From positions 1,828 through 65,827 of the forward strand of contig JADKIH010000002.1 in the NCBI GenBank assembly GCA_016721305.1: a stretch of DNA of 64,000 bases, given 5' to 3'. This stretch comes from Bacteroidota bacterium. GTDB lineage: Bacteria > Bacteroidota > Bacteroidia > AKYH767-A > 2013-40CM-41-45. Of this stretch, positions 1-64,000 are shown one piece after another. How positions within the stretch are numbered: position 1 is the stretch's first letter; each line of letters begins with the position of its first letter. Both the position numbers and the translations under genes were made by a program. The notes below the pieces were generated by a model. It did no database searches and was not told the origin of the DNA. It was given only the letters and a program-made list of their open reading frames with translations.

Positions 1-1868
1 ATGATCGGCCACCGATTCGCTTTGCTCAGCCTGAAGAGCTGTGACACTGAATTCGCCACTCTGTGAGTACGCTTTGTCTCCGACTTTCACTGTTGCCTTG
101 TACTTGTAATCACCGGCCGGCATGTAACCTGCGTTGAGCGTATATGCTTTATCTGTCTTCGAAAATGTATACGGGAAATTCTTGTTCTTCGAATTCGTTA
201 TCGTCACAGCGACATCCGGTGTGTTGATGAGCTCAAAATTGTCGTTGTAAACTTCCGCATCGAAGTTTACTGTTTCATTTTCATCGAACGCCGATTTATT
301 CGTAATCCTGAAATGCGATTTGTTTTCGCGAACACTTAGATTCTGAACCGTTTTAATGCCCAGCTATTAAACACATCGAAATTTTCATTCGTGCTGTAGT
401 CGCTCAATCGCCACTTCCAGATTCCTTCACCACACAATACTCCGATTCGTTGAGTAGAATTCTGATTGAATGCCTGCAACGGTTGATCTGTCGACACACT
501 TCCGATTTGCTGCTGCAGCAATATCGCATTGTTCGCAGTCGAACGGAATTGTCCGAACGGAGTAAGCAAAGCCGGGAAGGTCGGTAAATTCTGGCTTGTA
601 GCCTGATCAATGGTGAAGAGCGAAAAATCGTTATTCACTTTCGCCTGCACCGAATTCGATTTATCAATATTTCCCGTAATTGAAATTCCGGTCTCCAGCT
701 TGTTGAACAATGAAGTGCTCACCTGAGTTCCCAGAATATACCAGACAGGAATGTTGGCAGTTTTGATTCGATCGATCAAATCCGTCATCGGATGTTGAGT
801 AGAGGGAATATTATGGAAGATGATCAGATTATTTTCATTCAGCGTTCCGACTTCCTGATCGGCTGTAATCACTTTCACCGAGTAATTCTGACTGCTTTCA
901 ATAGCCAGTTTCAAAGCTCCTAAATCGGGATGCGGTGCATTGCCGATCACTAAAATTTTCTGCTTGCTTTCTATCACTTCGACAAAAACATCGCGCTCGT
1001 TGTTGATCGTCGTCATTTCTCCTGAAATAGCAGAAAGTTGAATTTTGTAATGAATGATTCCGCCTTTCTTTGCATCGAGAATAACAGGCACGAGCTGATC
1101 AAATTTGTTTCCGGATATTTTTATCTCCTTCGAAAATACGAGTGAGGAATCTTGTCTTACGGTTAATATAGTCGTTGCCCCGCTCGACTGACGAGCATCG
1201 ACATGAACTTCTATTGGAAAGCTATTACCCAGATAAACCGTCTTATTGTAATTCAATCCTGAAATGAGCAAATCCTTTTGAACCGTAGTATCACCCAGAG
1301 CGATCGTGTACACAGGCACCTTACCGGCAGTTTCACGATAAAGCGGGCTGCTTCCGCGATTGTAAATTCCATCCGTCGCGATTACATAGGCACCGACATT
1401 GCGGTTTGCATAACGATTATCTGACTCATCGAAGAAGGATGAGAAATCAGTTTCTTTATCTGTAAATGAATAGTTGATTTCGTCTTTAACCTTATCACCC
1501 CAGCTCACCGGTTTCACATCATACTTTTCCTTCAGAGCCGACATCATTTTGTCGAGCGCTTGACGATAAGAAGTGCGGTACTGAGCCGAATCTTTATTTT
1601 GAACAATACTCTCCGAATTATCCTGAGCGATAATCAGCAATGGTTTTTCTTTCTCTCTCGTAAATGTTCGAATCAAAGGCGTCAACAGCAGCAAGCAAAG
1701 GAAGAATACCAAAGCCGACCGCAAGACAAAAAGCAAGCGACGAAGCCACCGGTGTACGCCATCAAACGAATGGTCGTTCCGATACAATACGAATCCCGCA
1801 GCCAATCCTGCAAGCAAGCAAACAAAAACCCACCACGTAGGTAATTCAGTCAGAAATTGGAAGTTCAT
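1..1868 (-). CDS. Large membrane-anchored protein with two N-terminal TM helices followed by a vWA-like segment ('LLIIAQDNSESI'). It runs past the window start and is broken by a -1 indel near 351-354
   Basis: Track ORF 336..1868 has two N-terminal TM helices. The reverse translation of 1..335 stays open in another frame (KTVQNLSVRENKSHFRITNK...GDYKYKATVKVGDK). One extra T in the run at 351-354 joins the two frames. Confidence 0.5.
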
Positions 1869-1884
1869 AGGTTGGTGGCGAAGG

Positions 1885-2330
1885 TAGTGAATTTGGTAGT
1901 AAGTAGTAAGTTGGAATTCGTAAGTAGTAAGTAGTAAGTTGTAAGTTGACTTATTGTTAGGACTGTAGTTTTCTAGTTTGAGTAGGCTTATATGGAATTG
2001 CCGACAGATAAGGCTAAATGGACATTAAAAGCAGAAAACGACTTTGAATAATAATTGTTTTATTCTTATCAATAGACAAGGAAACATCCTCATTATGTGC
2101 AGATTATCGTTAACAGGCCGCAAATTGAAGAGTCATATTTAATCTCGAGTGAACATCTACTTTCATGCTTGATTCAATTTTACTATCTGAATATCAAAAG
2201 AAGAATGCACAATTTATGAACATAGTGCTTTAACGCTTAATAAAACGACGGTGGCTAAATACCTCAAGTCAACTTACTACTTACAACTTACTACTTACTA
2301 CCAAATTACTACCAAATTCCTACCTTCGCC
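1885..2330. repeat. Inverted-repeat (MITE-like) element. Arms of about 70 bp built from GTAAGTW heptamers (1885-1952 and 2265-2330) flank a 310-bp AT-rich spacer
   Basis: Left arm cgaaggtagtgaatttggtagtaagtagtaagttg... and right arm ...cttactacttactaccaaattactaccaaattcctaccttcg are near-perfect reverse complements. The element ends about 8 bp upstream of rnpB. Confidence 0.55.
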
Positions 2331-2337
2331 CCATCGC

Positions 2338-2704
2338 TGGCGTTCTATCGCCTCTTTGCAAGACAAGGGGAGGAAAGTCCGGGCAACATAGCGCATCCTG
2401 CTTCCTAACGGGAAGGGTTCTCTTCGGAGAATACAGCAAGTGCCACAGAAAATAACTGCCGGCTTCGGTCGGTCAAGGTGAAAACGTGAGGTAAGAGCTC
2501 ACGGCAGCAGGTAGTAATGCAGGCTGCGGGTAAACCTCAGGAGTTGAAAAACCAAATAAGTCATGGATTAAGGGTTGCGCGCCCAAGTTCACCTGTGATG
2601 CCATGATGGGTAGGTTGATTGAGGTGACGTGCGAACGTCATCCCAGATAAATGATAGAAGTCTCTTCGGAGAAACAGAACCCGGCTTATAACCGGCGATA
2701 CGAA
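2338..2704 (+). ncRNA. rnpB: RNase P RNA, bacterial type A
   Basis: Universal P4 motif GGAGGAAAGTCCGGGC is present. Conserved GGTGAAAACGTGAGGTAAGAGCTCAC and ACAGAACCCGGCTTA blocks are present. A P1 helix pairs 2343-2352 with 2694-2704. Confidence 0.9.
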
Positions 2705-2707
2705 ATT

Positions 2708-2740
2708 CGCCTCTCGCTTTGCGGGGGGCGTTTTTTTTTA
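2708..2740 (+). terminator. Rho-independent terminator of rnpB
   Basis: GC-rich hairpin cgcctctcgctttgcggggggcg followed by T9. Confidence 0.6.
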
Positions 2741-2962
2741 TTGAAGATTGAATATTGAATAGTTTGAAGAAAGCAGATTTTAAACTCAAAACAACCAAAA
2801 TTGGGTTTAAAAAGCGTGCACAATCTTCAATTTTCAATCTTCAATCATCAATAGCAACCTTAACACAATTTAATATCATTTATTCCGCTTTTCGTTGCTT
2901 AACTCAAAGTGTTTACTGTACTTTTGCACCCGCAAATCGATTACAACTCAATTACCTGTTTT

Positions 2963-5361
2963 ATGCATCTTCGTTATCATCAGAATTTCGTAAAAAATTC
3001 TGCACTTTTCTTCGTTCTCCTACTGCTTTACTTTCCTTCTTTCGCCAAAAAAGCACTCACACCGTCAGCGGCTACGTTATCGAAAAAGCGACCGGTGAAT
3101 CACTTCTTGGGGCTAATGTGTATTTGAAAGAAAATCTGAAAGGAACCACCACAAATCAGTATGGCTTCTACTCTATCACTGTTCCTGATGGAGATTATAC
3201 TCTCGTCGTTGCGTATTTGGGATTCATTTCTCAGGAAGTACCGATTACTCTTAAGACGGTAGATATCACTAAGAGCTTTAGCCTTGAAAGCGCTTCTATC
3301 GAAACGAAGGAAGTAACTATCAATGGCGAAAAAGAAGATCGGAATGTTCAAAGCGCCGAAATGGGCCGACAAAAATTATCGGTGGAAAAAATCAAAACGC
3401 TTCCGGCCTTTTTAGGTGAAGTTGATATCCTCAAAACAATTCAATTACTTCCCGGCGTCTCTTCAGCCGGTGAAGGTAACAGCGGTTTCTATGTTCGAGG
3501 CGGTGGTCCTGATCAAAATCTGATTCTCCTCGACGAGGCCAATGTTTATAACGCAGCTCACCTCTTCGGCTTCTTTTCTGTCTTTAATGCTGATGCCGTA
3601 CAAAACATCACTCTCACCAAAGGCAATATGCCGGCAAATTACGGCGGACGTCTTTCGTCGGTGCTCGACATTCAAATGAAAGAAGGAAACAATCAGCGCT
3701 TCGGTGTACAGGGTGGAATCGGCTTCGTATCGTCACGACTCACAATCGAAGGCCCGATCAAAAAAGACACCAGCTCGTTTATCGTTTCTGCCCGCAGAAC
3801 GTTCATCGATCTTTTCATGGGAAAACCTTTCGTCAGCAGCTCATCGAATTTCAATGGGAACAAATACTACTTCTACGATTTGAATGCAAAGGTTAACTAC
3901 CGTTTGAGCGATAAAGATCGTCTCTTCCTGAGTGGTTACTTCGGACGTGATGTATTCCGTTTTAAAAGCTCAAACTCTGATTTTACCGTCAATATTCCGT
4001 GGGGAAATGCAACAGCAACGGCTCGCTGGAATCACCTATTCCACAATCAGCTTTTCCTGAACACGTCTCTGATCTTTACAAACTACGATTTCTCATTCGA
4101 AGGCGGACAGGAAGAATTCAGCTTCAAACTCTTTTCAGGAATAAAAGACTACAACGTTAAAACTGACTTCACTTGGTTGCCTAATACGCAGCACACAGTG
4201 AAGTTTGGAATGAATTACATCTATCACGTCTTCATACCCAATAATGCCAGCGCACGCAGCGGTGATGTGAATTTCAATCTGGGTGATATCGTTCGTCAGT
4301 ATGCTCACGATGGCGCTGTTTATTTGAACGACAATTTTGAAATCAACGATAAATGGTTGCTCGATGGCGGCGTTCGTCTAACCTTATTCGATCAGGTTGG
4401 TCCGTTCGATCGATTTGTAAACGATCCGATCACCAACACTCCTACCGATACAATTCACTACGATGCCGGTCAAAGCGTGAAAGCTTACTTTCATGTGGAG
4501 CCTCGTTTTGCTGCCAGATATTCCATCAATCACGTTTCTTCTTTGAAGGCTTCTTACTCGCAGAACTATCAATACATTCACCTTGCTTCTTTGTCAGGAA
4601 TTTCTTTGCCTACAGATACCTGGGTACCTTCGTCTGATCGTGTTAAGCCTCAATTCGGAACTCAATACGCTCTGGGCTATTTCCGCAATTTGAAAATGAA
4701 TATGTACGAAACTTCAGTCGAGGTTTATTACAAAGAGATGAAAGACCAGATTGAATACCAGGAAGGTTTTCTTCCGGAAAATCAGGTCAACGGTAATCTC
4801 GACAACTTCTTCGTATTCGGAAAAGGTTGGAGCTATGGAGCAGAATTCTTTTTCAAGAAAGCAAAAGGCGATCTCACCGGCTGGGTGGGTTACACAATAG
4901 CCTGGACTAAACGTCAATTTGCTGATTTGAATCTTGGAAATACTTTTTATCCGAAATATGATCGTCGACACGATATCTCCGTTGTATTAACATACGATCT
5001 CAACGCACGATGGACATTCGGGGCAACATGGGTTTATGCCACGGGAAATCTCAACACCTTCCCTGAACGAATTTATCTGATGAGTAACGGTGATATCGTT
5101 GAAGATTACGGTGGACAAAGAAACAATTACCGTCTGCCAGCTTATCATCGAATGGACGTTAGCGCGACATACAAAATCAAAAAACACAAACGATTCGAAT
5201 CAAGCTGGAATTTCAGCATATTTAATGTGTACAATCGTTACAATCCATACATCATTTACTTCGACACAGCCTATGACCCGAACGGAAAGATCACGATTCA
5301 GGCTAAGCAAATTTCTCTTTTCCCTTTGATCCCAAGTGTCACTTACAATTTCAAATTCTAG
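2963..5361 (+). CDS. TonB-dependent outer-membrane receptor with a carboxypeptidase-D regulatory-like N-terminal domain and a plug. It carries a -1 frame break in the A6 run at 3047-3052
   Basis: A Sec signal peptide (MHLRYHQNFVKNSALFFVLLLLYFPSFA, ATG 2963) lies in one frame. The mature protein (KSTHTVSGYVIEKATGE..., plug, C-terminal aromatic TYNFKF) lies in the frame of track ORF 2755..5361. Reading A7 instead of A6 joins them. Confidence 0.8.
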
Positions 5362-5363
5362 TC

Positions 5364-6260
5364 ATGAAAAAGAACGTCCTCAAGTATATTCTCACTTTCG
5401 CTGCAATCACTGCACTGTTTACTGCTTGCGAAAAAAACGTGACAGTCGAAGTTCCGGAAGCCAAGCCATTGATTGTGGTCGAAGGTGTCATTGAAACCGG
5501 TCAACATCCTCTGATTCTCCTTACTTCCTCCCTGCCTTTCTTTGGCGAAATCAGCACAAGCCAGATTTTAGCGAATTCGATTCAGGGAGCAACCGTCGTC
5601 ATTAACGACGGAACCATCTCTGACACGCTACAGCAAATTCCGGGATTTGGCGTATACACTTCTACGATTATAACAGGGGAAGTCGGAAAAACATATAAGC
5701 TTACCGTTACTGCTAACGGGCAAACTGTTACTTCATCAACATCGATCCTTCCGGCAATTCCGCTCGATAGTTTGTGGTTCAAAGTCGATGGCAACAAAGA
5801 CTCCTTAGGCTTCGCCTGGGCCCATCTTACCGATCCGGACACCTTGGGGAACTGTTACCGTTGGGTCGCTCAACGGATCAACCATTATACATATGGACCT
5901 GATTCCGGAAAGATAAAAGACTCTACCTTCATTTCACCCGTTGGTGGCTCTGTTTTCGAAGATCGTTACATCAATGGGCGTAGCTTCGACATTTCTTTCC
6001 CTCGCGGAGCCTTTTCTTTTTCGACAAAAGAGGATGATGAAAACGAAGAGAAATTTCACTTTAAAAAGGGTGACACCATTGTCGTCAAATTTTCTGCAAT
6101 CGACCGGGGCTGTTTCGACTTCTGGAGAACGGAAGAATCTCAAGTTTCGAGCAATGGAAATCCGTTTGGCTCTCCACAGCCGGTACACTCCAATATCACC
6201 GGAGGATTAGGTGTTTGGGGAGGGTATTCGCCATCATTCGACACTATCATCGCTCAATAA
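5364..6260 (+). CDS. DUF4249-family lipoprotein, the usual partner of this TonB-receptor subtype
   Basis: Lipoprotein signal MKKNVLKYILTFAAITALFTAC. It starts 3 nt after the receptor stop. This receptor/DUF4249 pairing is conserved in Bacteroidota. Confidence 0.55.
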   Translation: MKKNVLKYILTFAAITALFTACEKNVTVEVPEAKPLIVVEGVIETGQHPLILLTSSLPFFGEISTSQILANSIQGATVVINDGTISDTLQQIPGFGVYTSTIITGEVGKTYKLTVTANGQTVTSSTSILPAIPLDSLWFKVDGNKDSLGFAWAHLTDPDTLGNCYRWVAQRINHYTYGPDSGKIKDSTFISPVGGSVFEDRYINGRSFDISFPRGAFSFSTKEDDENEEKFHFKKGDTIVVKFSAIDRGCFDFWRTEESQVSSNGNPFGSPQPVHSNITGGLGVWGGYSPSFDTIIAQ

Positions 6261-6480
6261 TTCCCATCGTCGACCTTATTGAAGAACCCTGTTTTCGGTA
6301 TTTTTTACCGCTAACAGGGTTCTTCAGTTTTGTCAATCGTCCATTGACCAAAAAGGTGTTGTGTAATTCATCGGCATTATTTATTTTGTGGGTATATCGA
6401 TACAAAAAATAACTCAAAGCGGTTGAATCTTGACAGAGCAAAGCATTTGAGCAATTTATTTTCCCAAATCACACACACCG

Positions 6481-8087
6481 ATGAAGTCAACACTACTTAC
6501 GCTTTGCCTCTTTTTTGCTCTCTCCTTTTCTTCAAAGGCGACAAATGTTCTCATTACAGAAAACACGCTTTACGTGTGCGATACGATATGGAAACATGTG
6601 GCAAACGGAATGGGAATGAACTCTATTATTCAATCCGATACATTTCTCGACAATACTTATTTTCTTACTCATGCCGATGTCGTCATCATTGCTACCTACA
6701 ATGTTAATTATACTCCTACTCGAGTAAATAACATCAAGCAATTTCTCGCCAGCGGAAAAAGTGTTTACCTGCAAACGGAATACGATTGTACTAACTTCCC
6801 CAGCGATGCAATCTACGAAGACATTGTCAATTCCCTTGGTGGCTCCTTCACTAGAGGAGGTACGATTTCCGGCATGTTAAACGTTAACGTGCTTGGCAAT
6901 ATGGCTACAACTCCCAACACCGTGACTCAAATTACCGATTTCTGGTACGGTTGCCAGGGAATTGCCTCATGTACCAATATGGATGCCTTTCTTGAACTTT
7001 CAGGAAATTATTTCGGATTTACTTTTGTCCTCCTATCAATGGCTACGGTCGCCTGATGACAACAACAGATCAGGACTGGGTTCGCAGTGGACTAACTATG
7101 CCGTTGATTGGAAATATGCTTAATTTGTTAGCTTCTCCTCCTTCAAATTGCGGACTTCCACAAACATCTTTGAATCTGGGTAACGACACGACTCTTTGTA
7201 GCGGACAATTCATCATGCTTGGAAATGGAATTACAGGGAACAGCTATCAATGGTCGACAGGACAAACTTCGAATGTTATTCTGGTGAATTCGCCAGGTAC
7301 TTATTGGCTTTCTGTCAGCAATTCAGGTTGCACACAGAGTGATACAATCACGGTGAATTTCTCGAATTGCAATTACCCCACATCGTCTTTCTCTGCATCT
7401 GTCTTGGACATCTGTACGGAGAATTGTACCGACTTTAGCGATCAGTCATCCAATAACCCAACGAGTTGGGCATGGTCATTCCCCGGCGGAAATCCAACAT
7501 CATCTACTGTTCAAAATCCCACACACATTTGCTATACTGTTCCCGGAGTGTACCCTGTAACACTAATCAGCACCAATGCATCCGGATCGGATACACTAAC
7601 GATGGATTCACTTATCACCGTGTATCTGGTTCCACCTCAACCAACGGTCACCGTTCACGGAGATACGCTTGTCACTACCGGCGGAGCTTCGTATCAATGG
7701 TTTTTCAATAACCAACAAATCTTAGGCGCAACGGATTCATTCTACGTTGCCACTCAACAAGGATCTTACTCAGTTGAAATCGCCGACATTGCAGGTTGTA
7801 TTAATACGTCCACAGATGTAATCATGTCTGTCGATGAAGCCGGCTTCGCTTCTTCTATCCTCCTTTTCCCTAATCCTTCCAATGGAGAACTCAACATAAA
7901 AGGCTTACCTGCAAATGCAGAAAAAATTGAAGTCTTCGATGCCATCGGAAAGCTCGTTGACTCATTCACCTTAACTTCAAGCGAACTCAACGTTCCGACA
8001 AATCACTACGAAGAAGGAGTTTACTTTGTACGAATTCTATCGGGATCAAATTCGTATTCGAAGAGGTTTACGGTTTTGCATCAGTAA
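6481..8087 (+). CDS. Secreted T9SS cargo protein with signal peptide, Cys-containing Ig-like repeats, a PKD domain and a T9SS C-terminal sorting domain. It is split by a frame break near 6996-7053
   Basis: ORF 6481..7056 has a signal peptide but no sorting domain. ORF 7056..8087 has a PKD domain and a Por-type C-terminal domain but no signal peptide. The second frame is already open from 6996. The two ORFs overlap by 1 nt. Confidence 0.55.
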
Positions 8088-8349
8088 AGTATCAATCTTA
8101 TACTTAGGCGATGAATTATGCTTGAATCGTTTAGATTTCGTGAATTGTGAAATGAAAAAGATTTTACCAAATGGTTTGCGGCGAAAACGGAAGTAGTTTG
8201 TTGTGGGGGGCCGTCCACGTGCGTGTGGCCTTCATCTCGGTGGTGAATCGAAGAAAGTAAAATAATCAAGTTTCAAATGTTGATCCGGAGAAAGATGTTA
8301 CAATAAGTAAGGAGAGATGGAGGCTGCGCGTGGTCGCCTTTTTCTTTGT

Positions 8350-8390
8350 TTCTTTCTTTTTGTTCGCTTCAGCGAAAAAAAGAAAGAAAA
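8350..8390 (-). terminator. Hairpin downstream of the cytochrome c peroxidase gene
   Basis: Inverted repeat tttctttcttttt...aaaaagaaagaaa placed 3' of the minus-strand stop. There is no clean U-tract. Confidence 0.3.
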
Positions 8391-8446
8391 ATCATCGACC
8401 AGTAATATGCGTACTTCTTCAGTTAGTTCAGTGCCGGAATCGTTAA

Positions 8447-10244
8447 CTAATATTGCCCACCCACCACTCTTTCATTAAGTGGATTTCCATCTTGAAACCT
8501 TGGCAACTTATTTGGCACAGAAGTAATATCCACCGTATCCGTCAAACTTTGCAAAAACGATATCAACTCAAATTTCTCTGTTGAAGTAAGATGCAATGAA
8601 TCTTCCGACAAAGTTTGAAACGGCACGTCGTATCCTAATCCTATACCTCCTCCGTCGTTGTAAAACTCAATGACTTCATCAAGTGTCCTGAACACGCCAT
8701 TGTGCATGTACGGACCTGTGATGGCCACATTACGCAAAGTCGGTGTTTTAAATGCATGTCGGAAAATATCGACGCCAATAACATTGTAACGTCCTAAATC
8801 GTCGTCCAACTCGCGTGGATTCGTAAGCTTAGCCGATGGTGTGCCGACGATCTCCCATTCTGTTTCCACATACTCCGGCGGCACAGCGCTATTGAAGAGC
8901 GGAATGAAATGGCAGGAAGCACAAGCGGCTTTTCCCATATACAAATTAAAGCCATTGATTTCATCCTGATTCATCACAAACTCCCGACCGCTAATCGTCT
9001 TATCGAACCGCGAATTCATTCCGATCAGTGTTCGCTCGTATTCCGCGATGGCTTGCAAAATAGATCTGTTCGTTATTTGTGTATCCTCCGTTCCGAAATA
9101 AGCTTCGCGAAAAAGCTTCTTATACTCTTCCGAATTCTTGAGCTTTACGGCTACGGCGGAGAAATCGTTATGCATTTCGAGCGGATTGCTCATCACCTGT
9201 CCGGCCTGATCTTCGAATGTAAATGATCGTCCGTCGTGAAATAATTTTCGTTGTAAAACAGAATTCACCAGCGTTGGTGCATTGCGCTTCAAAAATTTTC
9301 CGGGCTCGAACGACTGGCTCAATGGTAAACCATCGGTAAATGCCTTCCCAGGCTGGTGGCACGACGAGCACGCACGGAGATTGTTCGCCGATAAAGCAGG
9401 ATCGAAAAACAAAACCTGTCCAAGCTCCGCTACGGCACGATCATTCCGATTAGTCTTTCCGGGAACAAAATAATGCGAGTTAAACGCATGCGCATCGAAG
9501 ATCGAGCGTACCTGAAGATTGATGGCCATCAAACCATAATCGTTCGACTCCTTTACAACAGAATTTCGGGTATAACCTAACTGTCCGCTAAGCTCGTTAT
9601 AATACTGCGTATAGTATTCGAAGTAATTTGCATCACCTTTCACATTGCGCAGATAAGCAACGGAACGATCGAGCAAACGATAAATATCGTTTAGCTGCAT
9701 AAGCGCATCGCCTTCCGGATTCGGATACATGGCCAGCAGCATATCTTTCATCCCCTGCAGAACGGCCGCCGATTCTCTCACACCATTCTTGCTATCCGGC
9801 GTTTCTGCATTGGCAAAGCCCAGCATAAACTGACGAATGAGCTCGTATTGAAAAGCCTCCCAGATATGATTTTCCCGCATCTCCAGATTACCGAATGACT
9901 CAGGCATCCGATCTACAAGGAGAAAAACATTATCGACTACATTTTTTAATACCTTCCGCTTAAACTCCAGACTGTCGCCATACAAAATCTGCTCTGCATA
10001 TTGTAAACCTTCCAAAGGCACAAGCGGCGTTATCTCATCGTCTTCCTCAATCGAAGGCACGGCAGCACGGTTAATCCTGCGCGCATTCCCCCCACTGCAG
10101 CCGCAAAGAATCACTCTCCACCGCAAGCGCAAACTTCAATCCTACCACAGGCCTACTCTCATCCGCCGGTCGAAAAGCCATGACAGCAAGCACAACAACC
10201 CAAACGATTAATACAAAAGGAATACTTTTCTTAAGTCTACTCAT
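8447..10244 (-). CDS. Di-haem cytochrome c peroxidase (CCP/MauG family) with an N-terminal extension. It is broken by a +1 indel in the C6/G6 run at 10088-10093
   Basis: Two CxxCH motifs (CSSCHQPG, CASCHFIP) are present. A signal peptide MSRLKKSIPFVLIVWVVVLAVMA (ATG 10244) is in the adjacent frame. G5 instead of G6 fuses it to track ORF 8447..10132. Confidence 0.8.
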
Positions 10245-11911
10245 CTTACACCATCATTGCTTTGCGTCGTTTCTTCACATTTTCGACGGCAGTTTTGTGA
10301 TTGTAAGATACGCCTTTTATTTTGGCCATAAACCACTCTTCGAAGATGATGAGTTCGGGGGAGTTGGGTTTCCAGGAAAACTTGAACACAACTTTGCAAT
10401 GTGGCTATCAACAACACTTGAAGACTTTTTAAAGTCGAAACTATTTCTAACTAAAATAGACAAAATTCGATAAATCACCTTCAACCTTAGCAACTCCTTT
10501 TCATCCAATTTATAATTTTCGATTTGCTTTCTTAACGATTCTATTTGACTCTCCGCTTGTAACAATCTATCCTGTTCACATACAGTAAAATTAAAGTAAA
10601 TTTTAAATATAAATTTTCCAAACTTTTGAAGAAACTTATTCAGTTCATATAGCAACTTATTGGCTTTTGAAAACTCCTTCATCAGAAACTAATAAACCGA
10701 ATTATAATAGGCGATTTTTCTCCTTTGGGTTTCATTCAGAGAATTAGCTTTAGGTAACAATTTCGTTAGATAACCTTTCGCAAATCTTGATGTGCTCCTA
10801 CGCAAATTGAATTCAAAAAAACAATTCATAAATCAGAAATGTTTATAGTATTTTTCGACCTAAGTGCTAGTGAATCATTTAAAAAATTAATAGAAGATTA
10901 AAACCGAAATAAACTTTTAATTCCATATTAGCAAAGTTCAAATAGCACATTAGCATATCATTTCTTGTTGAGCTTACTTTGACAAGAAATCAAATATCTA
11001 TAAAGTTTTAAAAATCGCTCTCGCTTTTATCTTCAACTTGATTATTAAATGACAAACTCAAAGAACTTTAAGATAAAATATTAATTTTCAATCTTGTTGG
11101 AAGGTAGCTAGATAAGATTTCTCAATCCTGACTAAAACATTTTCAATCTCTCGACATATAAACCCGATTTTGAGCCTAGAAGCTGAAAACTGAATACTTT
11201 CTCAATAAAACTCAGTCTTATTTATTGCAGTATAATAATACAAATTTTCTTTGATCAAGAACCCTCCTGAAATCTCTCCAACTTTGATCGCAATGACAGT
11301 TTTGCTCAACTTTTATTTAAAGCAATCAATAAATATTCGTAAAACTCAAAACTTAAACACTTTTTAATTACCTTATCCAGAATGAACATTCCGCTTTCAT
11401 AATTACCATGAATAGAAAGAACATCAGCCTGAGTTAAACTTTTTCTAATCAGTAAAAATCCTTTGATCGGTCATCATATATATCACTCTTAAGAATGGAA
11501 TGCTTTTCGACTAATATATCAAAATCTTATCAAAAGTCTTTGAAAAAGCCGCTTTGATGCAGCAACTGAAATTTTCCCATAAATCACATTTGAAACCTTG
11601 AGCTGCAGATATTTCGTTATCCTTATCAATTAGCAAAACAACCTTTTTAGATTGGCTACCAACGCCACTTTTAATATTTAAACCCTTAAAACCTCTTTCT
11701 TTTTCACGTTGAGTTAAACTTACAACAAGTGTACTTAGCTTTTCAAACTCATTCATATCTATTTTGACTTAGCGGTTATTCTAAATATTATTTTAAACTT
11801 AATAAAATAAGTTTAATTATACAAATTTCAACGTCCAAATTTCTGCACTTTTTCCATTAGTCTCGAAAGAACTCACCTTACATTTGACTACCAATATTCT
11901 AAAACCACATA

Positions 11912-12136
11912 ATGAGATTCTCAAACAAGTCCAAAAACGAAAAACTATTTGACATAGGAAGCACATTCCGGCAACTTAGACTACGAAAAGGTTTTAAATC
12001 AGCCGAATTATTTAGCTATGAACATGAATTAAATAGAACAGCATATTGGAGATGGGAAAATGGAGAAAATATCACAATGAAGAACTTTCTAAAGCTATGC
12101 GATATTCATAAAATTACTCCTACAGACATTTTTTAA
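11912..12136 (+). CDS. XRE-family helix-turn-helix transcriptional regulator (Cro/CI type)
   Basis: LRLRKGFKSAELFSYEHELNRTAYWRWENGENITMKNFLKLCDIHKITPTDIF matches the HTH_XRE pattern. It lies inside the AT-rich block. Confidence 0.5.
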   Translation: MRFSNKSKNEKLFDIGSTFRQLRLRKGFKSAELFSYEHELNRTAYWRWENGENITMKNFLKLCDIHKITPTDIF

Positions 12137-12356
12137 TGATTGACAAAAGAAAACTGGGATCAAAAACAGTGAACTACTAAACGAACCAGGAAGTGTTTTT
12201 AAAAAAAAAAGAAAAGAACCTAACATTTACTTAAAAACCATGCATCAAATCGAACTAATTCTGGCGACTTCAGTCTCCAACCATAAACAAGATCGCTTTG
12301 ATCTTGTAATTTAAAATTGCTTACCTCTCTTCTCAAGGACAGTTTCAAAATCACAA

Positions 12357-13387
12357 TTACTGTTTATTAATTTGATCAAAGAATTGACAATAGTTGTATA
12401 CCGCGGCCTTAAGATGCTTCTGTTTGCTTAAACGCTTTAGGTACTTTTGAAGATTTTGAACTTGCAAATCGACAGATTCAAAATCCTTCATTTCAATACG
12501 ATTCATAATGATTAGTATCCTACGGCAAATATTCCACCCTCTTTGTCCTTCTCTATTTCTTTTTGTTCTTCTAGTTTGTCTAAAGACAACTGAAATCTCC
12601 TTGACAAAAATCACACATGCGAGTAAAAATTAAATTTGCTAATTAGCAAATCTGCACTCAAAAATGACTTTGACTTTGAATCAAGCGTGATATACTTCTC
12701 AGATTCATCATACCTTTGCATATAGAATAGAGAATAGAAAATAGTCTCATCAACCATCTTTAATGTTAAAGGTAATTTCGTAAAATAACTTTTACTTTCC
12801 TCACTTAACTTGATGCTCCTCTCAAACTCCCTTAACAAAATCGCGTTATTTGCAAGATTAATTAAAACAGAACCAATTCTGTTTTCTGTATATTGAAAGA
12901 TTCGTCTCCAGTAAATCTCTTATCTCTTCAAAATAGTAATTTGACTTTTGTAATCCCTAGCTATTTGAGCTTTCTCTGCAAGAAAGGTAAATAAATAATA
13001 TCTAAGAATTGCCGAATTGAAATTTCGAGTCTGCCTTTTTAATTCAGAAATCGCTGAACTTAAATCCTCTTTGTAAGAATTTGAATCACTTGACAAACTA
13101 ATTCTATTCGTAATTTCATTGAAAATATTCTGACTATGATTTATTGCCATCCAACACTTCTCAGTAGTATCTATTTCTGAATTAATCTTCCTGAGCATTT
13201 TTACTGAAGCGGCTCCTGATATGAGTCGCCTTTTTGAATACAAAGAATGCAACAGCACATCATACACCTCAATTTTTTTAGCTTTCTTTATTACAGAGTC
13301 ATGAATACCTATCACCTCTTGCCTCAGGCCTTTTAATTGAAGTATATCTGCCTGAATAAGCATTTTTCTCAATTCGAAAACCTGCAC
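12357..13387 (-). CDS. Hypothetical protein or proteins. Three abutting minus-strand ORFs (155, 75 and 85 aa) may be one indel-fragmented gene
   Basis: ORFs 12920..13387, 12611..12838 and 12357..12614 are head-to-tail with overlapping ends. Translations are AT-rich and of low complexity. No family was recognised. Confidence 0.2.
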
Positions 13388-14279
13388 ATTTCTTTGCGAA
13401 TAAGATCCTTTGGCTAGTGAACTATCTAGAAGTAGAACCTCAAATATTTTTCTTTCAGACGATTACACAGCTTGTTAAAAGCATGATAGTTTAAATCCCC
13501 ATAAATAGTTTTTTGAATATCGGTAGATGAAAATGTTTCAGAATCTGTTAGCAAATTAATTAGCTGAACAGTTTTCCCCTCTTCATTTTGCCGAGGCTCG
13601 AATTCAAATTCACAAACCTTGAAAGATTTTTAAACTCTTCTTATTTAAGCCTATTTAGCAAATTTCTTAAAGAATCTAGATTATTCATTTTATCAATTTG
13701 TAAGAAATGGAAGGAGTTTACAAAACTCTCCCTCCATTCTGCAATAGTTTTGTTTCAACAAACACAACGACATGATAGATTTACTGATTGTAATCCTGAT
13801 GAGTCTCGGTTTATCCTTTGGGCAAACAGAAAGTGGGCAAATTTCCCTCGATTCTGACTCAATGGCTAAACTTCAATCAAGCGAAAAATACCAAGCTGAA
13901 ATTGGTAAAGGCGCCCTCAACGACGGTATCATCATCGTCCCCGATGTTGACCCCGTCGCAGTAAAGTAACAAAATTAAATGTCTAATTCCCAACCCCAAG
14001 GGGGTAAAAAATAAGACCCCTGAGGAAACACACGAAAATTCGCTTTTTGAGGCGAAAATTGACAAATTCTTTAAAATAGGAGGATTATTGAGTACAAACG
14101 AGCAAAGCACTACCAAACGGTAAAAAGCTAAATTTATTGAAAAAATAGACTTTCGGGTTCACCGGCCAGGGTGAGCTCGCATGTCTATTTATTTTCGTTT
14201 TGTCCCTTTTTTGGGGATGATGTCCACTCTACTTTTACATCAGCTTAACCGAAACACAATTTTAGTCTCCTCTCTGGCC

Positions 14280-14723
14280 ATGTCTACCAAGAAAATCCAA
14301 TCCCTCCCGTATCAGCCCGAACTTAAATCGGGGCCTCGCTTCGAACGTGTGGTGGTGATTGACGGTAACACGCTCGATCTTTTCATCAATGAGACCATTT
14401 TACGTGCTGCCGCCATCGCCAAATCAGTTACGGTTGCTTCAAAACCTCAAATGGTTTTACACGAATTACAAAACACCGAACGTCTGAGCGATGTTCCTGA
14501 ACTCATCTTCCTCGATTTGGAAATGGAAGGTATGTCGGGCTTCGAATTCATGGATGAATTCTCGCGTCTCTCCGATTTCATCCGGAACAAATGCAAGCTC
14601 GTCATCATCACGGCTTCGATGAAAAAAGACGACAAGCAAAAAGCACTCAACAATCCAAGCGTAGTGCGCTTCCTCCGAAAACCTCTCGATGTCTACCAGC
14701 TGAAAGACTTTATCTACAGCTAA
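14280..14723 (+). CDS. Stand-alone response-regulator receiver (CheY-like) protein
   Basis: VVVIDGN...LIFLDLEMEGMSG...KP motifs (acidic pocket, phospho-Asp, conserved Lys). ATG at 14280 lies inside track ORF 14181..14723. Confidence 0.7.
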   Translation: MSTKKIQSLPYQPELKSGPRFERVVVIDGNTLDLFINETILRAAAIAKSVTVASKPQMVLHELQNTERLSDVPELIFLDLEMEGMSGFEFMDEFSRLSDFIRNKCKLVIITASMKKDDKQKALNNPSVVRFLRKPLDVYQLKDFIYS

Positions 14724-14774
14724 AAAAATAAACTCTCCCCCTTCTGCGCATTTAACCAAAAAAACCTCAAGACC

Positions 14775-14954
14775 ATGGAAATCATCCACAACCAATCCAA
14801 CGAACGCAAAACAGCATTCTCTACCATTCGTGGTGGCAAACGTGAGGCCGATATTTTACAGAGTGGCGAAAAAGCCCTCATCGACCAGGTTGCTCAAGCT
14901 CTTACAGTGATTGTCGGCGGCGAAATGAAACGTCGTCGTCCCGCTTCTGCCTAA
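14775..14954 (+). CDS. Small basic hypothetical protein (59 aa)
   Basis: ATG 14775, stop 14952-14954, MEIIHNQSNERKTAFSTIRGGKREADILQSGEKALIDQVAQALTVIVGGEMKRRRPASA. It sits 50 nt downstream of the receiver gene and is just under the track size cut-off. Confidence 0.25.
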   Translation: MEIIHNQSNERKTAFSTIRGGKREADILQSGEKALIDQVAQALTVIVGGEMKRRRPASA

Positions 14955-15297
14955 CAATAAACATCAGCAATTCAGTGCGAACTTAAACTTAACACGTTAC
15001 ACACAAATTAAGTTCTCACCTCTAATCTCCCTTGTTATGCTCAGTAAAGTATCTCGTTTCAAATATTCATTCATCGACTTCGCCTTAATATTCCTGGTAG
15101 TTCTGGTACTGTTAAAGGTGATCGTCTGATAAAAATAGTGTGGTTTCAGGTTTATGTTACCAGGAGTCGGGTAAGGTGTGGGTCCTTCCCGGCTCCCTTT
15201 TCTTTTTAAGTCAAGGCAAAGCGGATGCGAATTCTGAATTCAAAATTTAGAATTTAAAAATCAGAACGCACCTGAGTTCTACAAAATAACCCCTACC

Positions 15298-15520
15298 CTT
15301 TTGCAACCCGCAACCCGCAACTGCGCAACTCGCACCCACCTGGCAACTCGCAACTCGCAACCCGCAACCCAACCCCCCCACCCGCAACTTCTGTGAGGAA
15401 GTGAGTGGAAGTGGCTGAGGAGTGGAAGTTTGAAGTCCTTCGCCCGCAACCCCAACTCGCAACCCACAACCCGCACCCGTAACTCGTAACTCGCAACTCG
15501 CAACCCGCAACCCGCAACCC
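15298..15520. repeat. GC-rich heptamer tandem repeats (GCAACCC/GCAACTC) in two blocks around a GGAAGTG-repeat core
   Basis: 15298-15392 and 15444-15520 carry cgcaacccgcaactcgcaac repeats. Inverted copies are at 19473-19630 and 28320-28378. Track ORFs here (15247..15768-, 15279..15533-, 15293..15517-) are repeat artefacts. Confidence 0.7.
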
Positions 15521-15531
15521 GTCGGCTGAGC

Positions 15532-16353
15532 ATGTCGAAGCCCGATTTTTTCCCTACCTTCGCCCCCGAAATGATTTCGAAAGTAAAACCGGCAGTAAAA
15601 GAGGCAGGCGAATGGTTTGAAACCTGGTTCGACTCGCCTTATTACCATATTCTTTACAAAGAACGTGATCAGGATGAAGCGGAAGCTTTCCTCGATGCGC
15701 TCATCGCTTATCTTAAACCGGCCGATCATAGTCGTATTCTCGATGTGGCTTGCGGAAAAGGTCGCCACTCGATTTACCTGAACGAAAAAGGATTCGACGT
15801 TACGGGATTCGATCTCTCCGAAGAGAGCATTTTACACAATAAGGATTTCGAAAACGATACTCTGCATTTCTATCTGCATGATATGCGCGAAGTGTTTCGC
15901 GCTAATTACTTCGATATCGTAATGAATCTCTTCTCGAGCTTCGGTTACTTCCGAACGGAACGCGATAATATCCGCTGTCTGATCGCCCACTCTTCAGCTC
16001 TTAAAAAAGAAGGCATATTTGTATTCGATTATTTCAACTCGGAGAAAATTCTTGCCGGCGGTAACAGCAATTTCACCAAGACGGTCGACGGTATCGATTT
16101 TCATATCACGAAGACGATCGTCGGAAAAGAAATTATCAAGGAAATCGAATTCACTGACAACGGCCAAGCCTATCACTTCGAAGAACGAGTAAAACTATAT
16201 AGCCGCGCCGATCTGGAAAAATACTTCCTCAGCGCCGGCTTGAATATCACAAATGCATTCGGAAATTATGCACTAGAAGAATTCGACAGCAAAAATTCCG
16301 ACCGACTTATTTTAGTTGCACGTAAAAAACCCGTCGTACATGCCGCTAATTAG
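15532..16353 (+). CDS. Class I SAM-dependent methyltransferase
   Basis: Motif I ILDVACGKGRHSIYLNEKGFDVTGFDLSEESI. Intact ORF. Confidence 0.8.
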   Translation: MSKPDFFPTFAPEMISKVKPAVKEAGEWFETWFDSPYYHILYKERDQDEAEAFLDALIAYLKPADHSRILDVACGKGRHSIYLNEKGFDVTGFDLSEESILHNKDFENDTLHFYLHDMREVFRANYFDIVMNLFSSFGYFRTERDNIRCLIAHSSALKKEGIFVFDYFNSEKILAGGNSNFTKTVDGIDFHITKTIVGKEIIKEIEFTDNGQAYHFEERVKLYSRADLEKYFLSAGLNITNAFGNYALEEFDSKNSDRLILVARKKPVVHAAN

Positions 16354-17056
16354 TTACTTCCTCCTCTTTATTACGATCGTTATCAGTGGCGCTTCGGTGT
16401 TTGCCTTCAAGCAAATTAATCAGAAGCAGCTGAAATTACTTTTGTCGTTCAGCGGGTCGTATCTATTTGCATTGACGGTTCTGCATCTGATCCCTGAAGT
16501 ATACAAAGGATCGGATCACACGATCGGCATCTTTATCTTCGCCGGATTTTTCCTACAGATCATTCTCGAATTTTTCTCCGAAGGAATTGAGCACGGACAC
16601 ATACACATTCACAAACATCAGAATGCAGCTTTTCCGTACGGAGTAATGATCGGCCTTTGCCTTCACTCTTTCATGGAAGGAATGCCGCTCGTGCAAAACT
16701 TCGATGAGAGCTCAACACAAAATTCTTTGCTCGCCGGAATTATCTTTCATCACATTCCTGTCGCCATTGCCTTAATGAGCATGCTGCTTCAATCAGGAGT
16801 CACTAAAAAATCAGCCATCTTCTTTCTCGTCCTATTTGCACTCATGGCTCCTACCGGTGCTCTCACCAGTACCTTGCTCGGCAGCGGCGACTGGCAAAAT
16901 CTACCTCTCTTCTACAACAGAATGATGGCCATGGTCATCGGTATCTTCCTTCACATCTCTACCACTATACTCTTCGAATCATACGGCGAACACCGATTTA
17001 ATTTTTTGAAGCTGATGATTATTTTGCTTGGAGGGGGATTGGCGTTTTTGAGTTAA
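16340..17056 (+). CDS. ZIP-family metal (Zn/Fe) transporter
   Basis: His-rich loop HGHIHIHKH and the conserved HSFMEGMPL segment, with multiple TM helices. ATG at 16340 overlaps the methyltransferase stop. Confidence 0.8.
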   Translation: MPLISYFLLFITIVISGASVFAFKQINQKQLKLLLSFSGSYLFALTVLHLIPEVYKGSDHTIGIFIFAGFFLQIILEFFSEGIEHGHIHIHKHQNAAFPYGVMIGLCLHSFMEGMPLVQNFDESSTQNSLLAGIIFHHIPVAIALMSMLLQSGVTKKSAIFFLVLFALMAPTGALTSTLLGSGDWQNLPLFYNRMMAMVIGIFLHISTTILFESYGEHRFNFLKLMIILLGGGLAFLS

Positions 17057-17061
17057 CTTTT

Positions 17062-17104
17062 AGTAAGTAGTAAGTTGACTTACTGCTTACTACTTACTAC
17101 TAAA
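17062..17104. repeat. GTAAGTW-family hairpin acting as a bidirectional terminator between convergent genes
   Basis: tagtaagtagtaagttgacttactgcttactacttactacta forms a 14-bp imperfect stem with a ttgac loop. It lies between ZIP (+) and the peroxiredoxin (-). Confidence 0.5.
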
Positions 17105-17151
17105 ACAAGCTGCAAGCGCCTCCTTCAACAACGCCATATTCGGAAAATCGC

Positions 17152-17565
17152 CTAGATTCGGAAGAACTTCGGCGTAGCGAAGAATTTCCTTTTGTCGATG
17201 ATGAAAGTGGCGCGCTTGGCAACATCCTTATAGCCGAAGGCGAAATCGTGATGGATAATATCGAAAGCTTTAATGGCTTCTTTATTGAAATCAGACAATA
17301 ACGGATAGGTGATCTTATTGTCTTCTCCAAAACGCTTCAAAGCGAAGAGAGTATCAACCGATACTCCTACCACTTCTGCATTCAAATTGGCGTAGGATGT
17401 ATAATCTTCCTGAACGGCACAAACTTCCTTTGTACAAACGCCTGTCCAAGCCATTGGAAAAAAGAACATTACAAGGTTTTTGCCTTTGAAATGCTCTAAT
17501 GTAATTTCTTTCTTTTCTGTGTCCACCAGCTTAAAATCCGGTGCTTTTTGTCCGATTTTTAACAT
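17152..17565 (-). CDS. Atypical 2-Cys peroxiredoxin (Tpx/AhpC-TSA family)
   Basis: FPMAWTGVCTKEVCAVQE carries the peroxidatic Cys in a T-x-x-C context. Thioredoxin fold. Confidence 0.7.
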   Translation of the reverse strand: MLKIGQKAPDFKLVDTEKKEITLEHFKGKNLVMFFFPMAWTGVCTKEVCAVQEDYTSYANLNAEVVGVSVDTLFALKRFGEDNKITYPLLSDFNKEAIKAFDIIHHDFAFGYKDVAKRATFIIDKRKFFATPKFFRI

Positions 17566-17776
17566 ATTTTATTGCTTTTTAATCATTTTTCACAAAAGTA
17601 TACCATTCCAAAATGAAAATACAAATAGAGAATGGTATATCCCGCAGGGATCTTGGTTCATTTATATCGTAAACTGATGTAAGATTGGTATAAATCATTC
17701 TTTCTTAGAATCAGCTATGCTTCTATTCCGTAATTTTGCATTTCATTAATTATCAATCTAAAAAACAATTATACAA

Positions 17777-18404
17777 ATGGCATTAGTAGGTAAAAAAGCT
17801 CCTTCATTCAAGGCTAAAGCAGTGGTATTGGGCGATCAATTCGTGAACGATTTTTCGCTCGATCAATACATCGGAAAAAACATGTGGTGTTTTTCTTTTA
17901 TCCGAAAGATTTCACTTTTGTGTGTCCGACTGAATTACATGCATTCCAGGAAAAACTGGGTGAATTCGAAAAAGAAATGTAGCTGTCGTAGCATGTTCTA
18001 CTGACACCGAACAATCACACTGGGGATGGCTCCAGATGCCGAAAAAACATGGTGGTATTCAGGGCATCACTTATCCGGTTGTTGCTGATACAACGAAAAC
18101 AATTTCTATCAACTACGGCGTATTGTCAGGCGACTATCAATACAACGAAGAAGGTGAACTTGTTGCTACAGGACCAATGATTGCTTTCCGCGGATTGTTC
18201 CTCATCGACAAAGACGGAAAAGTTCGTCACGAACTCATCAACGATTTCCCATTAGGTCGTAACGTCGACGAAGCTCTCCGTATGGTAGACGCTTTACAAT
18301 TCTTCGAAGAAAACGGCGAAGTATGTCCTGCCAACTGGACAAAAGGTGGCGAGGGTATGAAAGAATCGCATACGGCGGTGGCTGATTATATGGCGAAGAA
18401 ATAA
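17777..18404 (+). CDS. ahpC: Alkyl hydroperoxide reductase C (typical 2-Cys peroxiredoxin), split into three frames by two missing As in A-homopolymers
   Basis: N-terminus [23 protein letters not shown]...YIGK. Reading A7 at 17875-17880 gives [31 protein letters not shown]. Reading A6 at 17969-17973 gives [28 protein letters not shown]..., which continues into track ORF 18036..18404. Confidence 0.85.
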
Positions 18405-18693
18405 ATTAGCTAATTAGCTGATTAGATAATTAGCTAATGTCGGTAGGATTCAGCTTACTTGTTGTACAAGTTGTTGACGTTTAGTTTGACACAGAATCAA
18501 CTACCTTATTGGGCAAACAGTTGACTTGTTGGACTACGTAACATTAGCTGAATAACCAATGTCGGTAGGATTCAGCTTACTTGTTGTACAAGTTGTTGAC
18601 GTGTAGTTTGGCACAGAATCAACTCCCTTATTGGGCAAACAGTTGACTTGTTGATCGACGCAAAATTAGCTAATTAGCTCATCAGCTAATTAG
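18405..18693. repeat. Intergenic repeat block: two direct repeats of about 96 bp (period 122 bp) flanked by TAATTAGC heptamer/palindrome tracts
   Basis: Unit 1 at 18437-18531 and unit 2 at 18559-18652 are about 95% identical (atgtcggtaggattcagcttacttgttgtacaagttgttgacgt...). The flanks are aattagctaattagc repeats. It lies between convergent ahpC and mazG. Confidence 0.7.
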
Positions 18694-19467
18694 CTAATTT
18701 TTTTTCGCCTCATTCCAATAAACATCCATCTCCGCCAACGTCATATCCGATAAATTTTTTCCAAGTTTGCGGGCGGCTTCTTCGAGGTATTGAAAACGGT
18801 AAATAAATTTTTTATTGGTGCGCTCTAATGCTTCTTCGGCATTGATGTTTTTGAACCTTGCATAATTGATTAAACTAAAAAGCACATCTCCGAATTCAGA
18901 CTCCATATGCTTTTGATCATTGTTGTCGGATGCTTCTTTAAATTCCGCAATCTCTTCCTGCACTTTCTCCCAAACCTGATGCGGTTCTTCCCAGTCGAAA
19001 CCGACACCTCTCGCCTTCTCCTGAATGCGCATGGCTTTAATCATTGCCGGCAACGACTTAGGAACTCCGCCTAACACAGACTTATTTCCTTCTTTCAGTT
19101 TCAACTGCTCCCAATTGCGTTTTACATCTTCTTCGTTCTGCACTTTTACGTCGCCGTAAATATGGGGATGACGATAAATCAGTTTCTCACACTGTGCATT
19201 TATTACATCAGCAATATCAAATGCCTTCTTCTCCGATGCAATCTTTGCATAGAAAACTAAATGCAACATAATGTCGCCGAGTTCTTTTTTGATTTCCGGC
19301 AGATCGTTTTCAATAATACTGTCGGTTAACTCAAATGTCTCTTCGATTGTCAAATGACGTAGACTTTCCATCGTCTGCTTCATATCCCAAGGACATTGCG
19401 CACGCAATTCGTCCATAATCGTTGCGAGTCGTTCGAAGGCTTGGGCTCTGGGGGAAATTTGTGTCAT
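18694..19467 (-). CDS. mazG: Nucleoside triphosphate pyrophosphohydrolase MazG
   Basis: MTQISPRAQAFERLATIMDELRAQCPWDMKQTMESLRHLTIEETFEL and the tandem EE..E motifs. The track ORF start at 19533 runs into upstream repeats, so ATG 19467 is the likely start. Confidence 0.85.
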   Translation of the reverse strand: MTQISPRAQAFERLATIMDELRAQCPWDMKQTMESLRHLTIEETFELTDSIIENDLPEIKKELGDIMLHLVFYAKIASEKKAFDIADVINAQCEKLIYRHPHIYGDVKVQNEEDVKRNWEQLKLKEGNKSVLGGVPKSLPAMIKAMRIQEKARGVGFDWEEPHQVWEKVQEEIAEFKEASDNNDQKHMESEFGDVLFSLINYARFKNINAEEALERTNKKFIYRFQYLEEAARKLGKNLSDMTLAEMDVYWNEAKKN

Positions 19468-19472
19468 GGTGG

Positions 19473-19630
19473 TGGGTTGCGAGTTGCGGGTTACGAGTTG
19501 CGGGTTGCGGGTTGCGAATCTGTTCACTCCCACTGTTACTCAAACTCGCACTACGGGTTGCGGGTTACGGGTTACGAGTTGCGGGTTTACGGGTTACGAG
19601 TTGCGGGTTACGAGTTGCGGGTTGCGGCCG
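19473..19630. repeat. GC-rich heptamer tandem repeats (GGGTTGC/GAGTTGC), inverted copy of the 15298-15520 family
   Basis: gttgcgggttacgagttgcgggttgcgggttgcg... sits in the divergent mazG/SRPBCC promoter region. Track ORFs 19396..19692, 19422..19664 and 19466..19681 are repeat artefacts. Confidence 0.7.
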
Positions 19631-19726
19631 GCTACACCAAGCAACAAAGCAAAAATGCAAATAATTCCCCTCTCTCCCTGAACTTTCATTGACCTGATAT
19701 TGTTATTTATTCAACTAACTTGCATC

Positions 19727-20195
19727 ATGAGTGTTCAAAACTTAGTCTTTCGTCAGAAGCTTGAAACAGACCTCGATACGGCCTGGGCTTTTTAGCGATC
19801 CGAAAAACCTGGCGAGGATTTGTCCTCCGGAAATGAATTTTCAAATCAAATCAGGACTTAATAATTTAGGCACTTATGCCGGACAAATTATTCGCTATTC
19901 TGTTTCTCCCGTGATGGGAATTCCGATGGAATGGATTACTGAAATCACTCATGTAGTCGATAAAAAACTCTTTGTCGATGAGCAACGCAAAGGCCCATAC
20001 AAAATGTGGCATCACCAACATCACTTCGAAAAAGTCGATGGCGGTGTACTCATGACGGACATCCTCCATTACGAAGTCCCTGCAGGATTCCTTGGAAATT
20101 TGCTGAATCAGATTTTTATCCGAAAAAAAGTTCTTGAAATTTTCAAATACAGAGAACAAGTAATTCCGGAGTTACTGAAACAAAATAATAAATAA
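19727..20195 (+). CDS. SRPBCC (START/Bet v1-like, polyketide-cyclase fold) protein with a +1 frame break in T5 at 19789-19793
   Basis: N-terminus MSVQNLVFRQKLETDLDTAWAF (ATG 19727) is in one frame. ...SDPKNLARICPPEMNFQIKSG... continues in track ORF 19761..20195. Reading T4 joins them. Confidence 0.6.
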
Positions 20196-20196
20196 C

Positions 20197-20292
20197 CACT
20201 AAGACACTAAGACACTAAGACACTAAGACACTAAGGCAAAACAGCAAGGCTACTTACTACTTACTACTTACTACTTACTACTCACTACTTAC
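20197..20292. repeat. Two adjacent tandem arrays: (CACTAAGA)x4 and (CTACTTA)x6
   Basis: cactaagacactaagacactaagacactaagg, then after a 14-bp gap ctacttactacttactacttactacttactactcactacttac. Confidence 0.7.
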
Positions 20293-20311
20293 AATTTCCA
20301 CCCGACAAGCC

Positions 20312-20337
20312 AAAAAAAAACCGGGCATCCGCCCGGC
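20312..20337 (-). terminator. Rho-independent terminator of apaG
   Basis: The minus strand reads ggccgggcggatgcccgg followed by T9. Confidence 0.6.
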
Positions 20338-20386
20338 CTTTCCCGTAAGAATAATTCTTTCCACTTCGGTTTATTGAATAGGTATC

Positions 20387-20773
20387 TTAGTTCATTTTGT
20401 ATGGCACCACAAGTTGAAACTCAGGGATGCGAACGTAGAATTGTTTTTTGTCGATCAGTCGTTCCATCATATATGTTCCGTACATCTTACCAACTTCAGA
20501 TTCAAGATTACATCCTGAAATATACTGATAGCTTTCACCTGTACCGATGATTGGCTGTTCACCAACAACGCCTTCTCCTTCAACTTCTCGATTAGTAGAA
20601 TTTGAATCGATGATAAACCAGTGGCGACGCATCAGCTGAACTGAGTATTCGCTATTGTTAGTGATCGTAATTCTATATGCGAAGATGTGATGTCCGAGAG
20701 TTGCATTACTTTGATCAGGGCGATAAAAAATCTCTACGCTGACCTTAACTCCTGATGTTACTTGTGTAATCAT
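20387..20773 (-). CDS. apaG: ApaG (DUF525) protein
   Basis: YRITITNNSEYSVQLMRRHWFIIDSNSTNREVEGEGVVGEQPIIGTGESYQYISGCNLESEVGKMYGTY matches the ApaG core. Start is the internal ATG at 20773. Confidence 0.8.
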   Translation of the reverse strand: MITQVTSGVKVSVEIFYRPDQSNATLGHHIFAYRITITNNSEYSVQLMRRHWFIIDSNSTNREVEGEGVVGEQPIIGTGESYQYISGCNLESEVGKMYGTYMMERLIDKKQFYVRIPEFQLVVPYKMN

Positions 20774-20918
20774 AACTGCCTTTGTTGATGAATCAAATAT
20801 ATCCAAACAACCGAAAAAAGCGAAAATAATTTGATAAACACCCAAAAAAGGGTTGCCAAGGCCTTAATTTGATGGTAAATGGCACATGGGATTAGGTGAA
20901 ATTTTGTAAGAAAAAGGC

Positions 20919-20943
20919 AAAAAAAAACCGCTTATGAGGCGGA
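20919..20943 (-). terminator. Rho-independent terminator downstream of the ABC-F gene and the small membrane ORF
   Basis: The minus strand reads ccgcctcataagcgg followed by T9. Confidence 0.5.
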
Positions 20944-21084
20944 TAGCTGAATAAAGAAGAAGATAACGACGGATAAAAACAGGGTAATTTCGAAGAAAGC
21001 CAATAGCCAGGTGAAATAAATCGCCTTTTTGCTTTCCCGATGTTGACTCAAATATGTTTTTACCAGACGTTGCGCAGTCACCAT
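20932..21084 (-). CDS. Small hydrophobic membrane protein (50 aa)
   Basis: MVTAQRLVKTYLSQHRESKKAIYFTWLLAFFEITLFLSVVIFFFIQLSAS has a coherent TM segment and its stop lies inside the terminator stem. It is a better candidate than overlapping track ORF 20864..21094. Confidence 0.3.
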   Translation of the reverse strand: MVTAQRLVKTYLSQHRESKKAIYFTWLLAFFEITLFLSVVIFFFIQLSAS

Positions 21085-21103
21085 GAAGGGGCAATATAGA
21101 AAT

Positions 21104-23031
21104 TTAATCGAGTCCCGCCAACTGTTCGAAGACTTCTTCCCACTCTTTCGTAACCAGCTTCAGTTTAGTTTCAACTTCATTGAAATTTTGAAGCGCTTTC
21201 TGAAATTTCGTCGGATCTCCGAATACAGCCGGATCGCCCAATAAGGCCTCCTGCTCTTCTTTCTGCTTTTTAAGCTTCTGAAGTTCGGTCTCGAGATTCT
21301 GAAAACGGGTATTTAACTTCTTTTTGAGCTTTTTCTCTTCTTCATTGGGTTGTGTCTTCACAACTTCAGCCTTTTTCTGCTCTTTTTCCTTCTTTTCCTG
21401 ATCCTGCTTGGCCTTCTGAACGTTCTTCGCCATCTTATGACGCTCATCCATCCAGACTTCGTACTCGTCGTATGGACCGAGATATTCTTTGATCTCGTGG
21501 TTTTCGATCCACCAGATTTTATTGGCTACCTGTGATAGGAAGAATCGATCGTGAGATACGATGATGAATGAACCCTCGTAATCCTGAAGAACCTGTATGA
21601 GAATCCCCACCGATTGCATATCGAGGTGATTCGTCGGCTCATCGAGAATAAGGAAGTTAGCTTTACTCAAAATTGTTTTCGCCAAAGCAACACGCGACTT
21701 CTCTCCTCCCGACAAAACTTTGATCTTCTTAAAAACATCATCACCGCTGAACAAAATGCTCCGAGAATCGAACGAAGCTCGACGTCTTTTTATCGGGAGC
21801 AAAATGCGCCAACTCTGTAAATCAAATCGTTGTCTAATCCTAAACTCTCTAACTGATGCTGAGCATAGAAGGCCGGCACGACATTATGCGTAATTTCACT
21901 CTTACCTACATATGGTTCGCTTCCGTTAATCATACGAAGAACGGTCGACTTTCCTCGTCCGTTTGCTCCAATGAGAGCAATCTTATCGCCTCGTAAAATT
22001 TTCGCTTCTGTATTTTTCAAAATCTTCAGATCACCATAACTCTTATCAGTGATATGAAGATCGGCAATCAATTTCCCCGGAGTCTTTTCCATATTGAAAC
22101 GGATATTGATTTCAGGTCCGGCTGAATCTACATCTTCGATGCGATCCATTCTGTCGAGCATCTTAATACGCGACTGGGCCATCTTCGCCTTCGAAGCTTT
22201 CGCACGGAAACGGTCAATTAATTTTTCCTGTTCCTTGATATACTTTTCCTGATTCTTGAATTGCGAACGCTGTAGATCTTCTCGTTCTTGCTTTTGCTCA
22301 AGATAGTATGAGTAATTGCCCGGGTAAACCGTAATTTTCTGATTGGCGATTTCGACCGTGCGGTTTACTACTTTATCGAGGAAATATCTATCGTGCGAAA
22401 CGATTACAACAGTCGCTTTATAATCCTGCAAATAATCTTCGAGCCATTGGATAGACGGAAGATCCAGGTGATTCGTCGGCTCATCGAGCAAAAGCAAATC
22501 AGGCGCCTGAAGCATCATCTTTGCCAGCATCACCCGCATTCGCCATCCTCCTGAAAATTCGTTCAGCGGTCGTTGTAAATCGGTTGTCGTAAAACCTAAT
22601 CCTTCGAGAAGGGCTTCGGCTTTTGCCTGAATATTATAACCGTCGGCTGCCTCAAAAGCTACTTGCTTGTCGTGCAGATCATGAAGTACTTCTTCGCTGT
22701 GATCATGCTCCATCTTTTCCAAAAGGGCATGAATCTCTTTTTCCAGCTTCAGAGCTTCTTCGAAAGCCTGCATGGCTACTTCCAGAATTGTATCCTGCGA
22801 AGAATAGCTCAGCAAATCCTGATTCAGGAAACCGATCGTGAGATTGCGGATTTTGCTGATGTCGCCGCTTTCTACTTGATACTCACCATTTATGATGCGC
22901 AAAAGCGTCGACTTTCCCGTTCCGTTAAGTCCTAGCAACCCGATTCTCTCCCCGGGATTTATCTGCCAGGTAGCGTCCGTGTACAGGTAGCGACTCCCAA
23001 ATTCGAATGAAATGCTGTTTAATGAAAGCAT
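21104..23031 (-). CDS. ABC-F family ATPase (two ABC domains, no TM). Three indels fall within about 70 nt in the ABC2 region
   Basis: Walker A GLNGTGKSTL and GANGRGKSTV, two LSGG signatures and an inter-domain linker. Correcting A3→A2 at 21819-21821, T5→T6 at 21787-21791 and A4→A5 at 21753-21756 on the + strand restores ...LDNDLITELAHFAPDKKDVELRSILGAFLFSGDDVFKKIKVLSGGEK... Confidence 0.85.
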
Positions 23032-23140
23032 GGCGCGAAAGTCGGAAATTCCTGTCAATGAACCTCAAAATTTATCCGTTTTTGAAATAAAATATATCTT
23101 GCAGGCTCAAACACACAATCATTCAAAAACGAATAAAATC

Positions 23141-23995
23141 ATGAAAAAAGTAAGTTTAATATTAATCATGAGCCTGTTTTTCGGTTCTGCCTTCTCTCAA
23201 ACGGCAGCCGTTGACACCTCATGGAAAAAAGGAGGATTTATCGGCCTGAACTTCACGCAGGTAAATTTATCTCAGTGGGCTCAGGGTGGTGAAAACTCTT
23301 TGAGTCTGGCTTCCAATATCAATCTGTTCGCCAACTACAAAACAGCAAAAGTTGACTGGCAAAACACTCTTGATCTGGGTTATGCGATTTTAAGCACAAC
23401 TTCGGGCGGAGTAAAAAAGAGCGATGATAAGATCGATCTTACTTCTAAATACAGCCGTAATATGAGTGCACACTGGCTGTATGGTGCATTGTTGAACTTC
23501 AAGAGTCAGTTTACAAACGGGTATAACTACCCTGACGACAGCACCGTTGTTTCTAAATTCCTTTCGCCGGGATACATCACATTAGCCCTCGGTTTTACTT
23601 ACAAGCCGGTCGACTACTTTGAGGTATTCCTCTCTCCTGCTACAGGAAAGGTCACGATGGTGAACGATAAATTGCTTTCTGATCTCGGCGCGTATGGCGT
23701 TGATCCCGGAAAAACAAGCAAGATGGAATTCGGTGCTTACTTGAACATGAAATTCAAGAAAGACATCATGCAGAATGTAACGCTTACTTCAAAGCTCGAA
23801 TTGTTCAACAACTACACTGACAAAGACAAAAACAACGCAAAGAAAATTGATGTGAACTGGGAATCGTCTTTGAACATGAAAGTGAATAAATATATCACTG
23901 CGTCCATTACAACAACGGTATTCTACGATGCCAATGTTGTAGAGCGTACTCAGTTTAAAGAGTTACTCGGAATCGGCTTCGGCTATAAATTCTAA
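23141..23995 (+). CDS. DUF3078-family outer-membrane (beta-barrel-like) protein
   Basis: Signal peptide MKKVSLILIMSLFFGSAFSQ, then WKKGGFIGLNFTQVNLSQWAQGGENS and an aromatic C-terminus GFGYKF. Confidence 0.55.
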   Translation: MKKVSLILIMSLFFGSAFSQTAAVDTSWKKGGFIGLNFTQVNLSQWAQGGENSLSLASNINLFANYKTAKVDWQNTLDLGYAILSTTSGGVKKSDDKIDLTSKYSRNMSAHWLYGALLNFKSQFTNGYNYPDDSTVVSKFLSPGYITLALGFTYKPVDYFEVFLSPATGKVTMVNDKLLSDLGAYGVDPGKTSKMEFGAYLNMKFKKDIMQNVTLTSKLELFNNYTDKDKNNAKKIDVNWESSLNMKVNKYITASITTTVFYDANVVERTQFKELLGIGFGYKF

Positions 23996-24032
23996 ACAAC
24001 AATTGCTCAACGCAATTTAATATACCTGTACA

Positions 24033-24413
24033 GTGAAATACATCTACCTGATGGCCGGTGGCGCCATCGGAACACTTTTAAGGTATTTGTCATCTTTGTG
24101 GATAGCGGAAACGATCTTTCATTTCCGCTTTCCATGGGGGACATTTTTTGTGAATCTGGTTGGCTCCTTCGTGATCGGACTTTTAGCCGGCATGAATCAA
24201 AACAATCAATGGAATATGGAGCTAAAAACTTTTTTGTTCGCCGGATTGTTAGGCGGTTTTACGACATACTCCAGTTACGCGCTCGAATCACTAAATTTAA
24301 TTCGTGCCGGTGAATTCGGATTAACAATTATCTACATTACATCAACCACACTCATCGGATTGCTGATGGCTGCAGCCGGTTTCTGGCTCGGCTCACAATT
24401 AGTAAAAAACTAA
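24033..24413 (+). CDS. crcB: Fluoride ion channel CrcB/FluC
   Basis: GTLLRY and FAGLLGGFTTYSS motifs with 4 TM helices in 126 aa. Confidence 0.85.
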   Translation: MKYIYLMAGGAIGTLLRYLSSLWIAETIFHFRFPWGTFFVNLVGSFVIGLLAGMNQNNQWNMELKTFLFAGLLGGFTTYSSYALESLNLIRAGEFGLTIIYITSTTLIGLLMAAAGFWLGSQLVKN

Positions 24414-24416
24414 GCT

Positions 24417-24968
24417 ATGGAAAATTCAAGCCGACTCATCTCGATTAAATCATCGGAAGATATTCTTCCCGTTTACCGCAACACTGCAATTGGAAATCTC
24501 TTAGAGTACCACAATCTTGATCGTCCTTTCGACACGTACAGTGCTGCTCAAATGCTCATTGGTATGTGTATGGACAATCGTAAACATCTTCACATTCCCG
24601 ATAACTTCGCCTATATCATTCGTTCAGGTGGCGGTAATCTTCGCTACTCCGAATTTCGTGTGAGCTATGCTATCTCAGTTGGAAATGTAAAAGCCATTGC
24701 GATTATCGGACACAATAATTGCGGAATGGTGAATCTCATGGCACGTCGTGAACTATTCATAAAAGGCTTAGTCGAAAATGCCGGATGGCCTCGCGAAGAA
24801 GCTGAAGATCATTTTTATCATTTCGAACCAATGCATGAAATCGGAAACGAAGTCGATTTTGCTTGCAGCGAAGCAAAGCGAATGAGATTACGTTACCCGA
24901 AAATCTTAGTCGCTCCTATGCTCTACCGCGTAGAAGACAACTTACTTTATTTGATCAAAGAAGATTAA
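24417..24968 (+). CDS. Beta-class carbonic anhydrase-like protein
   Basis: CMDNR plus GHNNCGM match the beta-CA zinc-ligand pattern (C-x-D-x-R ... H-x-x-C-G). It starts 4 nt after crcB. Confidence 0.55.
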   Translation: MENSSRLISIKSSEDILPVYRNTAIGNLLEYHNLDRPFDTYSAAQMLIGMCMDNRKHLHIPDNFAYIIRSGGGNLRYSEFRVSYAISVGNVKAIAIIGHNNCGMVNLMARRELFIKGLVENAGWPREEAEDHFYHFEPMHEIGNEVDFACSEAKRMRLRYPKILVAPMLYRVEDNLLYLIKED

Positions 24969-25129
24969 ATCATTTCAAAGGCGCAATTCGGATGAAGCCG
25001 CAATGAAGAATGAGCATGCGTTATCTGAATTAACTTTTCTTCACTCTTTTCGGCTCACTACTTCATACTCGCATCATTGATGTTCGGGTAAACTTGCATC
25101 ATAATTTTAACAAACCAATCTTAACAATC

Positions 25130-25366
25130 ATGAAAAAAGTTATGGTATTGGCAGTAGCTGCACTTTTCGCACTATCTGTTTCAGCGCAAACTGCTTCGAA
25201 GGCAGAAGTAAAACCGGCAGCAAAAACTGAGGCGCCTAAGGCCCATGTAAAGAAGGCGAAAAAAGAAGCCAAAGTTGAAAAAGTTACTGCAACTGCTAAA
25301 AAAGCAGAGCCTAAAAAAGTTGAGCCTAAAAAGACTGAAATGAAAAAAGGTGACGAGAAAAAATAA
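25130..25366 (+). CDS. Small secreted Lys/Ala-rich protein (histone H1-like low-complexity tail)
   Basis: Signal peptide MKKVMVLAVAALFALSVSAQ then KAK/KKAEPKK repeats. A terminator follows. Confidence 0.45.
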   Translation: MKKVMVLAVAALFALSVSAQTASKAEVKPAAKTEAPKAHVKKAKKEAKVEKVTATAKKAEPKKVEPKKTEMKKGDEKK

Positions 25367-25387
25367 TCTTCGTTTCCCTGATGGTTA

Positions 25388-25421
25388 AAGGCTGAAAGCA
25401 CTTCGCTCTCAGCCTTTTTTT
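25388..25421 (+). terminator. Rho-independent terminator
   Basis: ggctgaaagcacttcgctctcagcc followed by T7. Confidence 0.55.
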
Positions 25422-25491
25422 GTTAACAATATTTTTAAAAAAGTATGCATTTTCCCCTCTGAGCGGTCGAATTGAATGTAACTTCGCAAGA

Positions 25492-26916
25492 GTGAAAAAG
25501 GTCTCCAAATTCCTTCTTTATTTCATATTGCTTTGCGGCTTCTCTTCTGTTGCAACTGGCCAACTCTATGAGGCAGTAAAATATTTTAACGGACTCGAAA
25601 GTGGGATAACGGTCATGACAACCGATCCGACTCTCAAAACGCTCATTGCCGGCGATCAAAAAGGAAATCTTTATTTCTATGATCTCTCAACAAATGAATT
25701 CGTTCGAAAAATTCAAGCTCATGGTGCTGCTGTTTGTCAGCTTCGATTTAATTCGACCGGCAGATTACTCATTTCCTCAACTGCCGACGGAGAGATAAAA
25801 ATCTACGACTTCGATAAAGAAAAAATCATTCAGGCTATTTACTCTCCTGACTATTCAGGTATTCATTTCGTACTCTTCTCCATAGCGGACGGATTTATTT
25901 ACTTCAATGGGAATAATCGCTTATATAAAACCCGATCCGACTTAACTCAAACTGTCAATAAAATTTATGATGAAACGGATACGCTGTATGACGCAGTTAT
26001 TACATCTGATCGCTCTTCATTGATCTACTCTACGGGCAACAAAATTAAAGTTCTGAATACTCGAACTGATGCGTTAAGACAAGAAATATCCTTCGGCAAT
26101 TTTCCTATCAGCCGTCTTGCATTAGTTAAGGACACGCTACTTGCAACCTGGAGCAACGACGGCACTCTTGCTTTTTGGCATTACACTTTAAATCAGGTCG
26201 AAGCTAAACCAATCTTCTTCCTGAAGGCGGGCAATACATCGGCTATGGCATTTAGTGAAGATGGCCAAATGATGTGCTCGGGGAACATCGGCAACTGGGC
26301 TCGCATTTGGGTTCCGATGAAGAAAGAAATTTATCAGGAACTATTTAAACACAAAGAAACCGTTACCTGCGCAGCCTTTGGTCGTGAAACCGACTTCCTA
26401 TTTACCGGCAGCCTCGACAAGTCTATTATTCTATGGCAAAAAGGTGCAAAGCCAATCACTCCACCAGTAATCGTGCAGCCACCAAGCCCACCTATCGTAA
26501 AAGAAACACCGTCTCCCGTTGTGGCTCAGGTTGAGAATGTCGTCATGGCCGAAAGCAATATCCCTAAAATCATCTCCGGCAGAAAAGTGCTTTCTACCGA
26601 ACAGGTAGAAGTCGAAAGCGATAAGGTTTCCATTTTCGTGTACGACAATTCCTATCTCGATGGCGATACCATGTCCCTCTTCTTCAATGGGAAATGGATT
26701 CTTGATCATTACGGAGTCACGAAGAAAAAGTACCTGGTATCTCTGGATCTCATTCCGAATACGAATAACTACCTGGTTCTTTTCGCCAATAATTTGGGCA
26801 AAAGTCCGCCCAATACAGCTGCGATTGAAATCAATCAGGGAAAAACGAAAAGAATCTTCAAATTATCGTCCGATTTAAAGTCGTGCAGTGCTATTAACTT
26901 TTATTATAAAAAGTAG
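25492..26916 (+). CDS. WD40-repeat protein with signal peptide and an uncharacterised C-terminal domain
   Basis: GTG 25492 gives VKKVSKFLLYFILLCGFSSVATG. WD40 units such as GDQKGNLYFYDLSTNEFVRKIQAHGAAVCQLRFNSTGRLLISSTADGEIKIYD. Confidence 0.55.
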   Translation: MKKVSKFLLYFILLCGFSSVATGQLYEAVKYFNGLESGITVMTTDPTLKTLIAGDQKGNLYFYDLSTNEFVRKIQAHGAAVCQLRFNSTGRLLISSTADGEIKIYDFDKEKIIQAIYSPDYSGIHFVLFSIADGFIYFNGNNRLYKTRSDLTQTVNKIYDETDTLYDAVITSDRSSLIYSTGNKIKVLNTRTDALRQEISFGNFPISRLALVKDTLLATWSNDGTLAFWHYTLNQVEAKPIFFLKAGNTSAMAFSEDGQMMCSGNIGNWARIWVPMKKEIYQELFKHKETVTCAAFGRETDFLFTGSLDKSIILWQKGAKPITPPVIVQPPSPPIVKETPSPVVAQVENVVMAESNIPKIISGRKVLSTEQVEVESDKVSIFVYDNSYLDGDTMSLFFNGKWILDHYGVTKKKYLVSLDLIPNTNNYLVLFANNLGKSPPNTAAIEINQGKTKRIFKLSSDLKSCSAINFYYKK

Positions 26917-26990
26917 AAAATTCGCTCTGAGAACTACAAAATTGTAGTATTTTAACCACCCTAAATCAACAAACAATCAAGCCCCAAACA

Positions 26991-28316
26991 ATGAAAAAAA
27001 TTTACCTGCTCTCCCTGATCGTCCTCTTCGCTTTAACAAAAACCGACGCACAGGTCTGGACTTCTCTTGGAACGAATGCTCTTGGAACTTCCAGTTTAAA
27101 TGTAAAAGCTTTAGCGGTTAGTCCGGTCGACGGCTCCATTTATGCCGGCGGAACTTTTAACGGTACCATCAATTACATCGCAAAAAGAAATTCGGCTTCC
27201 GGTGTGTGGGAAGCAATCGGCAGCAGCGTAAATGGCCCTGTGTATGCTCTTACATTTTACAATAACGAACTTTATGTCGGTGGCGTATTTACTACAGCCG
27301 GAGGAAATGCAGCAAAAAATATTGCTAAACTATCCAGCTCAGGTACATGGTCTGCTGTCGGTAACGGCGTTGACGATCAAGTGAACTGCCTGTTTGTTTC
27401 TACCAATAATACATTGTATGCCGGTGGCAAATTCAATAATAACGGAACAGCAACTGCAGCTTTGGCGCATATCGCAAAATGGAATGGCTCCGATTGGGCA
27501 GCGGTAGGAAATGGCTTATCGTCCTCCATCATACGTACAATTGCTGAATACAACAGCACTATTTACGTAGGTACAGAAAATACTGCAACACCGATTTACT
27601 CATTTAACGGATCATCTTTTTCTGCTGTAACTTCTGTTACCGGTGGTAAGGTTTACGCTTTGGCTACTTATGGAAACTACCTCTATGCCGGTGGTGATTT
27701 CAGTCAGCCTACGTTTGCAGCCACACGTTTCAATGGATCAACTTGGGGAACAATCTCTACAACATTCCTTGCTTCGGAACACATCAGTTCTTTGTATGTC
27801 CGTGCAGGTGTTCTTTACATCGGCGGTGTATTCACGAACAAAGGCGTAACCAACAATGCAAATTATATCGCAAAAGTATTGTTACAAGGATCGAACCCTA
27901 CGCCCCTTCAAACCATCCTTTCCGGAAATTCACTCGGTGGTGACGTATTCGCAATCAATAACAGCAATGGTAAAGTACTTGCCGGCGGAAATTTCACAAC
28001 TTGGAATAATGCAGCCATTACTTCAACTACAATTGGAGTAGATGAAATAACAAATGTTGTGTCTGACTTGAAATTTTATCCAAACCCTGTTCAATCATCT
28101 GCTACGCTCGAAATTTCATTTAATGAATTCGTCGGATCTACTTCTATTTCATTTTATGATATGCAGTCACGATTAATCACACTTCCGGTTGAAACACAAA
28201 ATGATGGTACTCATTCACGTTTCAGCATCGACTGTTCAACTCTTCCTGAAGGAAATTACTTCTATATGGTTAGCTCCGAAGGAAAAGCAGTTGCTAACGG
28301 AATGTTTGTAAAATAG
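26991..28316 (+). CDS. Secreted beta-propeller-repeat protein with a T9SS C-terminal sorting domain
   Basis: Signal peptide. Repeated Y(A/V)GG(x)F...G...Y blades. C-terminal FYPNPVQSSATLEISF...GNYFYMVSSEGKAVANGMFVK matches a Por-type sorting domain. Confidence 0.7.
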   Translation: MKKIYLLSLIVLFALTKTDAQVWTSLGTNALGTSSLNVKALAVSPVDGSIYAGGTFNGTINYIAKRNSASGVWEAIGSSVNGPVYALTFYNNELYVGGVFTTAGGNAAKNIAKLSSSGTWSAVGNGVDDQVNCLFVSTNNTLYAGGKFNNNGTATAALAHIAKWNGSDWAAVGNGLSSSIIRTIAEYNSTIYVGTENTATPIYSFNGSSFSAVTSVTGGKVYALATYGNYLYAGGDFSQPTFAATRFNGSTWGTISTTFLASEHISSLYVRAGVLYIGGVFTNKGVTNNANYIAKVLLQGSNPTPLQTILSGNSLGGDVFAINNSNGKVLAGGNFTTWNNAAITSTTIGVDEITNVVSDLKFYPNPVQSSATLEISFNEFVGSTSISFYDMQSRLITLPVETQNDGTHSRFSIDCSTLPEGNYFYMVSSEGKAVANGMFVK

Positions 28317-28319
28317 AAA

Positions 28320-28378
28320 ACGGTTGCGAGTTGCGGGTTTCGAGTTACGCAACCCGCAACCCATCTCGCAACCCGTAC
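28320..28378. repeat. GCAACCC-family hairpin (10-bp perfect stem gttgcgggtt/aacccgcaac)
   Basis: ggttgcgagttgcgggtttcgagttacgcaacccgcaacccatctcgcaacccg lies between a T9SS cargo gene and the exonuclease gene. Confidence 0.6.
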
Positions 28379-28379
28379 C

Positions 28380-29750
28380 ATGAAATTCGCCATTGTCGAT
28401 ATCGAAACAACGGGTGGTAATGCCGGTCAAAACAGGATTACTGAAATTGCCATATATATACACGACGGAACGAAAGTTATCGACGAGTTTACATCACTCG
28501 TAAATCCCGAATGTCCGATCCCTCCTTTTATAGAAAACCTCACAGGGATCTCGAATGATATGGTGGAAAGCGCTCCACGATTTTTTGAAATTGCAAAAGA
28601 TATCGTTCAAATAACCGATGGTGCTACTTTTGTCGCACATAACGTCCAATTCGATTATGGCTTTGTCCAGAAAGAATTTAAATCGCTAGGATATAACTTT
28701 ACCCGCGACCAGCTCTGCACTATTAAGCTAAGCCGAAAACTGATTCCGGGTTTTGCATCTTACAGTCTGGGAAATTTGTGCCAATATTTGGAATTGAAAT
28801 TGAAAACCGCCACCGCGCAGCTGGCGATGCTTTAGCCACTGTACGTCTTTTTGAGTTGCTCCTGCACAAGGACTCTGAAATGAAAACTATTTCAGACTTT
28901 ACGAAGAATGATTACTTACACCTCCGATTCCCTCCCGGATTTGACCACAAGATTCTCGACAAGCTGCCTGAAACTTCAGGAGTCTACTATATGCATAATG
29001 TTGCCGGCGATGTTATCTATGTTGGAAAAAGCACTAATATCAGAAAACGAATTCTCAGCCATTTTAACAACAAAGGGACGAAGAAAGGCATCGAATTAAG
29101 AAACGCCATACATGATATTTCATTCGAAGAAACGGGCAATGAATTAATCGCACTCCTTCTCGAATCAGAAGAAATCAAAAAACTGCAACCGATATTCAAC
29201 CGACTGCAACGAAAAACCATTTTCAATCACGGAATTTTACCGATATCAATGAGAATGGCTATATTGAGTTGTCGATTGCCAGAGTCAATGCTAAAAAGAA
29301 CCGCTGATAACGGCAACATCACACGATGAAGCTGAAGCCATTTTAGAGAAACTTCTCCAGAAACATCAGCTCTGCCATAAACTTTGTGGCGGGAAAAATA
29401 TTTCGCATGCGTGCTTCAACTACTCAGTCCGATTATGCAAAGGCGCATGTGTGGGCAAAGAACCGGTGGAAGAATATAATCTACGAGCACAAAAAGCAGT
29501 TGACAGTATTCTATTCCAGTACCCTAATTTCATGATCATCGGAAAAGGCCGCACTCCTACTGAGAAGACTGTTACGCATGTTGAAGCAGGCAAGTACATT
29601 GGTTTTGGCTTCTTCGATACTGAGTTCACTGATATCAATCCAGAAACGCTTCGTGATTTCGTCAAAACTAGAGATGATAATCGCGATGTGCATAGAATCA
29701 TTCGGCATTTTCTGAATACGGGGGCGGCGGGGAATATATTAACGTACTGA
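28380..29750 (+). CDS. DnaQ-like 3'-5' exonuclease fused to a GIY-YIG (UvrC N-terminus-like) nuclease domain, broken by three missing bases
   Basis: Exo motifs FAIVDIETTG and HNVQFD. Reading T4 at 28787-28789 gives ...CQYFGIEIENRHRAAGDALATV (Exo III). GIY-YIG GVYYMHNVAGDVIYVGKSTNIRKRILSHF. Reading T5 at 29235-29238 and A6 at 29293-29297 gives ...IFNHGIFTDINENGYIELSIARVNAKKEPLITATSHDEAEAILEKL..., which continues into track ORF 29451..29750. Confidence 0.75.
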
Positions 29751-29768
29751 TGGGGGCTTGCTGAGATA

Positions 29769-29837
29769 GAAATTAGGAATTAGGAATTAGGAATTAGAAT
29801 TAGAAATTAGAAATTAGTAATTAGTAATTAGTAATTG
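29769..29837. repeat. Tandem AATTAGN heptamer array (about 10 units)
   Basis: aattaggaattaggaattaggaattagaattagaaattagaaattagtaattagtaattagtaatt. Confidence 0.7.
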
Positions 29838-29840
29838 GAA

Positions 29841-30413
29841 ATGACAGGATTTAGAATAATTTTGATTTGGGTAATGAGTTTTGTTTTATTTTCGGGCTTT
29901 GTTGCTGATGATTTTTATTCGGTACAGTTGAAGGACGTAAAGGGTGTATATCATAAATTAAATGAATATAAAGGATCGGAAGGAACGGCTGTTGTGTTTT
30001 TATTGGCTGACTGTCCGGCATCCCAGTATTACTCGCTGACGTTAAATCAACTTTCTCAAAAATACATTTCCAAAAAGATTCAACTAATTGGAGTTTTTGC
30101 CGGGAAGTACACGAAAGCAACTGAAGTCGCAAAATTTGTGAAAGATTATAAAATCAATTTTCCTGTTCTCACAGATAAAGAAATGATTCTTGCAGGAAAA
30201 CTAAAAGCGACAACGGCTCCTGAGGTTTTCCTTCTCGATAAAAATGCAAACGTTGTCTATTCAGGAAGAATCGACGATACATATTATGCTCCGGGAAGGA
30301 AGAAAAGTAATACGGCCGTTCATGATTTACAAAATGCCATGGAAGCGTGCCTTAAGGGAAAAACTCCTTCCGTTTCCAAAACAAAAGCTATAGGCTGCAT
30401 TCTCGAATACTAA
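29841..30413 (+). CDS. Thioredoxin-fold (redoxin/TlpA-AhpC-like) protein with a single-Cys motif
   Basis: Signal or TM segment, then VVFLLADCPASQYY in thioredoxin-fold topology. Probably the first gene of a three-gene operon. Confidence 0.5.
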   Translation: MTGFRIILIWVMSFVLFSGFVADDFYSVQLKDVKGVYHKLNEYKGSEGTAVVFLLADCPASQYYSLTLNQLSQKYISKKIQLIGVFAGKYTKATEVAKFVKDYKINFPVLTDKEMILAGKLKATTAPEVFLLDKNANVVYSGRIDDTYYAPGRKKSNTAVHDLQNAMEACLKGKTPSVSKTKAIGCILEY

Positions 30414-30416
30414 CGA

Positions 30417-31799
30417 ATGAATTCAAAAATCAGAATACTCGGTTTTCTAATTTGTAGCACTACTCTGCTCTTCTTTGCATGCTCCGGTGGAAAGAAATCG
30501 GAATCAGAGAAGGCTGTTACTTTCTCCGACATTGCTCCTATCGTCTATAAAATTGCACCATGCCACCGCCATGGCTCCGGAGCTCCGTTTAATCTCATCT
30601 CCTATGACGATGTTCGTTCTCATTTGAAAACGATTGAACTTACTGTCAATTCTCGGTTGATGCCTCCTTGGCCGGCCGACACGGCTTACTCTCATTTCAG
30701 AGACGAGAAAGTAATGAGCAAAGCTGATATCTCACTTTTAAATGAGTGGATTAAAAGCGGAGCACCTGAAGGCGATATCAAAAATATCCCTGCACCTCCT
30801 GCCTTCCAGGAAGGAAGCTCATTCGGAAAACCGGATCTCGTTGTAAAAATGCGACAACCATTTTTAATCAAAGGAAATAATAAGGACAATTTCATCATGC
30901 TCAAAGTTCCATACGAGCTTCCTTCTGATACAAATGTCAGAGCTATAGAAATCGTTCCGGGAAACAAAAAGCTTGCTCATCACATCAATGCTCATTTGGT
31001 GCAATACGAAGAAGGCACAAAAACTAATTTCCGGGGCGGAGCACCTTTTGTCGACACAGAAAAAGCAAACAAACTGAAAGCCTTTCAAATGCTTGATCTG
31101 CAAAATGACGACGGTACTTATCCCCGACTGACTCCTTCTGTCACGAATTATTTACCGGGCGTTGAAGTTGCCATTTATCCAAAAGGTATTGGTGGTTATC
31201 GCGTAAAAAAACACGGTGCGATATTGCTTGACAATATTCATTACGGACCATCACCTGTTGACACTAGCGACGTCACAACTTTCAATTTCTTCTTCAGCCC
31301 TAAAAAGCCGGAGAGGCCAACGATTGAAATGATCATCGGTACAAGCGGCATTTCGCCTGTCGAACCGCCTTTAGTTATTCCACCAAATGAAATTAAAACC
31401 TTTATCTCGAAATATACCTTGCCGCAAAGTATTTCCTTGTTGACAGTGAATCCACATATGCACTTATTGGGAGCATCTTTCAAAGCATTCGCCGTTACAC
31501 CAATGGGTGACACCATTCGAATAATTAATATTCCTAAATGGGATTTCAGATGGCAGTACTTCTATACCTACGAGCATATGCTGAAGATTCCACAAGGATC
31601 AACGATCTATTCTGTTGGCACTTACGACAACACAGTAAACAACCCCCTAAATCCTTTCAATCCGCCTCAAACAGTTTCGGAACGCGAAGGAAGTATGAGG
31701 ACAACAGATGAAATGTTCCAGCTCATCTGCACCTTTGTCCCTTATCAGGAAGGCGATGAAAACGTCTCTTTGTTAAATGAAAAACTATCTGACCGATGA
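30417..31799 (+). CDS. His-rich lipoprotein of unknown function, with motifs suggestive of a type-2 copper monooxygenase (PHM/DBH-like) fold
   Basis: Lipobox LLFFAC. Motifs APCHRHGSGAPFNL...MPPW, AHHINAH and NPHMHLLGAS...M-rich. The assignment is speculative. Confidence 0.35.
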   Translation: MNSKIRILGFLICSTTLLFFACSGGKKSESEKAVTFSDIAPIVYKIAPCHRHGSGAPFNLISYDDVRSHLKTIELTVNSRLMPPWPADTAYSHFRDEKVMSKADISLLNEWIKSGAPEGDIKNIPAPPAFQEGSSFGKPDLVVKMRQPFLIKGNNKDNFIMLKVPYELPSDTNVRAIEIVPGNKKLAHHINAHLVQYEEGTKTNFRGGAPFVDTEKANKLKAFQMLDLQNDDGTYPRLTPSVTNYLPGVEVAIYPKGIGGYRVKKHGAILLDNIHYGPSPVDTSDVTTFNFFFSPKKPERPTIEMIIGTSGISPVEPPLVIPPNEIKTFISKYTLPQSISLLTVNPHMHLLGASFKAFAVTPMGDTIRIINIPKWDFRWQYFYTYEHMLKIPQGSTIYSVGTYDNTVNNPLNPFNPPQTVSEREGSMRTTDEMFQLICTFVPYQEGDENVSLLNEKLSDR

Positions 31800-32251
31800 A
31801 CTCAGTCGTTGTTCGTGAACCGAAAACTCAGGAAGAATGGGATGCGTATTATTTGATTCGCTACGAAGTCCTGCGCAAACCATGGAATCAACCTCGCCAA
31901 TCTACAAAAGATGAATTCGAGACTATCTCCTACCATGCTATTTTAATTCTTGACGATAAAGAAATCGTTGGCACCGGACGATTGCAATTCAACACTCCTA
32001 CAGAATTCGCTATACGTTCAATGGCAGTAAAAGAAGGATATCGAAGCAAAGATTACGGAAGTCATATCATCAAACATCTTGAAAGCATAGCACTCTCGAA
32101 AAATTGCAAAAGAATCACACTCGACGCCCGCGAACCCGCATTAAAATTTTACGAAAGAAACGGCTACCGAATTTTTGCACCATCGTATTTGCTGTTCGGT
32201 GTTATTCCGCATTTTAAGATGGAGAAGGTTCTTTCGACTTCCACTGATTAA
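31796..32251 (+). CDS. GNAT-family N-acetyltransferase
   Basis: ILDDKEIVGTGRL...RSKDYGSHIIKHLESIA carries the acetyl-CoA binding motif. It overlaps the upstream stop by 4 nt. Confidence 0.75.
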   Translation: MNSVVVREPKTQEEWDAYYLIRYEVLRKPWNQPRQSTKDEFETISYHAILILDDKEIVGTGRLQFNTPTEFAIRSMAVKEGYRSKDYGSHIIKHLESIALSKNCKRITLDAREPALKFYERNGYRIFAPSYLLFGVIPHFKMEKVLSTSTD

Positions 32252-32352
32252 GTAAGTTGTAAGTTGTAAGTTGTAAGTTGTAAGTTGTAAGTTGTAAGTT
32301 GGTAATTAGCTCTAAGTTAAGTCTACTTACTACTTACAACTTACTACTTACC
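32251..32352. repeat. GTAAGTT x7 array plus its inverted partner, forming a long hairpin between convergent genes
   Basis: agtaagttgtaagttg...(x7) then ggtaattagctctaagttaagtct then acttactacttacaacttactacttacc. Confidence 0.7.
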
Positions 32353-32361
32353 TTTTCATCC

Positions 32362-33419
32362 TCAGCGAGCTTTCCTCAACGTAAACGTAAACGTCGTCCC
32401 TACTCCCAGCGTCGATCTGACATTGATAGTTTGATGATGGGCCTCAATGATGTGTTTAACAATAGAAAGTCCTAAGCCTGTACCGCCTTGTTCTCGCGAA
32501 CGGCTTTTATCGACACGGAAAAATCTTTCAAAAAGACGAGGTAAATATTTAGTGTCGATTCCAATTCCGGTATCGGTTACTTCTACAAGAATATTTTGAT
32601 CCATATCATAAAAGCCGACAACAGTTGAACCACCCTTTTTGCCGTACTTAATTGAATTGATCATTAAGTTTACCAGCACTTGTCGAATACGATCTTTATC
32701 TCCGTAGACATAGAACTGACGATCGCTTCCCTCTTTGAAGGAAAGCGAAATCTCCATTTCCTTTGCCTTTAATTCACTCGATTCAAAAACGTCTTTTGTC
32801 AATTCATGAATATCGAAAGTGCGCTGATCAAGCATCATTTCGCCACTCTCCATTTTAGAAATGGCTTCGAGATCATCAACGATCAAACAAAGCCTGTCAA
32901 CGGAACGAGAAGCACGCTGCAAATAATTGACATTAACCTCAGGATCATCCAATGCTCCTTCCAAAAGTGTGTGAATGTATCCTTGAATATTAAACAATGG
33001 AGTTTTTAATTCGTGCGAAACATTACCAAGAAATTCCTTCCGGAAATTTTCCATTCGTTTCAACTCTGCAATTTCATCGGAACGATTCTGATCCCACTCC
33101 ATAACTTCTTTGCTTACGTTTGCTAAAATATCTACATCAAGATCAATCTTCTCAAGTGCTTTTTCCTTTGAGTTTTTTGAAGTGGTAATCGTCTTGTAGA
33201 TGAGCTTAATCTTCCTGTAAATAAATACCTCCAGAAGATATTTAAAGATGATATACGTTACAACGAAAGCAACCAGAAAGACCATTGTCTGAGCCAGCCA
33301 TTCGCGTCGTATATACGACGAAGATGAAATCAGGATCTCGGAAATTACAACGATAATTGAGGCTGTCAGAGCAGCCAGAATAGCTAGTATTCGGGGGTTG
33401 GGTTCTTCAATTTGTTCAA
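32362..33419 (-). CDS. Sensor histidine kinase (PhoR-like: 2 TM helices, HisKA and HATPase_c), with a frame break in the G5/C5 run at 33393-33397
   Basis: H-box LGNVSHELKTPL and G-box GGTGLGLSIVKHII. The frame stays open upstream of track start 33285 (…RILAILAALTASIIVVISEILISSSSYIRREWLAQTM…). One extra C joins it to TTG 33419 (MNKLKNPTP...). Confidence 0.75.
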
Positions 33420-33433
33420 CTTTGGGTGTCGGA

Positions 33434-34129
33434 TCAGAAATCGAATTTGTAGCCGATACCTTTTACCGTCTTAATTCGTTCTTCTCCTATTTTCTCACGC
33501 AATTTACGAATATGAACATCAATTGTACGATCTCCAACAATAACATCATTTCCCCAAACTCGCTCTAAAATCTCTTCTCGTGTAAAAACCTTTCCGGGCT
33601 TGTTCGCAAGAAGTGCCAGCAATTCGAATTCCTTTCTCGGCAATTCAATCTTTTCTTCTCCGCGAAAAATCAAATACTGTTCGCGATCGATTTTAATATC
33701 CGCTACCGTAAAAACATTTCCTTTTTCCTGCTTGACATTGGGTTCAGAATGATAGCGTCTGAACAATGCATTTATTCTACTGACAAGAACTCTCGGTTTA
33801 ATAGGCTTGGTAATATAATCGTCGGCCCCTACATCAAATCCGGCAATCTGTGAATAGTCTTCGTTACGTGCAGTTAAAAATGCAATAAGTGTCTTTTTGA
33901 AATCAGGCAAATCTCGCAGTGCCCGGCAAGCTTCAATTCCATCCATCTCCGGCATCATAATGTCGAGGATGATCAGATCCGGATGAATTTGCTTTGCCTT
34001 TTGAATGGCTTCTTTTCCATTACCCGCCTTAAACACCTCATAATTCTCCTTTTTGAGATTATATTCCATGAATTCCAGAATATCCGGTTCATCATCAACA
34101 AGGAGAATTTTCAATTTTTTATCTTTCAT
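33434..34129 (-). CDS. OmpR/PhoB-family response regulator (receiver plus winged-helix DNA-binding domain)
   Basis: LLVDDEPDILE...DLIILDIMMPEMDG...TARNED; C-terminal trans_reg_C. Intact ORF. Confidence 0.9.
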   Translation of the reverse strand: MKDKKLKILLVDDEPDILEFMEYNLKKENYEVFKAGNGKEAIQKAKQIHPDLIILDIMMPEMDGIEACRALRDLPDFKKTLIAFLTARNEDYSQIAGFDVGADDYITKPIKPRVLVSRINALFRRYHSEPNVKQEKGNVFTVADIKIDREQYLIFRGEEKIELPRKEFELLALLANKPGKVFTREEILERVWGNDVIVGDRTIDVHIRKLREKIGEERIKTVKGIGYKFDF

Positions 34130-34215
34130 ATGATGTTGTGAAAGTACCGATGACGTCTGTGTTGCATGTTAAGCAAATGTAAAGAAAAGGTTATGTGCAT
34201 GAACCATGAATGCCT

Positions 34216-36252
34216 CTATTTATGCAGTTTCTTCATTAAATTTAAGACTATCTGATTTTTGGGCTCCAGCTTCAACACCCGATTCAAATAAACTATGGCT
34301 TCCGAATTCTTGCCGAGATAGAGTTCCAGTCCTGCCATATTGATCATCGCTTGTATATGATCGGGATCTAATGCCAGGGCTTCATCATACATCGCCTTTG
34401 AATTTTCAACATCTTGTTTTACTGAAAGCAGCAGAAAACCCAAACTTACATAGGCTGAAATGTACCGTGGATTTTCCTTGAGAATGAAACGGTAGTTCTT
34501 TTCCGCTTCCTCATAAATCCCTGCATCCATCTGCCAGCCTGCTAATTTATTCCTGAAGTCTAATTCATATGGCGCCAGTTCACTCGCCAATTTCATATAC
34601 TGAATGGCATTTCCTAAACCTCCCTTTTCATGAAACGCTTCACCGATGCGATAGGCTGTCCAAGCATCATCGTTAGTAATCGATTTATGATTTAATGCCT
34701 GAATCGGCGAATGATGTACAGCTACATATCTTAAGAGGATATCGTAATCCTTTTTGAGAAATGACCAACGAATGAGCTGACGAAAACTGCTTTCAATTGC
34801 CGCCGGGTTGCTATCGTCGAAATACGTTTTGGCTGAGTCAAGAAAAGCAGGATCGGAAACAAATTTTTCGTAGTAAGAAAGATAGGCCTCTCCTTTAGTA
34901 CGACGATCTACATTCGGATTATTTATGCATGCCAGGCCTACAAACTGCCTGATCTTTTCCTTCTCTGTCATCGTGACCGGCTTGCGTATCCAATGATCAG
35001 TGGTCGTCACGTGCGGAATATCTATTGTACCGTTTTTCGGCATGTGACAGGCAACACAATTATTTCCTGTCTTATTTCTTTCATTAATTGAGATACTGCA
35101 CGACTTAACCGATACCGCTGGATTTGGCAGTGTTGCCCCGCCTTCACTTTGATGACAATTTCTGCAAGCAGCATCGAAAACTGATTTATCGGTCGAACGT
35201 ACGCTGATATGCGGATTATGACACGTGACACACGTCATCGCATGCTGATATGGCTTCAATGTCGGATGCGTCTTATTGTAATTTTCAGCCAGCACGATCG
35301 ATTGCAAATAACACTTCGACCGTTTCATTCTTTCAGCATGCGAAGCCATGATATGCTCGTCTTCTGCGCCTTTGTACACAGGCATAAAAACATTCATGAC
35401 ACTTTCCAATTTCATTCCGGGCTTGAAATCATACCATGATTTTCCTTCGCCTAAAATCGCATTGCCCTGAATGTGGCAGCGCTGACAAATATCTAATTGT
35501 AATTGAACAGGTAATTTCGCCGGATTCACAATGGTATAATCAATTTCCTTCTGTGCGTCGATAACATGCCCTGCTTTCATTTCTTCTATGTGCCTGCTTG
35601 CAGGGCCATGGCAGCGTTCACAATCTATACCGCGGGGAATGAAATCGTATTTATTCGTCGAACCTTCTGCCAGCTTCGGATATGCATTGTGGCACGACAT
35701 GCACTCTAATTCGATTTTACGAGAGAAACGACTGTTAAAACCATGCTCAAAACCGGGTGGTAAATCCCATGTTCCTTTTTGAGTGTAATAAGTGGCCGGT
35801 GCCTGATATACATACCCATTCACGTTGATCATATGCGAATTGGTATGCTGTCCCGAACCAACTATATACGAAACGACTTCGTCTCTTTTAAAGATAGTAT
35901 CCCTTCCCTTAAGACGGAATTCGGTCAGAACCATTTTTCCATCTCTCCAATGGGGATAATACGATAGATCCTTTTCCGAATCATGAATTACATCGTGAAC
36001 AGAAAAGCGAGCTGCCGATTTTTTTTCAGTCGCTGAATCGAACGACATCCCCATTCCGGTGTTCATGTACGACTCGTATTTGTCGGCATGACACTCTTTG
36101 CAGGCTTCCTTGCCTACATATCGTGTGCTGTCATTCAGAGACGCATACACAGAATCTCGCTTCCCTGAATCCTGAGAAGTAGTACAAGAGTAAATTAAGA
36201 GATAAATAAAGGCGAACGGAACAAAGATCCGAAGGAAAAAAGTGTTCCGCAT
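34216..36252 (-). CDS. Multihaem c-type cytochrome (7 CxxCH motifs) with a C-terminal TPR-repeat domain
   Basis: CKECH, CMSCH, CERCH, CQRCH, CVTCH, CRNCH and CVACH motifs. Signal or lipoprotein N-terminus ending in Cys. C-terminal TPR helices (YRIGEAFHEKGGLGNAIQYMKLASEL...). Confidence 0.8.
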   Translation of the reverse strand: MRNTFFLRIFVPFAFIYLLIYSCTTSQDSGKRDSVYASLNDSTRYVGKEACKECHADKYESYMNTGMGMSFDSATEKKSAARFSVHDVIHDSEKDLSYYPHWRDGKMVLTEFRLKGRDTIFKRDEVVSYIVGSGQHTNSHMINVNGYVYQAPATYYTQKGTWDLPPGFEHGFNSRFSRKIELECMSCHNAYPKLAEGSTNKYDFIPRGIDCERCHGPASRHIEEMKAGHVIDAQKEIDYTIVNPAKLPVQLQLDICQRCHIQGNAILGEGKSWYDFKPGMKLESVMNVFMPVYKGAEDEHIMASHAERMKRSKCYLQSIVLAENYNKTHPTLKPYQHAMTCVTCHNPHISVRSTDKSVFDAACRNCHQSEGGATLPNPAVSVKSCSISINERNKTGNNCVACHMPKNGTIDIPHVTTTDHWIRKPVTMTEKEKIRQFVGLACINNPNVDRRTKGEAYLSYYEKFVSDPAFLDSAKTYFDDSNPAAIESSFRQLIRWSFLKKDYDILLRYVAVHHSPIQALNHKSITNDDAWTAYRIGEAFHEKGGLGNAIQYMKLASELAPYELDFRNKLAGWQMDAGIYEEAEKNYRFILKENPRYISAYVSLGFLLLSVKQDVENSKAMYDEALALDPDHIQAMINMAGLELYLGKNSEAIVYLNRVLKLEPKNQIVLNLMKKLHK

Positions 36253-36260
36253 GTGACGGA

Positions 36261-36809
36261 TTATTTTTTGATCAATTGCATCGTGTATTCATCGTAATAC
36301 TTGCCCTGCTCATACATCCAATCCTGCTTCAAGCCGGTTACTTCGAATCCTACTCGCTTGAAAAGCGCGACACTGCTTTCATTTTCTACACGAACATTTG
36401 CATAAATTTGGTGGAGATCCAATACTTCAAATCCATAATCGACCATCAAGTGCAATGCCTCGGTAGCAAAACCTCTTCCGCGATCATTTCTGTCGGCAAT
36501 CAAAATTCCAACACCGGCGCGATTATTTTTAGGATCGAAATCAAATAAGTCAACACAACCAATACTTCTAATGCCATCGTTATCCCCGTCTTCATTGAAG
36601 TATTTCAGATCAATCATCAATCGCAACTGCTTGTTGGTGTAAATATCCTGATGCACCTGATTCACGAACTCTTCGAGGACGAATTTCGAGAAAGGAACTA
36701 AGGTTCCACTCACACTCCAAATCGTGCTGTCGTTTTCCCATTTGTAAAGTAATTTGAGATCCGCAGGCTCAAGAGCGCGTAATTGAATTAACTCACCAAC
36801 TAATTGCAT
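36261..36809 (-). CDS. GNAT acetyltransferase (RimJ/RimL-like)
   Basis: ADRNDRGRGFATEALHLMVDYGFEVLDLHQIYANVRVENESSVALFKRVGFEVTG. Confidence 0.7.
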   Translation of the reverse strand: MQLVGELIQLRALEPADLKLLYKWENDSTIWSVSGTLVPFSKFVLEEFVNQVHQDIYTNKQLRLMIDLKYFNEDGDNDGIRSIGCVDLFDFDPKNNRAGVGILIADRNDRGRGFATEALHLMVDYGFEVLDLHQIYANVRVENESSVALFKRVGFEVTGLKQDWMYEQGKYYDEYTMQLIKK

Positions 36810-37002
36810 ATGCTAATTTTATTTGGCCGAAGTTACGAAGAGAAAGTCAATATTCATCATGCCTTCAGAGGTAGTTCTATCAACACAGGAATGTGAACTA
36901 TGTGTCGCCAAAGAGTGAGCTGAATACAAGAAATTATCCAAAGAATCGCTGTGAAAAGTAACGTAAAATGTCGCTGAAAGATTAAAAAACTCCTGAAATC
37001 AC

Positions 37003-37791
37003 TTAGTCTAGCGCTATCTGGCCGCTGAAAACTGCCTCGGCCGGACCTTCGAGCCAGACATCAGTATACGTATCGTTGAACTCTGTAAAATACACACGGA
37101 GCTTCCCTCCCGGCGTTATAACAGCACATGGCGAACCATCAGTCCATTTTTCCAATTCCACAGCTGCAATAACTGAAGCTGTAACACCTGTTCCGCATGA
37201 CAGTGTCTCGTCTTCGACACCTCGCTCGTATGTTCTTACAAAAAGACCATTCTCTTCTACCTCTACAAAATTGACGTTTACACCCTTCTCTCTGTAAGAG
37301 TTCGAGTATCGGATTTCCTTTCCAAAGGAATAAACGTCAAGTTTCTTTACGTTCTCATCAAACCGAACATAATGTGGAGAGCCCGTATCGAGCAACGTAA
37401 AACCGGAATGAATCCGAATCTTAGCGACATCCGACATTTTTAATTTCACGATATATGGAGAGGAAGAAATAATATCGGCATCATGCAAGCCATCGAAAGC
37501 TTTGAATCTTGTAGTGGTTTTAATCATTCCTAAAAAATGCGCGAAAGCTACTGTACATCGCCCGCCATTTCCGCACATCGAACCAAGCTTGCCATCGGAA
37601 TTATAATAAACCATTTCAAAATCTGCTTCCTTCGATTTGAGAATCCGGATTAGCCCATCACCTCCGATTCCGAAATGACGATCGCAAATGAGACGCACTT
37701 GCTCTTCCGACAGACGTAACAAATTCTCTCTGTCGTCGATCATAATAAAATCGTTTCCCGTTCCGTGATATTTATAAAAATTGATTCTCAT
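37003..37791 (-). CDS. dapF: Diaminopimelate epimerase
   Basis: FYKYHGTGNDFIMID and the catalytic GSMCGNGGRC motif. Confidence 0.9.
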   Translation of the reverse strand: MRINFYKYHGTGNDFIMIDDRENLLRLSEEQVRLICDRHFGIGGDGLIRILKSKEADFEMVYYNSDGKLGSMCGNGGRCTVAFAHFLGMIKTTTRFKAFDGLHDADIISSSPYIVKLKMSDVAKIRIHSGFTLLDTGSPHYVRFDENVKKLDVYSFGKEIRYSNSYREKGVNVNFVEVEENGLFVRTYERGVEDETLSCGTGVTASVIAAVELEKWTDGSPCAVITPGGKLRVYFTEFNDTYTDVWLEGPAEAVFSGQIALD

Positions 37792-38684
37792 CTCAATGCT
37801 GCAGGCAGCTCATTATCCTTCAATGGTGCAAAAGAAAGAAAGTCGCCTGAAGGGACGAGCAAGTAAATTTCCTTTCCATATTTCATCAGTAACTGATTGT
37901 CGGAATTAAATAATCTGACGGCATCAGGCTCTTCGACGCCAAAAAGAATTAGCTTATTGGAAATAAGCTTGTATCCCTTATAGTTGACAGGAGAAACCCA
38001 AAACTCAACTTCGTATTTCTCCTCCTTCGAATCTTTTGACTCAACTAAACCGGCAGCCGGATTGAGCTTATCGGTAGCCGATTGTGCTAGGGTTCCGCTT
38101 TCGCCGGATTTCTTCGACTGATTCAATTCTGACGCCATCAAAGTAACGGAAACGAGCAATTGATCCTTCTTTACAACCATATCCTCGCCGGCTAAAGCCG
38201 ATGAGTCTGAAACTGCTGTTTCTTCGGTGCTTATGGCTTTTTCATCCGTAGCTTCGGAATTCTCATCTGAAACAGTGGTGTCCGCACTTTCTTCTTTTAG
38301 AACAACAGCGGGCTTATTTTTAATAGGCTTCTCCTTTGCTTTCTTGAAAATGTCAAACATGGCGAAATTAGTGATGTGCCTCTTTGGTCCATTCCCAATG
38401 TATTCAAAAAGTAAGATCCCGCTCAGAGTAACAAAGAGGAATATTAAAATCATTTTAAGCCCAAATGGAATCAATGGCTTTTTATAATTCAATGACTCTT
38501 CCAATGCATTTTCGAGACGAGCATCTTCAGCATGTTGAATCGACTCGATCAACAAGTTTTGCAAACTGACAGACTGACGAAACTCTTCATCACTCTCCAA
38601 ACGATCCATAAACTTCTTCAACTCTACTCCACTGAGAGAATTGTCGAGATACCTTTCGATTAAATTTTTATCGTCCTGTATCAT
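37788..38684 (-). CDS. Putative anti-sigma factor (single TM, acidic/Ser-rich extracytoplasmic region)
   Basis: It overlaps both the ECF sigma gene upstream and dapF downstream by 1-4 nt. N-terminal cytoplasmic helix, then TM segment ILIFLFVTLSGILLF. Confidence 0.45.
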   Translation of the reverse strand: MIQDDKNLIERYLDNSLSGVELKKFMDRLESDEEFRQSVSLQNLLIESIQHAEDARLENALEESLNYKKPLIPFGLKMILIFLFVTLSGILLFEYIGNGPKRHITNFAMFDIFKKAKEKPIKNKPAVVLKEESADTTVSDENSEATDEKAISTEETAVSDSSALAGEDMVVKKDQLLVSVTLMASELNQSKKSGESGTLAQSATDKLNPAAGLVESKDSKEEKYEVEFWVSPVNYKGYKLISNKLILFGVEEPDAVRLFNSDNQLLMKYGKEIYLLVPSGDFLSFAPLKDNELPAALR

Positions 38685-39211
38685 TAGTTCACGGTTGGAT
38701 TTAAACGTGCAATGGCAATTGTGCGAAACTGATTCAAAGCTTTTTCAACTTCAAATTGTGCAATCACAGGATTGCCGAATTCAAATCGTGCGGCTATTTC
38801 CTCATAGCTCATTTTGCTTACATATCGTGCACTGAGGAGATTTCTGAAATTTTCGTCTAAAATTCCAAAACAAGATGCAACAATTGTCTTATCACGATCC
38901 GATGTTTCGGAAATGGATTGATTCTTTTTCCTGCGGAAATCTTCACCGGAATTTTCAAGAAATTCACCCATCGTATTAAACAAAAATGGTTCGAATTCCA
39001 CAGTCGGCAAAATTCGTTTGTGCTGAATGAGCCTGTAAATACGAACAAGTACTTTCGAAAAAACCTGAGGCGTCGACGAATCAGGCACACCTTTTCTACG
39101 AAGCCATCTTCGGGAGGTCTGGAAATATTTCTTGTTCAGATAAAACAAAGTTTCTTCCTGACCGTTTTGTAAAGAGGTGATTAGTTCCTGATTCGATTTA
39201 CCTGCATTCAT
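38684..39211 (-). CDS. ECF-subfamily RNA polymerase sigma-70 factor
   Basis: Region 2 (ELITSLQNGQEETLFYLNKKYFQTSRRWLRRKG) and region 4 (LLSARYVSKMSYEEIAARFEFGNPVIAQFEVEKAL). Internal ATG at 39211. Confidence 0.75.
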   Translation of the reverse strand: MNAGKSNQELITSLQNGQEETLFYLNKKYFQTSRRWLRRKGVPDSSTPQVFSKVLVRIYRLIQHKRILPTVEFEPFLFNTMGEFLENSGEDFRRKKNQSISETSDRDKTIVASCFGILDENFRNLLSARYVSKMSYEEIAARFEFGNPVIAQFEVEKALNQFRTIAIARLNPTVN

Positions 39212-39446
39212 GCGGACGTAAAAGTACGATAAAAGAGCTTCCCTAATTGACAAAAATGGCACTTTTACACGATAAATATTGACATCGAAACTGTAAAAGT
39301 GACAGAGTCGATGGTTCAATCTTAAAGAATTCTTAACGGACACTTAACGATTTTTAACCCTGTCATTCATTTTTGCTTCATTGATTCTAAGTGAATTTTG
39401 ACGGCATAAAATTTGAAATTCAGGAATCCCAAAAAACCTTATTACT

Positions 39447-40895
39447 ATGTACAACACAATGAAAAAAGCATTCGGAATCCTGGTACTTGGTTGCCTCGGT
39501 GGATTTGGCGGCTCTTACCTCTTCTCGAATTTCGGACCGGGCAGTTACTCTGCTCTTCGAACAGTTTCAGACAAACAAAATGTCCACTTTGCAAGCATGC
39601 CAATGAGTGCTGTTGAAAACGCACCAATTGATTTTACCAAAGCCGCCGACCTTACCGTCCATGCTGTTGTTCACGTAAAAACTTTTTATACTAATCAAGC
39701 CAAGTACAATCCTTTTGGAATGAATCCTTTTGACTTCTTCGGACGTCCTCAGCAAATGCAACCTCAGGAAGCCAGCGGATCAGGAGTTATTATTACCGAC
39801 GACGGTTACATCGTTACAAACAACCACGTAGTTGAAAACGCAGATAAGGTTGAAGTGACGCTGAACGACAACCAAACTTATACAGCCAAGGTAATTGGTA
39901 CGGATCCTTCAACGGATCTTGCTCTTTTGAAAATTTCAGAAAAAAATCTACCCTTCATTGCCTATGGAAATTCAGACGACCTGAAAGTCGGAGAATGGGT
40001 TCTGGCAGTCGGAAATCCATTTAACCTGACAAGCACGGTAACAGCAGGAATCGTTAGTGCTAAAGCCCGAAACATCAATATCCTTCCCGATCAATATAAG
40101 ATCGAATCTTTTATTCAAACCGATGCAGCCGTTAATCCGGGCAACAGCGGTGGCGCTCTGGTAAATAATCAAGGCCAACTTATTGGAATCAACTCTGCGA
40201 TTGCCTCAAACACAGGTTCATTTACCGGCTACTCATTCGCCATCCCTTCCAACCTGGTAAGAAAAGTAATTGATGATCTCGTCGAATTCGGAAGCGTACA
40301 GCGTGGTTTCATTGGAATCAGTATTCGCGATATTGATTCAAAACTGATCGACGAAAAAGGCCTTAAAGGAACTCAAGGTGTTTATGTAGCCGGCTTAACT
40401 GAAGGAGGTGCTGCTGAAGAAGGTGGATTAAAAGAAGGTGATGTCATTACGAAAGTAGGTTCGGTTGACGTAAACAGTACTCCACAGCTGCAGGAACAGG
40501 TTGGCAGATATCGCCCGGGTGACAAAATTGCTGTTACCGTTTTGCGCGAAGGAAAGGAAAGAAATTTCTCTCTCACGCTTCGAAACAAAGAAGGTGATAC
40601 AAGAATTATCAAAAACGAAGAACCACTCCGTCTCCTCGGTGGCACGTTTGAAAACGTAAATCAGGAAGAACGCTCCAAACTGGGAATTCGCGGCGGAGTG
40701 AAAGTTTCTAAGCTACTCAGCGGCAAACTCAGAAGCGCCGGTATTCAGGAAGGATTTATTATTACCTCCATCGACAAAAAACCTATTGCAGGTACCGACG
40801 ACCTTGAATCTGCTCTCAAAACGAAACAAGGTGGCGTCCTGATCGAAGGGGTATATCCTAATGGTATGAAAGCCTATTATGGCTTTGGAATCTGA
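39447..40895 (+). CDS. degP: HtrA/DegP-family periplasmic serine protease (trypsin domain plus 2 PDZ domains)
   Basis: GSGVIITDDGYIVTNNHVV (His), D, and GNSGGALVN (Ser). Two PDZ-like segments. Signal peptide. Confidence 0.9.
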   Translation: MYNTMKKAFGILVLGCLGGFGGSYLFSNFGPGSYSALRTVSDKQNVHFASMPMSAVENAPIDFTKAADLTVHAVVHVKTFYTNQAKYNPFGMNPFDFFGRPQQMQPQEASGSGVIITDDGYIVTNNHVVENADKVEVTLNDNQTYTAKVIGTDPSTDLALLKISEKNLPFIAYGNSDDLKVGEWVLAVGNPFNLTSTVTAGIVSAKARNINILPDQYKIESFIQTDAAVNPGNSGGALVNNQGQLIGINSAIASNTGSFTGYSFAIPSNLVRKVIDDLVEFGSVQRGFIGISIRDIDSKLIDEKGLKGTQGVYVAGLTEGGAAEEGGLKEGDVITKVGSVDVNSTPQLQEQVGRYRPGDKIAVTVLREGKERNFSLTLRNKEGDTRIIKNEEPLRLLGGTFENVNQEERSKLGIRGGVKVSKLLSGKLRSAGIQEGFIITSIDKKPIAGTDDLESALKTKQGGVLIEGVYPNGMKAYYGFGI

Positions 40896-40929
40896 AAAAA
40901 GGCATTTTAGGTTCGATTTTTGTGGTTGG

Positions 40930-40960
40930 AAAAGAGTCCTTCGTGGACTCTTTTCTTTTT
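40930..40960 (+). terminator. Rho-independent terminator
   Basis: aaaagagtccttcgtggactctttt followed by cttttt. Confidence 0.5.
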
Positions 40961-41103
40961 CAACAAAACAGAAGAGTTATTAACCGAAACTGTACAAAAA
41001 CTTGCTTCGCCTTTCATTAAAACGTATCTTCGCAGTCTAAGAAAAAGTCCAAATTTTCTTTGAATTCGCTTATTTTTTCAATAAATAATCTCTCTCAAAG
41101 CTC

Positions 41104-41967
41104 ATGCGTCAGCTAAAAATAACCAAATCGATTACCAATCGCGAGAGTCAGTCTCTCGAAAAATACCTTCAGGAAATCGGCCGCGAGGAATTGATTACTG
41201 CAGAAGAGGAAGTTCGACTTGCCCGCCGCATCAAAGAAGGCGATCAGGTTGCTTTGGATCGTTTGACAAAAGCCAACTTACGTTTCGTGGTATCGGTTGC
41301 TAAACAATACCAGAATCAAGGCTTGAGTTTACCCGATCTGATCAACGAAGGTAATCTTGGTTTGATCAAAGCTGCTAAACGTTTTGACGAGACTCGCGGA
41401 TTCAAATTCATCTCCTACGCTGTATGGTGGATTCGTCAGAGTATCCTTCAGGCATTAGCTGAACAATCACGTATCGTTCGCCTTCCATTGAATCAGGTTG
41501 GCTCACTCAATAAAATTTCTAAAGCTTATTCTAAACTCGAGCAGGAATTCGAACGCGAACCTTCTCCTGAAGAGTTGGCTAAGATTCTTGACATCCCAAC
41601 GGAAAAGATTGCCGACACAATGCGTGTCAGCGGTAAGCACGTTTCGATGGATGCTCCTTTCGTTCAGGGAGAAGATAACAGTCTGATCGACGTATTAGAG
41701 AATTCCGATTCTCCACGCGCCGATGGTCTGTTGATGAACGAATCACTACAAAAAGAAATCGATCGCTCACTCAGCACTCTTACTGAGCGCGAACGAGAAG
41801 TCATCAAATTATTCTTCGGCATTGGAATGCAGCACGGACTCACACTGGAAGAAATCGGAGCTAAATTCGATCTTACACGTGAACGCGTTCGTCAGATTAA
41901 GGAAAAAGCGATTCGTCGCCTCCGCCACAAATCCAGAAGCCGTTTATTAAAAGCTTACTTGGGATAA
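41104..41967 (+). CDS. rpoD: Primary sigma factor sigma-A (short Bacteroidota form lacking region 1.1)
   Basis: [37 protein letters not shown] (region 2), then regions 3 and 4. 287 aa. Confidence 0.9.
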
Positions 41968-42003
41968 TAAATATTGATCAAATGCAATTTTGACAAACAG
42001 AAG

Positions 42004-42038
42004 CAGCTTTCATGGTTAATGAAAGCTGTTTGTGTTTT
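42004..42038 (+). terminator. Rho-independent terminator of rpoD
   Basis: cagctttcatggttaatgaaagctg followed by tttgtgtttt. Confidence 0.55.
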
Positions 42039-42152
42039 AGGTTAATTCAGAATGTAGAATTGAAAATTATGAATTAATAGCAATTTAGTTTTCTGAATTT
42101 TGAATTCTAAATTTTAAATTCAAAAAAGAACCCTTTAAACTCAATTAATATC

Positions 42153-43636
42153 ATGTCCGAAGCCTTAAAAGACACCCAAAAAGTGAATCACAAAGACAAG
42201 TATGAAAATGAGCTTGCTGACTGGATTCAGCAGGAGAAAGCTGCAATTGCTCTAATCCACGTTGCAGGTAGTATGTGGTTTGACAAATCGGTTGAGATTG
42301 TGCTCTTCCGAAATCAACTTGTTGACCGTAGCGCAAGTGAGATCCTGAATCTCCATCAATACTCTAAACAAGTTGTCAAGAAACCGATAAACGTTATCGA
42401 AACTCTTGCGCTTGCAAAAGAGATGAATAAGATTGAACTCGCTCCTTCTCGTATCGACATCGGAGTACTTTGCTCCGAGTGGATTCAGGAACGCAAGAAT
42501 TATAAGAACGCCGAGGAATTTATCGGCAACAAACTCCGCGATTTTATCGGTAAAGAAAAACGTGTGATGGTTCCGAAAGATGTAGTACTCTACGGTTTCG
42601 GTCGTATCGGTCGTTTGCTTATGCGCGAATTGGTAACTCAAGCCGGTAAAGGCGAACAGTTACGTCTGCGTGCAGTAGTAACACGAAACAACAGCGACGA
42701 AGACATCATGAAACGTGGCGATCTTTTACGTAACGACTCAGTTCACGGTGCATTCCCCGGAACAGTGATCGAAGATTTTGAACATAAAGCCCTAATCGTA
42801 AACGGACATTCTGTTCAAATGATTGCATCAAACGATCCTTCAACGATCGATTATACAGCTTATGGCATTCATGATGCAATTGTGATCGACAACACGGGTG
42901 TCGTTCGTGATCGCGAAGGTTTGAGCAAGCACTTGAAATCAAAAGGTGTCAGCAAAGTACTTCTTACCGCTCCGGGAAAAGGTGATGTTCCAAATGTTGT
43001 TTATGGTGTTAATGAAAGCGCCTTTGATCATACTAAGGAAACTGTATTCTCAGCTGCCTCTTGTACGACGAATGCAATCGTCCCGGTATTATCTGTGATC
43101 GAAAGCACTCTCGGCATTGAACGTGGACATATCGAAACTATTCACTCCTACACGAACGATCAGAATTTGCTCGATAACTATCATGCAAAATATCGTCGTG
43201 GTCGCTCAGCGGCTCTCAATATGGTTATCACTGAAACCGGTGCAGATAAGGCTGTAGCGAAAGTTATCCCTCATCTTGCAGGTAAATTAACCGGTAATGC
43301 CGTGCGTGTCCCAACTCCTGATGTATCTCTGGCTATCCTTAATCTCACCGTTAAAAAGAGACAAGCAAAGACGGCGTAAACGAAATTCTTCGTAATGCTT
43401 CTTTACAAGGTGATCTCGTTGAACAAATCCAATACTCCGTATCAAATGAATTGGTATCGACGGATCTTGTAGGCAACTCCTGCGCCTCTATCGTCGACAG
43501 CCCTGCAACAATCGTATCAAAAGACAATAAGTCGATGGTACTTTATGTGTGGTATGATAACGAGTACGGATACAGTCGTCAGGTAATTCGTTATGCGAAG
43601 TATTTGGCGGATGTGATTCGGTTGAGATACTATTAA
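42153..43636 (+). CDS. gap: Glyceraldehyde-3-phosphate dehydrogenase, long form with a roughly 130-aa N-terminal extension. One missing A in the A5 run at 43353-43357
   Basis: VVLYGFGRIGR (NAD site), catalytic SAASCTTNAIVP, C-terminal WYDNEYGYS. Reading A6 gives ...LTVKKETSKDGVNEILRNASLQGDLVEQIQYSVSNELVSTDLVGN..., which continues into track ORF 43451..43636. Confidence 0.8.
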
Positions 43637-43639
43637 AAA

Positions 43640-43722
43640 GGTAAGTTGTAAGTAGTAAGTAGTAAGTTGACTTGCTGTAGAAAGAGTAAGTCAACTTACT
43701 ACTTACTACTTACTACTTACCA
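43640..43722. repeat. GTAAGTW-family perfect long hairpin (bidirectional terminator) between convergent gap and a lipoprotein gene
   Basis: ggtaagttgtaagtagtaagtagtaagttgactt...aagtcaacttactacttactacttactacttacc. Confidence 0.7.
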
Positions 43723-43724
43723 TT

Positions 43725-44420
43725 TCAAAATCTCCCATACCCCACCACTCTCATCTTATAATCCAGACCTTTGACGACGATTCCGTTTTTCTTTCCGAGA
43801 TCTTTTCGTTCTTTATAAATAAGGCCTATTCCTGAGGCGTATTTTTCATTTCCGTAAATTGTTTCTACGTAATTGTTTTCGTCGATTTGTATGACGCTTA
43901 GTGTCGAATCGAAGGAGTTTCCGTTTATGACATCGGACTCATGAAAATATTCGTAGAATGCATCCTCTTCCGAGAGAGTATTGGCATCGTTCACATTCCA
44001 AGTAATGGTTTCGCTAATCGGAAATGACAACTTATGGTATGTTACGTTATCCTCAGTCCGGTAAGCACTGCTCGATGACAAGTATTGCGACCAGACATTC
44101 GAAAGTGCCCAATTTTGCAGTGTGTCATTTCTCCGGTAGCGCAAGACAATCTGATTGATTCGTCCCTGCAAGTCAGAGTAAGAGCTGTCGATCACATCCC
44201 TTACGAAGAAGTGGTATGAATAAACTGAATCATCGTTGTTATTATCGTTCTCGGCATGATAAACAGAATCGACTTCATAATCGACGTACCTTCCTTTTTC
44301 GGTTGGGAAGTAGTTCATGGAAGGAGTCTGAGGCGCCACCGTTTCCTTTTTGCAGGAAACAGTGAAGACGGCCAAAAAAAGCAGGCTGATATAACAAAGT
44401 CTTTGGTTGATTCGGAACAT
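43725..44420 (-). CDS. Hypothetical lipoprotein
   Basis: Lipobox LFLAVFTVSC, 231 aa, intact ORF. No family recognised. Confidence 0.45.
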   Translation of the reverse strand: MFRINQRLCYISLLFLAVFTVSCKKETVAPQTPSMNYFPTEKGRYVDYEVDSVYHAENDNNNDDSVYSYHFFVRDVIDSSYSDLQGRINQIVLRYRRNDTLQNWALSNVWSQYLSSSSAYRTEDNVTYHKLSFPISETITWNVNDANTLSEEDAFYEYFHESDVINGNSFDSTLSVIQIDENNYVETIYGNEKYASGIGLIYKERKDLGKKNGIVVKGLDYKMRVVGYGRF

Positions 44421-44426
44421 GTGTGC

Positions 44427-45515
44427 TTATCTTTCGATAAAGCCGCCGCCGATTACGTCGTCGCCGTCGTAAAAGACCGCACTTTGTCCGGGTGCCACGG
44501 CAGTGACCTGATCATGAAAAATAACTTTCACACGGTCGCCCTGCTGCTCGATGGTACTCGGTGTTCCGGCGTCTTTGTAACGAATGCGCGTAATTGCTTC
44601 GGTAGCATTATCTAACGAAGCGTATTTAATAAGGTTCACATTTTTAACCCACATTTCCTGCTTCTTCAACTCCTCGAAGCTCCCCAACACTACTCTATTG
44701 GTTTCAGGCTGAATTTCAATTACATATGCAGGTTCGCCTAAAGCGATCTCGAGGCCTTTTCTTTGCCCGATAGTATAAAAAGGATAGCCCTTATGGGTGC
44801 CGAGGATCTTGCCTTCGGCATTGACAAATTCACCATTTGCAAGCTTCGCCTCGATCCCATCGACCCGATGCTTGAGGAATGAGCGGTAATCATTATCGGG
44901 AATAAAGCAGATTTCATACGATTCCGGCTTTTTCGCCAATTCATGAAATCCCATCTCCTCCGCCATTTTGCGAATTTCCGGCTTATGGAAGTTGCCAACC
45001 GGGAAAATAGTCCGCGATAAGCACTCCTGCGAAACGCCCCAAAGTACGTAGCTTTGGTCTTTCCAGGCATCTTTACCTTTGCTCACCACATATCTTCCGT
45101 TCAGCTCTCTGACGTTTGCATAATGACCGGTAGCTATAAAGTCGCATTCGAGCATATCGGCTCTTTTAAGCAATGCTTCCCACTTGATATGGGTATTGCA
45201 GCGAACACACGGATTGGGCGTTCTGCCGGCCAGATATTCGCTTACAAAATCGTTGATTACGTGATTTCCGAATTCCTCCCGGATATCGATGATATAGTGA
45301 GGGAATCCTTTCTCTACTGCAATGGAACGGGCATCATTGATCGAATCAAGAGAGCAACATCCGGTCTCCTTTTTTGAGCTGCCGGAAGAGGCATAATCCC
45401 ACGTCTTCATAGTCATGCCGACTACTTCATATCCTTCTTCATGTAAAAGCATGGCAGAGACTGAGGAGTCGATTCCTCCGCTCATTGCCATTAAAACCCG
45501 TCCTTTTTTGCTCAT
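44427..45515 (-). CDS. mnmA: tRNA-specific 2-thiouridylase MnmA
   Basis: PP-loop VLMAMSGGIDSSVSA, the catalytic Cys region and a C-terminal beta-barrel. 362 aa. Confidence 0.9.
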   Translation of the reverse strand: MSKKGRVLMAMSGGIDSSVSAMLLHEEGYEVVGMTMKTWDYASSGSSKKETGCCSLDSINDARSIAVEKGFPHYIIDIREEFGNHVINDFVSEYLAGRTPNPCVRCNTHIKWEALLKRADMLECDFIATGHYANVRELNGRYVVSKGKDAWKDQSYVLWGVSQECLSRTIFPVGNFHKPEIRKMAEEMGFHELAKKPESYEICFIPDNDYRSFLKHRVDGIEAKLANGEFVNAEGKILGTHKGYPFYTIGQRKGLEIALGEPAYVIEIQPETNRVVLGSFEELKKQEMWVKNVNLIKYASLDNATEAITRIRYKDAGTPSTIEQQGDRVKVIFHDQVTAVAPGQSAVFYDGDDVIGGGFIER

Positions 45516-45571
45516 TTTTTACCTCACAATTCAAAAAAAATCCCGACCTCTAAAGATCGGGAACAAAGGTA

Positions 45572-46320
45572 CTACTTTCCTTCCTCTTTTATTGGAACTT
45601 CGTCGCCATCGAGTTTGATTGGATTTAACCAAACCCCGGCGTGGTATTTATCTTCACGATCCTTTTCGCCACTTTCTTTGAAAATCATCCATACGCCTTC
45701 TTTCAAGCCATTTTTGTATGAGCCGCGTTGCCAAACTTTGCCATTTGGAAAAAAGACGATTAACTCACCGATATACTCATTGTCTTTCATGGTTCCGGAA
45801 GTCTTAGGTTTGCCATCGGCAAAAAACTCCTTCACGATACCGTTTTTCTTATCGTTCTTATAAGTCGTGAGGCTCGAAACTTGACCACTCTGATAAAAGA
45901 TTTTCCACTCCCCTTCTTTTTGCCGTTCTTATAAAATTCTTCCGTCGACTTTTTACCTTCTTCGTCAAAATAAGTCCATAAGGAATCTTTGTTGCGACCG
46001 AGTATTTACCGGTTGCCAATATCTGACCATCTTCACGATACACTATTGCTGATGCAACTTCTTTAGTTCCCGTGTAGTGCAAAACAGATTGCTGCTTACC
46101 GCTTTTGTAAAATGTTTTGAAGTCGCCTACATGCAAATCGTTTTTATAAATGGCACTTGAGAAAAGCGTATCATTCTGATAATACTTCTTCCAGACTCCT
46201 TGCTTCTTACCGGCAGCATCGGTACGATTGATCGTATCACCCTTGAAGACAGAATACTTCTGGCCAAATGACAACATGGTCATTGCCATTAAAAGGAATA
46301 AACAGAGTCTGGTTTTCATG
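45572..46320 (-). CDS. MORN-repeat (YwqK/antitoxin-like repeat) periplasmic protein, broken by two indels
   Basis: Signal peptide MKTRLCLFLLMAMTMLSFG. Repeats of G-x-W-x-x-Y-x-x-G. Shifts near 45995-46005 and in T5 at 45917-45921 (+ strand) restore ...GKKSTEEFYKNGKKEGEWKIFYQSGQVSSLTTYKNDKKNGIVKEFFADGKP..., joining ORFs 45858..46361 and 45572..45835. Confidence 0.6.
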
Positions 46321-46527
46321 CGGACAAATATAGAGGATTTTTTAGGTTGAGTGTGGATCACCTCGCTATCGTTATCGATAACGATAGCGATAACGACAAC
46401 GAGGTGTAAGTATTTAGTCAGTGCTCAAAAATCTTTACCAAAGTCTCAATTTTCAGCTGAAAATGGGCTCTGTTGTCCGATTAAAAAAAATATTACATTG
46501 CGAACCATTAAATCCTAATAGAATCAT

Positions 46528-48268
46528 ATGAATACACCATCTACGAATTCGGGTCACCCGCGTGGCCTCTATCTTTTGTTCTTCACTGAGATGTGGGAAC
46601 GTTTCAGCTACTACGGTATGCGGGCCATCTTCATTCTATATATGACTAAGGCATTGTTTCTCGACAAAGCATTAGCATCAAACATTTATGGAAGCTTTAC
46701 CGGTCTTGTTTATCTGACACCGCTGTTAGGTGGTTACATCTGCGATAAGTTCTGGGGAAACCGCCGAAGTATTCTTGTCGGTGGATTATTGATGGCAGCA
46801 GGTCAGTTCCTTTTGTTCCTTAGCGGCAGCGCAGTGACGGAAGGCGTTCAAAGCGCATCTGCCGTTTCGTTTATGTGGATGGGACTTACATTATTGATTA
46901 TCGGTAATGGTTTCTTCAAACCGAATATCTCAACCATGGTTGGTCAATTGTATCCGAAAAATGATTCTCGGATCGATGGAGCCTTTACGATTTTCTATAT
47001 GGGAATCAATATGGGAGCATTCTTCTCTCCACTCGTTTGTGGAAGCTTAGGCGACACCGGAAATATTGGAGATTTTAAATATGGTTTCCTTGCAGCTGCA
47101 ATTGGAATGGTGGTTAGTACTATCTCATTTGAGCTTCTTAAAAACAAACATTTAAAAGGCCCCGATGGCAATCCGATCGGAATGCCAATTGCAAAAATGC
47201 CGATGAAAACCTATGGTGTCATTATAGGTAGCATTGCAGCCATCTATTTCCTGATGAACTGGAAAAAGATCGCCACAGGAATGTTTGGTGAAGCCAGCTT
47301 TGTTGCCAATATGGACTTGATCGCATATCTCATTTATGCCTCGTTAATCGTAATGCCGGCAATTATCCTTACCGACAAATCGCTTACTAAAGACGAAAGA
47401 GAGCGAATCATCGTTGTCTTCATTCTTGCCTTCTTTGTCATCTTCTTTTGGGCGTGTTTTGAACAAGCAGGTGCTTCGCTGACTCTCTTTGCGGATCAGC
47501 AAGTGAAGCGTGATATCATTATCAACATCAGCAAATACGTCATTATGGTCTTTGCATCGGTTCTGGCGTTTTATCTGACTAAAGCCCTTGGTTGGTTCTT
47601 TGAATGGTCGAAAAAGACTATCCTTACGATTCAAGGTATTTCTATCGTTGCTCTTGTTGCTCTTACTTTCACAGGATATATCGCCGATTTCCACAAGGAT
47701 GAATTCCCTGCTTCATGGTTCCAATCAATCAATCCACTTGCGATCATCATTCTCGCACCAATGTTTACCATGTTATGGGGCAAGCTTGCAAAATTCAACA
47801 TGGAACCTTCTTCCCCATTAAAGATGTCGATGGGTTTGGCTTTAGTTTCACTTGGATTCGTGATCATTGCATTTGCAGTAAAAGGCTTACCTCCTTCTGA
47901 AAAGATTGCCATGACTTGGTTATTTGCTCTCTACATCGTTCATACAATGGGTGAACTTTGTCTCTCTCAATCGATTGAGTATGGTAAGTAAACTTGCTCC
48001 TCTTCGCTTATCCTCTTTGATGATGGGTACGTGGTTCCTGGCTAATGCAGTTGCTAATAAATTTGCAGGAACACTTAGCGCCCTTATTCCTCCGGGAGCA
48101 GGTGAAGAACCTGCTGCAGCAGGAGCTCCTATTCCTTCATTCCTTGGAATTGAAATTTCAAATCTGTTCATTTTCTTCTGTGTATTCATCGTTCTGAGCG
48201 GAACAGCATCTCTCATATTGGTTGCCGGTTACCGTAAACTCATTAAAATGATGCACGGAGTCAACTAA
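46528..48268 (+). CDS. Proton-dependent oligopeptide transporter (POT/PTR2, DtpT-like), with one indel near 47975-47985
   Basis: PTR2 signature GLYLLFFTEMWERFSYYGMRAIFILYM and 14 TM helices. The C-terminal part (…SMVSKLAPLRLSSLMMGTWFLANAVAN…) is in track ORF 47924..48268. Confidence 0.85.
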
Positions 48269-48299
48269 AGCATTGCGATTTGTAAGAAACTTTCAAAAA

Positions 48300-48325
48300 G
48301 GCCGGAATCAATTCCGGCCTTTTTT
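48300..48325 (+). terminator. Rho-independent terminator
   Basis: ggccggaatcaattccggcc followed by T6. Confidence 0.65.
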
Positions 48326-48366
48326 GTATCTTAGTCATCATAACCCGGTTATAACAGGAATTATAA

Positions 48367-48840
48367 ATGAAATCAAAAATTCTCCTTTTGGCCATTTGCT
48401 TTGCCTTGTTCAATGTTTCTTTCTCTCCGGAGGAAAAGACTGAAGGTGGGATTAAATGGATGACATTCAAAGAAGCTCTTGCCCAAAGCGAAAAATCGCC
48501 GAAGAAGATTTTTATCGATATGTACACGGGATGGTGCGGGTGGTGCAAAAAGATGGATGCCTATACATTCAAAGATCCGAAAGTGGTTAAGTACATGAAC
48601 GAACATTATTATGCTGTAAAGTTTGATGCCGAGACGCACGATACCGTTTATTTCCAAAACAAAGCTTATTACTATAAAGCTGAGTATAAGTCCAACGAGA
48701 TCGCAGTATACTTGCTCAATGGCCAGATGAGCTACCCAACGGCGGTTTATCTGGACGAGAAGACTGCTCCTATAACCGCAGTTCCCGGTTACCAAACTCC
48801 CGAGCAACTCTTCCGATTCTTGCTTTTTGGCGGAGGATAG
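48367..48840 (+). CDS. Secreted thioredoxin-fold protein (WCGWC active site)
   Basis: Signal peptide. IDMYTGWCGWCKKMD in thioredoxin-fold topology. Confidence 0.6.
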   Translation: MKSKILLLAICFALFNVSFSPEEKTEGGIKWMTFKEALAQSEKSPKKIFIDMYTGWCGWCKKMDAYTFKDPKVVKYMNEHYYAVKFDAETHDTVYFQNKAYYYKAEYKSNEIAVYLLNGQMSYPTAVYLDEKTAPITAVPGYQTPEQLFRFLLFGGG

Positions 48841-49026
48841 ATACAAAACAGAAAAATGGGACGATTATATTAAGACCTACAAACCGTAGTCTTCTAAATT
48901 CCGTAAGCCAACCTGCTCATTTCCATACTCCTTCAATTTCAAGCAATTTAATTCTGCTTCCGAATTTGGCAAGCTTAATTAATTCGGTATTTTTGCCGCC
49001 CGTTCCGCCTTTTAAAGCGGAAATAT

Positions 49027-49101
49027 GGTGATTGTAGCTCAGTCGGTTAGAGCGCTAGATTGTGGATCTAGAGGTCGCGGGTTCGAGCCCCGTCTTTCAC
49101 C
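49027..49101 (+). tRNA. tRNA-His (anticodon GUG) with the extra 5' G-1
   Basis: Cloverleaf: D arm gctcagtcggttagagc, anticodon arm ctaga-ttGTGga-tctag, T arm gcgggttcgagccccgt. Acceptor positions 5 and 6 are T:T mismatches, possibly indel or base errors. Confidence 0.8.
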
Positions 49102-49113
49102 CGGTTAACTAAA

Positions 49114-49139
49114 GCTGTCGGCAACGACGGCTTTTTTTA
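49114..49139 (+). terminator. Rho-independent terminator after tRNA-His
   Basis: gctgtcggcaacgacggc followed by T7. Confidence 0.55.
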
Positions 49140-49195
49140 TTTATGACCATTTTCATCTCCGATACTCCCCTTCCATACGTATCTTTGCAGAAGGA

Positions 49196-51328
49196 ATGGA
49201 AAACAAAGTCTTGTTGAATGTAGAGGGAATGGATTGCGCCAATTGCGCAATGACAATCACGCGCACCTTGCAGAAGTCGGGTTACAAAGAAGTGAACGTA
49301 AACTTTGCGACCGGTGAAGTGCTTTTTGATATTGTCGAAAGCGTGGCTGTAACCAAAGCTGTCGGAGCTATTGAGCAACTAGGCTACCACGTCACTGCTC
49401 GTTCTGATGCTCAGCAAGGTTCAATTCCAAATGACCAGCCGAGCCATTCTCAAATGATGGAATGGAAATTTCTTTTCTCACTGGTGTTCACGATTCCTCT
49501 CCTTGCCCACATGTTTCTGCCTTTCCCGATCCTGCATCAGGCGTGGTTTCAGTTGGCCATTTGCTCGCCCGTGATGGCTCTCGGAGTTTGGCATTTTGGC
49601 AAAAGTGCCTTCTACTCCATTCGAGCCGGTGTTCCGAATATGGATGTGCTTATCATTATCGGTTCGTCATCTGCCTTCATTTATTCTTCAATGCAAATGT
49701 ATGCCGGCGATGCCCATCCGATTCTTTTCTTCGAAACTGCTGCTACGATTATCACACTTGTGCTGATGGGAAATCTCATCGAACACCGATCGGTTAAACA
49801 GACTACCACTTCGATCGGAGAGCTAAGTAAACTTCAGGTTAAAAAGGCAAAAAAAATTATCACTGACGGAAGCACAGAAACGATCGTCGAAATCAATACC
49901 GACGAATTAGTAAAAGACGACCTTGTTCAAATCAATTCGGGCGACAGAGTCCCGGCTGACGGCATCATTTTGTCAGGCACAGTATTGATTGACGAGTCGA
50001 TGATTACCGGAGAAAGCTTACCTGTCACCAAAACAAATGGCGATGCAGTTACAGGCGGAACATTGCTTGAAGACGGAACAGCACGTGTAACGATTCTAAA
50101 AAACACGAAAGACTCCGCACTTTCTAAAATCATTGAGCTGGTAAAAATGGCACAGCACGACAAGCCTGCCATTCAACGATTGGGAGACCGCATCAGCGCC
50201 ATCTTTGTCCCTGTTGTTGTGAGCATTTCCATTCTCACGTTTTTCGTGTCTCACTTCGGCTTCGATATACCGACTTACAAGGCTGTCTTGAATAGCATTG
50301 CCGTTCTGGTCATCTCCTGCCCTTGTGCGATGGGACTGGCTACGCCGACAGCCGTAATGGCAGGTATTGGAAGAGCAGCAAAGAACGGCATTTTGATTCG
50401 CGGAGGCTCAACGCTTGAGCAGTTAGCTTCTGTTAAAACCATCGTCTTCGATAAAACTGGCACTCTTACAACAGGGCATTTTAAAATAAAAGCCATCCAA
50501 ATTATCGATGGCAATGAAGATGAAATTAAACGCATTCTTTACTCGGCGGAAATCCATTCTTCTCATCCAATTGCCAAATCCATCTGCAAAGAACTTCGCT
50601 CCTTCGAATCTCAAAAAATTGTTTGGAAGGATGTACACGAAGACAAAGGAATCGGAATAAATGTGACAGCGAACGACGGAACATTGTACAGCATCGGATC
50701 ATTTCAGATGGTTCGCCATTTTTACACAGACCATTCGCATTCAATCTATGTTCTCAGAAACAACAAACTCATAGCAACAGTAGATCTTCAAGATGAAATC
50801 AAGCCCGGAACTCAGGAAATGATTTCTACTCTGAAGAAAGCAGGTATGAATGTCGTCATGGTCAGTGGTGACAGAAAAGCCAATGCCGAACACATTGCAG
50901 CAATTTGCGGCATCGATACAGTTTTCTCTGAGCAACTGCCATCACAAAAGTCGGCCATTCTTCAAAAATTAAGCAGCGAAAAGCCAACGGCGATGATTGG
51001 CGACGGTATCAATGATGCACCCGCACTTGCCATGGCCACGGTTAGAATATCCATCAGCAATGCTACCGATGTAGCTATTCAGTCATCCCAGGTTATTTTG
51101 CTTGACCGAAACGATTTAACCGTACTGCTGAAGGCGATACAAATTTCCAAGCTCACTTACTCAACTATAAAACAAAATTTATTTTGGGCATTCTGCTATA
51201 ACGTTATTGCAATTCCGATTGCAGCCGCAGGATACCTGAATCCAATGATAGGTGCATTATCTATGGCGTTTTCCGACGTTATTGTGATCGGAAATTCTCT
51301 TCGTTTAAAAACCCGACGAATTTCTTAA
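49196..51328 (+). CDS. copA: Heavy-metal (Cu+-type) translocating P1B-type ATPase
   Basis: HMA domain GMDCANCAM, TGES, CPC (ISCPCAMGLATP), DKTGTLT and GDGINDAP. 710 aa, intact ORF. Confidence 0.85.
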   Translation: MENKVLLNVEGMDCANCAMTITRTLQKSGYKEVNVNFATGEVLFDIVESVAVTKAVGAIEQLGYHVTARSDAQQGSIPNDQPSHSQMMEWKFLFSLVFTIPLLAHMFLPFPILHQAWFQLAICSPVMALGVWHFGKSAFYSIRAGVPNMDVLIIIGSSSAFIYSSMQMYAGDAHPILFFETAATIITLVLMGNLIEHRSVKQTTTSIGELSKLQVKKAKKIITDGSTETIVEINTDELVKDDLVQINSGDRVPADGIILSGTVLIDESMITGESLPVTKTNGDAVTGGTLLEDGTARVTILKNTKDSALSKIIELVKMAQHDKPAIQRLGDRISAIFVPVVVSISILTFFVSHFGFDIPTYKAVLNSIAVLVISCPCAMGLATPTAVMAGIGRAAKNGILIRGGSTLEQLASVKTIVFDKTGTLTTGHFKIKAIQIIDGNEDEIKRILYSAEIHSSHPIAKSICKELRSFESQKIVWKDVHEDKGIGINVTANDGTLYSIGSFQMVRHFYTDHSHSIYVLRNNKLIATVDLQDEIKPGTQEMISTLKKAGMNVVMVSGDRKANAEHIAAICGIDTVFSEQLPSQKSAILQKLSSEKPTAMIGDGINDAPALAMATVRISISNATDVAIQSSQVILLDRNDLTVLLKAIQISKLTYSTIKQNLFWAFCYNVIAIPIAAAGYLNPMIGALSMAFSDVIVIGNSLRLKTRRIS

Positions 51329-51351
51329 TTTCACCCGCGAGAAATTCCTAT

Positions 51352-52520
51352 TTGAAAAATCAGCCTATGAATATTCTGATGATCACCAAGTGGTATCCCT
51401 ATGATAAGGATCCGCAAATGGGCGTATTCATTCAGAAGCATGCGCGGGCCATTGCGCTTTCAAATAAGATTCATGTCATTTATGCTTATTCGGCAGAGCG
51501 ACAAAAAGAGAAGTTTTTACATAGAGAGTCTGAAAACGGAAATCTCACAGAGCATCGTATCTCTTATCAAAAAGACACCTCTCCTCTTTCGAAAATCATC
51601 AATGCTCAGCGCTATAAACAGGCTGTCGAAATGGTTGTCGACACATTGACCCATCGTGGTTTTAAAGCCGACATTCTGCATGCATATATTTTGCTCCGAA
51701 CAGGCTGGATGGCACGACAGTTAAGTCGAAAATTAAATATCCCGTATATAATTTCCGAACAATGGTCGGGTTACGCTACAGGTAAATACGCAGCACAATC
51801 GTCGGTCGTAAAACGACTGACAAAATCAGTTTTAAAGATGCTGCAGGGCTGACCGTTGTTTCTGAATTTCTACGTGACAAAATGGTGTCACAGGGATTGT
51901 CGCATCCTCGAACAATCATTACACCCAACATTGTTGAGCCCCGGAATTCAGATCATCCAACACAAAACAAAAGCAAGAAAATTGCTGTGCTGATGGTAGC
52001 GGATCAGGTCGATGAAATCAAAAACATCAGCGGTGTTATCAGAGCTGTCGAAGAAATTGCGAAACATCGTAACGACTTTGAACTTCGAATCATCGGTCAC
52101 GGAAAAGATCAGTTACGGCTTATGAGAATGGCTGAAGAAAAAGGACTGCTCAATTCTGTGATCCATTTCGAAGGCTTAAAAGACAACAATGAAGTTTACG
52201 CCTACCTTCATCGCTCTGATTTTTTAGTCATGAATAGCCGCTTCGAAACATTTTCCCTGATTTGTTGCGAAGCGATGAGTTGCGGAAAACCCGTTTTGGC
52301 TACCCGATGCGGAGGCCCCGAGAGCTTCGTTAACTCTGACACCGGAATACTCATACCGGTAGATCACCACGAAGATCTTGTCTCAGGGTTAGAAAAAATG
52401 CTGGATTCTTTCCAAGATTTTCATGCAGAAAAAATCAGAGAAAGTGTAGAGAAACGCTTTAGCATAGAAACTCTTTCATTAACATTTTCAAATTTTTACG
52501 AGAAAGTAACCAAGCCCTGA
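51352..52520 (+). CDS. Family-4 (GT-B) glycosyltransferase with one missing A in the A3 run at 51834-51836
   Basis: N-terminal Glyco_trans_4-like part (ORF 51352..51852) and a C-terminal GT1 part with E-x7-E (ORF 51882..52520). Reading A4 gives ...RLTKSVLKDAAGLTVVSEFLRDKMVSQGL... Confidence 0.7.
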
Positions 52521-52719
52521 AGTGTCATTAAACAGGACAATTCCATCATCTGTGAAGGAATTAAAACCGGTAATTTTATAATGACAACAAATGACACAAA
52601 AAGGCCAAAATCATGGTTTTTTACTTGAAGTTTTCTTTGGATTAGAGAAACCTTTATATAAATTTGTCGGGATAAATCAAAACCTAAAATATTGTCTAAC
52701 TAAATATCAAACTAACAAA

Positions 52720-54664
52720 ATGAAAAAAGGATTACTCATCTGCTTATCGGTGGCTGTAAGTTTGTGCTCGTCTTCCTCACGGTTTTCGTAAAGCTGAAGT
52801 TCCGGCCGCTTTAAAGAGCCGTACAATCAAAGTACCGTTCAGAACTGCCAATATGGATAATGGCGTTCCGACGAACAATCTCGCGAGCCGCACTTACGTT
52901 GCTCCGCAAAGAACTGCAACATTATCAACAGGTCTGATCGATGAGTATTTGGTTGGTTATTCTTTCTATGATCTTCAAACAAATGCTTCTATCAGCAACC
53001 GCTTAGTTGTTAATGATGACAATTCAATCGCAGCTGCTTGGACATTCTCTCCAAATGCAACTACGAACTTCCCTGATCGTGGAACGGGTTACAACTATTC
53101 ATCTGATGGCGGAACAACTTGGTTATTCCCAACAGTGATTGGTGTTTCTCAAGGACCTTCAACTCGTACTGAATCTGTACGTACAGGTTTCACGAACATC
53201 GTTAACTGTACAGGTGGTTCAGAAATGAGCATCCAACACACAGGTACTGCAATGTCTTTAAACTACCGTCCTGCAAAAGGTACTGGTGCTTGGACAATTA
53301 GCTACCCATGGGGAACTGCAAACAACGACACTTGGCCAAAAGCAATTGCATCAGGCGATAACGTTTATGCAATCTGGCAAGGTAGCGGTACTACAGGTAC
53401 TCCAACATTAGGACAAGATGGTCCAATGTTCCTTTCCATCTCTAACGATGGTGGTGTTACTTGGAGCACAAAATCTGTGATCTCTTTGATCGACTCTACT
53501 CACTACCTCGGTTTCGGTGGTGATGATTACTCAATCGATGTAAAAGGTAACACTGTTGCAATCGTAGTTGGTAATCAATTGTCTGACATCGTTCTCCTCA
53601 AATCTACAGATGCAGGTGCAACTTGGGCTTCAACAGTTATCTATCAGCACCCAATCCCAATGTACGATTTGAACACAATGATCTCTGATACAAATGCTGA
53701 TGGAATCTTTGATACTTTGATGTCAACTTCAGGTGATGCAGCTGTATTGATCGACGATAACGATCTGTGCCATGTTTGGATGTCAGATTTCCGTTGGTAC
53801 TGCGACTTGTCAACTGTAGGAAGCTACAACTACTTCCCTTCAACTGACGGTCTTGAATACTGGAATGAAAATATGGCAACAGGCGCTTATGTATTGATCG
53901 CTGCTGCTGAAGATTTAAATGGTAATGGCGTACTTGACGCACCGGGCGACGAAACTTGCTCTGGCGTAGGTTTAGCATGGGGTAACTACCGTGGAGGTAT
54001 TACCGGAATGCCATCTGCCGGTATCGATATGAGTAATGGAAGAATGTATGTTTCTTACCAAACAATCGATGAATTAGCTGATACAGCACTTTATCACCAA
54101 GCTCACCGTCACGTTTACATGATCGCTTCTGATGATCATGGTTTAACTTGGAGTTCTCCTGTCGACATCGTTCCAACTATCGCTGATGGTGGTGATGGTG
54201 AAAACCAGGAAGCTGTTTTCGCTGCAATGGCAAAACGCGTTGTAAACAACACTGCTTACGTACTCTACCAACGTGACCCATACCCTGGACACGCATTGGC
54301 TGCTGCAGGTACTTGTGACCTTGCAAACAACCTTGGTAACTCATCTGATCTCGTGTTCGCACGTTTAGATGCAGCTATCGTTTCAACAGGTAATCTTGAC
54401 AACAACAATTTGTTCGTTTCTCAAAACTACCCTAACCCTGCTTCAGCAAGTACAAGCATTAAAGTTACTTTGAAGAAATCAGCTGATGTAACAATCACTG
54501 TATCTGACATCATCGGTCAGGTTGTTTTCTCTCAAACACAAAACAACGTTAATGCAGGTACTCAAGTTATCAATCTGAATACTGCTAACTGGCATTCAGG
54601 TGTGTACACTTACACAGTAACTTCAGGTGACCAAAAAACTTCTCGTCAGATGATCGTTCAATAA
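52720..54664 (+). CDS. Secreted BNR/Asp-box repeat (sialidase-fold) protein with a T9SS C-terminal sorting domain. The signal peptide is in a different frame
   Basis: Asp-boxes SNDGGVTWS, STDAGATWA and SDDHGLTWS. C-terminus NYPNPASASTSIKVTL...GVYTYTVTSGDQKTSRQMIVQ. Signal MKKGLLICLSVAVSLCSSSS (ATG 52720) is joined to the main frame by a 1-nt change in T4 at 52783-52786. Confidence 0.65.
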
Positions 54665-54683
54665 TTCGCGAACTGACTGAAAA

Positions 54684-54719
54684 TAAAAAAACCTCTCACA
54701 TTGTGAGAGGTTTTTTTTT
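54684..54719. terminator. Bidirectional Rho-independent terminator
   Basis: A7-cctctcacattgtgagagg-T9 lies between the convergent BNR gene and the deacetylase gene. Confidence 0.7.
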
Positions 54720-54735
54720 GCCTATTAAAAAGTGA

Positions 54736-55431
54736 TTAGTGGAGATTGTATCGCTCCACAGTGAAACCTTCTGCATATTTGAATCCGGCCGGTCGGCCCA
54801 TTTCTGCGCTTCTACCTGCTAAAAATTCGAGACCCTCTTTCGTTGAAATAGCCGTCTGAGGGCCTTTGGCTCCAGGCTGATAAAACTGAGTCTTGTAAGC
54901 CTGAATAGCATCCATTTTCTGATCCCAATGCAGCGAGATGTCGACAACTACGTCGGGCTTCAGGAATCGATCCTGAATGTAGTGGTAAACAGATTTTACC
55001 TTCCAAGCCTTTTGATCCTGCTCTTCAAATGAGGTTTCTACTTTCGGCAGCCCGGCAAGGAAGACAGAATTACTAACAAGTCCCGATGCTCTTCCATGGT
55101 CGGGATGACGATCTGATTCGGCATTACAAAGGATGATCTCAGGCTGATATTTGCGGATCATCTTTACAATCTCCAGCTGATGCTCCTTGTCGTTGGTGAA
55201 AAAGCCATCGTCCATGCCCAGATTTTCACGAACCGAAATACCCATTATCTGAGCCGCTGCCGCAGCTTCGCGGTCACGGGTATCCGCATCGCCTCGCGTA
55301 CCCAATTCGCCTCGTGTAAGGTCCACAATTCCGCATTTATAGCCATGATTGATATGTGATATCAATACACCGGCAGCACTCAGTTCTACATCGTCGGGAT
55401 GGGCCCCGAAGGCCAGGATGTCCAATTTCAT
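54736..55431 (-). CDS. bshB1: PIG-L/LmbE-family N-acetylglucosaminyl deacetylase (bacillithiol biosynthesis BshB1-like)
   Basis: ILAFGAHPDDVELSAAG (the family's metal-binding HPDD motif). Start is the internal ATG at 55431. Confidence 0.65.
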   Translation of the reverse strand: MKLDILAFGAHPDDVELSAAGVLISHINHGYKCGIVDLTRGELGTRGDADTRDREAAAAAQIMGISVRENLGMDDGFFTNDKEHQLEIVKMIRKYQPEIILCNAESDRHPDHGRASGLVSNSVFLAGLPKVETSFEEQDQKAWKVKSVYHYIQDRFLKPDVVVDISLHWDQKMDAIQAYKTQFYQPGAKGPQTAISTKEGLEFLAGRSAEMGRPAGFKYAEGFTVERYNLH

Positions 55432-55533
55432 TTGATCGTATTTGATTAAAAACGATATTCGCTTAGAATTTCGGGGCAAAAGTAAGAAAGAATCCCTAAG
55501 GCCTTACTCTCCGTTCGTGATTATACCCGGCTT

Positions 55534-56932
55534 ATGAACATATCCTTCCATGGTGCTGCCCGAACAGTTACAGGTAGCAAACATCTTTTAACCCTAGATT
55601 CGGGAATAAAAATCCTTCTCGATTGTGGCATGTTTCAGGGTTTGGGAAAAGATACCGACCCGCTTAACCGGCATTTGGGTTTTAATCCGGCCGAAGTAGA
55701 TTACCTCATTCTCTCTCACGCTCACATCGACCACTCCGGAAATATCCCTTATTTAGTCAAACAAGGTTTTGAAGGAAAAATTATCTGCACGGCGGCAACA
55801 CGTGACCTGGCAGCTATTATGCTGGCCGATACTGCTCATATTCAAGAATACGATATTCAATACATCAATAAGAGAAAAGCCAGAAAAGGCGAAGCTCCTA
55901 TTGAAGTCCTGTATACCATGGAGGATGTTGATGACGCGCTGAAGCTCTTCTATGGGATCCCTTACCAGAAAGACTTCGAAATTTGTCCGGGGGTAACGGT
56001 CAGATTTACCGATACAGGCCACATTCTTGGTTCTGCAGCAGTAAATTTAAAAATCACAGAAGGCTCTAAAGAAACTCGTATCACATTTACCGGCGATATT
56101 GGCAGGCCGGGGGATAAAATTCTAAAAGTACCTGAATCTTTTCCGCAAGCCGACTACATTATTTGCGAAAGCACCTATGGCAATCGTCTGCATGAATCTT
56201 CAGAAAAGACCGAACAACACTTACTCCAGGTTGTCAGGGAAACATGTGTGGAGAAAAAAGGCAAACTAATCATTCCTGCCTTTAGCCTGGGAAGAACTCA
56301 GGAAGTCGTTTATGTTTTGAATAATCTTCGAAATGCCGGCTTACTTCCCAATATACCGGTATATGTCGATAGCCCTCTCTCGGTGAATGCAACGTCCATT
56401 ATGCGAGCACATCCTGAATGTTTTAATGGAGGCATTCTTCAATCGTTACGCAACGACCCCGATCCTTTTGGTTTTGATACGCTTCATTACATTCAGAAGG
56501 CAGAGGATTCGATTGCATTGAATGAAAGAACTGAACCAATGATTATCATATCCGCCTCAGGCATGGCCGAGGCCGGACGAATCAAGCATCACCTTAAAAA
56601 CAGCATCAGCAAAAAACAAAATACCATTCTGATGGTTGGGTATTGTACTCCGGAAAGCTTAGGAGGTCGTATTGCCAGAGGTGAAACTGAAGTCCGTATC
56701 TTCGGCAAAGAGTACAAAGTGATTGCCGATGTTGAAGTCATGAACAGCTACAGCGCGCACGGCGATTACAAAGAAATGCTTGATTTCCTGTCTTGCCAAA
56801 ATCCGAAGAAAGAAAAAACTATTTTTAGTTCACGGAGAATATGATGTGCAAATTGAATGGGCCGAAAAATTAAAAGAAGCCGGATTCTCGAATATTGAAA
56901 TTCCTGACTTACACTCAACTGCTGAACTTTAA
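55534..56932 (+). CDS. MBL-fold beta-CASP metallo-hydrolase (RNA-metabolising type), with one indel in the A5 run at 56813-56817
   Basis: HAHIDHSG motif, beta-CASP motifs and an RNA-specificity C-terminal domain. Shifting one frame restores ...QNPKK(E)KLFLVHGEYDVQIEWAEKLKEAGFSNIEIPDLHSTAEL*. Confidence 0.7.
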
Positions 56933-56938
56933 TCTGAA

Positions 56939-57592
56939 ATGAGCGAAATTACCTTTCTGATAAAAAAAGAAATTCTGCTTGAGTGGAAACAGAAGTATGC
57001 TTTCAATGGCTTGCTACTCTATGTAATTTCCACCGTTTTTGTTTGCTACTTATCTTTCAAACAAATTGTTGATCTCCCGACTTGGAATGCTCTTTTCTGG
57101 ATTATCCAACTCTTTGCAGGAGTAAACGCCATCGCTAAGAGCTTTCTCCAGGAGAGCCGTGGACGAATGCTTTACTACTACACAATTGCCGACCCTAGAA
57201 GTTTCATCCTTTCCCGAATCATCTACAACTTTATGCTCATGATGGTGATCTCGGGATTCAACCTCCTATTCTACTCTCTCTTTATTGGTAATCCTGTACA
57301 AGATATGCCAATGTTTATTCTGGCGATGGTTCTAGGCAGCACCGGATTCTCTGCCGTACTTTCCATGGTTTCCGCAATTGCTGCCAAAGCAGGAAACAAT
57401 TTTACGCTCATGTCTATTTTGAGCTTTCCGATTCTACTTCCACTGCTCATGGTAACTATTCGATTCTCCAAAAATGCCTTGGACGGACTTGCTTTCTCAG
57501 TATCGCAATCGCTTGTGATCATGCTTCTTGGCTTCATCGCGATGATCGTAGCAATGGCTTACATGTTATTCCCTTATCTTTGGAGAGAATAA
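56939..57592 (+). CDS. ccmB: Haem exporter permease CcmB
   Basis: 6-TM CcmB-like protein, first gene of the ccm cluster. Confidence 0.75.
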   Translation: MSEITFLIKKEILLEWKQKYAFNGLLLYVISTVFVCYLSFKQIVDLPTWNALFWIIQLFAGVNAIAKSFLQESRGRMLYYYTIADPRSFILSRIIYNFMLMMVISGFNLLFYSLFIGNPVQDMPMFILAMVLGSTGFSAVLSMVSAIAAKAGNNFTLMSILSFPILLPLLMVTIRFSKNALDGLAFSVSQSLVIMLLGFIAMIVAMAYMLFPYLWRE

Positions 57593-58311
57593 TCAGACAA
57601 TTCGTATTATTGCCAGCTGAATTCATGAAAAAAGAAAACTCTTCTCTTCCTTTAGGCCTTCAATGGTGGAAATGGCTGTCGATTGCCCTGCTGTTCTATA
57701 CCGTCATCATGGGATTTCTGGTGGAAGTTCCCAGATTGCCGATTTTGCATGAAACTATACGCAATCTCTTCTTCCACGTCACCATGTGGTTTGCTATGAT
57801 CATATTGATGATGGCTTCGCTTGTATACGGAATACGCTACCTATCGACGAATAACATCGACTTCGATCGCAAAGCATCTGAGACAGCACTGGTTGGAATC
57901 TTTCTTGGGATACTCGGGCTTATTACCGGCAGTATTTGGGCAAAGAATACATGGGGCGCATGGTGGGTGAATGATGCTAAACTAAACGGCGCTGCTGCTA
58001 CAATGCTCGTTTACTTTGCTTATATGATTTTGCGAGGTTCTATGGACGATGAACATCGTCGTGCACGAATTGCAGCGGTGTACAGCATTTTTGCTTTTAC
58101 TCTTATGCTCGTATTCATTATGATTCTACCGCGACTGACTGATTCTTTACATCCGGGCAACGGCGGAAATCCGGGCTTCGGAAAATACGATCTCGACAAC
58201 CATATGCGATTGGTTTTTTATCCGGCCGTTATCGGCTGGACTTTACTGTCCGTCTGGATTGCTGAAATCAGAATTAGAATTAAACGCTTAAAAGACGAAC
58301 AAGAGTCATAA
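57580..58311 (+). CDS. ccmC: Haem exporter CcmC (WWD-domain haem handling protein)
   Basis: WWD motif WGAWWVNDAKL and conserved His residues. It overlaps ccmB by 13 nt. Confidence 0.85.
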   Translation: MERIIRQFVLLPAEFMKKENSSLPLGLQWWKWLSIALLFYTVIMGFLVEVPRLPILHETIRNLFFHVTMWFAMIILMMASLVYGIRYLSTNNIDFDRKASETALVGIFLGILGLITGSIWAKNTWGAWWVNDAKLNGAAATMLVYFAYMILRGSMDDEHRRARIAAVYSIFAFTLMLVFIMILPRLTDSLHPGNGGNPGFGKYDLDNHMRLVFYPAVIGWTLLSVWIAEIRIRIKRLKDEQES

Positions 58312-58325
58312 TCAAATTCAAAAAG

Positions 58326-58544
58326 ATGAAACGACTTAATTACCTACTTTCCTTCCTATTCGTCCTGACTCCTTTCTTAGGATTTGGCCAAAATTCCGAT
58401 GTAGAAATGGCTGATGTGATGCAAGCTAACGGCAAAATCTATGTGGTTATTGCCGTTTTAGGTGTTGTTTTAGCCGGCATTCTCATCTATTTGATTTCGA
58501 TCGACCGGAAGGTGAAAGATCTGGAAAACAAAAGAAAAAGTTAA
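58326..58544 (+). CDS. CcmD-like small single-TM protein
   Basis: 72 aa with a TM segment IYVVIAVLGVVLAGILIYLI. Position between ccmC and ccmE. Confidence 0.45.
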   Translation: MKRLNYLLSFLFVLTPFLGFGQNSDVEMADVMQANGKIYVVIAVLGVVLAGILIYLISIDRKVKDLENKRKS

Positions 58545-58637
58545 GATGCTTCATGGAAGCCTTTCCGGCGCCCTTATTCAGTTTTCCTACTAATTTTAAT
58601 CTTACCTTTGGCATCATATTAAAGGCAGGAAATTTTC

Positions 58638-59042
58638 ATGAAAAAGACGCATATTGTCGCTATCATTATTATAGCAATCGCCATCGGTGCGATCATCAGC
58701 ACGCTGGCAGATTCCAGCACTTACGCCACATTCAGTGTAGCTGCTGAAAATCCTACTCACACCTATCATGTTGTCGGAAAATTAAACAAGGAAAAACCAC
58801 AGGATTATAACCCTGCTGTGAACGCCGACTTATTTTCATTTTATTTAATCGACAACTCAGGCGAAGAACATCAGGTTCATTTGCAAAAAGCCAAACCACA
58901 AGACTTCGACAAATCTGAACAAATTGTTGTTGTCGGAAAAATGAAAGACGGAAGTTTTGAAGCTGCCGACATTTTAATGAAATGCCCTTCGAAGTATAAC
59001 AACCCGAAGGATGATATGAAGGCTGTAACTTCACAACGATAA
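58638..59042 (+). CDS. ccmE: Cytochrome c-type biogenesis haem chaperone CcmE
   Basis: N-terminal TM anchor then OB-fold (FSVAAENPTHTYHVVGKL...HQVHL...VVVGKMKDGSFEAADILMKCPSKY). Confidence 0.75.
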   Translation: MKKTHIVAIIIIAIAIGAIISTLADSSTYATFSVAAENPTHTYHVVGKLNKEKPQDYNPAVNADLFSFYLIDNSGEEHQVHLQKAKPQDFDKSEQIVVVGKMKDGSFEAADILMKCPSKYNNPKDDMKAVTSQR

Positions 59043-59059
59043 GAATCCGATTTTAACTG

Positions 59060-61478
59060 ATGGATACAAACTATATTGGCGAGCACCTTTTCTGGGGAAA
59101 AATTGGAAATCTGCTTGTCATCCTTGCCGGAACTGCGGCGTTGCTCTCAACAATTTCTTACTACTTCGCTCTTCGCAAAAATGATTCCGCCTGGAAGAAA
59201 CTGGCTCGACAGGCATTTGCCATTGAGACATTTTCCGTCCTGGGAATTTTCGGAATTCTATTTTATCTGATTTTCAATCAACGCTTCGAATACTTCTACG
59301 TATGGGAACACAGTAATTCTGTGATGCCTTTACGTTACATCCTCTCCTGTTTCTGGGAAGGACAGGAAGGAAGCTTTCTCCTGTGGATGTTTTGGCATTG
59401 TGTGTTAGGATGGATTCTCATCGCCACTTCGAAAGAATGGGAAAACGGTGTAATGTTCGTGATCTCTCTTGTGCAAGTTTTCCTTGCTTCTATGATTTTC
59501 GGCATTGTCATATTCGGACATAAAATTGGCAGCAATCCATTCATTCTTCTTCGTGAGCATCCGGATTTCGCCAATCTCCCGTTCATCAAGATGCCGGATT
59601 ATCTCAGTAAGATAAAAGATGGCCGTGGTTTGAATCCGTTGCTTCAAAACTACTGGATGACAATTCACCCTCCAACACTTTTCTTAGGCTTCGCATCTAC
59701 TGTCGTACCATTTGCTTTTGCGATCGCAGCTTTGATCCAAAAGAAATATACCGAGTGGATTAAGCCTGCATTACCATGGACGGTATTCGGAGTAATGATT
59801 CTTGGAACCGGTATCCTCATGGGTGCAGCATGGGCATACGAATCACTCAGCTTCGGAGGTTTCTGGGCCTGGGATCCTGTCGAAAATGCTTCGCTTGTTC
59901 CATGGATGACAATGGTGGGCTTGCTGCATGTCATGCTGATTTATCGCTATCGGACACGCTCGTTAATGTCGACGTACATTCTGGACATTGCAACATTCTT
60001 CCTCATACTCTACTCTACGTTTCTTACACGAAGCGGAATCTTGGGCGGTTCTTCCGTTCACGCGTTCACTGATTTAGGCATGTCGGGGCATTTGCTTATT
60101 TACATGTTATTCTTCCTGGTACTCTCTATTGTACTGCTCGTAATAAATCGAAAAGCTCTCAAAGAACATACGGAAGAAGAGCATGTCAGCTCACGCGAAT
60201 TCTGGATGTTTATCGGAATGCTCGTACTTGTAATCGGAAGTCTTCAGATCACTTTTACAACCTCGATTCCTGTATTCAATAAATTATTTGGAAGTAAGCT
60301 TGCTCCACCTGCTGATCCGATCGACCACTACAATCAATGGCAGGTTCCTATTGCTATTCTGGTTTCATTACTCCTGGCAATTGGCCAGTATTTTAAATAC
60401 AAAAAATCTGACTCGAAAGAACTTTGGAAAAAACTGTCGCTTAGCTTAATCATTGCAGCCGTCATTACCGGCTTAAGCGCATTTTACCTTGGTAGTTATC
60501 GTGTACACTACTACTTCCTCTTCTTTGCATCGGTGTTTGCCTTCGTCGCTAATTTCGATTACTTCATCCGTACGCTTAAAGGCAAATTTGAAAACTCAGG
60601 CCCATCGATTGCACACGCCGGGATTGCACTAATATTACTCGGCGCTCTTATCTCAAATTCGAAGAAAGAAGTCATTTCCCGAAATCTGAAAAATATTGAT
60701 CTCGGTAAAGACATGCCCAACAAAGAGAATATAATGATCGAGCAACAAACAGATACGTTGCCGATGGGTTCTTACTTTGTGAGCTACACTAAACGCGAAC
60801 AAAAAGGCGTGAACGTTTATTTCGACATCGATTACTATAAGCAAAACCCAAGCACCGGAAAAAGAACTGGCTTTCCGTCACAACCTCTCGTTCAGTTGAA
60901 CGAACGAATGGGCAATGTTGCTGAACCGGCCACAAAGCACTTCCTTACTCAGGATATCTACACACATCACCTACGCCGAACTTGATAAACGAGGCGAAGG
61001 AAGTGATACATTGTACCAAACCCAAAACAAAATCCTCGCCATCGGCGACACTATTGTAACCAGCAACAGCTTTGTTATAGTTAAAGGTTTGGATAAAGAC
61101 ATCGATCGCGCCAACTACAATCTTAATGATTCAGATTTGGCTGTCGCTGCCATTCTTTCTGTGGAAGATGTAAACAAAAAAATCTATACGGCTAAGCCAC
61201 TTTTCGTAATCAGAAACTTCAGCGTTTTTGTTCAGGAATCTGAAATACCTGAATTGGGATTGAAATTTGTCTTTAGTAAAATTGATCCTGAAACCGGAAA
61301 AATTGAATTGAGCGTGTCTGATAAAAAGTCAAACAAAAAAGATTTCGTCATCATGAAGGCCATCATTTTCCCGGGCATAAACATTCTTTGGATGGGTTGC
61401 TTACTGATGATTATAGGTTCTGTTGTTGCCATTCGAAAACGAGTCAATCAACTTAAGAAGTCAAATACCGCTGCATGA
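59060..61478 (+). CDS. ccmF: Cytochrome c-type biogenesis protein CcmF (haem lyase subunit), with one indel near 60961-60970
   Basis: WWD motif WGGFWAWDPVENASLVPW and >12 TM helices. Frame A ends at DIYTHHLRRT*. Deleting 1 nt restores DIYTHITYAELDKRGEG..., which continues into ORF 60915..61478. Confidence 0.85.
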
Positions 61479-62245
61479 AAATCGTACTGATCGGAGCCGG
61501 AAATCTGGCCGGCCACTTGGGTCCGGCATTAAAAAAGAACGGGCATTCGATTGAAATGGTTTACAGTCGATCCAAAGGTAGTGCAAAAAAACTTGCAGCA
61601 AATCTGAAGTGCGCATTTACTTCTAAAGTCACCGACTTACCTACCGAAGCAGATCTCTATTTGCTTGCTCTACCCGACCATGTAATACCCGGCTTTCTGA
61701 AAGAACTTTCTTTCATCCCGGCATGCATCGCTCATACAAGCGGATCCGTTGAACTTTCGGTTTTTAGAACACGTTTTAAAAACTGTGGTGTGTTTTACCC
61801 ACTCCAAACCTTCAGCAAAAACAGAAAAGTCGATTTCAAAAATATTCCTATTTGTCTGGAAGCAAGTAATCCAAAAACTTTAGCACTACTCAAAAAAGCT
61901 GCGGCTATTTCGAAAAATGTGGTACGGATGAATTCTGCAAAACGAAAAAAAGTGCATCTAACTGCAGTTATCGTAAATAACTTCCCCAATCTGCTCTTCT
62001 CTCTGGCTGACGATCTGCTTAAAGAAGAGAAACTAAATCTGGATCTGCTTCGCCCTTTAATCCTGGAAACTGCACTGAAAGTACAAAACAACCCGCCTTT
62101 TCAAATGCAAACCGGCCCGGCCCGACGTGGTGATGCGGAAACATTGAAAAGCCACAGAAAGCTTCTTTCAGACAATAAAACAGTAAAAGATATTTACAAT
62201 CTACTGAGCAAAACCATTGAAAATAAATACGGGCCATTGCTTTGA
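61475..62245 (+). CDS. Rossmann-fold NAD(P)-binding protein (DUF2520-like)
   Basis: N-terminal MKIVLIGAGNLAGHLG dinucleotide-binding motif. It overlaps the ccmF stop. Confidence 0.55.
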   Translation: MKIVLIGAGNLAGHLGPALKKNGHSIEMVYSRSKGSAKKLAANLKCAFTSKVTDLPTEADLYLLALPDHVIPGFLKELSFIPACIAHTSGSVELSVFRTRFKNCGVFYPLQTFSKNRKVDFKNIPICLEASNPKTLALLKKAAAISKNVVRMNSAKRKKVHLTAVIVNNFPNLLFSLADDLLKEEKLNLDLLRPLILETALKVQNNPPFQMQTGPARRGDAETLKSHRKLLSDNKTVKDIYNLLSKTIENKYGPLL

Positions 62246-62264
62246 TTTTTCTATTATTGTGTAG

Positions 62265-62780
62265 ATGAAAAACTTTAAAGAACGCCTGAAAAATGTCCGC
62301 TGTCTGATTTTCGACGTCGATGGTGTGCTCACGAACGGAACTCTCGTGGTGATGCCCGGTGAACTACACCGGATCATGAATATTCGTGATGGATTTGCTC
62401 TGAAGGAGGCCGTTACAAAGGGCTTACATGTTGCAATTATTTCCGGAGGTAAATCTGAAAGCGTAAGAACGCGTTTGCACAATTTGGGCATTAAAGATAT
62501 CTATCTCGGCATCGAAGATAAAACGGAGCGATACGATGAGTTGAAAATCATGTACGATTTGACAGATGACGAAATCCTATACATGGGCGACGACCTTCCC
62601 GATTATTATGTCATGAAAAGAGCCGGTGTTCCTTGTTGTCCCAACGATGCCGTTCCTGAAATTCGTGAGTTGTCAGTCTATATCAGCCCTGTCAAAGGAG
62701 GCGAAGGCTGTGTTCGTGATGTTGTTGAACAGGTTCTAAAGATACAGGGCAAATGGCCGGTTGGACCGGTTGGCTCCTAA
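62265..62780 (+). CDS. kdsC: 3-deoxy-D-manno-octulosonate 8-phosphate phosphatase (HAD family)
   Basis: LIFDVDGVLTNG (motif I), ISGG (motif II) and MGDDLPD (motif IV). Confidence 0.85.
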   Translation: MKNFKERLKNVRCLIFDVDGVLTNGTLVVMPGELHRIMNIRDGFALKEAVTKGLHVAIISGGKSESVRTRLHNLGIKDIYLGIEDKTERYDELKIMYDLTDDEILYMGDDLPDYYVMKRAGVPCCPNDAVPEIRELSVYISPVKGGEGCVRDVVEQVLKIQGKWPVGPVGS

Positions 62781-63756
62781 TTCGTATGAGTATGCAAGCC
62801 ATCTTCCGACTCATTCGACTTCCCAATCTTTTACTAATCGTTTTTGCGCAGGCAATGGTGAGATATTGCCTTATCCTCCCTGCATTTAACATCTATCAGA
62901 AAGTAACCGGAGAATTTCCGTCGCATCTGTCACCATTCTACTTTTCATTATTGGTTCTTTCTACCATCTTCATTGCGATTGGAGGAAATATCATAAACGA
63001 CTATTTCGACATCTCCATAGATGAAATTAACAAACCCGGGAAAAATATCGTAGGGAAATCAATTTCAGAGAAAGCAGCTCAACAACTCGCTTTTTCATTT
63101 TTTATCATCGGCGTAGCAATCTCTGTGTTCCTTGCCTTCAAAATCCAAAAGCCTGTGATGTGCAGTGTCCAGATTTTATCTGTTATCACTCTTTACATGT
63201 ATTCGTCATTCTACAAGCGTAGATTGCTGATCGGAAATTTCATGATTGCATTTCTCTCGGGACTGAGCTTACTCACCGTTGGCTTATACGAACCGGAATA
63301 TTATGCAAATCTGACTTTCCTTTTCATCTATAGCTTATTTGCCTTCGAAGTCTCCTTGATCAGAGAATTGATCAAAGACGTTGAAGATTTAGACGGCGAT
63401 GAACGTGCACAGTGCAAAACTTTCCCGGTACGTTACGGAATCAATAACAGCAAAAAACTGATCGTACTTTTCATTGTTCTTACGTACGCAACGATAGAAT
63501 GGATTCTCATCACTTATTTTTACAAAAACACTGTCATCAATTTCTGGTATTTATCAGCCTTGTTTTTCATTCCTTTCGCTGCATTATTTTATCTCGTCAT
63601 CACTGCTTCGGAGAAAAAGGACTTCTCTTACGCATCCCTATTTAGCAAAATCATCATGGCTGCCGGCATACTTTCAATGGCGGATTATGGTATTACTTCA
63701 TTCGTTAATGGCAGACAACTCCAGATTCTTTCCAAATTAAAAATCGTTCTTGGCTC
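62753..63756 (+). CDS. UbiA-family membrane prenyltransferase. The 3' boundary with maf is unclear
   Basis: NDYFDISIDEINKPGK is the Asp-rich motif of UbiA prenyltransferases, with multiple TM helices. The same frame runs straight into a Maf N-terminus with no stop, so there is probably a lost stop or indel near 63740-63760. Confidence 0.55.
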
Positions 63757-64000
63757 TGCATCACCGAGGCGGAAACAAATACTGGCTGAGACCGGATTCA
63801 ACTTCGTTGTTCGCACGTGAAGTCGATGAAACTCCGGATCCTACCTCTCAAGAGAGGCGATATTGCCACTTCGCTTTCAGTAAAGAAATCAGACGCGCTT
63901 ATTGAGTTGATGGAAGAAGATGAAATTCTGGTCACGGCCGATACTATAGTTTGTTTGGACCATTTCGTACTTAACAAACCGGGAAGTGAACAGCAAGCAA
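63757..64000 (+). CDS. maf: Maf-family nucleotide pyrophosphatase (partial, runs past window end), with two 1-nt insertions
   Basis: LKIVLGSASPRRKQILAETGFNFVV matches the Maf N-terminus. Removing one base near 63815-63820 and one near 63850-63857 gives ...TEVDETPDPTSQEGDIATSLSVKKSDALIELMEEDEILVTADTIVCLDHFVLNKPGSEQQA. Confidence 0.6.

Follow-up and report, generated by a model that had tools for sequence, protein, structure and literature searches.

The window analysed here, a stretch of 64 kb (64,000 nt), comes from a contig of a metagenome-assembled genome (MAG) deposited as "Bacteroidetes bacterium" with IPP51_ locus tags. That contig measures 449,914 bp, a size that would fit assembly from long reads. 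About 22 of the roughly 60 genes in the window are broken, and some 50 small lesions, mainly missing bases, are scattered over its length. The comparison set consists of some 45 same-species contigs, drawn from 15 other samples and 97.4-99.9% identical to the window at the nucleotide level; together they span 51.7 kb (51,720 nt). Same-species DNA is absent from the other 12.3 kb (8.3-19.6 kb and 42.7-43.7 kb), and lesions there were therefore judged by family, PDB and homologue alignments. Public contigs matching the 8.3-19.6 kb segment are at most 0.8-2.6 kb long. A scan of GTDB representatives returned genus-level relatives only (≤82% amino acid identity), usable for protein-level frame maps and not for run lengths, and exact database look-up of the window proteins of 678 and 710 aa returned no record. 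The window represents a distinct strain, with ~5.6 private substitutions per kb.

Sixteen genes are frameshifted within the covered 51.7 kb (run lengths are given below as window versus relatives, and fractions are the covering relatives that differ from the window). The first gene (351-354, reverse strand; T4 versus T5, 2/2) encodes 696 aa in relatives and is called as a 510-aa piece in NCBI (MBL0102689). In the TonB-dependent receptor gene (3045-3046, forward strand), CC versus CCC at about codon 37 severs the N-terminus of a protein of 812 aa in relatives. The initial annotation had placed this break in the run at 3047-3052; the break is real, but what is lacking is a C from the adjoining CC run (2/2). 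The PKD/T9SS cargo gene (7023-7026, forward; T4 versus T5, 2/2) is reduced from 535 aa to pieces of 191 and 343 aa, and the SRPBCC/Polyketide_cyc-like gene (19794-19795, forward; 154-156 aa in relatives) lacks two bases through a T4-to-T5 difference and an adjoining change (2/2). Three lesions fall inside 70 nt of the ABC-F gene (21753-21821, reverse; 8/8), namely A4 versus A5 at 21753, T5 versus T6 at 21787 and A3 versus A2 at 21819. The ABC-F peptide quoted in the initial annotation emerges only after repair and exists in no single raw frame of the window, so that it is not a product of chance. The exonuclease-GIY-YIG gene (28360-29297, forward) carries four lesions: a CG missing at 28360-28362, GGGT changed to GGA at 28790-28793, T4 versus T5 at 29235 (4/4) and A5 versus A6 at 29293 (4/4).

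Further along, the histidine kinase gene (33393-33397, reverse; 349-352 aa in relatives) shows G5 versus G6 (7/7), and the MORN_2-repeat gene (45917-45999, reverse; 235 aa in relatives) shows T5 versus T6 at 45917 and CC versus CCC at 45998 (3/3). Two bases are missing outside any homopolymer in the POT/PTR2 transporter gene (47969-47975, forward; 7/7). Near its 3' end, the DUF255 thioredoxin-like gene (48810-48828, forward; 9/9) lacks a C at 48810 and has T5 versus T6 at 48824; its product is 174 aa long in relatives versus 157 aa in NCBI. The GT4 glycosyltransferase gene (51834-51836, forward; 384 aa) differs by A3 versus A4 (1/1). The BNR/T9SS cargo gene (52765-52766, forward; 1/1) lacks 20 nt between direct repeats of GGCGT; it encodes 697 aa in the one covering relative versus 603 aa in NCBI. 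A missing TA at an A-run leaves the MBL/beta-CASP gene (56813-56818, forward; 2/2) with an ORF of 436 aa, compared with 466 aa in relatives. The most heavily affected stretch lies in ccmF (60859-61032, forward; 2/2), where 8 bases are missing at six spots within 170 nt (A5 versus A7, a T, an AC unit and three A-runs); NCBI holds the protein as two pieces of 641 and 155 aa. The UbiA prenyltransferase gene (63681, forward; 2/2; 318 aa in relatives versus 355 aa in NCBI) lacks a C close to its 3' end, and the 5' end of maf (63729-63845, forward; 2/2) shows T3 versus T4, a missing CA and CC versus C.

Two further genes bear in-frame lesions only. In the gene for a 461-aa secreted protein (30553-30558, forward; 5/5), an A plus CT/CA are missing, a net loss of 3 nt; in the PIG-L deacetylase gene (54749-54750, reverse; 2/2), the C-terminus lacks 21 nt, a gap that may be a real strain difference. 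Intergenic window-private indels occur upstream of the RNase P RNA, where they fall in short tandem repeats (1920-2320: a 7-nt unit at 1920, a C at 2308 and an A at 2320) and at 19621, 24977, 49120 and 52587.

Another six genes are broken in the uncovered 12.3 kb. In the di-haem cytochrome c peroxidase/MauG-like (CCP) gene (8447-10244, reverse), the frame breaks at a C6 run (10088-10093). Removing one C at 10088 joins the signal peptide to the CCP body to give 598 aa; the NCBI protein has 537 aa instead of ~600. At precisely this point homologues have ~40 extra residues, and judging from these alignments the lesion may be larger than a single base. Two hypothetical paralogues belong to an uncharacterised family of 440-494 aa: the second copy (10312-11449, reverse) is fragmented over three frames, with weak tblastn matches, and the other (12226-13581, reverse), in an AT-rich region, changes frame at least six times and contains an in-frame stop (12920-12922). 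In the peroxiredoxin/thiol peroxidase gene (17152-17565, reverse), one base added to the T4 run at 17190-17193 restores the C-terminus (158 aa). The ahpC gene (forward) is broken in an A6 run (17875-17880) and an A5 run (17969-17973), and gap (long-form GAPDH, forward) in an A5 run (43353-43357). Adding a single A at each of these three sites gives full-length family matches: a 209-aa 2-Cys peroxiredoxin that matches PDB 6khx from end to end (E=4e-89), and a GAPDH of 494 aa (495 aa in genus-level relatives) that matches NF006139 over positions 3-475 of 480 with 688 bits. A similar homopolymer break is present in ahpC of the nearest GTDB representative genome.

In the covered part, 37 indel sites set the window apart from every same-species contig that covers them, 34 of them with missing and 3 with extra bases. 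The relatives, 1-9 per site and from 15 samples in all, agree among themselves at 37/37 sites, and none of the 37 lesions was found in any covering same-species relative. Once the 37 edits are applied, the ORFs equal the relatives' genes in length, as with ABC-F (651 aa), exonuclease-GIY-YIG (474 aa), CcmF (808 aa) and POT (580 aa). The ten homopolymers that the initial annotation had listed as frame breaks are all present in the sequence, and all ten breaks are real, nine exactly placed and one off by 2 nt; comparison with same-species DNA bore out the altered run lengths at 21753, 21787, 29235, 29293 and 51834. Its figure of at least 17 broken genes is exceeded by the ~22 frameshifted genes that we count over the covered and uncovered parts. 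Its density of about one lesion per 3 kb was too low, the value being about one per 1.3-1.4 kb. The excess of deletions that it described stands, whereas A/T homopolymers account for only about half of the localised lesions (21 of 42); 7 lie in G/C runs and 14 elsewhere, the last comprising dinucleotide repeats, deletions combined with substitutions, and gaps of 7, 20 or 21 nt. Some lesions measure 2-21 nt. A single-base repair is not enough for POT, MBL, CcmF and the BNR cargo.

As a set, the lesions are unique to this assembly, biased towards deletion, dependent on run length in A/T tracts, clustered, and blind to coding. Thirty-three of the window-private indels are coding and 4 intergenic, in a covered region that is 92% coding; the indels polymorphic among relatives number 2 coding and 8 intergenic, nearly all in intergenic repeats (Fisher p=6e-5). 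The sole gene-internal private indel across all relatives is at 26994, in a single contig (L083), and the only long tract that varies among them (T9/T10 at 54711) lies between genes. Contraction affects 0.7% of A/T 4-mers, 3.5% of 5-mers, 5.3% of 6-mers and 6.7% of 7-mers, and none of the 8 runs of 8 or more. Gaps between neighbouring indels are shorter than 100 nt in 12 of 34 cases (p=1.5e-6), as in ABC-F and ccmF. Private substitutions show a weak excess near indels (10.0 versus 5.6 per kb, p=0.06). We looked for relaxed selection on the window-private substitutions of broken genes and did not find it: they comprise 128 synonymous and 40 non-synonymous changes (76% synonymous), against 52 and 11 in intact genes. 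A synonymous excess like that of intact genes indicates that purifying selection has acted on the broken genes until the present.

Could the indels be real, the work of a mismatch-repair-deficient mutator or of a newly host-restricted strain undergoing large-scale gene loss? Biological slippage likewise increases with run length and prefers homopolymers, and the window does derive from a distinct strain with private substitutions of its own. We nevertheless regard this as very improbable. The synonymous excess is the same in broken and intact genes, coding sequence shows no depletion of indels, several genes took 3-8 hits inside 70-170 nt, and gap, ccmF, ahpC and ABC-F would have been struck simultaneously. 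Contigs from 15 other samples of the species, moreover, carry intact genes. The 34:3 bias towards loss is also unlike the indel spectrum of mutators, which is more balanced between +1 and -1. Recently host-restricted bacteria such as Mycobacterium leprae and Sodalis are rich in pseudogenes, with relaxed selection and lesions shared across the lineage. The window resembles them in its many frameshifted genes per kb and differs in that selection is intact and the lesions are confined to a single assembly; genome decay was rejected on the tests for relaxed selection and for shared lesions, none of the 37 occurring in a relative. A still more extreme version, to which we give slightly less credence again, would have all run lengths correct, the strain belonging to a natural mutator lineage sampled shortly after a burst of deletions in homopolymers and short repeats. 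About one-third of its genes would then be broken, core metabolism included, and it would have to survive by cross-feeding or slippage-based rescue.

The many breaks in A or T runs might also suggest recoding, by programmed ribosomal frameshifting or transcriptional slippage. The runs concerned are just 3-6 nt long, however, one-third of the lesions lie outside runs, and in several genes 3-6 recoding events would have to take place. Conservation of the frameshift sites was not found: orthologues in same-species and genus-level relatives are single in-frame ORFs, with an in-frame version in every relative. Programmed frameshifting was rejected on this ground, and the chance that recoding explains the breaks appears negligible. 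Phase-variable contingency loci, and transcriptional slippage at long poly(A) tracts in endosymbionts, likewise change frame at mononucleotide runs, using tracts of at least ~8 nt in certain gene classes; the window differs from them in its runs of 2-7 nt, its affected housekeeping genes and its several hits per gene. Phase variation was rejected too: no tract of that length, varying among strains and sited in a surface or restriction gene, was found among the broken ones, which are 2-7 nt long and invariant among relatives. A mixture, in which most lesions are errors and a minority are genuine strain polymorphisms, is a different matter, and we would put its chances at about even. Candidates are repeat units gained or lost (1920 and 19621), the gaps of 21 nt (54749) and 20 nt (52765), the CG missing at 28360 and perhaps a loss of ~120 nt in CCP. 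Heptamer arrays of this kind differ by 6-14 nt among the relatives themselves, the gap at 54749 is in frame, and the CCP homologues are longer exactly at the break. Against this, the 20-nt gap frameshifts a conserved cargo gene at a site covered by a single relative, and short segments can also be dropped by long-read consensus. True strain differences may account for a few events: the changes by 7-nt units, the 21-nt gap that keeps the frame and the 20-nt gap between direct repeats.

The frame breaks are, with high probability, residual consensus errors of a metagenome assembly, probably a long-read-based one, and not mutations of the organism. The preference of the initial annotation for an assembly artefact over gene decay is upheld by the intactness of the same genes in 15 independent same-species assemblies, together with the loss bias, the coding blindness, the clustering and the synonymous excess. 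The housekeeping genes affected (gap, ccmF, ahpC and ABC-F) all repair to full-length family matches. As for the platform, Nanopore reads of the R9 type, partly polished, would be the most likely source. Bases would have been lost mainly in short homopolymers, with further losses in dinucleotide repeats and in a few stretches of poor local quality, and polishing would have mended most runs, leaving about one lesion per 1.3 kb. A plain picture of unpolished long reads is too crude, because the errors reach only 3-7% of the A/T runs of 5-7 nt and about one-third of the lesions lie outside homopolymers.

Judging from accession styles, the record may belong to the Danish activated-sludge Nanopore MAG set (PRJNA629478). 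That set was assembled with CANU and polished with Racon, two rounds of Medaka and one Illumina round of Racon (Singleton et al. 2021, PMC8012365), and its NCBI record style ("MAG: Bacteroidetes bacterium", IPxxx locus tags, MBL0... proteins) and contigs of hundreds of kb resemble those of the window. Residual indels are to be expected in MAGs of this kind, because they received only one round of short-read polishing. In genome and MAG assemblies from Nanopore R9.4.1 data, consensus indels in homopolymers fragment gene calls, and short-read polishing clears most but not all of them, so that "high-quality" MAGs may keep many frameshifts (Sereika et al. 2022, PMC9262707). The window shares these homopolymer indels and fragmented gene calls; it departs from the pattern in that one-third of its lesions are non-homopolymeric (dinucleotide repeats, 20-21-nt gaps) and in its strong clustering. 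Gene callers working on such a consensus output truncated, split or wrongly extended proteins, and NCBI nr already holds proteins of all three sorts.

The frame breaks themselves bring no new biology, and their value is one of quality control. In this public MAG contig indel errors occur about once per 1.3 kb, and roughly one-third of the genes are mis-called. The problem is not limited to one record, because the nearest GTDB representative has its own break of this type in ahpC. Pseudogene counts, metabolic reconstruction, domain-architecture surveys and selection analyses would be misled if based on the record as it stands.

The window (41-43% G+C, coding-dense, with one tRNA-His and one RNase P RNA) comes from a 449,914-bp MAG contig, and exact-sequence look-ups place its proteins at NCBI as MBL0102689-MBL0102742 (locus tags IPP51_02300-02610, "MAG: ... 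[Bacteroidetes bacterium]"). The closest GTDB species representative, MAG STL-BAC4 (GCA_046330055.1), shares only 82% protein identity with it. A homology search recovered a protein 100% identical to the window's WD40 protein in Logan and ENA assemblies. Starting from this match and from proteins in the same clusters as other window proteins, we assembled a same-species reference set of ~45 contigs (1.2-22.8 kb) from 15 different samples. At the DNA level these relatives share 97.4-99.9% identity with the window, and together they span 51,720 of the 64,000 nt; the stretches 8315-19592 and 42686-43687 lie outside same-species DNA.

The initial annotation had ascribed a large set of broken genes to one-base homopolymer indels arising in assembly. 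The ten runs that it singled out are all present as described, and its artefact reading is supported by our comparison. The genes it called broken that have same-species references are each a single ORF there: ABC-F (651 aa), Exo-GIY-YIG (474 aa), HK (349-352 aa), POT (580 aa), GT4 (384 aa), MBL/beta-CASP (466 aa), CcmF (808 aa), Maf (231 aa), TonB receptor (812 aa), the PKD (535 aa) and BNR (697 aa) cargo proteins and the first gene (696 aa). In the window, Pfam divides ABC-F between one ORF holding ABC_tran 2-137, the Xtn domain and the start of the second ABC domain, and a next one holding ABC_tran 102-137 and the CTD; the ABC-F peptide quoted in the annotation exists only after repair. RNase_T and GIY-YIG likewise match in separate frames.

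Altogether, 37 indel clusters set the window apart from all relatives covering them, with bases missing from the window in 34 and an extra base in 3. The relatives agree with one another, against the window, at all 37 sites, and copying in their sequence at these spots alone adds 93 nt and returns the ORFs to the relatives' lengths. Pure run-length changes make up 20 clusters, 13 in A/T runs (counting the triple A-run cluster of ccmF) and 6 in G/C runs; four further clusters combine an A/T contraction with an adjacent change, and 14 belong to neither type, involving AC/CA units, single bases outside runs, 7-nt repeat units or gaps of 20 and 21 nt. A/T-run changes account for only about half of the lesions, and several genes need multi-base repair; both points correct the first description. 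Across the whole 64-kb window we count at least 50 lesions, and ~22 of ~60 genes are frameshifted; the density is about twice the one lesion per 3 kb first estimated.

Could these lesions be real? Mass pseudogenisation, or descent from a mutator lineage, would also break many genes, but we consider it very improbable: selection tests contradict it, single genes are hit several times, and the same genes are intact in relatives. Window-private indels fall in ORFs in 33 of 37 cases, ORFs making up 92% of the region, and thus show no sign of selection against them. Indels polymorphic among the relatives number 2 in ORFs and 8 in intergenic DNA, a different distribution from the window-private ones (Fisher p=6e-5); where the relatives differ from one another by indels, they do so in intergenic heptamer arrays, except for one A7/A6 difference at the start of a gene. 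Among substitutions private to the window, synonymous changes outnumber non-synonymous ones 128 to 40 in broken genes (a set that includes an ORF on the wrong strand across the DUF255 gene, with small effect on the counts) and 52 to 11 in intact ones, whereas neutral decay would leave only ~1/4 synonymous. The broken genes are therefore still under purifying selection.

The lesions themselves point the same way. The frequency of A/T-run contraction climbs from 0.7% in 4-mers to 6.7% in 7-mers, and the 34:3 loss bias and run context fit consensus error. Twelve of 34 gaps between lesions are shorter than 100 nt (p=1.5e-6), as in ABC-F (3 lesions in 70 nt) and ccmF (8 missing bases in 170 nt); a locally poor consensus fits this better than independent mutations. 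Since orthologues are in frame and the runs short, we exclude programmed recoding. True strain differences may account for a minority of the larger or repeat-unit events, the doubtful ones being those at 52765, 54749 and 10088 and the repeat units at 1920 and 19621; the verdict of assembly artefact is unchanged by this. A few irregularities also occur in the relatives' short-read contigs: in L083 (ERR14064712) the Rax2/T9SS gene has A6 instead of A7 directly behind its start codon (window 26994-27000), giving a gene call of 370 vs 441 aa, and in L125 (ERZ926513) ABC-F, at the contig start, is split into 27-aa and 475-aa pieces.

The 12 kb outside same-species DNA were compared with protein families. 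AhpC, whose raw ORF piece matches AhpC-TSA only from profile position 56, becomes a 209-aa protein on adding one A at 17875 and one at 17969, residues 1-208 aligning with PDB 6khx (E=4e-89). A second peroxiredoxin, absent from the initial annotation's list, regains its conserved C-terminus with one base in the T4 run at 17190. GAPDH (42153-43633) reaches 494 aa with one A at 43353, above the NF006139 cut-off (positions 3-475 of 480), its genus-level relatives having 495 aa. It is of the long type (480-495 aa; NF006139/PRK08289) and carries an N-terminal extension, ~140 aa in length, that is conserved in those relatives. In the di-haem cytochrome c peroxidase/MauG-like gene (8447-10244, minus strand), shortening the C6 run at 10088 by one base fuses signal peptide to peroxidase body; however, this break may be a ~120-nt deletion rather than a 1-nt error, because homologues (600-645 aa) have ~40 extra residues between signal peptide and FFPGEAFRLNK motif, exactly there. 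Damage is heaviest at 10312-13581 (minus strand), where an uncharacterised 440-494-aa family without a Pfam match (homologues P0182 and P0183) is present in two tandem copies within an AT-rich stretch (10.3-13.6 kb, 38-39% G+C); the better-conserved copy (12226-13581, minus strand) has at least six frame changes in 1.4 kb and an in-frame stop.

Tandem arrays of heptamers or octamers (GTAAGTA/ACTTACT, GCAACCC/GTTGCGA, TAGGAAT, AATTAGCT), often paired in opposite orientation, occupy many intergenic spacers, at 1896-1946, 2272-2324, 15303-15521, 17078-17101, 18404-18699, 19474-19627, 20197-20292, 29767-29842, 32252-32351 and 43636-43725. Their copy number differs among strains by 6-14 nt. The pair that separates gap from the convergent gene downstream of it folds into a 36-bp hairpin that is nearly perfect (-57.4 kcal/mol, z=-13.4), and the arrays look like repeat-built terminator hairpins. 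Between ahpC and mazG, a 122-nt unit is repeated 1.9 times (18436-18671, 92% match), with arrays of the AATTAGCT octamer on either side. The full-length class A bacterial RNase P RNA (2332-2704, plus strand, 231.8 bits) is located between the first gene and that for the TonB receptor; window-private one-base losses at 2308 and 2320 fall in an 11-12-nt tandem repeat immediately upstream.

A MAG contig of ~450 kb would fit a long-read origin. Nanopore consensus indels in homopolymers yield frameshifted gene calls, which short-read polishing reduces but does not abolish (PMC9262707). In one large MAG study, Medaka was followed by just one round of Racon with Illumina data (PMC8012365); its likeness to the window's record is one of record styling only. 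GCA_046330055.1 probably carries homopolymer errors of the same kind, its ahpC having a frameshift of its own (A5 at 4684-4688, against A6, in frame, at 18042-18047 of the window). The window's lesions are a known kind of assembly artefact, of low biological interest; the record stands as a warning that mis-called proteins from this source are already in public databases.

Follow-up and report, generated by a model that had tools for sequence, protein, structure and literature searches.

Mirrored heptamer arrays upstream of rnpB in an uncultured Bacteroidota lineage: a probable divergent promoter region rather than a transposable element

The RNase P RNA gene (rnpB) of this Bacteroidota genome is preceded by two inverted arms that enclose several hundred base pairs of AT-rich DNA. 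Are the arms and the DNA between them a single genetic element, and if so, of what kind? The earlier note on this locus read positions 1885 to 2330 as a miniature inverted-repeat element (MITE) inserted directly upstream of rnpB, and gave a structured rnpB leader as the fallback. Our analysis of the whole stretch of DNA (64 kb; called the window here) and of orthologous loci in relatives favors a different answer. We judge it probable (about 0.65) that the DNA from 1877 to 2330 combines three unrelated components, namely promoter boxes, simple-sequence arrays, and a spacer, and is not one element. It would be the entire promoter region between a membrane-protein gene on the minus strand and rnpB on the plus strand. 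The features are listed in Table 1.

TABLE 1 Features around rnpB and GTAAGTW mirror pairs elsewhere in the window
Feature	Position	Strand	Description
Divergent conserved membrane-protein gene	1..1868	-	No Pfam domain; 696 aa in relatives
Predicted -7 box of divergent gene, TACCTTCG	1879-1886	-	Sigma-A type; inside block GGCGAAGGTAG, 1877-1887
Left arm	1888-1952	+	11-mer copy, GTAAGTW array, inner stem
Left-arm 11-mer	1888-1899	+	Single copy (reverse complement CTACCAAATTC)
Left-arm GTAAGTW heptamer array	1896-1946	+	7.3 units (TRF), broken by TTGGAATTC
Left-arm inner stem, GTTGACTT	1945-1952	+	
Spacer	1953-2265	none	313 nt, 32.9% GC, AT-rich, non-coding
Right arm	2266-2320	+	Inner stem, WACTTAC array, 11-mer repeat
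Right-arm inner stem, AAGTCAAC	2266-2273	+	
Right-arm WACTTAC heptamer array	2272-2301	+	4.3 units (TRF)
Right-arm 11-mer repeat, TTACTACCAAA	2295-2324	+	2.7 copies
Predicted -7 box of rnpB, TACCTTCG	2321-2328	+	Sigma-A type; inside block CTACCTTCGCC, 2320-2330
rnpB, bacterial RNase P RNA class A	2332-2704	+	RF00010, 231.8 bits
rnpB intrinsic terminator	2708-2740	+	Hairpin: 10-bp GC-rich stem plus T9
Second mirror pair (TTGAAKA and reverse complement)	2739-2852	none	Arrays 52-59 nt apart; directly after rnpB terminator
Short GTAAGTW hairpin	17061-17101	none	Between convergent genes
GTAAGTW mirror pair	32252-32351	none	Arrays 21 nt apart; occupies all of a convergent intergenic region, between the two stop codons
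Paralogous GTAAGTW hairpin	43633-43728	none	Inner stem GTTGACTT/AAGTCAAC, 8-14-nt loop; between convergent genes

The arms are real: they form an inverted repeat around a non-coding, AT-rich spacer (313 bp, 33% GC) right upstream of rnpB, and their complementarity extends in full over 1877-1952 and 2266-2330. The repeat search reported them as two matches, 1890-1925/2272-2307 (36 nt, 92%) and 1920-1952/2266-2298 (33 nt, 94%). "Near-perfect," as they had been called, is too strong a term, since in a single gapped alignment the whole arms match at 65 of 80 columns and differ by four indels. They had also been described as built of GTAAGTW heptamers. That holds for 1896-1946 and 2272-2301, to which the heptamers are confined, but not for the outer part, which consists of an 11-mer repeat (CTACCAAATTN, 2295-2324) and an 11-nt box, CTACCTTCGCC. 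The right arm was said to end about 8 bp before rnpB; the inverted repeat actually ends at 2330, 1 to 2 nt before the 5' end of the RNA. The intergenic region in the window is 463 nt long. The divergent gene at its other end is present as a 510-aa open reading frame (ORF) at 336-1868; a frameshift near 351-357 then moves it to a different frame, in which it reaches position 1. The 463-nt region is far more stable than its shuffles when folded as single-stranded DNA (-74 versus -39.5 +/- 3.9 kcal/mol; z = -8.9).

The outermost 11 bp of the two arms are identical at 11 of 11 positions, and the only TAnnTT[TC]G boxes between 1800 and 2400 are those within these two blocks. We aligned the window with six related loci; at three of them the site is free of arrays. 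At 7 of the 7 orthologous loci, a TA..TT(T/C)(G/A) box lies at the same position before rnpB, with TA..TT invariant, and another box, with an invariant TA..CTT core, lies at the same position before the ATG of the divergent gene. Both boxes are kept in relatives L004, L005, and L046, although their rnpB-upstream locus is without arrays. TAnnTTTG is enriched in non-coding DNA, with 11 sense versus 1 antisense occurrences at ≤150 nt upstream of starts. In mapped Bacteroidetes promoters, the -7 box lies at -12 to -5 (PMC9723704, PMC7366714). By their consensus and conserved position, we identify the blocks at the arm tips as Bacteroidetes sigma-A -7 boxes of the TAnnTTTG type, one for each gene; their opposite orientation reflects the divergent arrangement of the genes. 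As a description, the earlier mention of a long inverted repeat in the rnpB promoter region was right, the right arm ending in the -7 box of rnpB. The two promoter blocks do resemble each other more closely than a common consensus requires, and this identity over all 11 positions counts against our reading.

Transcription starts predicted from the consensus lie at about 2333 on the plus strand for rnpB, in agreement with the mature 5' end, and at about 1874 on the minus strand for the divergent gene, whose ATG at 1868 would follow a 6-nt leader. The arms are at about -13 to -90 of each predicted promoter and therefore should be part of neither transcript. It is extremely improbable that rnpB transcription starts far upstream and that the arms pair with each other as a long-range helix in a precursor RNA that undergoes later processing, as in the fallback of the earlier note, because the predicted start is downstream of the arms. 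The arms would pair strongly, as the single-stranded DNA fold indicates, but the conserved -7 box stands directly before the mature 5' end at all seven loci, the spacer has no -7 box, and sigma-70-type promoters in it are at the background level (3 found versus 2.3 expected). Folded as RNA, the spacer is not unusually structured (z = +2.4 and +0.5), and the relatives have no equivalent of an rnpB leader. Nor do the arms look like an intrinsic terminator: they enclose a loop of 313 nt, a T-tract is lacking, and both predicted starts are downstream.

Heptamer arrays are found throughout the window. There are 30 matches to GTAAGTWGTAAGT where 0.07 are expected, and the GTAAGTW family of the arms occurs at five loci in the 64 kb, as one of at least six families of 7- to 8-nt repeats. 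Arrays are present in 13 of 43 intergenic regions, and mirror pairs in 7 of these 13. Non-coding DNA makes up 22% of the window and contains 893 of the 900 bp of array sequence, an intergenic bias with a P value of ~3e-9 if the 13 regions with arrays are treated as independent. The arrays lie in convergent and co-directional contexts and abut start and stop codons, and they have many unrelated unit sequences; 5 of the 7 convergent regions have arrays versus 8 of the 36 others (Fisher P = 0.019). Mirror pairs of unrelated heptamers have the same layout as the GTAAGTW pairs. As RNA, the hairpins at convergent ends fold at -57, -37, and -20 kcal/mol, and the pair that follows the rnpB terminator folds at -36.4 kcal/mol (z = -7).

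We used the hairpin at 43633-43728 as the "empty" comparator for the arms upstream of rnpB. The inner stems of the two are identical (GTTGACTT/AAGTCAAC, at 1945/2266 and 43666/43688), which hints at the dispersal of a hairpin unit and not at purely local growth. GTTGACTT is common to three loci and is the sole REP-like trait of the arm pairs. The motif that joins arm and inner stem, GTAAGTWGTAAGTTGACTT, had 0 matches in a genome-contig collection that did not include the source genome. An assembly artifact was considered and rejected, as similar arrays are present on independent contigs of other assemblies (relative L003 and metagenome contig L171).

Among the relatives, only L001, L002, and L003 have the high array density of the window. 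In L001, the closest relative (the adjacent protein is 72% identical), the gene-rnpB arrangement is that of the window, and the orthologous site has mirrored AGTAAGT/AGTAATT arrays beside the same boxes. The L001 intergenic region is 143 nt long, versus 463 nt in the window; its arrays are only about 33 to 48 nt apart and have no 313-bp core. L002 and L003 have a mirror pair upstream of rnpB built of a different heptamer, AAGGTCA. Their sequences are 97.2% identical, and their rnpB-upstream arrays differ by one whole 7-nt unit (GTATAAA).

The spacer has a GC content of 32.9%, versus 41.6% for the window and 38.3% for non-coding DNA, crudely defined. It has no second copy in the source genome as far as this was searched, i.e., in the 64-kb window out of a 449,914-bp contig. 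With blastn, the 57 related loci gave only short matches at chance level, the best of them 27 nt long with E = 0.068. The 120 metagenome contigs that contain the arm motif gave nothing at E ≤ 0.1, and plasmids and phages gave no match at E ≤ 0.01. An exact 22-mer of the spacer had 0 matches in the metagenome contig collection, and the sole Rfam match was to snoR21 at E = 4.2.

These results bear on the claim that 1885-2330 inserted upstream of rnpB as a non-autonomous transposable element whose terminal inverted repeats are built of heptamers. Such an element is consistent with long inverted arms that have no ORF between them and with an arm family spread over five loci; in addition, L171 has a similar arms-around-insert architecture, with the unit order mirrored. 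We nevertheless consider a MITE very unlikely. Between the flanks of the arms, TTCATAGGTTGGT and CCATCGCTGG, there is no direct repeat that could be a target-site duplication, and the flanks of the heptamer core are inverted to each other and not direct. The internal sequence is single copy in the window, the related loci, and the metagenome sets searched, and other arm pairs surround unrelated sequences of 8 to 240 nt. The layout is shared by array pairs of unrelated heptamers, and the arm tips appear to be promoter boxes that relatives without arrays have kept. An empty site, which the earlier note had proposed to look for, did not come to light: the orthologous site in L001 holds both arms without the core, and no rnpB-upstream site without arms was seen in the array-rich clade.

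Several readings of the spacer were tried and rejected. Its small ORFs (32, 32, and 40 aa) all have non-ATG starts, have no Pfam match, and are not preceded by a -7 box. A gene for a 97-aa membrane protein adjoins rnpB in L002 to L005 and in L046, but we rejected the spacer as a decayed copy of it: the best tblastn match covers 23 aa, lies on the wrong strand, and has an E value of 0.27 with a 600-nt target. We also rejected the spacer as a relic of the non-coding end or bridge RNA of an IS110 element; it is unlike the insertion sequence (IS) of L002 described below, neither has an Rfam match, and excess structure is lacking.

It is possible, though doubtful, that the 313 bp is decayed foreign or mobile DNA in the loop of a resident or REP-like GTAAGTW hairpin, an explanation that overlaps with ours and differs from it solely on the origin of the spacer. 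The hairpin at 43633-43728 has the same inner stem and a loop of just 8 to 14 nt, and the L001 arrays are also close together. There is a precedent: a hairpin of octamer arrays, uninterrupted in L003, has a 1.45-kb IS110-family element at its center in L002. In addition, inserts of 226 to 240 nt lie between mirror arrays in L171 and at 18399-18704 of the window. However, the spacer has no terminal repeats, target duplication, or ORF and resembles neither the L002 IS nor anything else searched, and the window contains no IS110 transposase or homologue, nor was any transposase noticed there. Insertion of the spacer here and its deletion in L001 are equally possible, because the outgroups differ in gene order.

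The position of the arrays could also mean that they are sites for a lineage-specific DNA-binding protein or a slippage-driven rheostat tuning both divergent promoters. They are placed symmetrically relative to both promoters, they are kept upstream of rnpB in two species, and at this site they vary in length by whole units between strains L002 and L003. Against such a role, which seems to us improbable, are the presence of arrays in every intergenic context with many unrelated units, the array-free use of the same promoters in L004, L005, and L046, and the housekeeping nature of rnpB, for which phase variation has no obvious use. The CTACCAAATT 11-mer is found at the rnpB-upstream locus only, which also led us to reject it as a genome-wide operator. 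Nothing in the results points to a new mechanism that acts on the expression of RNase P RNA.

We therefore return to the reading that we prefer, a divergent promoter region made up of boxes, arrays, and a spacer. The outer 11 bp would be the -7 boxes of the two genes. The arms would be GTAAGTW simple-sequence arrays plus the local 11-mer, born and changed in length in situ by replication slippage, in a lineage whose families of 7- to 8-nt arrays would occupy about one-third of intergenic regions and end at stop codons, start codons, or promoter boxes. The mirrored pair at the rnpB site would be older than the split from the nearest sequenced relative, and the 313 bp would be AT-rich filler, specific to the window, at the loop position of the hairpin. 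Mirror symmetry is probably kept by intrastrand (hairpin-templated) repair or by template switching. Slippage alone does not suffice as a cause for the pairing of arrays as mirrors.

The mirror pairs between convergent genes would be transcribed into very stable RNA hairpins and plausibly serve as terminators or 3'-end protectors. The arms at the rnpB site are most likely untranscribed and probably do no more than space the two promoters. We regard as unlikely the broader proposal that mirror arrays are a functional system across the lineage, comprising hairpins that end or protect transcripts without a U-tract, insulators of divergent promoters, and landing pads for IS110-type (bridge-RNA-guided) elements, with the 313-bp spacer as a relic of an insertion.

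In our reading, the arrays upstream of rnpB are a known kind of bacterial repeat and not a transposon. In Xanthomonas, intergenic arrays of the heptamer GGGAATC form 70 to 75 opposite-strand pairs per genome; whether an array is single or an inverted pair is mostly kept across related species, and length and sequence vary (Rehm et al. 2015, PMC4692102). The arrays described here are similar in that opposite-strand arrays of the same unit lie close together (seven pairs in the window, the pair at the rnpB site being shared with L001) and in that the pair type is kept and the details vary, both between the window and L001 and between L002 and L003. Unlike those of Xanthomonas, they have the A/T-rich unit GTAAGTW and several unrelated unit families, their host is an uncultured member of the Bacteroidota, and the two arrays at the rnpB site are separated by 313 bp, with a promoter box adjoining each of them. 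As read from the sequence, GTAAGTW has no G-tracts and therefore no G-quadruplex or i-motif potential.

Heptamers are the commonest units of long simple sequence repeats in bacteria, including the LSSRs of Mrazek 2007 and cyanobacterial STRRs (MacGregor 2015, PMC4679880). Such arrays are intergenic, often lie beside start or stop codons, are phylogenetically sporadic, and vary in copy number; TAACTGA arrays occur in Beggiatoaceae, Cyanobacteria, and five Bacteroidetes, and other heptamer arrays have already been noted in intergenic regions of Bacteroidetes (PMC4679880). The arrays at the rnpB site likewise consist of at least three head-to-tail 7-nt units (7.3 and 4.3), are intergenic, and are far above chance, and a change of copy number by a whole unit was observed between the L002 and L003 arrays upstream of rnpB. 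In contrast, the published arrays are mainly direct repeats in one orientation, with one inverted set in BOGUAY, whereas here about half of the loci are mirror pairs; the unit sequences are also unrelated.

With MITEs, the locus shares inverted arms, a short non-coding core, and an intergenic, promoter-proximal position. The Correia elements of Neisseria are MITEs whose ends can supply promoter elements. A MITE of Porphyromonas gingivalis is reported to have a minisatellite inside it (PMC4596501). Unlike MITEs, the locus has neither a target-site duplication nor a conserved multicopy core, its tips are apparently ancestral host promoter boxes, and its arms are low-complexity arrays that also form hairpins without a core. 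The REP and BIME sequences of enterobacteria and pseudomonads are dispersed intergenic palindromes that are frequent at convergent 3' ends, can form RNA hairpins, and are landing sites for IS110-family elements. The IS110 insertion in the L002 array hairpin and the RNA hairpins at convergent ends are reminiscent of these; however, REPs are fixed, imperfect palindromes of 20 to 40 nt, present in hundreds of copies and associated with a RAYT transposase, and the arm pairs here are tandem heptamer arrays of variable length.

Upstream of hmw1A and hmw2A of Haemophilus influenzae, a heptamer SSR between promoter and coding sequence is reported to grade the expression of a surface adhesin (PMC8262952, PMC12721329). 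The two systems resemble each other as tandem 7-nt repeats that lie in a promoter or leader region and can gain or lose copies by slippage. The difference is that the gene here encodes a housekeeping RNA and that the arrays precede its -7 box.

In array-rich genomes, then, palindromic "elements" may be divergent promoters combined with simple-sequence arrays, and architecture alone is no basis for calling a MITE. With these findings, mirror-paired heptamer arrays, which were described for Xanthomonas, extend to a lineage of uncultured Bacteroidota for which metagenome-assembled genomes are the only source. Because A/T-rich units cannot form G-quadruplexes, the upkeep of mirror pairs is not G-quadruplex specific. 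The IS110 insertion into the array hairpin of a sister strain bears both on how symmetry is kept up and on whether hairpins attract mobile DNA, and the pair that persists at one orthologous promoter region across species offers a defined locus at which the upkeep of symmetry may be studied.

Inverted arms at positions 1877 to 1952 and 2266 to 2330 enclose a spacer (1953 to 2265) directly upstream of rnpB. A membrane-protein gene on the minus strand (the neighbor gene, 696 amino acids [aa] in relatives) diverges from rnpB, and because these two genes flank the site, the feature spans the whole 463-nucleotide (nt) intergenic region. The earlier note had described a MITE-like element with near-perfect inverted arms built of GTAAGTW heptamers. 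The observation itself was correct: the downstream gene is rnpB, and a repeat search found two complementary blocks in the arms, one of 36 nt (92%) and one of 33 nt (94%). Folded as single-stranded DNA, the region gave −74 kcal/mol versus −39.5 ± 3.9 for shuffled sequences (z = −8.9). The arms are inverted but not near-perfect, since a single gapped alignment had 65 matches in 80 columns and four indels. They are also only partly heptameric, the rest being an 11-mer repeat and an 11-nt tip block.

Coordinates of features at the rnpB site and of simple-sequence arrays in the window
Feature	Position	Strand	Details	Basis
rnpB	2332-2704	+	231.8 bits	Rfam RF00010
rnpB terminator	2708-2740	+	canonical hairpin plus T9	
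Neighbor gene start	ATG at 1868	−		ORF map
−7 box TACCTTCG	2321-2328	+		Bacteroidetes sigma-A consensus
−7 box TACCTTCG	1879-1886	−		Bacteroidetes sigma-A consensus
11-nt block CTACCTTCGCC	extreme tip of each arm			
GTAAGTW-type heptamers, left arm	1896-1946		7.3 units	TRF
GTAAGTW-type heptamers, right arm	2272-2301		4.3 units	TRF
11-mer repeat TTACTACCAAA	2295-2324		2.7 copies	TRF
TTGAAKA arrays	2739, 2821		directly after rnpB terminator	TRF
ATAGAGA array	12720			TRF
GCAACCC/GGGTTGC arrays	15303, 15443, 19476, 19552, 28323			TRF
AATTAGCT arrays	18404, 18664			TRF
CACTAAGA array	20197			TRF
TAGGAAT array	29767			TRF

Only two matches to the sigma-A −7 box (TAnnTTTG, with TTCG allowed) occur between 1800 and 2400, and both are inside the CTACCTTCGCC blocks. 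In mapped Bacteroidetes promoters this box lies at −12 to −5 (PMC9723704; the consensus is also in PMC7366714), so the predicted starts are ∼2333 for rnpB, which matches the mature rnpB 5′ end, and ∼1874 for the neighbor gene, 6 nt ahead of its ATG. The organism uses this type of promoter: 23 of the 45 TAnnTTTG boxes are non-coding, an enrichment given that the crude ORF map leaves only 23% of the window uncovered, and within 150 nt upstream of start codons there are 11 sense boxes versus 1 antisense. We recovered six orthologous loci (L001 to L005 and L046), in which rnpB lies beside this neighbor gene and the adjacent protein is 60 to 72% identical. The TA..TT box directly before rnpB (alignment A1) and the TA.CTT box 10 to 12 nt before the neighbor's ATG (alignment A2) were each invariant in all seven sequences, among them the three without repeat arrays at the locus (L004, L005, and L046). 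The outermost part of the supposed terminal inverted repeat is two host promoters pointing apart. That the arms are upstream of both predicted starts is evidence against a transcribed hairpin or leader. A third CTACCTTCGCC promoter block is found at 15554, downstream of the GCAACCC/GGGTTGC arrays at 15303 to 15521. The neighbor gene (1 to 1868) has a frameshift near 351 to 357, with its 696-aa homologue P0002 aligning to 1868 to 351 in one frame and to 357 to 1 in another; it is either a pseudogene or the product of an assembly indel.

The spacer is AT rich and non-coding, as previously claimed: its 313 nt have 32.9% GC (41.6% in the window and 38.3% in the crude non-coding fraction), and its three short non-ATG ORFs had no Pfam match. 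There is no second copy within the 64-kb window (best other match, E = 2.4), the stretch of the source metagenome-assembled genome (locus tag IPP51_02300) that the search covered. In 57 related loci the best hit, 27 nt at E = 0.068, was not significant, and 120 arm-bearing metagenome contigs gave none. An exact 22-mer from the spacer was absent from the metagenome collection, searches of plasmids and phages gave no match, and the Rfam search gave only a chance-level snoR21 (E = 4.2). As RNA the spacer folds no better than shuffled sequences (z = +2.4 and +0.5); it contains no −7 box, and sigma-70-like sites are no more frequent in it than background. Neither the arms nor the spacer is flanked by direct repeats. 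Orphan AT-rich filler is the best description of the spacer.

The orthologous site in L001 (GCA_046330055.1) has the same divergent layout, but its intergenic region is 143 nt versus 463 nt in the window. Both flanks align, each a promoter box followed by mirrored AGTAAGT/AGTAATT arrays; the arrays are only ∼33 to 48 nt apart, with no counterpart of the 313-bp spacer. In L002 and L003, rnpB is reversed and has the same CCTACCTTCGCCCC promoter block; farther upstream, another heptamer (AAGGTCA/TGACCTT) forms a mirror pair with its arrays 95 to 125 nt apart. These two strains are 97.2% identical, and their arrays differ by one whole 7-nt unit plus substitutions. Thus, the arrays have long been resident in this intergenic region, change by whole units between close strains, and exist independently of the 313-bp core, contrary to the prediction for a MITE insertion. 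With no target-site duplications, a core that is single copy in the sequences searched, and an L001 orthologue that has arrays but not that core, the MITE interpretation is unsupported.

Relative to both neighbors, rnpB is inverted in the window and L001 compared with L002 to L005 and L046. In those five loci, rnpB and the 696-aa gene are separated by a conserved gene for a 97-aa membrane protein, which the window and L001 lack; comparison rejected the spacer as a relic of this gene. In L001 (9242 to 9328 and ∼270 bp around), the rnpB 3′ end, terminator, and following GAATTCT array are tandemly duplicated.

Two observations keep alive the alternative that the spacer was inserted into an array hairpin. 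A hairpin at 43633 to 43728 shares its inner stem, GTTGACTT/AAGTCAAC, with the rnpB site and has a loop of only 8 to 14 nt; it looks like an "empty" paralogue of the rnpB-site arms. The second is a precedent from a sister lineage, in which strains L002 and L003 are 97% identical. L003 has an intact octamer-array hairpin (1210 to 1260; inner palindrome TCCCGATAGCTATCGGGA), whereas in L002 the hairpin (arrays CACAAGAG.../...CTTGTGTT) holds at its center a 1.45-kb IS110-family element (3215 to 4673). This element, which has an 11-nt terminal inverted repeat (TTCACAAGGAG) and a ∼420-nt non-coding end, encodes a 322-aa DEDD_Tnp_IS110 transposase. Invasion of array hairpins can thus yield inverted arrays around a long insert, and such hairpins may be preferred IS110 targets. 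However, the window spacer shares nothing with the L002 element, and the window has no IS110 transposase. Other mirror pairs also enclose unrelated material. Two AATTAGCT octamer arrays (18399 to 18704; self-complementary unit), abutting the stop codons of convergent genes, enclose a tandemly duplicated 122-bp unit (1.9 copies, 92% identity). On a metagenome contig with 43% GC (L171, 4123 to 4449), (GTAAGTA)3(GTAGGTA)4 and an exact mirror image of it, in which the unit variants follow in matching order, bracket ∼240 nt of other short tandem repeats at the edges of the intergenic region between two large codirectional genes; the layout is that of the rnpB site, but the spacer is unrelated. Insertion in the window and deletion in L001 are both compatible with these data. 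The 122-bp unit also contains GTTGACTT, the inner-stem 8-mer of the GTAAGTW hairpins.

Such arrays are intergenic simple-sequence repeats found across the window. GTAAGTWGTAAGT has 30 matches versus 0.07 expected, at five loci (1896/2272, 17061, 20250, 32252, and 43641). Nearly all bases in 7- to 8-nt arrays (893 of 900) are non-coding, and arrays occupy 13 of 43 intergenic regions: 7 have mirror-image pairs, 2 have direct pairs, and the remainder are single or heterologous. Their limits are often exact, with a stop codon at one end or a start codon or promoter box at the other. Arrays are in 5 of 7 convergent regions versus 8 of 36 others (Fisher P = 0.019), and the RNA hairpins predicted at convergent gene ends are very stable, with energies of −57.4, −36.8, and −19.5 kcal/mol (z = −3.4 to −11.5). 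As a background control, we searched public metagenome contigs for three GTAAGTW units in a row. A partner on the opposite strand lay within 1.5 kb in only 4 of 120 hits, and thus mirror pairing belongs to this lineage, not to the unit. Array density per 10 kb was 3.0 in the window and 1.8 to 3.2 in the closest relatives (L001 to L003); most of the remaining 54 related loci had low densities or no arrays.

Several arrays adjoin gene signals. A TTGAAGA/TTGAATA mirror pair (2739 to 2852; RNA fold −36.4 kcal/mol, z = −7) begins on the final T of the rnpB terminator; its L001 equivalent consists of GAATTCT arrays. At 12711 to 12744, the ATAGAGA array begins within ∼1 nt after a consensus −7 box, TACCTTTG, with no plus-strand ORF of at least 90 aa for ∼1.4 kb; the array could form the 5′ end of a small RNA or short ORF. 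The GC-rich GCAACCC/GGGTTGC arrays (15303 to 15521 and 19476 to 19627; up to 11.6 units) form direct, not mirror, pairs, and the pair at 19476 to 19627 begins 8 nt away from a start codon. At 29767 to 29840, ∼11 TAGGAAT/TAGAAAT units abut the start codon at 29841, resembling the start-codon-proximal TAACTGA arrays of Beggiatoaceae.

The rnpB-site pair belongs to a known type of bacterial intergenic repeat. Of the systems described, the closest is that of Xanthomonas, whose GGGAATC heptamer arrays include 70 to 75 inverted-pair loci per genome; species usually share the single or paired type, but array length varies (PMC4692102). Heptamer arrays also occur in cyanobacteria (STRRs) and a few Bacteroidetes (PMC4679880). 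In contrast to these systems, the unit here is A/T rich and can form no G-quadruplex, several unit families exist side by side, the host lineage is different, and the rnpB-site pair adjoins two promoter boxes and encloses 313 bp.

Both PMC4679880 and PMC4692102, citing Mrazek 2007, give the heptamer as the commonest long simple-sequence repeat unit in bacteria. The arrays would grow by replication slippage, and their mirror symmetry may be kept by intrastrand hairpin-templated repair or template switching. We found no specific support for the arrays being protein-binding sites or a slippage rheostat for both promoters, and in L004, L005, and L046 these promoters work with no arrays present. 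The transcribed hairpins at convergent gene ends may serve as terminators or 3′-end protectors, and the rnpB-site pair, apparently untranscribed, probably lacks a dedicated role other than to space the two promoters.

Follow-up and report, generated by a model that had tools for sequence, protein, structure and literature searches.

Heptanucleotide tandem arrays in the intergenic DNA of an uncultured Bacteroidota genome

What are the 7-base tandem repeats that occupy many intergenic gaps in an uncultured wastewater Bacteroidota genome, and do they serve the genes beside them? The host is placed in the Bacteroidota by a T9SS sorting domain, a TonB/SusC-like receptor and its Bacteroidota relatives. 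An earlier note on the 64-kb stretch analysed here (the window) had described three heptamer families, likened them to the short tandemly repeated repetitive (STRR) sequences of cyanobacteria and proposed that their inverted copies are bidirectional terminators. We are fairly confident that the arrays are lineage-amplified heptanucleotide, and in a few cases octanucleotide, simple-sequence repeats, a Bacteroidota counterpart of the STRRs and of the GGGNATC repeats of Xanthomonas and Nostoc.

Distribution of the arrays and their unit families

Head-to-tail arrays occur far beyond chance in the window: TRF found 16 of period 7, against 1.3 expected per shuffled 64 kb, with scores of up to 100 (shuffle maximum 35), and arrays were present at every position where they had been reported (Table 1). 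All 16 are non-coding and 12 of 12 array loci fall within non-coding DNA, which makes up approximately 18% of the window (P ~1e-9); this bears out the STRR-like intergenic location. Any gene would be frameshifted by a 7-nt period, and the arrays of period 6, 9, 12 and 15 in the window lie inside genes. The repeats do generate spurious ORFs, as had been noticed (15247-15768 on the minus strand, 19396-19692 on the plus strand, and a GTG extension of mazG to 19533).

Arrays are held by 12 of the 32 intergenic gaps with defined flanking-gene orientation. The enrichment in convergent gaps is borderline (5/7 vs 7/25, one-sided Fisher p = 0.05), and gap mapping agrees with the placement first described, in convergent gaps and also in divergent ones such as that between mazG and its neighbour; the SRPBCC label given to this neighbour was not confirmed with Pfam or NCBIfam. 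Arrays reach right up to core promoters and to stop or start codons. At least five unit families coexist within 44 kb, some arrays being direct and others inverted pairs that form hairpins. GTAAGTW and GCAACYC stand as heptamer families, whereas AATTAGN does so only in part and keeps one true heptamer locus, since the arrays at 18404-18438 and 18664-18699 repeat every 8 nt. Three more families had been overlooked, TATTGAA/TCAATCT, CACTAAGA and ATAGAGA, the last being weak and marginal, with a score (36) near the shuffle maximum.

Table 1. Repeat loci, array-bearing gaps and junction copies in the window
Feature	Position	Strand	Family	Repeats and structure
A, left arm	1878-1952		GTAAGTW	x7.3 (TRF 1896-1946)
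A, right arm	2262-2332		GTAAGTW	WACTTAC array (TRF 2272-2324), inverted copy of left arm
B	2739-2852		TATTGAA/TCAATCT	TATTGAA x3.3 (2739-2761), inverted partner TCAATCT x4.6 (2821-2852)
ATAGAGA array	12720-12744	+	ATAGAGA	x3.6, inside low-GC island
D	15303-15521	+	GCAACYC	two direct arrays (15303-15388, 15443-15521), ~12 units each
E	17061-17101		GTAAGTW	minimal GTAAGTW/WACTTAC palindrome, apex GTAAGTTGACTTAC; 15-bp stem, -19.2 kcal/mol
F1	18404-18438		AATTAGCT octamer	x4.4, self-complementary; begins at stop codon of AhpC-like gene
F2	18664-18699		AATTAGCT octamer	x4.5, self-complementary; overlaps mazG stop codon
G	19474-19627	-	GCAACYC/GTAACYC	two direct arrays (19474-19517, 19552-19627)
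H	20197-20292		CACTAAGA octamer; GTAAGTW	CACTAAGA x4.9 (20197-20235), WACTTAC x6.1 (20250-20292); both direct, unfolded
I	28323-28378		GCAACYC or complement	GTTGCGR x3.4, then GCAACCC units; hairpin -30.8 kcal/mol
J	29767-29842	+	AATTAGR	AATTAGR/AATTAGT x10.9, direct, blocks of unit variants
K	32252-32351		GTAAGTW	GTAAGTT x7.1 (32252-32301), WACTTAC x4.1 (32323-32351)
M	43640-43721		GTAAGTW	(GTAAGTW)4-GACTTGCT, 8-nt loop, AGTAAGTC-(WACTTAC)4; TRF 43641-43667/43694-43720
Convergent gaps with arrays	17057-17151, 18405-18693, 20196-20386, 32252-32361, 43601-43724
Divergent gaps with arrays				mazG / 156-aa neighbour; 510-aa gene / rnpB
GTAAGTTGACTT junction	1941, 2277, 17070, 43662, 43699	+, -, +, +, -

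Several loci lie on the promoter side of genes. The left arm of locus A, with an inner junction GTAAGTTGACTT at 1941 and an outer box GGCGAAGGTAG, stands 8 nt before the start codon (ATG, 1868) of a 510-aa minus-strand gene; the right arm, 313-346 nt away, ends in CTACCTTCGCC immediately 5' of rnpB (2332). The locus B hairpin (-36.4 kcal/mol, z -7) follows the rnpB terminator and precedes the promoter region of a TonB-dependent receptor gene. Locus D, whose two arrays are separated by a 54-nt purine-rich spacer and form no hairpin, is upstream of a -7-like box CTACCTTCGCC (15554) and a methyltransferase gene, with the G-rich complement on the template strand, and locus G reads GTTGCGR on the plus strand and stops 6 nt before the mazG ATG (19467). 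Locus I fills a 63-nt gap between a gene for a T9SS-sorted protein and a DnaQ/GIY-YIG exonuclease gene, its stem ending 3 nt before the ATG. Locus J is just upstream of a TAATTTTG -7 box (29857) and an AhpC-TSA-family gene. No RNA fold was found for the direct arrays at 20250 and 29767.

Variation among strains and related species

Matching arrays are carried by independent Illumina metagenome contigs that are 94-99.9% identical to the window. Among these co-occurring strains locus K varies from 5 to 13 units on the left and from 4 to 5 on the right, its blocks being uniformly GTAAGTA or GTAAGTT, the distal array of locus G has 10.7 units in the window vs 15.7 in contig L001, and locus J has about 8-11. 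Expansion and contraction by whole units at three loci, with blocks of identical variants, is the signature of replication slippage and marks the arrays as VNTR-like repeats. Short-read contigs repeatedly stop within arrays (locus M is kept in contigs L118 and L121 and four others break inside it), from which we infer that the units are multi-copy in the genome; the data cover the 64 kb and short strain contigs, and genome-wide statements are extrapolations.

Across 80 Bacteroidota reference loci (1.47 Mb) strong tandem arrays most often have a period of 7, with about 1-1.4 such arrays per 100 kb, compared with 14-17 in the window, or about 12-14 times the background for comparable loci. The window's unit families were absent, at three or more exact units, from all 80. 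The arrays had been called unusual for Bacteroidota, which is correct for their density and not for the period-7 class itself, the commonest in the reference loci; heptamer arrays in Bacteroidetes have also been published (PMC4679880). As relayed in PMC4679880 and PMC4692102, the prokaryotic LSSR survey of Mrazek et al. (2007) found heptanucleotides to be the most abundant long-SSR class and units not divisible by three to be excluded from genes, and proposed an origin by polymerase slippage; going by those accounts, the reference loci share the predominance of period 7, while the window differs in density. Comparable arrays are present in related species. In the closest relative, L011, the orthologous apaG gap holds a GTAAGTR hairpin and the mazG/AhpC gap holds other inverted repeats, a decamer and a CACTT pentamer, and no array was found upstream of mazG. 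Between species the units turn over and the same intergenic positions remain occupied.

Replication slippage would make arrays grow and shrink by whole units. The recurrence of a few unit families at many loci, together with the GTAAGTTGACTT junction at three of them, suggests that besides slippage there is spread or homogenisation from locus to locus, for which the candidate routes are template-switch inversion, which would create the palindromes, and ectopic recombination or conversion. Slippage alone fails to explain why three or four units recur within one genome and others elsewhere. A dispersal, conversion or selection step is required besides it, as a candidate step.

Hairpins, mobility and regulation as alternative readings

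The inverted pairs fold, in RNA predictions, into 15-37 bp stems of -19 to -57 kcal/mol (z -4.2 to -12), and their pairing is as had been described, although the stems, which are long and AT-rich, are near-perfect and not always perfect. It is possible, if rather less likely than our own reading, that these pairs are dedicated bidirectional Rho-independent terminators serving both convergent transcripts. In four of the five array-bearing convergent gaps a strong hairpin begins on a stop codon or only a few nt from one. No intergenic canonical GC-rich terminator was flagged in these five gaps, while other 3' ends have one, and L011 keeps a hairpin in an orthologous convergent gap. Locus K (-35.7 kcal/mol, a stem mismatch about every 7 nt) starts right after the TAA stop of a GNAT gene convergent with a histidine-kinase gene and has a T-rich tail on the plus strand (5/8 T). 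Locus M starts at the stop codon of a 231-aa minus-strand gene, and its near-perfect 37-bp stem (29 bp plus 7 bp; -57.4 kcal/mol, z -12) leads into a T5 tail on the minus strand (6/8 T). The most terminator-like locus in the set is F2, an 18-bp perfect stem (18662-18701; -21.3 kcal/mol, z -8.3) between A4 and T8 flanks.

However, tails on two sides occur only at this octamer hairpin, where they are short, and heptamer hairpins have at most one, so that the proposal of bidirectional terminators is supported in one direction at 32252-32351 and 43640-43721 and only weakly in two at 18662-18701. It is unsupported at 17061-17099, between a ZIP transporter gene and a peroxiredoxin gene, where there is no U-tract on either side because the T4 and A4 runs belong to the stem, and in the gap between the 156-aa gene and apaG, where no inverted counterpart of the array at 20250 exists within the window. 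The same families also lie upstream of promoters or start codons (A, B, D, G, I and J), where termination would be senseless, and rnpB has a canonical GC-rich terminator of its own (2708-2730), upstream of the 2739-2852 hairpin. At locus M a single strain substitution (GTAAGT to GTAATT) is uncompensated in the other arm, and at locus K the left and right arms vary independently among strains; hence there is no covariation sign of selected pairing. Under the simple-sequence repeat interpretation the arrays as such probably occupy free intergenic DNA in a near-neutral way, and at some loci the inverted-pair stem-loops beside gene 3' ends probably have a secondary role as insulating or transcript-end hairpins, the candidates, judged from position and partial U-tracts, being 32252-32351 (plus-strand gene), 43640-43721 (minus-strand gene) and 18662-18701.

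Convergent gene ends are frequent sites of REP/BIME elements, which stabilise or terminate transcripts there. The window arrays could likewise be REP/BIME- or MITE-like mobile palindromes with slippage-prone heptamer arms, which we consider unlikely. The resemblance lies in short, nested intergenic palindromes (locus E minimal, M with its 8-nt loop, A with an interior of ~310 nt) and in the 12-mer GTAAGTTGACTT, whose five copies all mark the edge of a GTAAGTW array that faces the loop; units are shared by many loci of one genome and missing from other species, and contig breaks within arrays are expected of multi-copy sequence. Unlike such elements, the arms are tandem arrays of variable length, without target-site duplications, conserved or shared outer ends (the flanks are inverted stem parts or unrelated), empty-site polymorphism among the strains, or a transposase or RAYT-like gene among the annotated window proteins. 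Moreover, the GTAAGTTGACTT junction is missing from relatives L010-L014, had only chance-level, unrelated matches in the metagenome collection, and could form repeatedly by hairpin turn-around of a GTAAGT/ACTTAC array.

Slightly more doubtful still is a cis-regulatory role, with GCAACYC/GGGTTGC as G-quadruplex/i-motif or protein-binding sites and promoter-side copy number tuning expression. Both direct GCAACYC loci (15303-15521 and 19474-19627) have a G-rich template strand, 0-50 nt from the start codon, matching the orientation and distance preference of the GGGAATC repeats, in which the G-rich strand is preferentially non-coding just upstream of ORFs (Rehm et al., PMC4692102); arrays at A, D and J stop just upstream of -7-like boxes, and strains differ in copy number. 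Motifs of G3 tracts with loops up to 12 nt occur in the window only in GCAACYC arrays, yet just one is within the canonical loop limit of up to 7 nt. The array upstream of mazG is missing in L011, and the neighbouring genes are housekeeping genes that are unrelated to one another and share no theme. An on/off switch is not predicted, since copy-number changes fall upstream of the -33/-7 spacing or in the leader. Finally, a long-read assembly or sequencing artefact, to which the window's systematic homopolymer under-calls vs Illumina contigs and a few irregular 6-nt or 8-nt units (29798, 19587) could point, is refuted by independent short-read assemblies from at least five samples with arrays at the same positions, and by comparable arrays in related species.

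Relation to known repeat systems

The cyanobacterial STRRs (Calothrix, Nostoc/Anabaena) share with the window arrays 7-nt units, several families per genome, a dispersed non-coding tandem arrangement and the lack of a known function, whereas the host is a Bacteroidota and the unit sequences are unrelated. STRRs have also been reported inside rnpB of heterocystous cyanobacteria, a parallel to the arrays that flank rnpB here. Inverted pairs make up a large share of the window arrays and only a few of those in Nostoc (Rehm et al., PMC4692102). The GGGAATC/GGGGAYT repeats of Xanthomonas and Nostoc (Rehm et al. 2015, PMC4692102) are likewise intergenic, variable in copy number and often convergent inverted pairs; each Xanthomonas genome carries 70-75 inverted heptamer pairs, with repeat length varying between species at conserved positions. 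They differ in that most window families (GTAAGTW, AATTAGR, TATTGAA) are AT-rich and cannot form quadruplexes, in the four-unit preference that the window arrays lack, and, in Xanthomonas, in having one dominant unit instead of at least five.

The TAACTGA repeats of Beggiatoaceae, Cyanobacteria and a few Bacteroidetes (MacGregor 2015, PMC4679880) are also intergenic heptamers near start codons, with a different unit and almost always direct and forward upstream of start codons, in contrast to the many inverted pairs at gene 3' ends in the window. The same report records long arrays, together with "other heptamer direct repeats", between the genes of Gramella forsetii and Aequorivita sublithincola, and thus heptamer arrays were already documented in Bacteroidetes. 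In Haemophilus influenzae, 7-nt repeats in the hmw promoter or 5' leader also vary in copy number among strains, at a single contingency locus with a demonstrated graded effect on expression (PMC8262952, PMC12721329), unlike the many loci next to housekeeping genes here. Intergenic heptamer arrays, inverted pairs included, have been published already for Xanthomonas, Nostoc, Beggiatoaceae and some Bacteroidetes, and the window is a dense example of this known repeat class, that of the cyanobacterial STRRs and the Xanthomonas heptamers, and not a new system.

Arrays and their position relative to genes

Tandem Repeats Finder returned 52 rows for the window, predominantly of period 7, and after removal of overlaps 16 period-7 arrays and four of period 14 remained in the 64 kb. 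Fifty first-order Markov randomisations gave a chance expectation of 1.3 period-7 arrays per window and a maximum score of 35, against observed scores of up to 100, so that these are head-to-tail repeats within the 5-11 nt unit range of long SSRs, longer and more numerous than chance. The families GTAAGTW, GCAACYC, AATTAGR, TATTGAA and ATAGAGA coexist in the window with the octamers AATTAGCT and CACTAAGA. The earlier note, a first reading from sequence alone, is borne out in its overall observation of intergenic heptamer arrays, with minor corrections, and was right in part in its interpretation. An array of the family it named is present at every position that it quoted, but its AATTAGN heptamers are found only at locus J; loci F1 and F2 consist of the 8-nt unit AATTAGCT, which leaves that family a single true heptamer locus. 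Since AATTAGCT is self-complementary in tandem, each of its arrays folds on itself. Three arrays were absent from that reading: the inverted pair of locus B, the perfect CACTAAGA array (x4.9) and a weak ATAGAGA array.

Array loci, hairpins and other placed features, in window coordinates (hairpins from RNA folding)
Feature	Position	Strand	Hairpin	Remark
Locus A, GTAAGTW/WACTTAC	1878-1952/2262-2332
Locus B, inverted TATTGAA/TCAATCT pair	2739-2761/2821-2852		2735-2856, -36.4 kcal/mol, z -7
ATAGAGA array	12720-12744			weak
Locus D, GCAACYC/GTTGCGR	15303-15521
Locus E, GTAAGTW/WACTTAC	17061-17101		17055-17106, -19.2 kcal/mol, z -4.6
Locus F1, AATTAGCT	18404-18438
Locus F2, AATTAGCT	18664-18699		18660-18704, -21.3 kcal/mol, z -8.3
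Locus G, GCAACYC/GTTGCGR	19474-19627
Locus H, CACTAAGA plus WACTTAC	20197-20292
CACTAAGA array	20197-20235			perfect octamer, x4.9
Locus I, GCAACYC/GTTGCGR	28323-28378		28318-28378, -30.8 kcal/mol, z -5.8
Locus J, AATTAGR	29767-29842
Locus K, GTAAGTW/WACTTAC	32252-32351		32245-32358, -35.7 kcal/mol, z -4.7
Locus M, GTAAGTW/WACTTAC	43640-43721		43633-43728, -57.4 kcal/mol, z -12
CTACCTTCGCC copy 1	1877-1887	-		8 nt before ATG of 510-aa gene
CTACCTTCGCC copy 2	2320-2330	+		1 nt before rnpB 5' end
CTACCTTCGCC copy 3	15554-15564	+		6 nt before an ATG of methyltransferase
tRNA-His	49028-49102

Measured against a curated gene list in which frameshift-split ORFs were merged, all 12 array loci lie in non-coding DNA, which is roughly 18% of the window (P about 1e-9); the arrays make up ~8% of this DNA, or 12% without the 4-kb low-GC island. 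Arrays of period 6, 9, 12 and 15 are inside genes, and at the 12 loci units not divisible by three are thus excluded from coding sequence. Arrays were found in 5 of 7 convergent, 3 of 7 divergent and 4 of 18 co-directional gaps, a borderline enrichment in the convergent ones (one-sided Fisher p = 0.05). Apparent overlaps between arrays and ORFs are artefacts: as the earlier reading held, the repeats create spurious ORFs, here 15247-15768(-) and 19396-19692(+), together with GTG/TTG extensions of mazG and of the TonB receptor gene, and mazG as called in the strain contig L001 begins at an ATG six bases past the array. A coding-repeat explanation is rejected, all 12 loci being non-coding, and so is a CRISPR array, since the units of 7-8 nt abut directly and lack spacers, as opposed to repeats of 20-50 nt with unique spacers.

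The gene content is that of a Bacteroidota host. The window encodes a TonB-dependent receptor with a CarboxypepD_reg domain and a protein with a T9SS C-terminal sorting domain, and the best relatives of its MazG are all Bacteroidota; the nearest reference genomes are uncultured MAGs with only about 85% MazG identity, and the nearest named relative, Candidatus Pollutiaquabacter, stands in its own order. A full-length class A (bacterial) RNase P RNA (2332-2704, +, 231.8 bits) is bracketed by heptamer arrays, WACTTAC on its 5' side and the TATTGAA/TCAATCT pair on its 3' side. In the Rfam searches with the locus A interior and the duplicated 122-nt unit described below, two weak hits, anti-hemB and isrF, were dismissed with scores far below the gathering thresholds. 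Separately, the stretch 10133-14180 (4 kb, ~33% GC vs a window average of ~42%) has no ORFs other than short and fragmented ones, most of them minus-strand; by eye, that at 11912-12136 is HTH/XRE-like, but it had no match in Pfam. The stretch may be a foreign island that homopolymer errors have fragmented further. Between the two AATTAGCT arrays, a 122-nt unit is duplicated in tandem at 18436-18671 (x1.9, 92% identity), its copies separated by a short AATTAGCT remnant. It has no family match in Rfam, and the duplication is consistent with recombination between arrays.

Variation among strains and relatives

Strain contigs were obtained by exact-protein look-ups in short-read metagenomes (ENA wastewater or sewage projects, Logan assemblies), and the comparison covers loci G, J, K and M. 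They are 94-99.9% identical to the window and carry matching arrays at matching sites, with different copy numbers. At locus K, 3' of a GNAT gene, GTAAGTW units number 5-13 in the left arm, against 4 or 5 units in the right one, with the GTAAGTA and GTAAGTT variants in homogeneous blocks; at locus G, 5' of mazG, L001 has 15.7 units in its distal array where the window has 10.7, and the unit variants are also ordered differently; the AATTAGR array of locus J ranges from roughly 8 to 11 units. Whole-unit copy-number polymorphism between strains, as slippage produces, is therefore seen at K, G and J, and the locus M hairpin is unchanged in both contigs spanning it except for one uncompensated substitution.

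An indel census against the window showed that changes within arrays are of whole units and that each indel outside them is a 1-base (once 2-base) under-call of the window at a homopolymer run, identical in all contigs wherever several cover it. Judged against every Illumina strain contig covering each site, the window is 1-2 bases short at the homopolymers 19789, 28789, 29234, 29291, 30552-30557, 33392, 43353, 45917 and 45998. The window thus has the look of a long-read assembly in which some homopolymer errors persist, and these explain several gene splits as well as many spurious ORFs. Five genes are split in this way, seemingly through uncorrected long-read consensus error rather than pseudogenisation: GAPDH (408 aa, against a profile of 480 positions), the histidine kinase (307 aa, against 352), the DnaQ/GIY-YIG exonuclease, the 156-aa gene and a 461-aa gene. 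Look-ups of five array-flanking or edge proteins (17152-17565, 15532-16353, 336-1868, 20387-20845 and 62753-63820) gave no exact match, likely owing to homopolymer errors of the window or to start-codon choices. Several short-read contigs end inside arrays, presumably because the genome carries multiple copies of the units and these entangle assembly graphs built from short reads. That the arrays are themselves an assembly artefact is rejected, since independent short-read contigs carry them at matching positions.

In the closest relative (L011, JADJFC010000001) the gene order of the mazG neighbourhood is kept. Its apaG/156-aa-gene convergent gap holds a GTAAGTR hairpin with 29-nt arms (in the window, a direct array from that family), its mazG/AhpC convergent gap holds inverted decamer and CACTT pentamer arrays in place of AATTAGCT, and the region upstream of its mazG has no array. 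In that mazG/AhpC gap (10760-10895) the decamer ATGAAGTARA x3 faces the pentamer x8, and the two are partly complementary, an inverted pair with unlike periods. Candidatus Pollutiaquabacter (CP185379) has AGTTGAA x10.9 and an inverted AGTAATT/AGTTACT pair with 72-nt arms. These comparisons indicate a rapid turnover of unit sequences, with arrays recurring at the same permissive positions. None of the window units occurs at three or more exact copies in 80 reference loci (1.47 Mb), in which period 7 is the commonest strong class (1.0-1.4 arrays per 100 kb), followed by period 8; the window has 14-17 period-7 arrays per 100 kb. The preference for 7 nt is therefore general and the density a trait of this lineage, so that the repeats, described earlier as unusual for Bacteroidota, are so in their density but not in their period. 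Telomere-like G-rich arrays were also observed in other Bacteroidota MAG loci, TTTAGGG x5.9 (L044, 5882-5922) and TTAGGGT x4.0 (L067, 6421-6448). A scan of a viral collection with (GTAAGTW)3 matched 28 contigs with at least three units each, several labelled giant-virus bins, and the bare three-unit pattern is accordingly not lineage-specific; in one of these contigs, L106, at least 12 units follow one another.

Hairpins at gene ends and arrays before genes

Loci E, F1, F2, K and M start 0-10 nt from stop codons, and the direct arrays at 20250 and 29767 gave no fold. The stems, of 15-37 bp and AT-rich, are unlike the short, GC-rich, small-loop stem of an intrinsic terminator. Canonical terminators with a GC-rich stem and a T-run are present in the window at 2708-2730, 42001, 45541, 48295, 49111 and 54685, and a consensus scan for them picked up no array stem and found no intergenic canonical terminator in the array-bearing convergent gaps. 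The heptamer hairpins are for this reason the only strong structures in those gaps, which is the best argument that they may be secondary terminators or 3'-end structures. The earlier note had gone further and read the heptamer pairs as dedicated bidirectional terminators. The strong hairpins at convergent gene ends agree with this; however, no heptamer hairpin has U-tails in both directions, and only the octamer hairpin F2 does, with short and weak ones (T-runs about 4). The U-rich tail is on the plus strand only at locus K (5/8 T) and on the minus strand only at locus M (6/8 T), and locus E has no U-tract on either side, its T4 and A4 runs belonging to the stem. Furthermore, locus H has no inverted partner, a terminator already precedes locus B, only 3 nt separate the end of locus I from the start codon that follows, and the array families are found upstream of genes as well. 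Judging from sequence, some of the array hairpins may rather serve as one-directional transcript-end structures. The hairpin at 2739-2852 was rejected as the rnpB terminator, because the canonical one at 2708-2730 comes first. Another gene-end hairpin is built from repeats of period 6: a CGATAA array (x4.5, 46359-46406) makes a palindrome with 22-nt arms at the 3' end of gene 45858-46361 on the minus strand.

The 11-mer CTACCTTCGCC has three exact copies in the window, vs 0.49 expected even with one mismatch allowed, and all three lie directly downstream of an array. Its core TACCTTCG (TAccTTcG) is one base off the Bacteroidota -7 promoter consensus TAnnTTTG, and we infer that it would be a -7-like promoter box. 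A perfect TAATTTTG box follows the array of locus J. TAnnTTTG is not enriched window-wide and was applied only locally, and a sigma-70 promoter scan of the window gave no enrichment over shuffles, that model not being applicable to Bacteroidota promoters. Should the boxes be core promoters, loci A, D and J would have their arrays in untranscribed upstream DNA, ending at about -35/-40, and the mazG array (locus G) alone must lie in a leader, because it abuts the start codon. Locus A is one long inverted repeat across the whole divergent gap, and both divergent units consequently share upstream sequence; its interior (1953-2261, 310 nt) is AT-rich, lies between the 510-aa gene and rnpB within inverted arms of 60-75 nt, and has no ORF of note and no family match in Rfam.

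Quadruplex motifs of at least four G3 tracts with loops of 1-7 nt occur at one site (15361-15383, - strand), and with loops of up to 12 nt at five, all inside GCAACYC arrays. At both direct loci of this family (D and G) the G-rich strand of the GGGTTGC arrays is the non-coding one, upstream of ORFs.

Spread of the units and relation to known repeats

A few units recur at many loci of the window, and the 12-mer GTAAGTTGACTT is found at the loop-side edge of GTAAGTW arrays in five occurrences at three loci and nowhere else in the window. Both observations point to spread or homogenisation between loci, and slippage alone does not explain them. One plausible route is that hairpins turn around repeatedly (template switching), which would account for the nested palindromes, minimal at locus E, with an 8-nt loop at M and a 310-nt interior at A; the other is ectopic conversion between arrays. 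A REP/MITE-like mobile element is less likely. The GTAAGTTGACTT junction common to three loci, in the 64 kb covered, would fit a dispersed palindrome of the REP/BIME type, but the array flanks contain no direct duplications that could be target-site duplications, the arrays share no outer ends, every strain contig spanning a site carries the array, leaving no empty sites, and no transposase (RAYT or IS) is among the annotated proteins of the window. The junction is also absent from the relatives and at chance level only in the metagenome collection, where a scan with the array-plus-junction sequence GTAAGTWGTAAGTTGACTT gave 13 matches, about the chance expectation, mostly of two units, in unrelated contexts and without an inverted partner. 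It is improbable, in our judgement, that self-propagating, lineage-specific REP-like palindromes with slippage-prone arms and the conserved apex GTAAGTTGACTT have spread to gene ends and taken over the function of canonical terminators between convergent genes, with copy number tuning stem length and the strength of termination or insulation between strains.

Heptanucleotide units are reported to be the most abundant prokaryotic long-SSR class, and a link to polymerase slippage has been proposed (Mrazek 2007, summarised in PMC4679880 and PMC4692102). MacGregor 2015 (PMC4679880) described heptamer repeats of TAACTGA in five Bacteroidetes as well as in Beggiatoaceae and Cyanobacteria, and noted that intergenic regions of Gramella and Aequorivita have direct repeats of other heptamers. 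Intergenic arrays of 2-26 units were described for GGGAATC in Xanthomonas, with 70-75 convergent inverted pairs per genome, and for GGGGAYT in Nostoc; their lengths differ at conserved positions between related genomes, and their G-rich strand is preferentially non-coding within 50 bp upstream of ORFs (Rehm 2015, PMC4692102). The GGGTTGC arrays resemble these in the arrangement of the G-rich strand at both direct loci, but only one site in the window fits the canonical loop limit of a quadruplex. The likeness to the short tandemly repeated repetitive (STRR) sequences of cyanobacteria drawn in the earlier note holds in that all four characters of heptanucleotide long SSRs are found; STRRs in the strict sense, however, belong to heterocyst-forming cyanobacteria, whereas here the host is a Bacteroidota and the units are unrelated, and the arrays are therefore STRR-like and not STRRs. 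They are dense, strain-variable, STRR-like heptamer (some octamer) SSRs of an uncultured wastewater Bacteroidota lineage.

In practice, such arrays break short-read assemblies, create spurious ORFs and artificially extend real genes, and strains of this wastewater population could be told apart by using them as VNTR-type markers. Heptamer arrays have long been noticed in some bacterial genomes, and this clade adds a dense, AT-rich and hairpin-heavy case from a different phylum. The questions it raises, why 7-nt units are favoured and how identical units spread between loci, are those already posed for cyanobacteria and Xanthomonas, and with its strain-level copy-number variation visible in public metagenomes the clade could be a comparative system for them.
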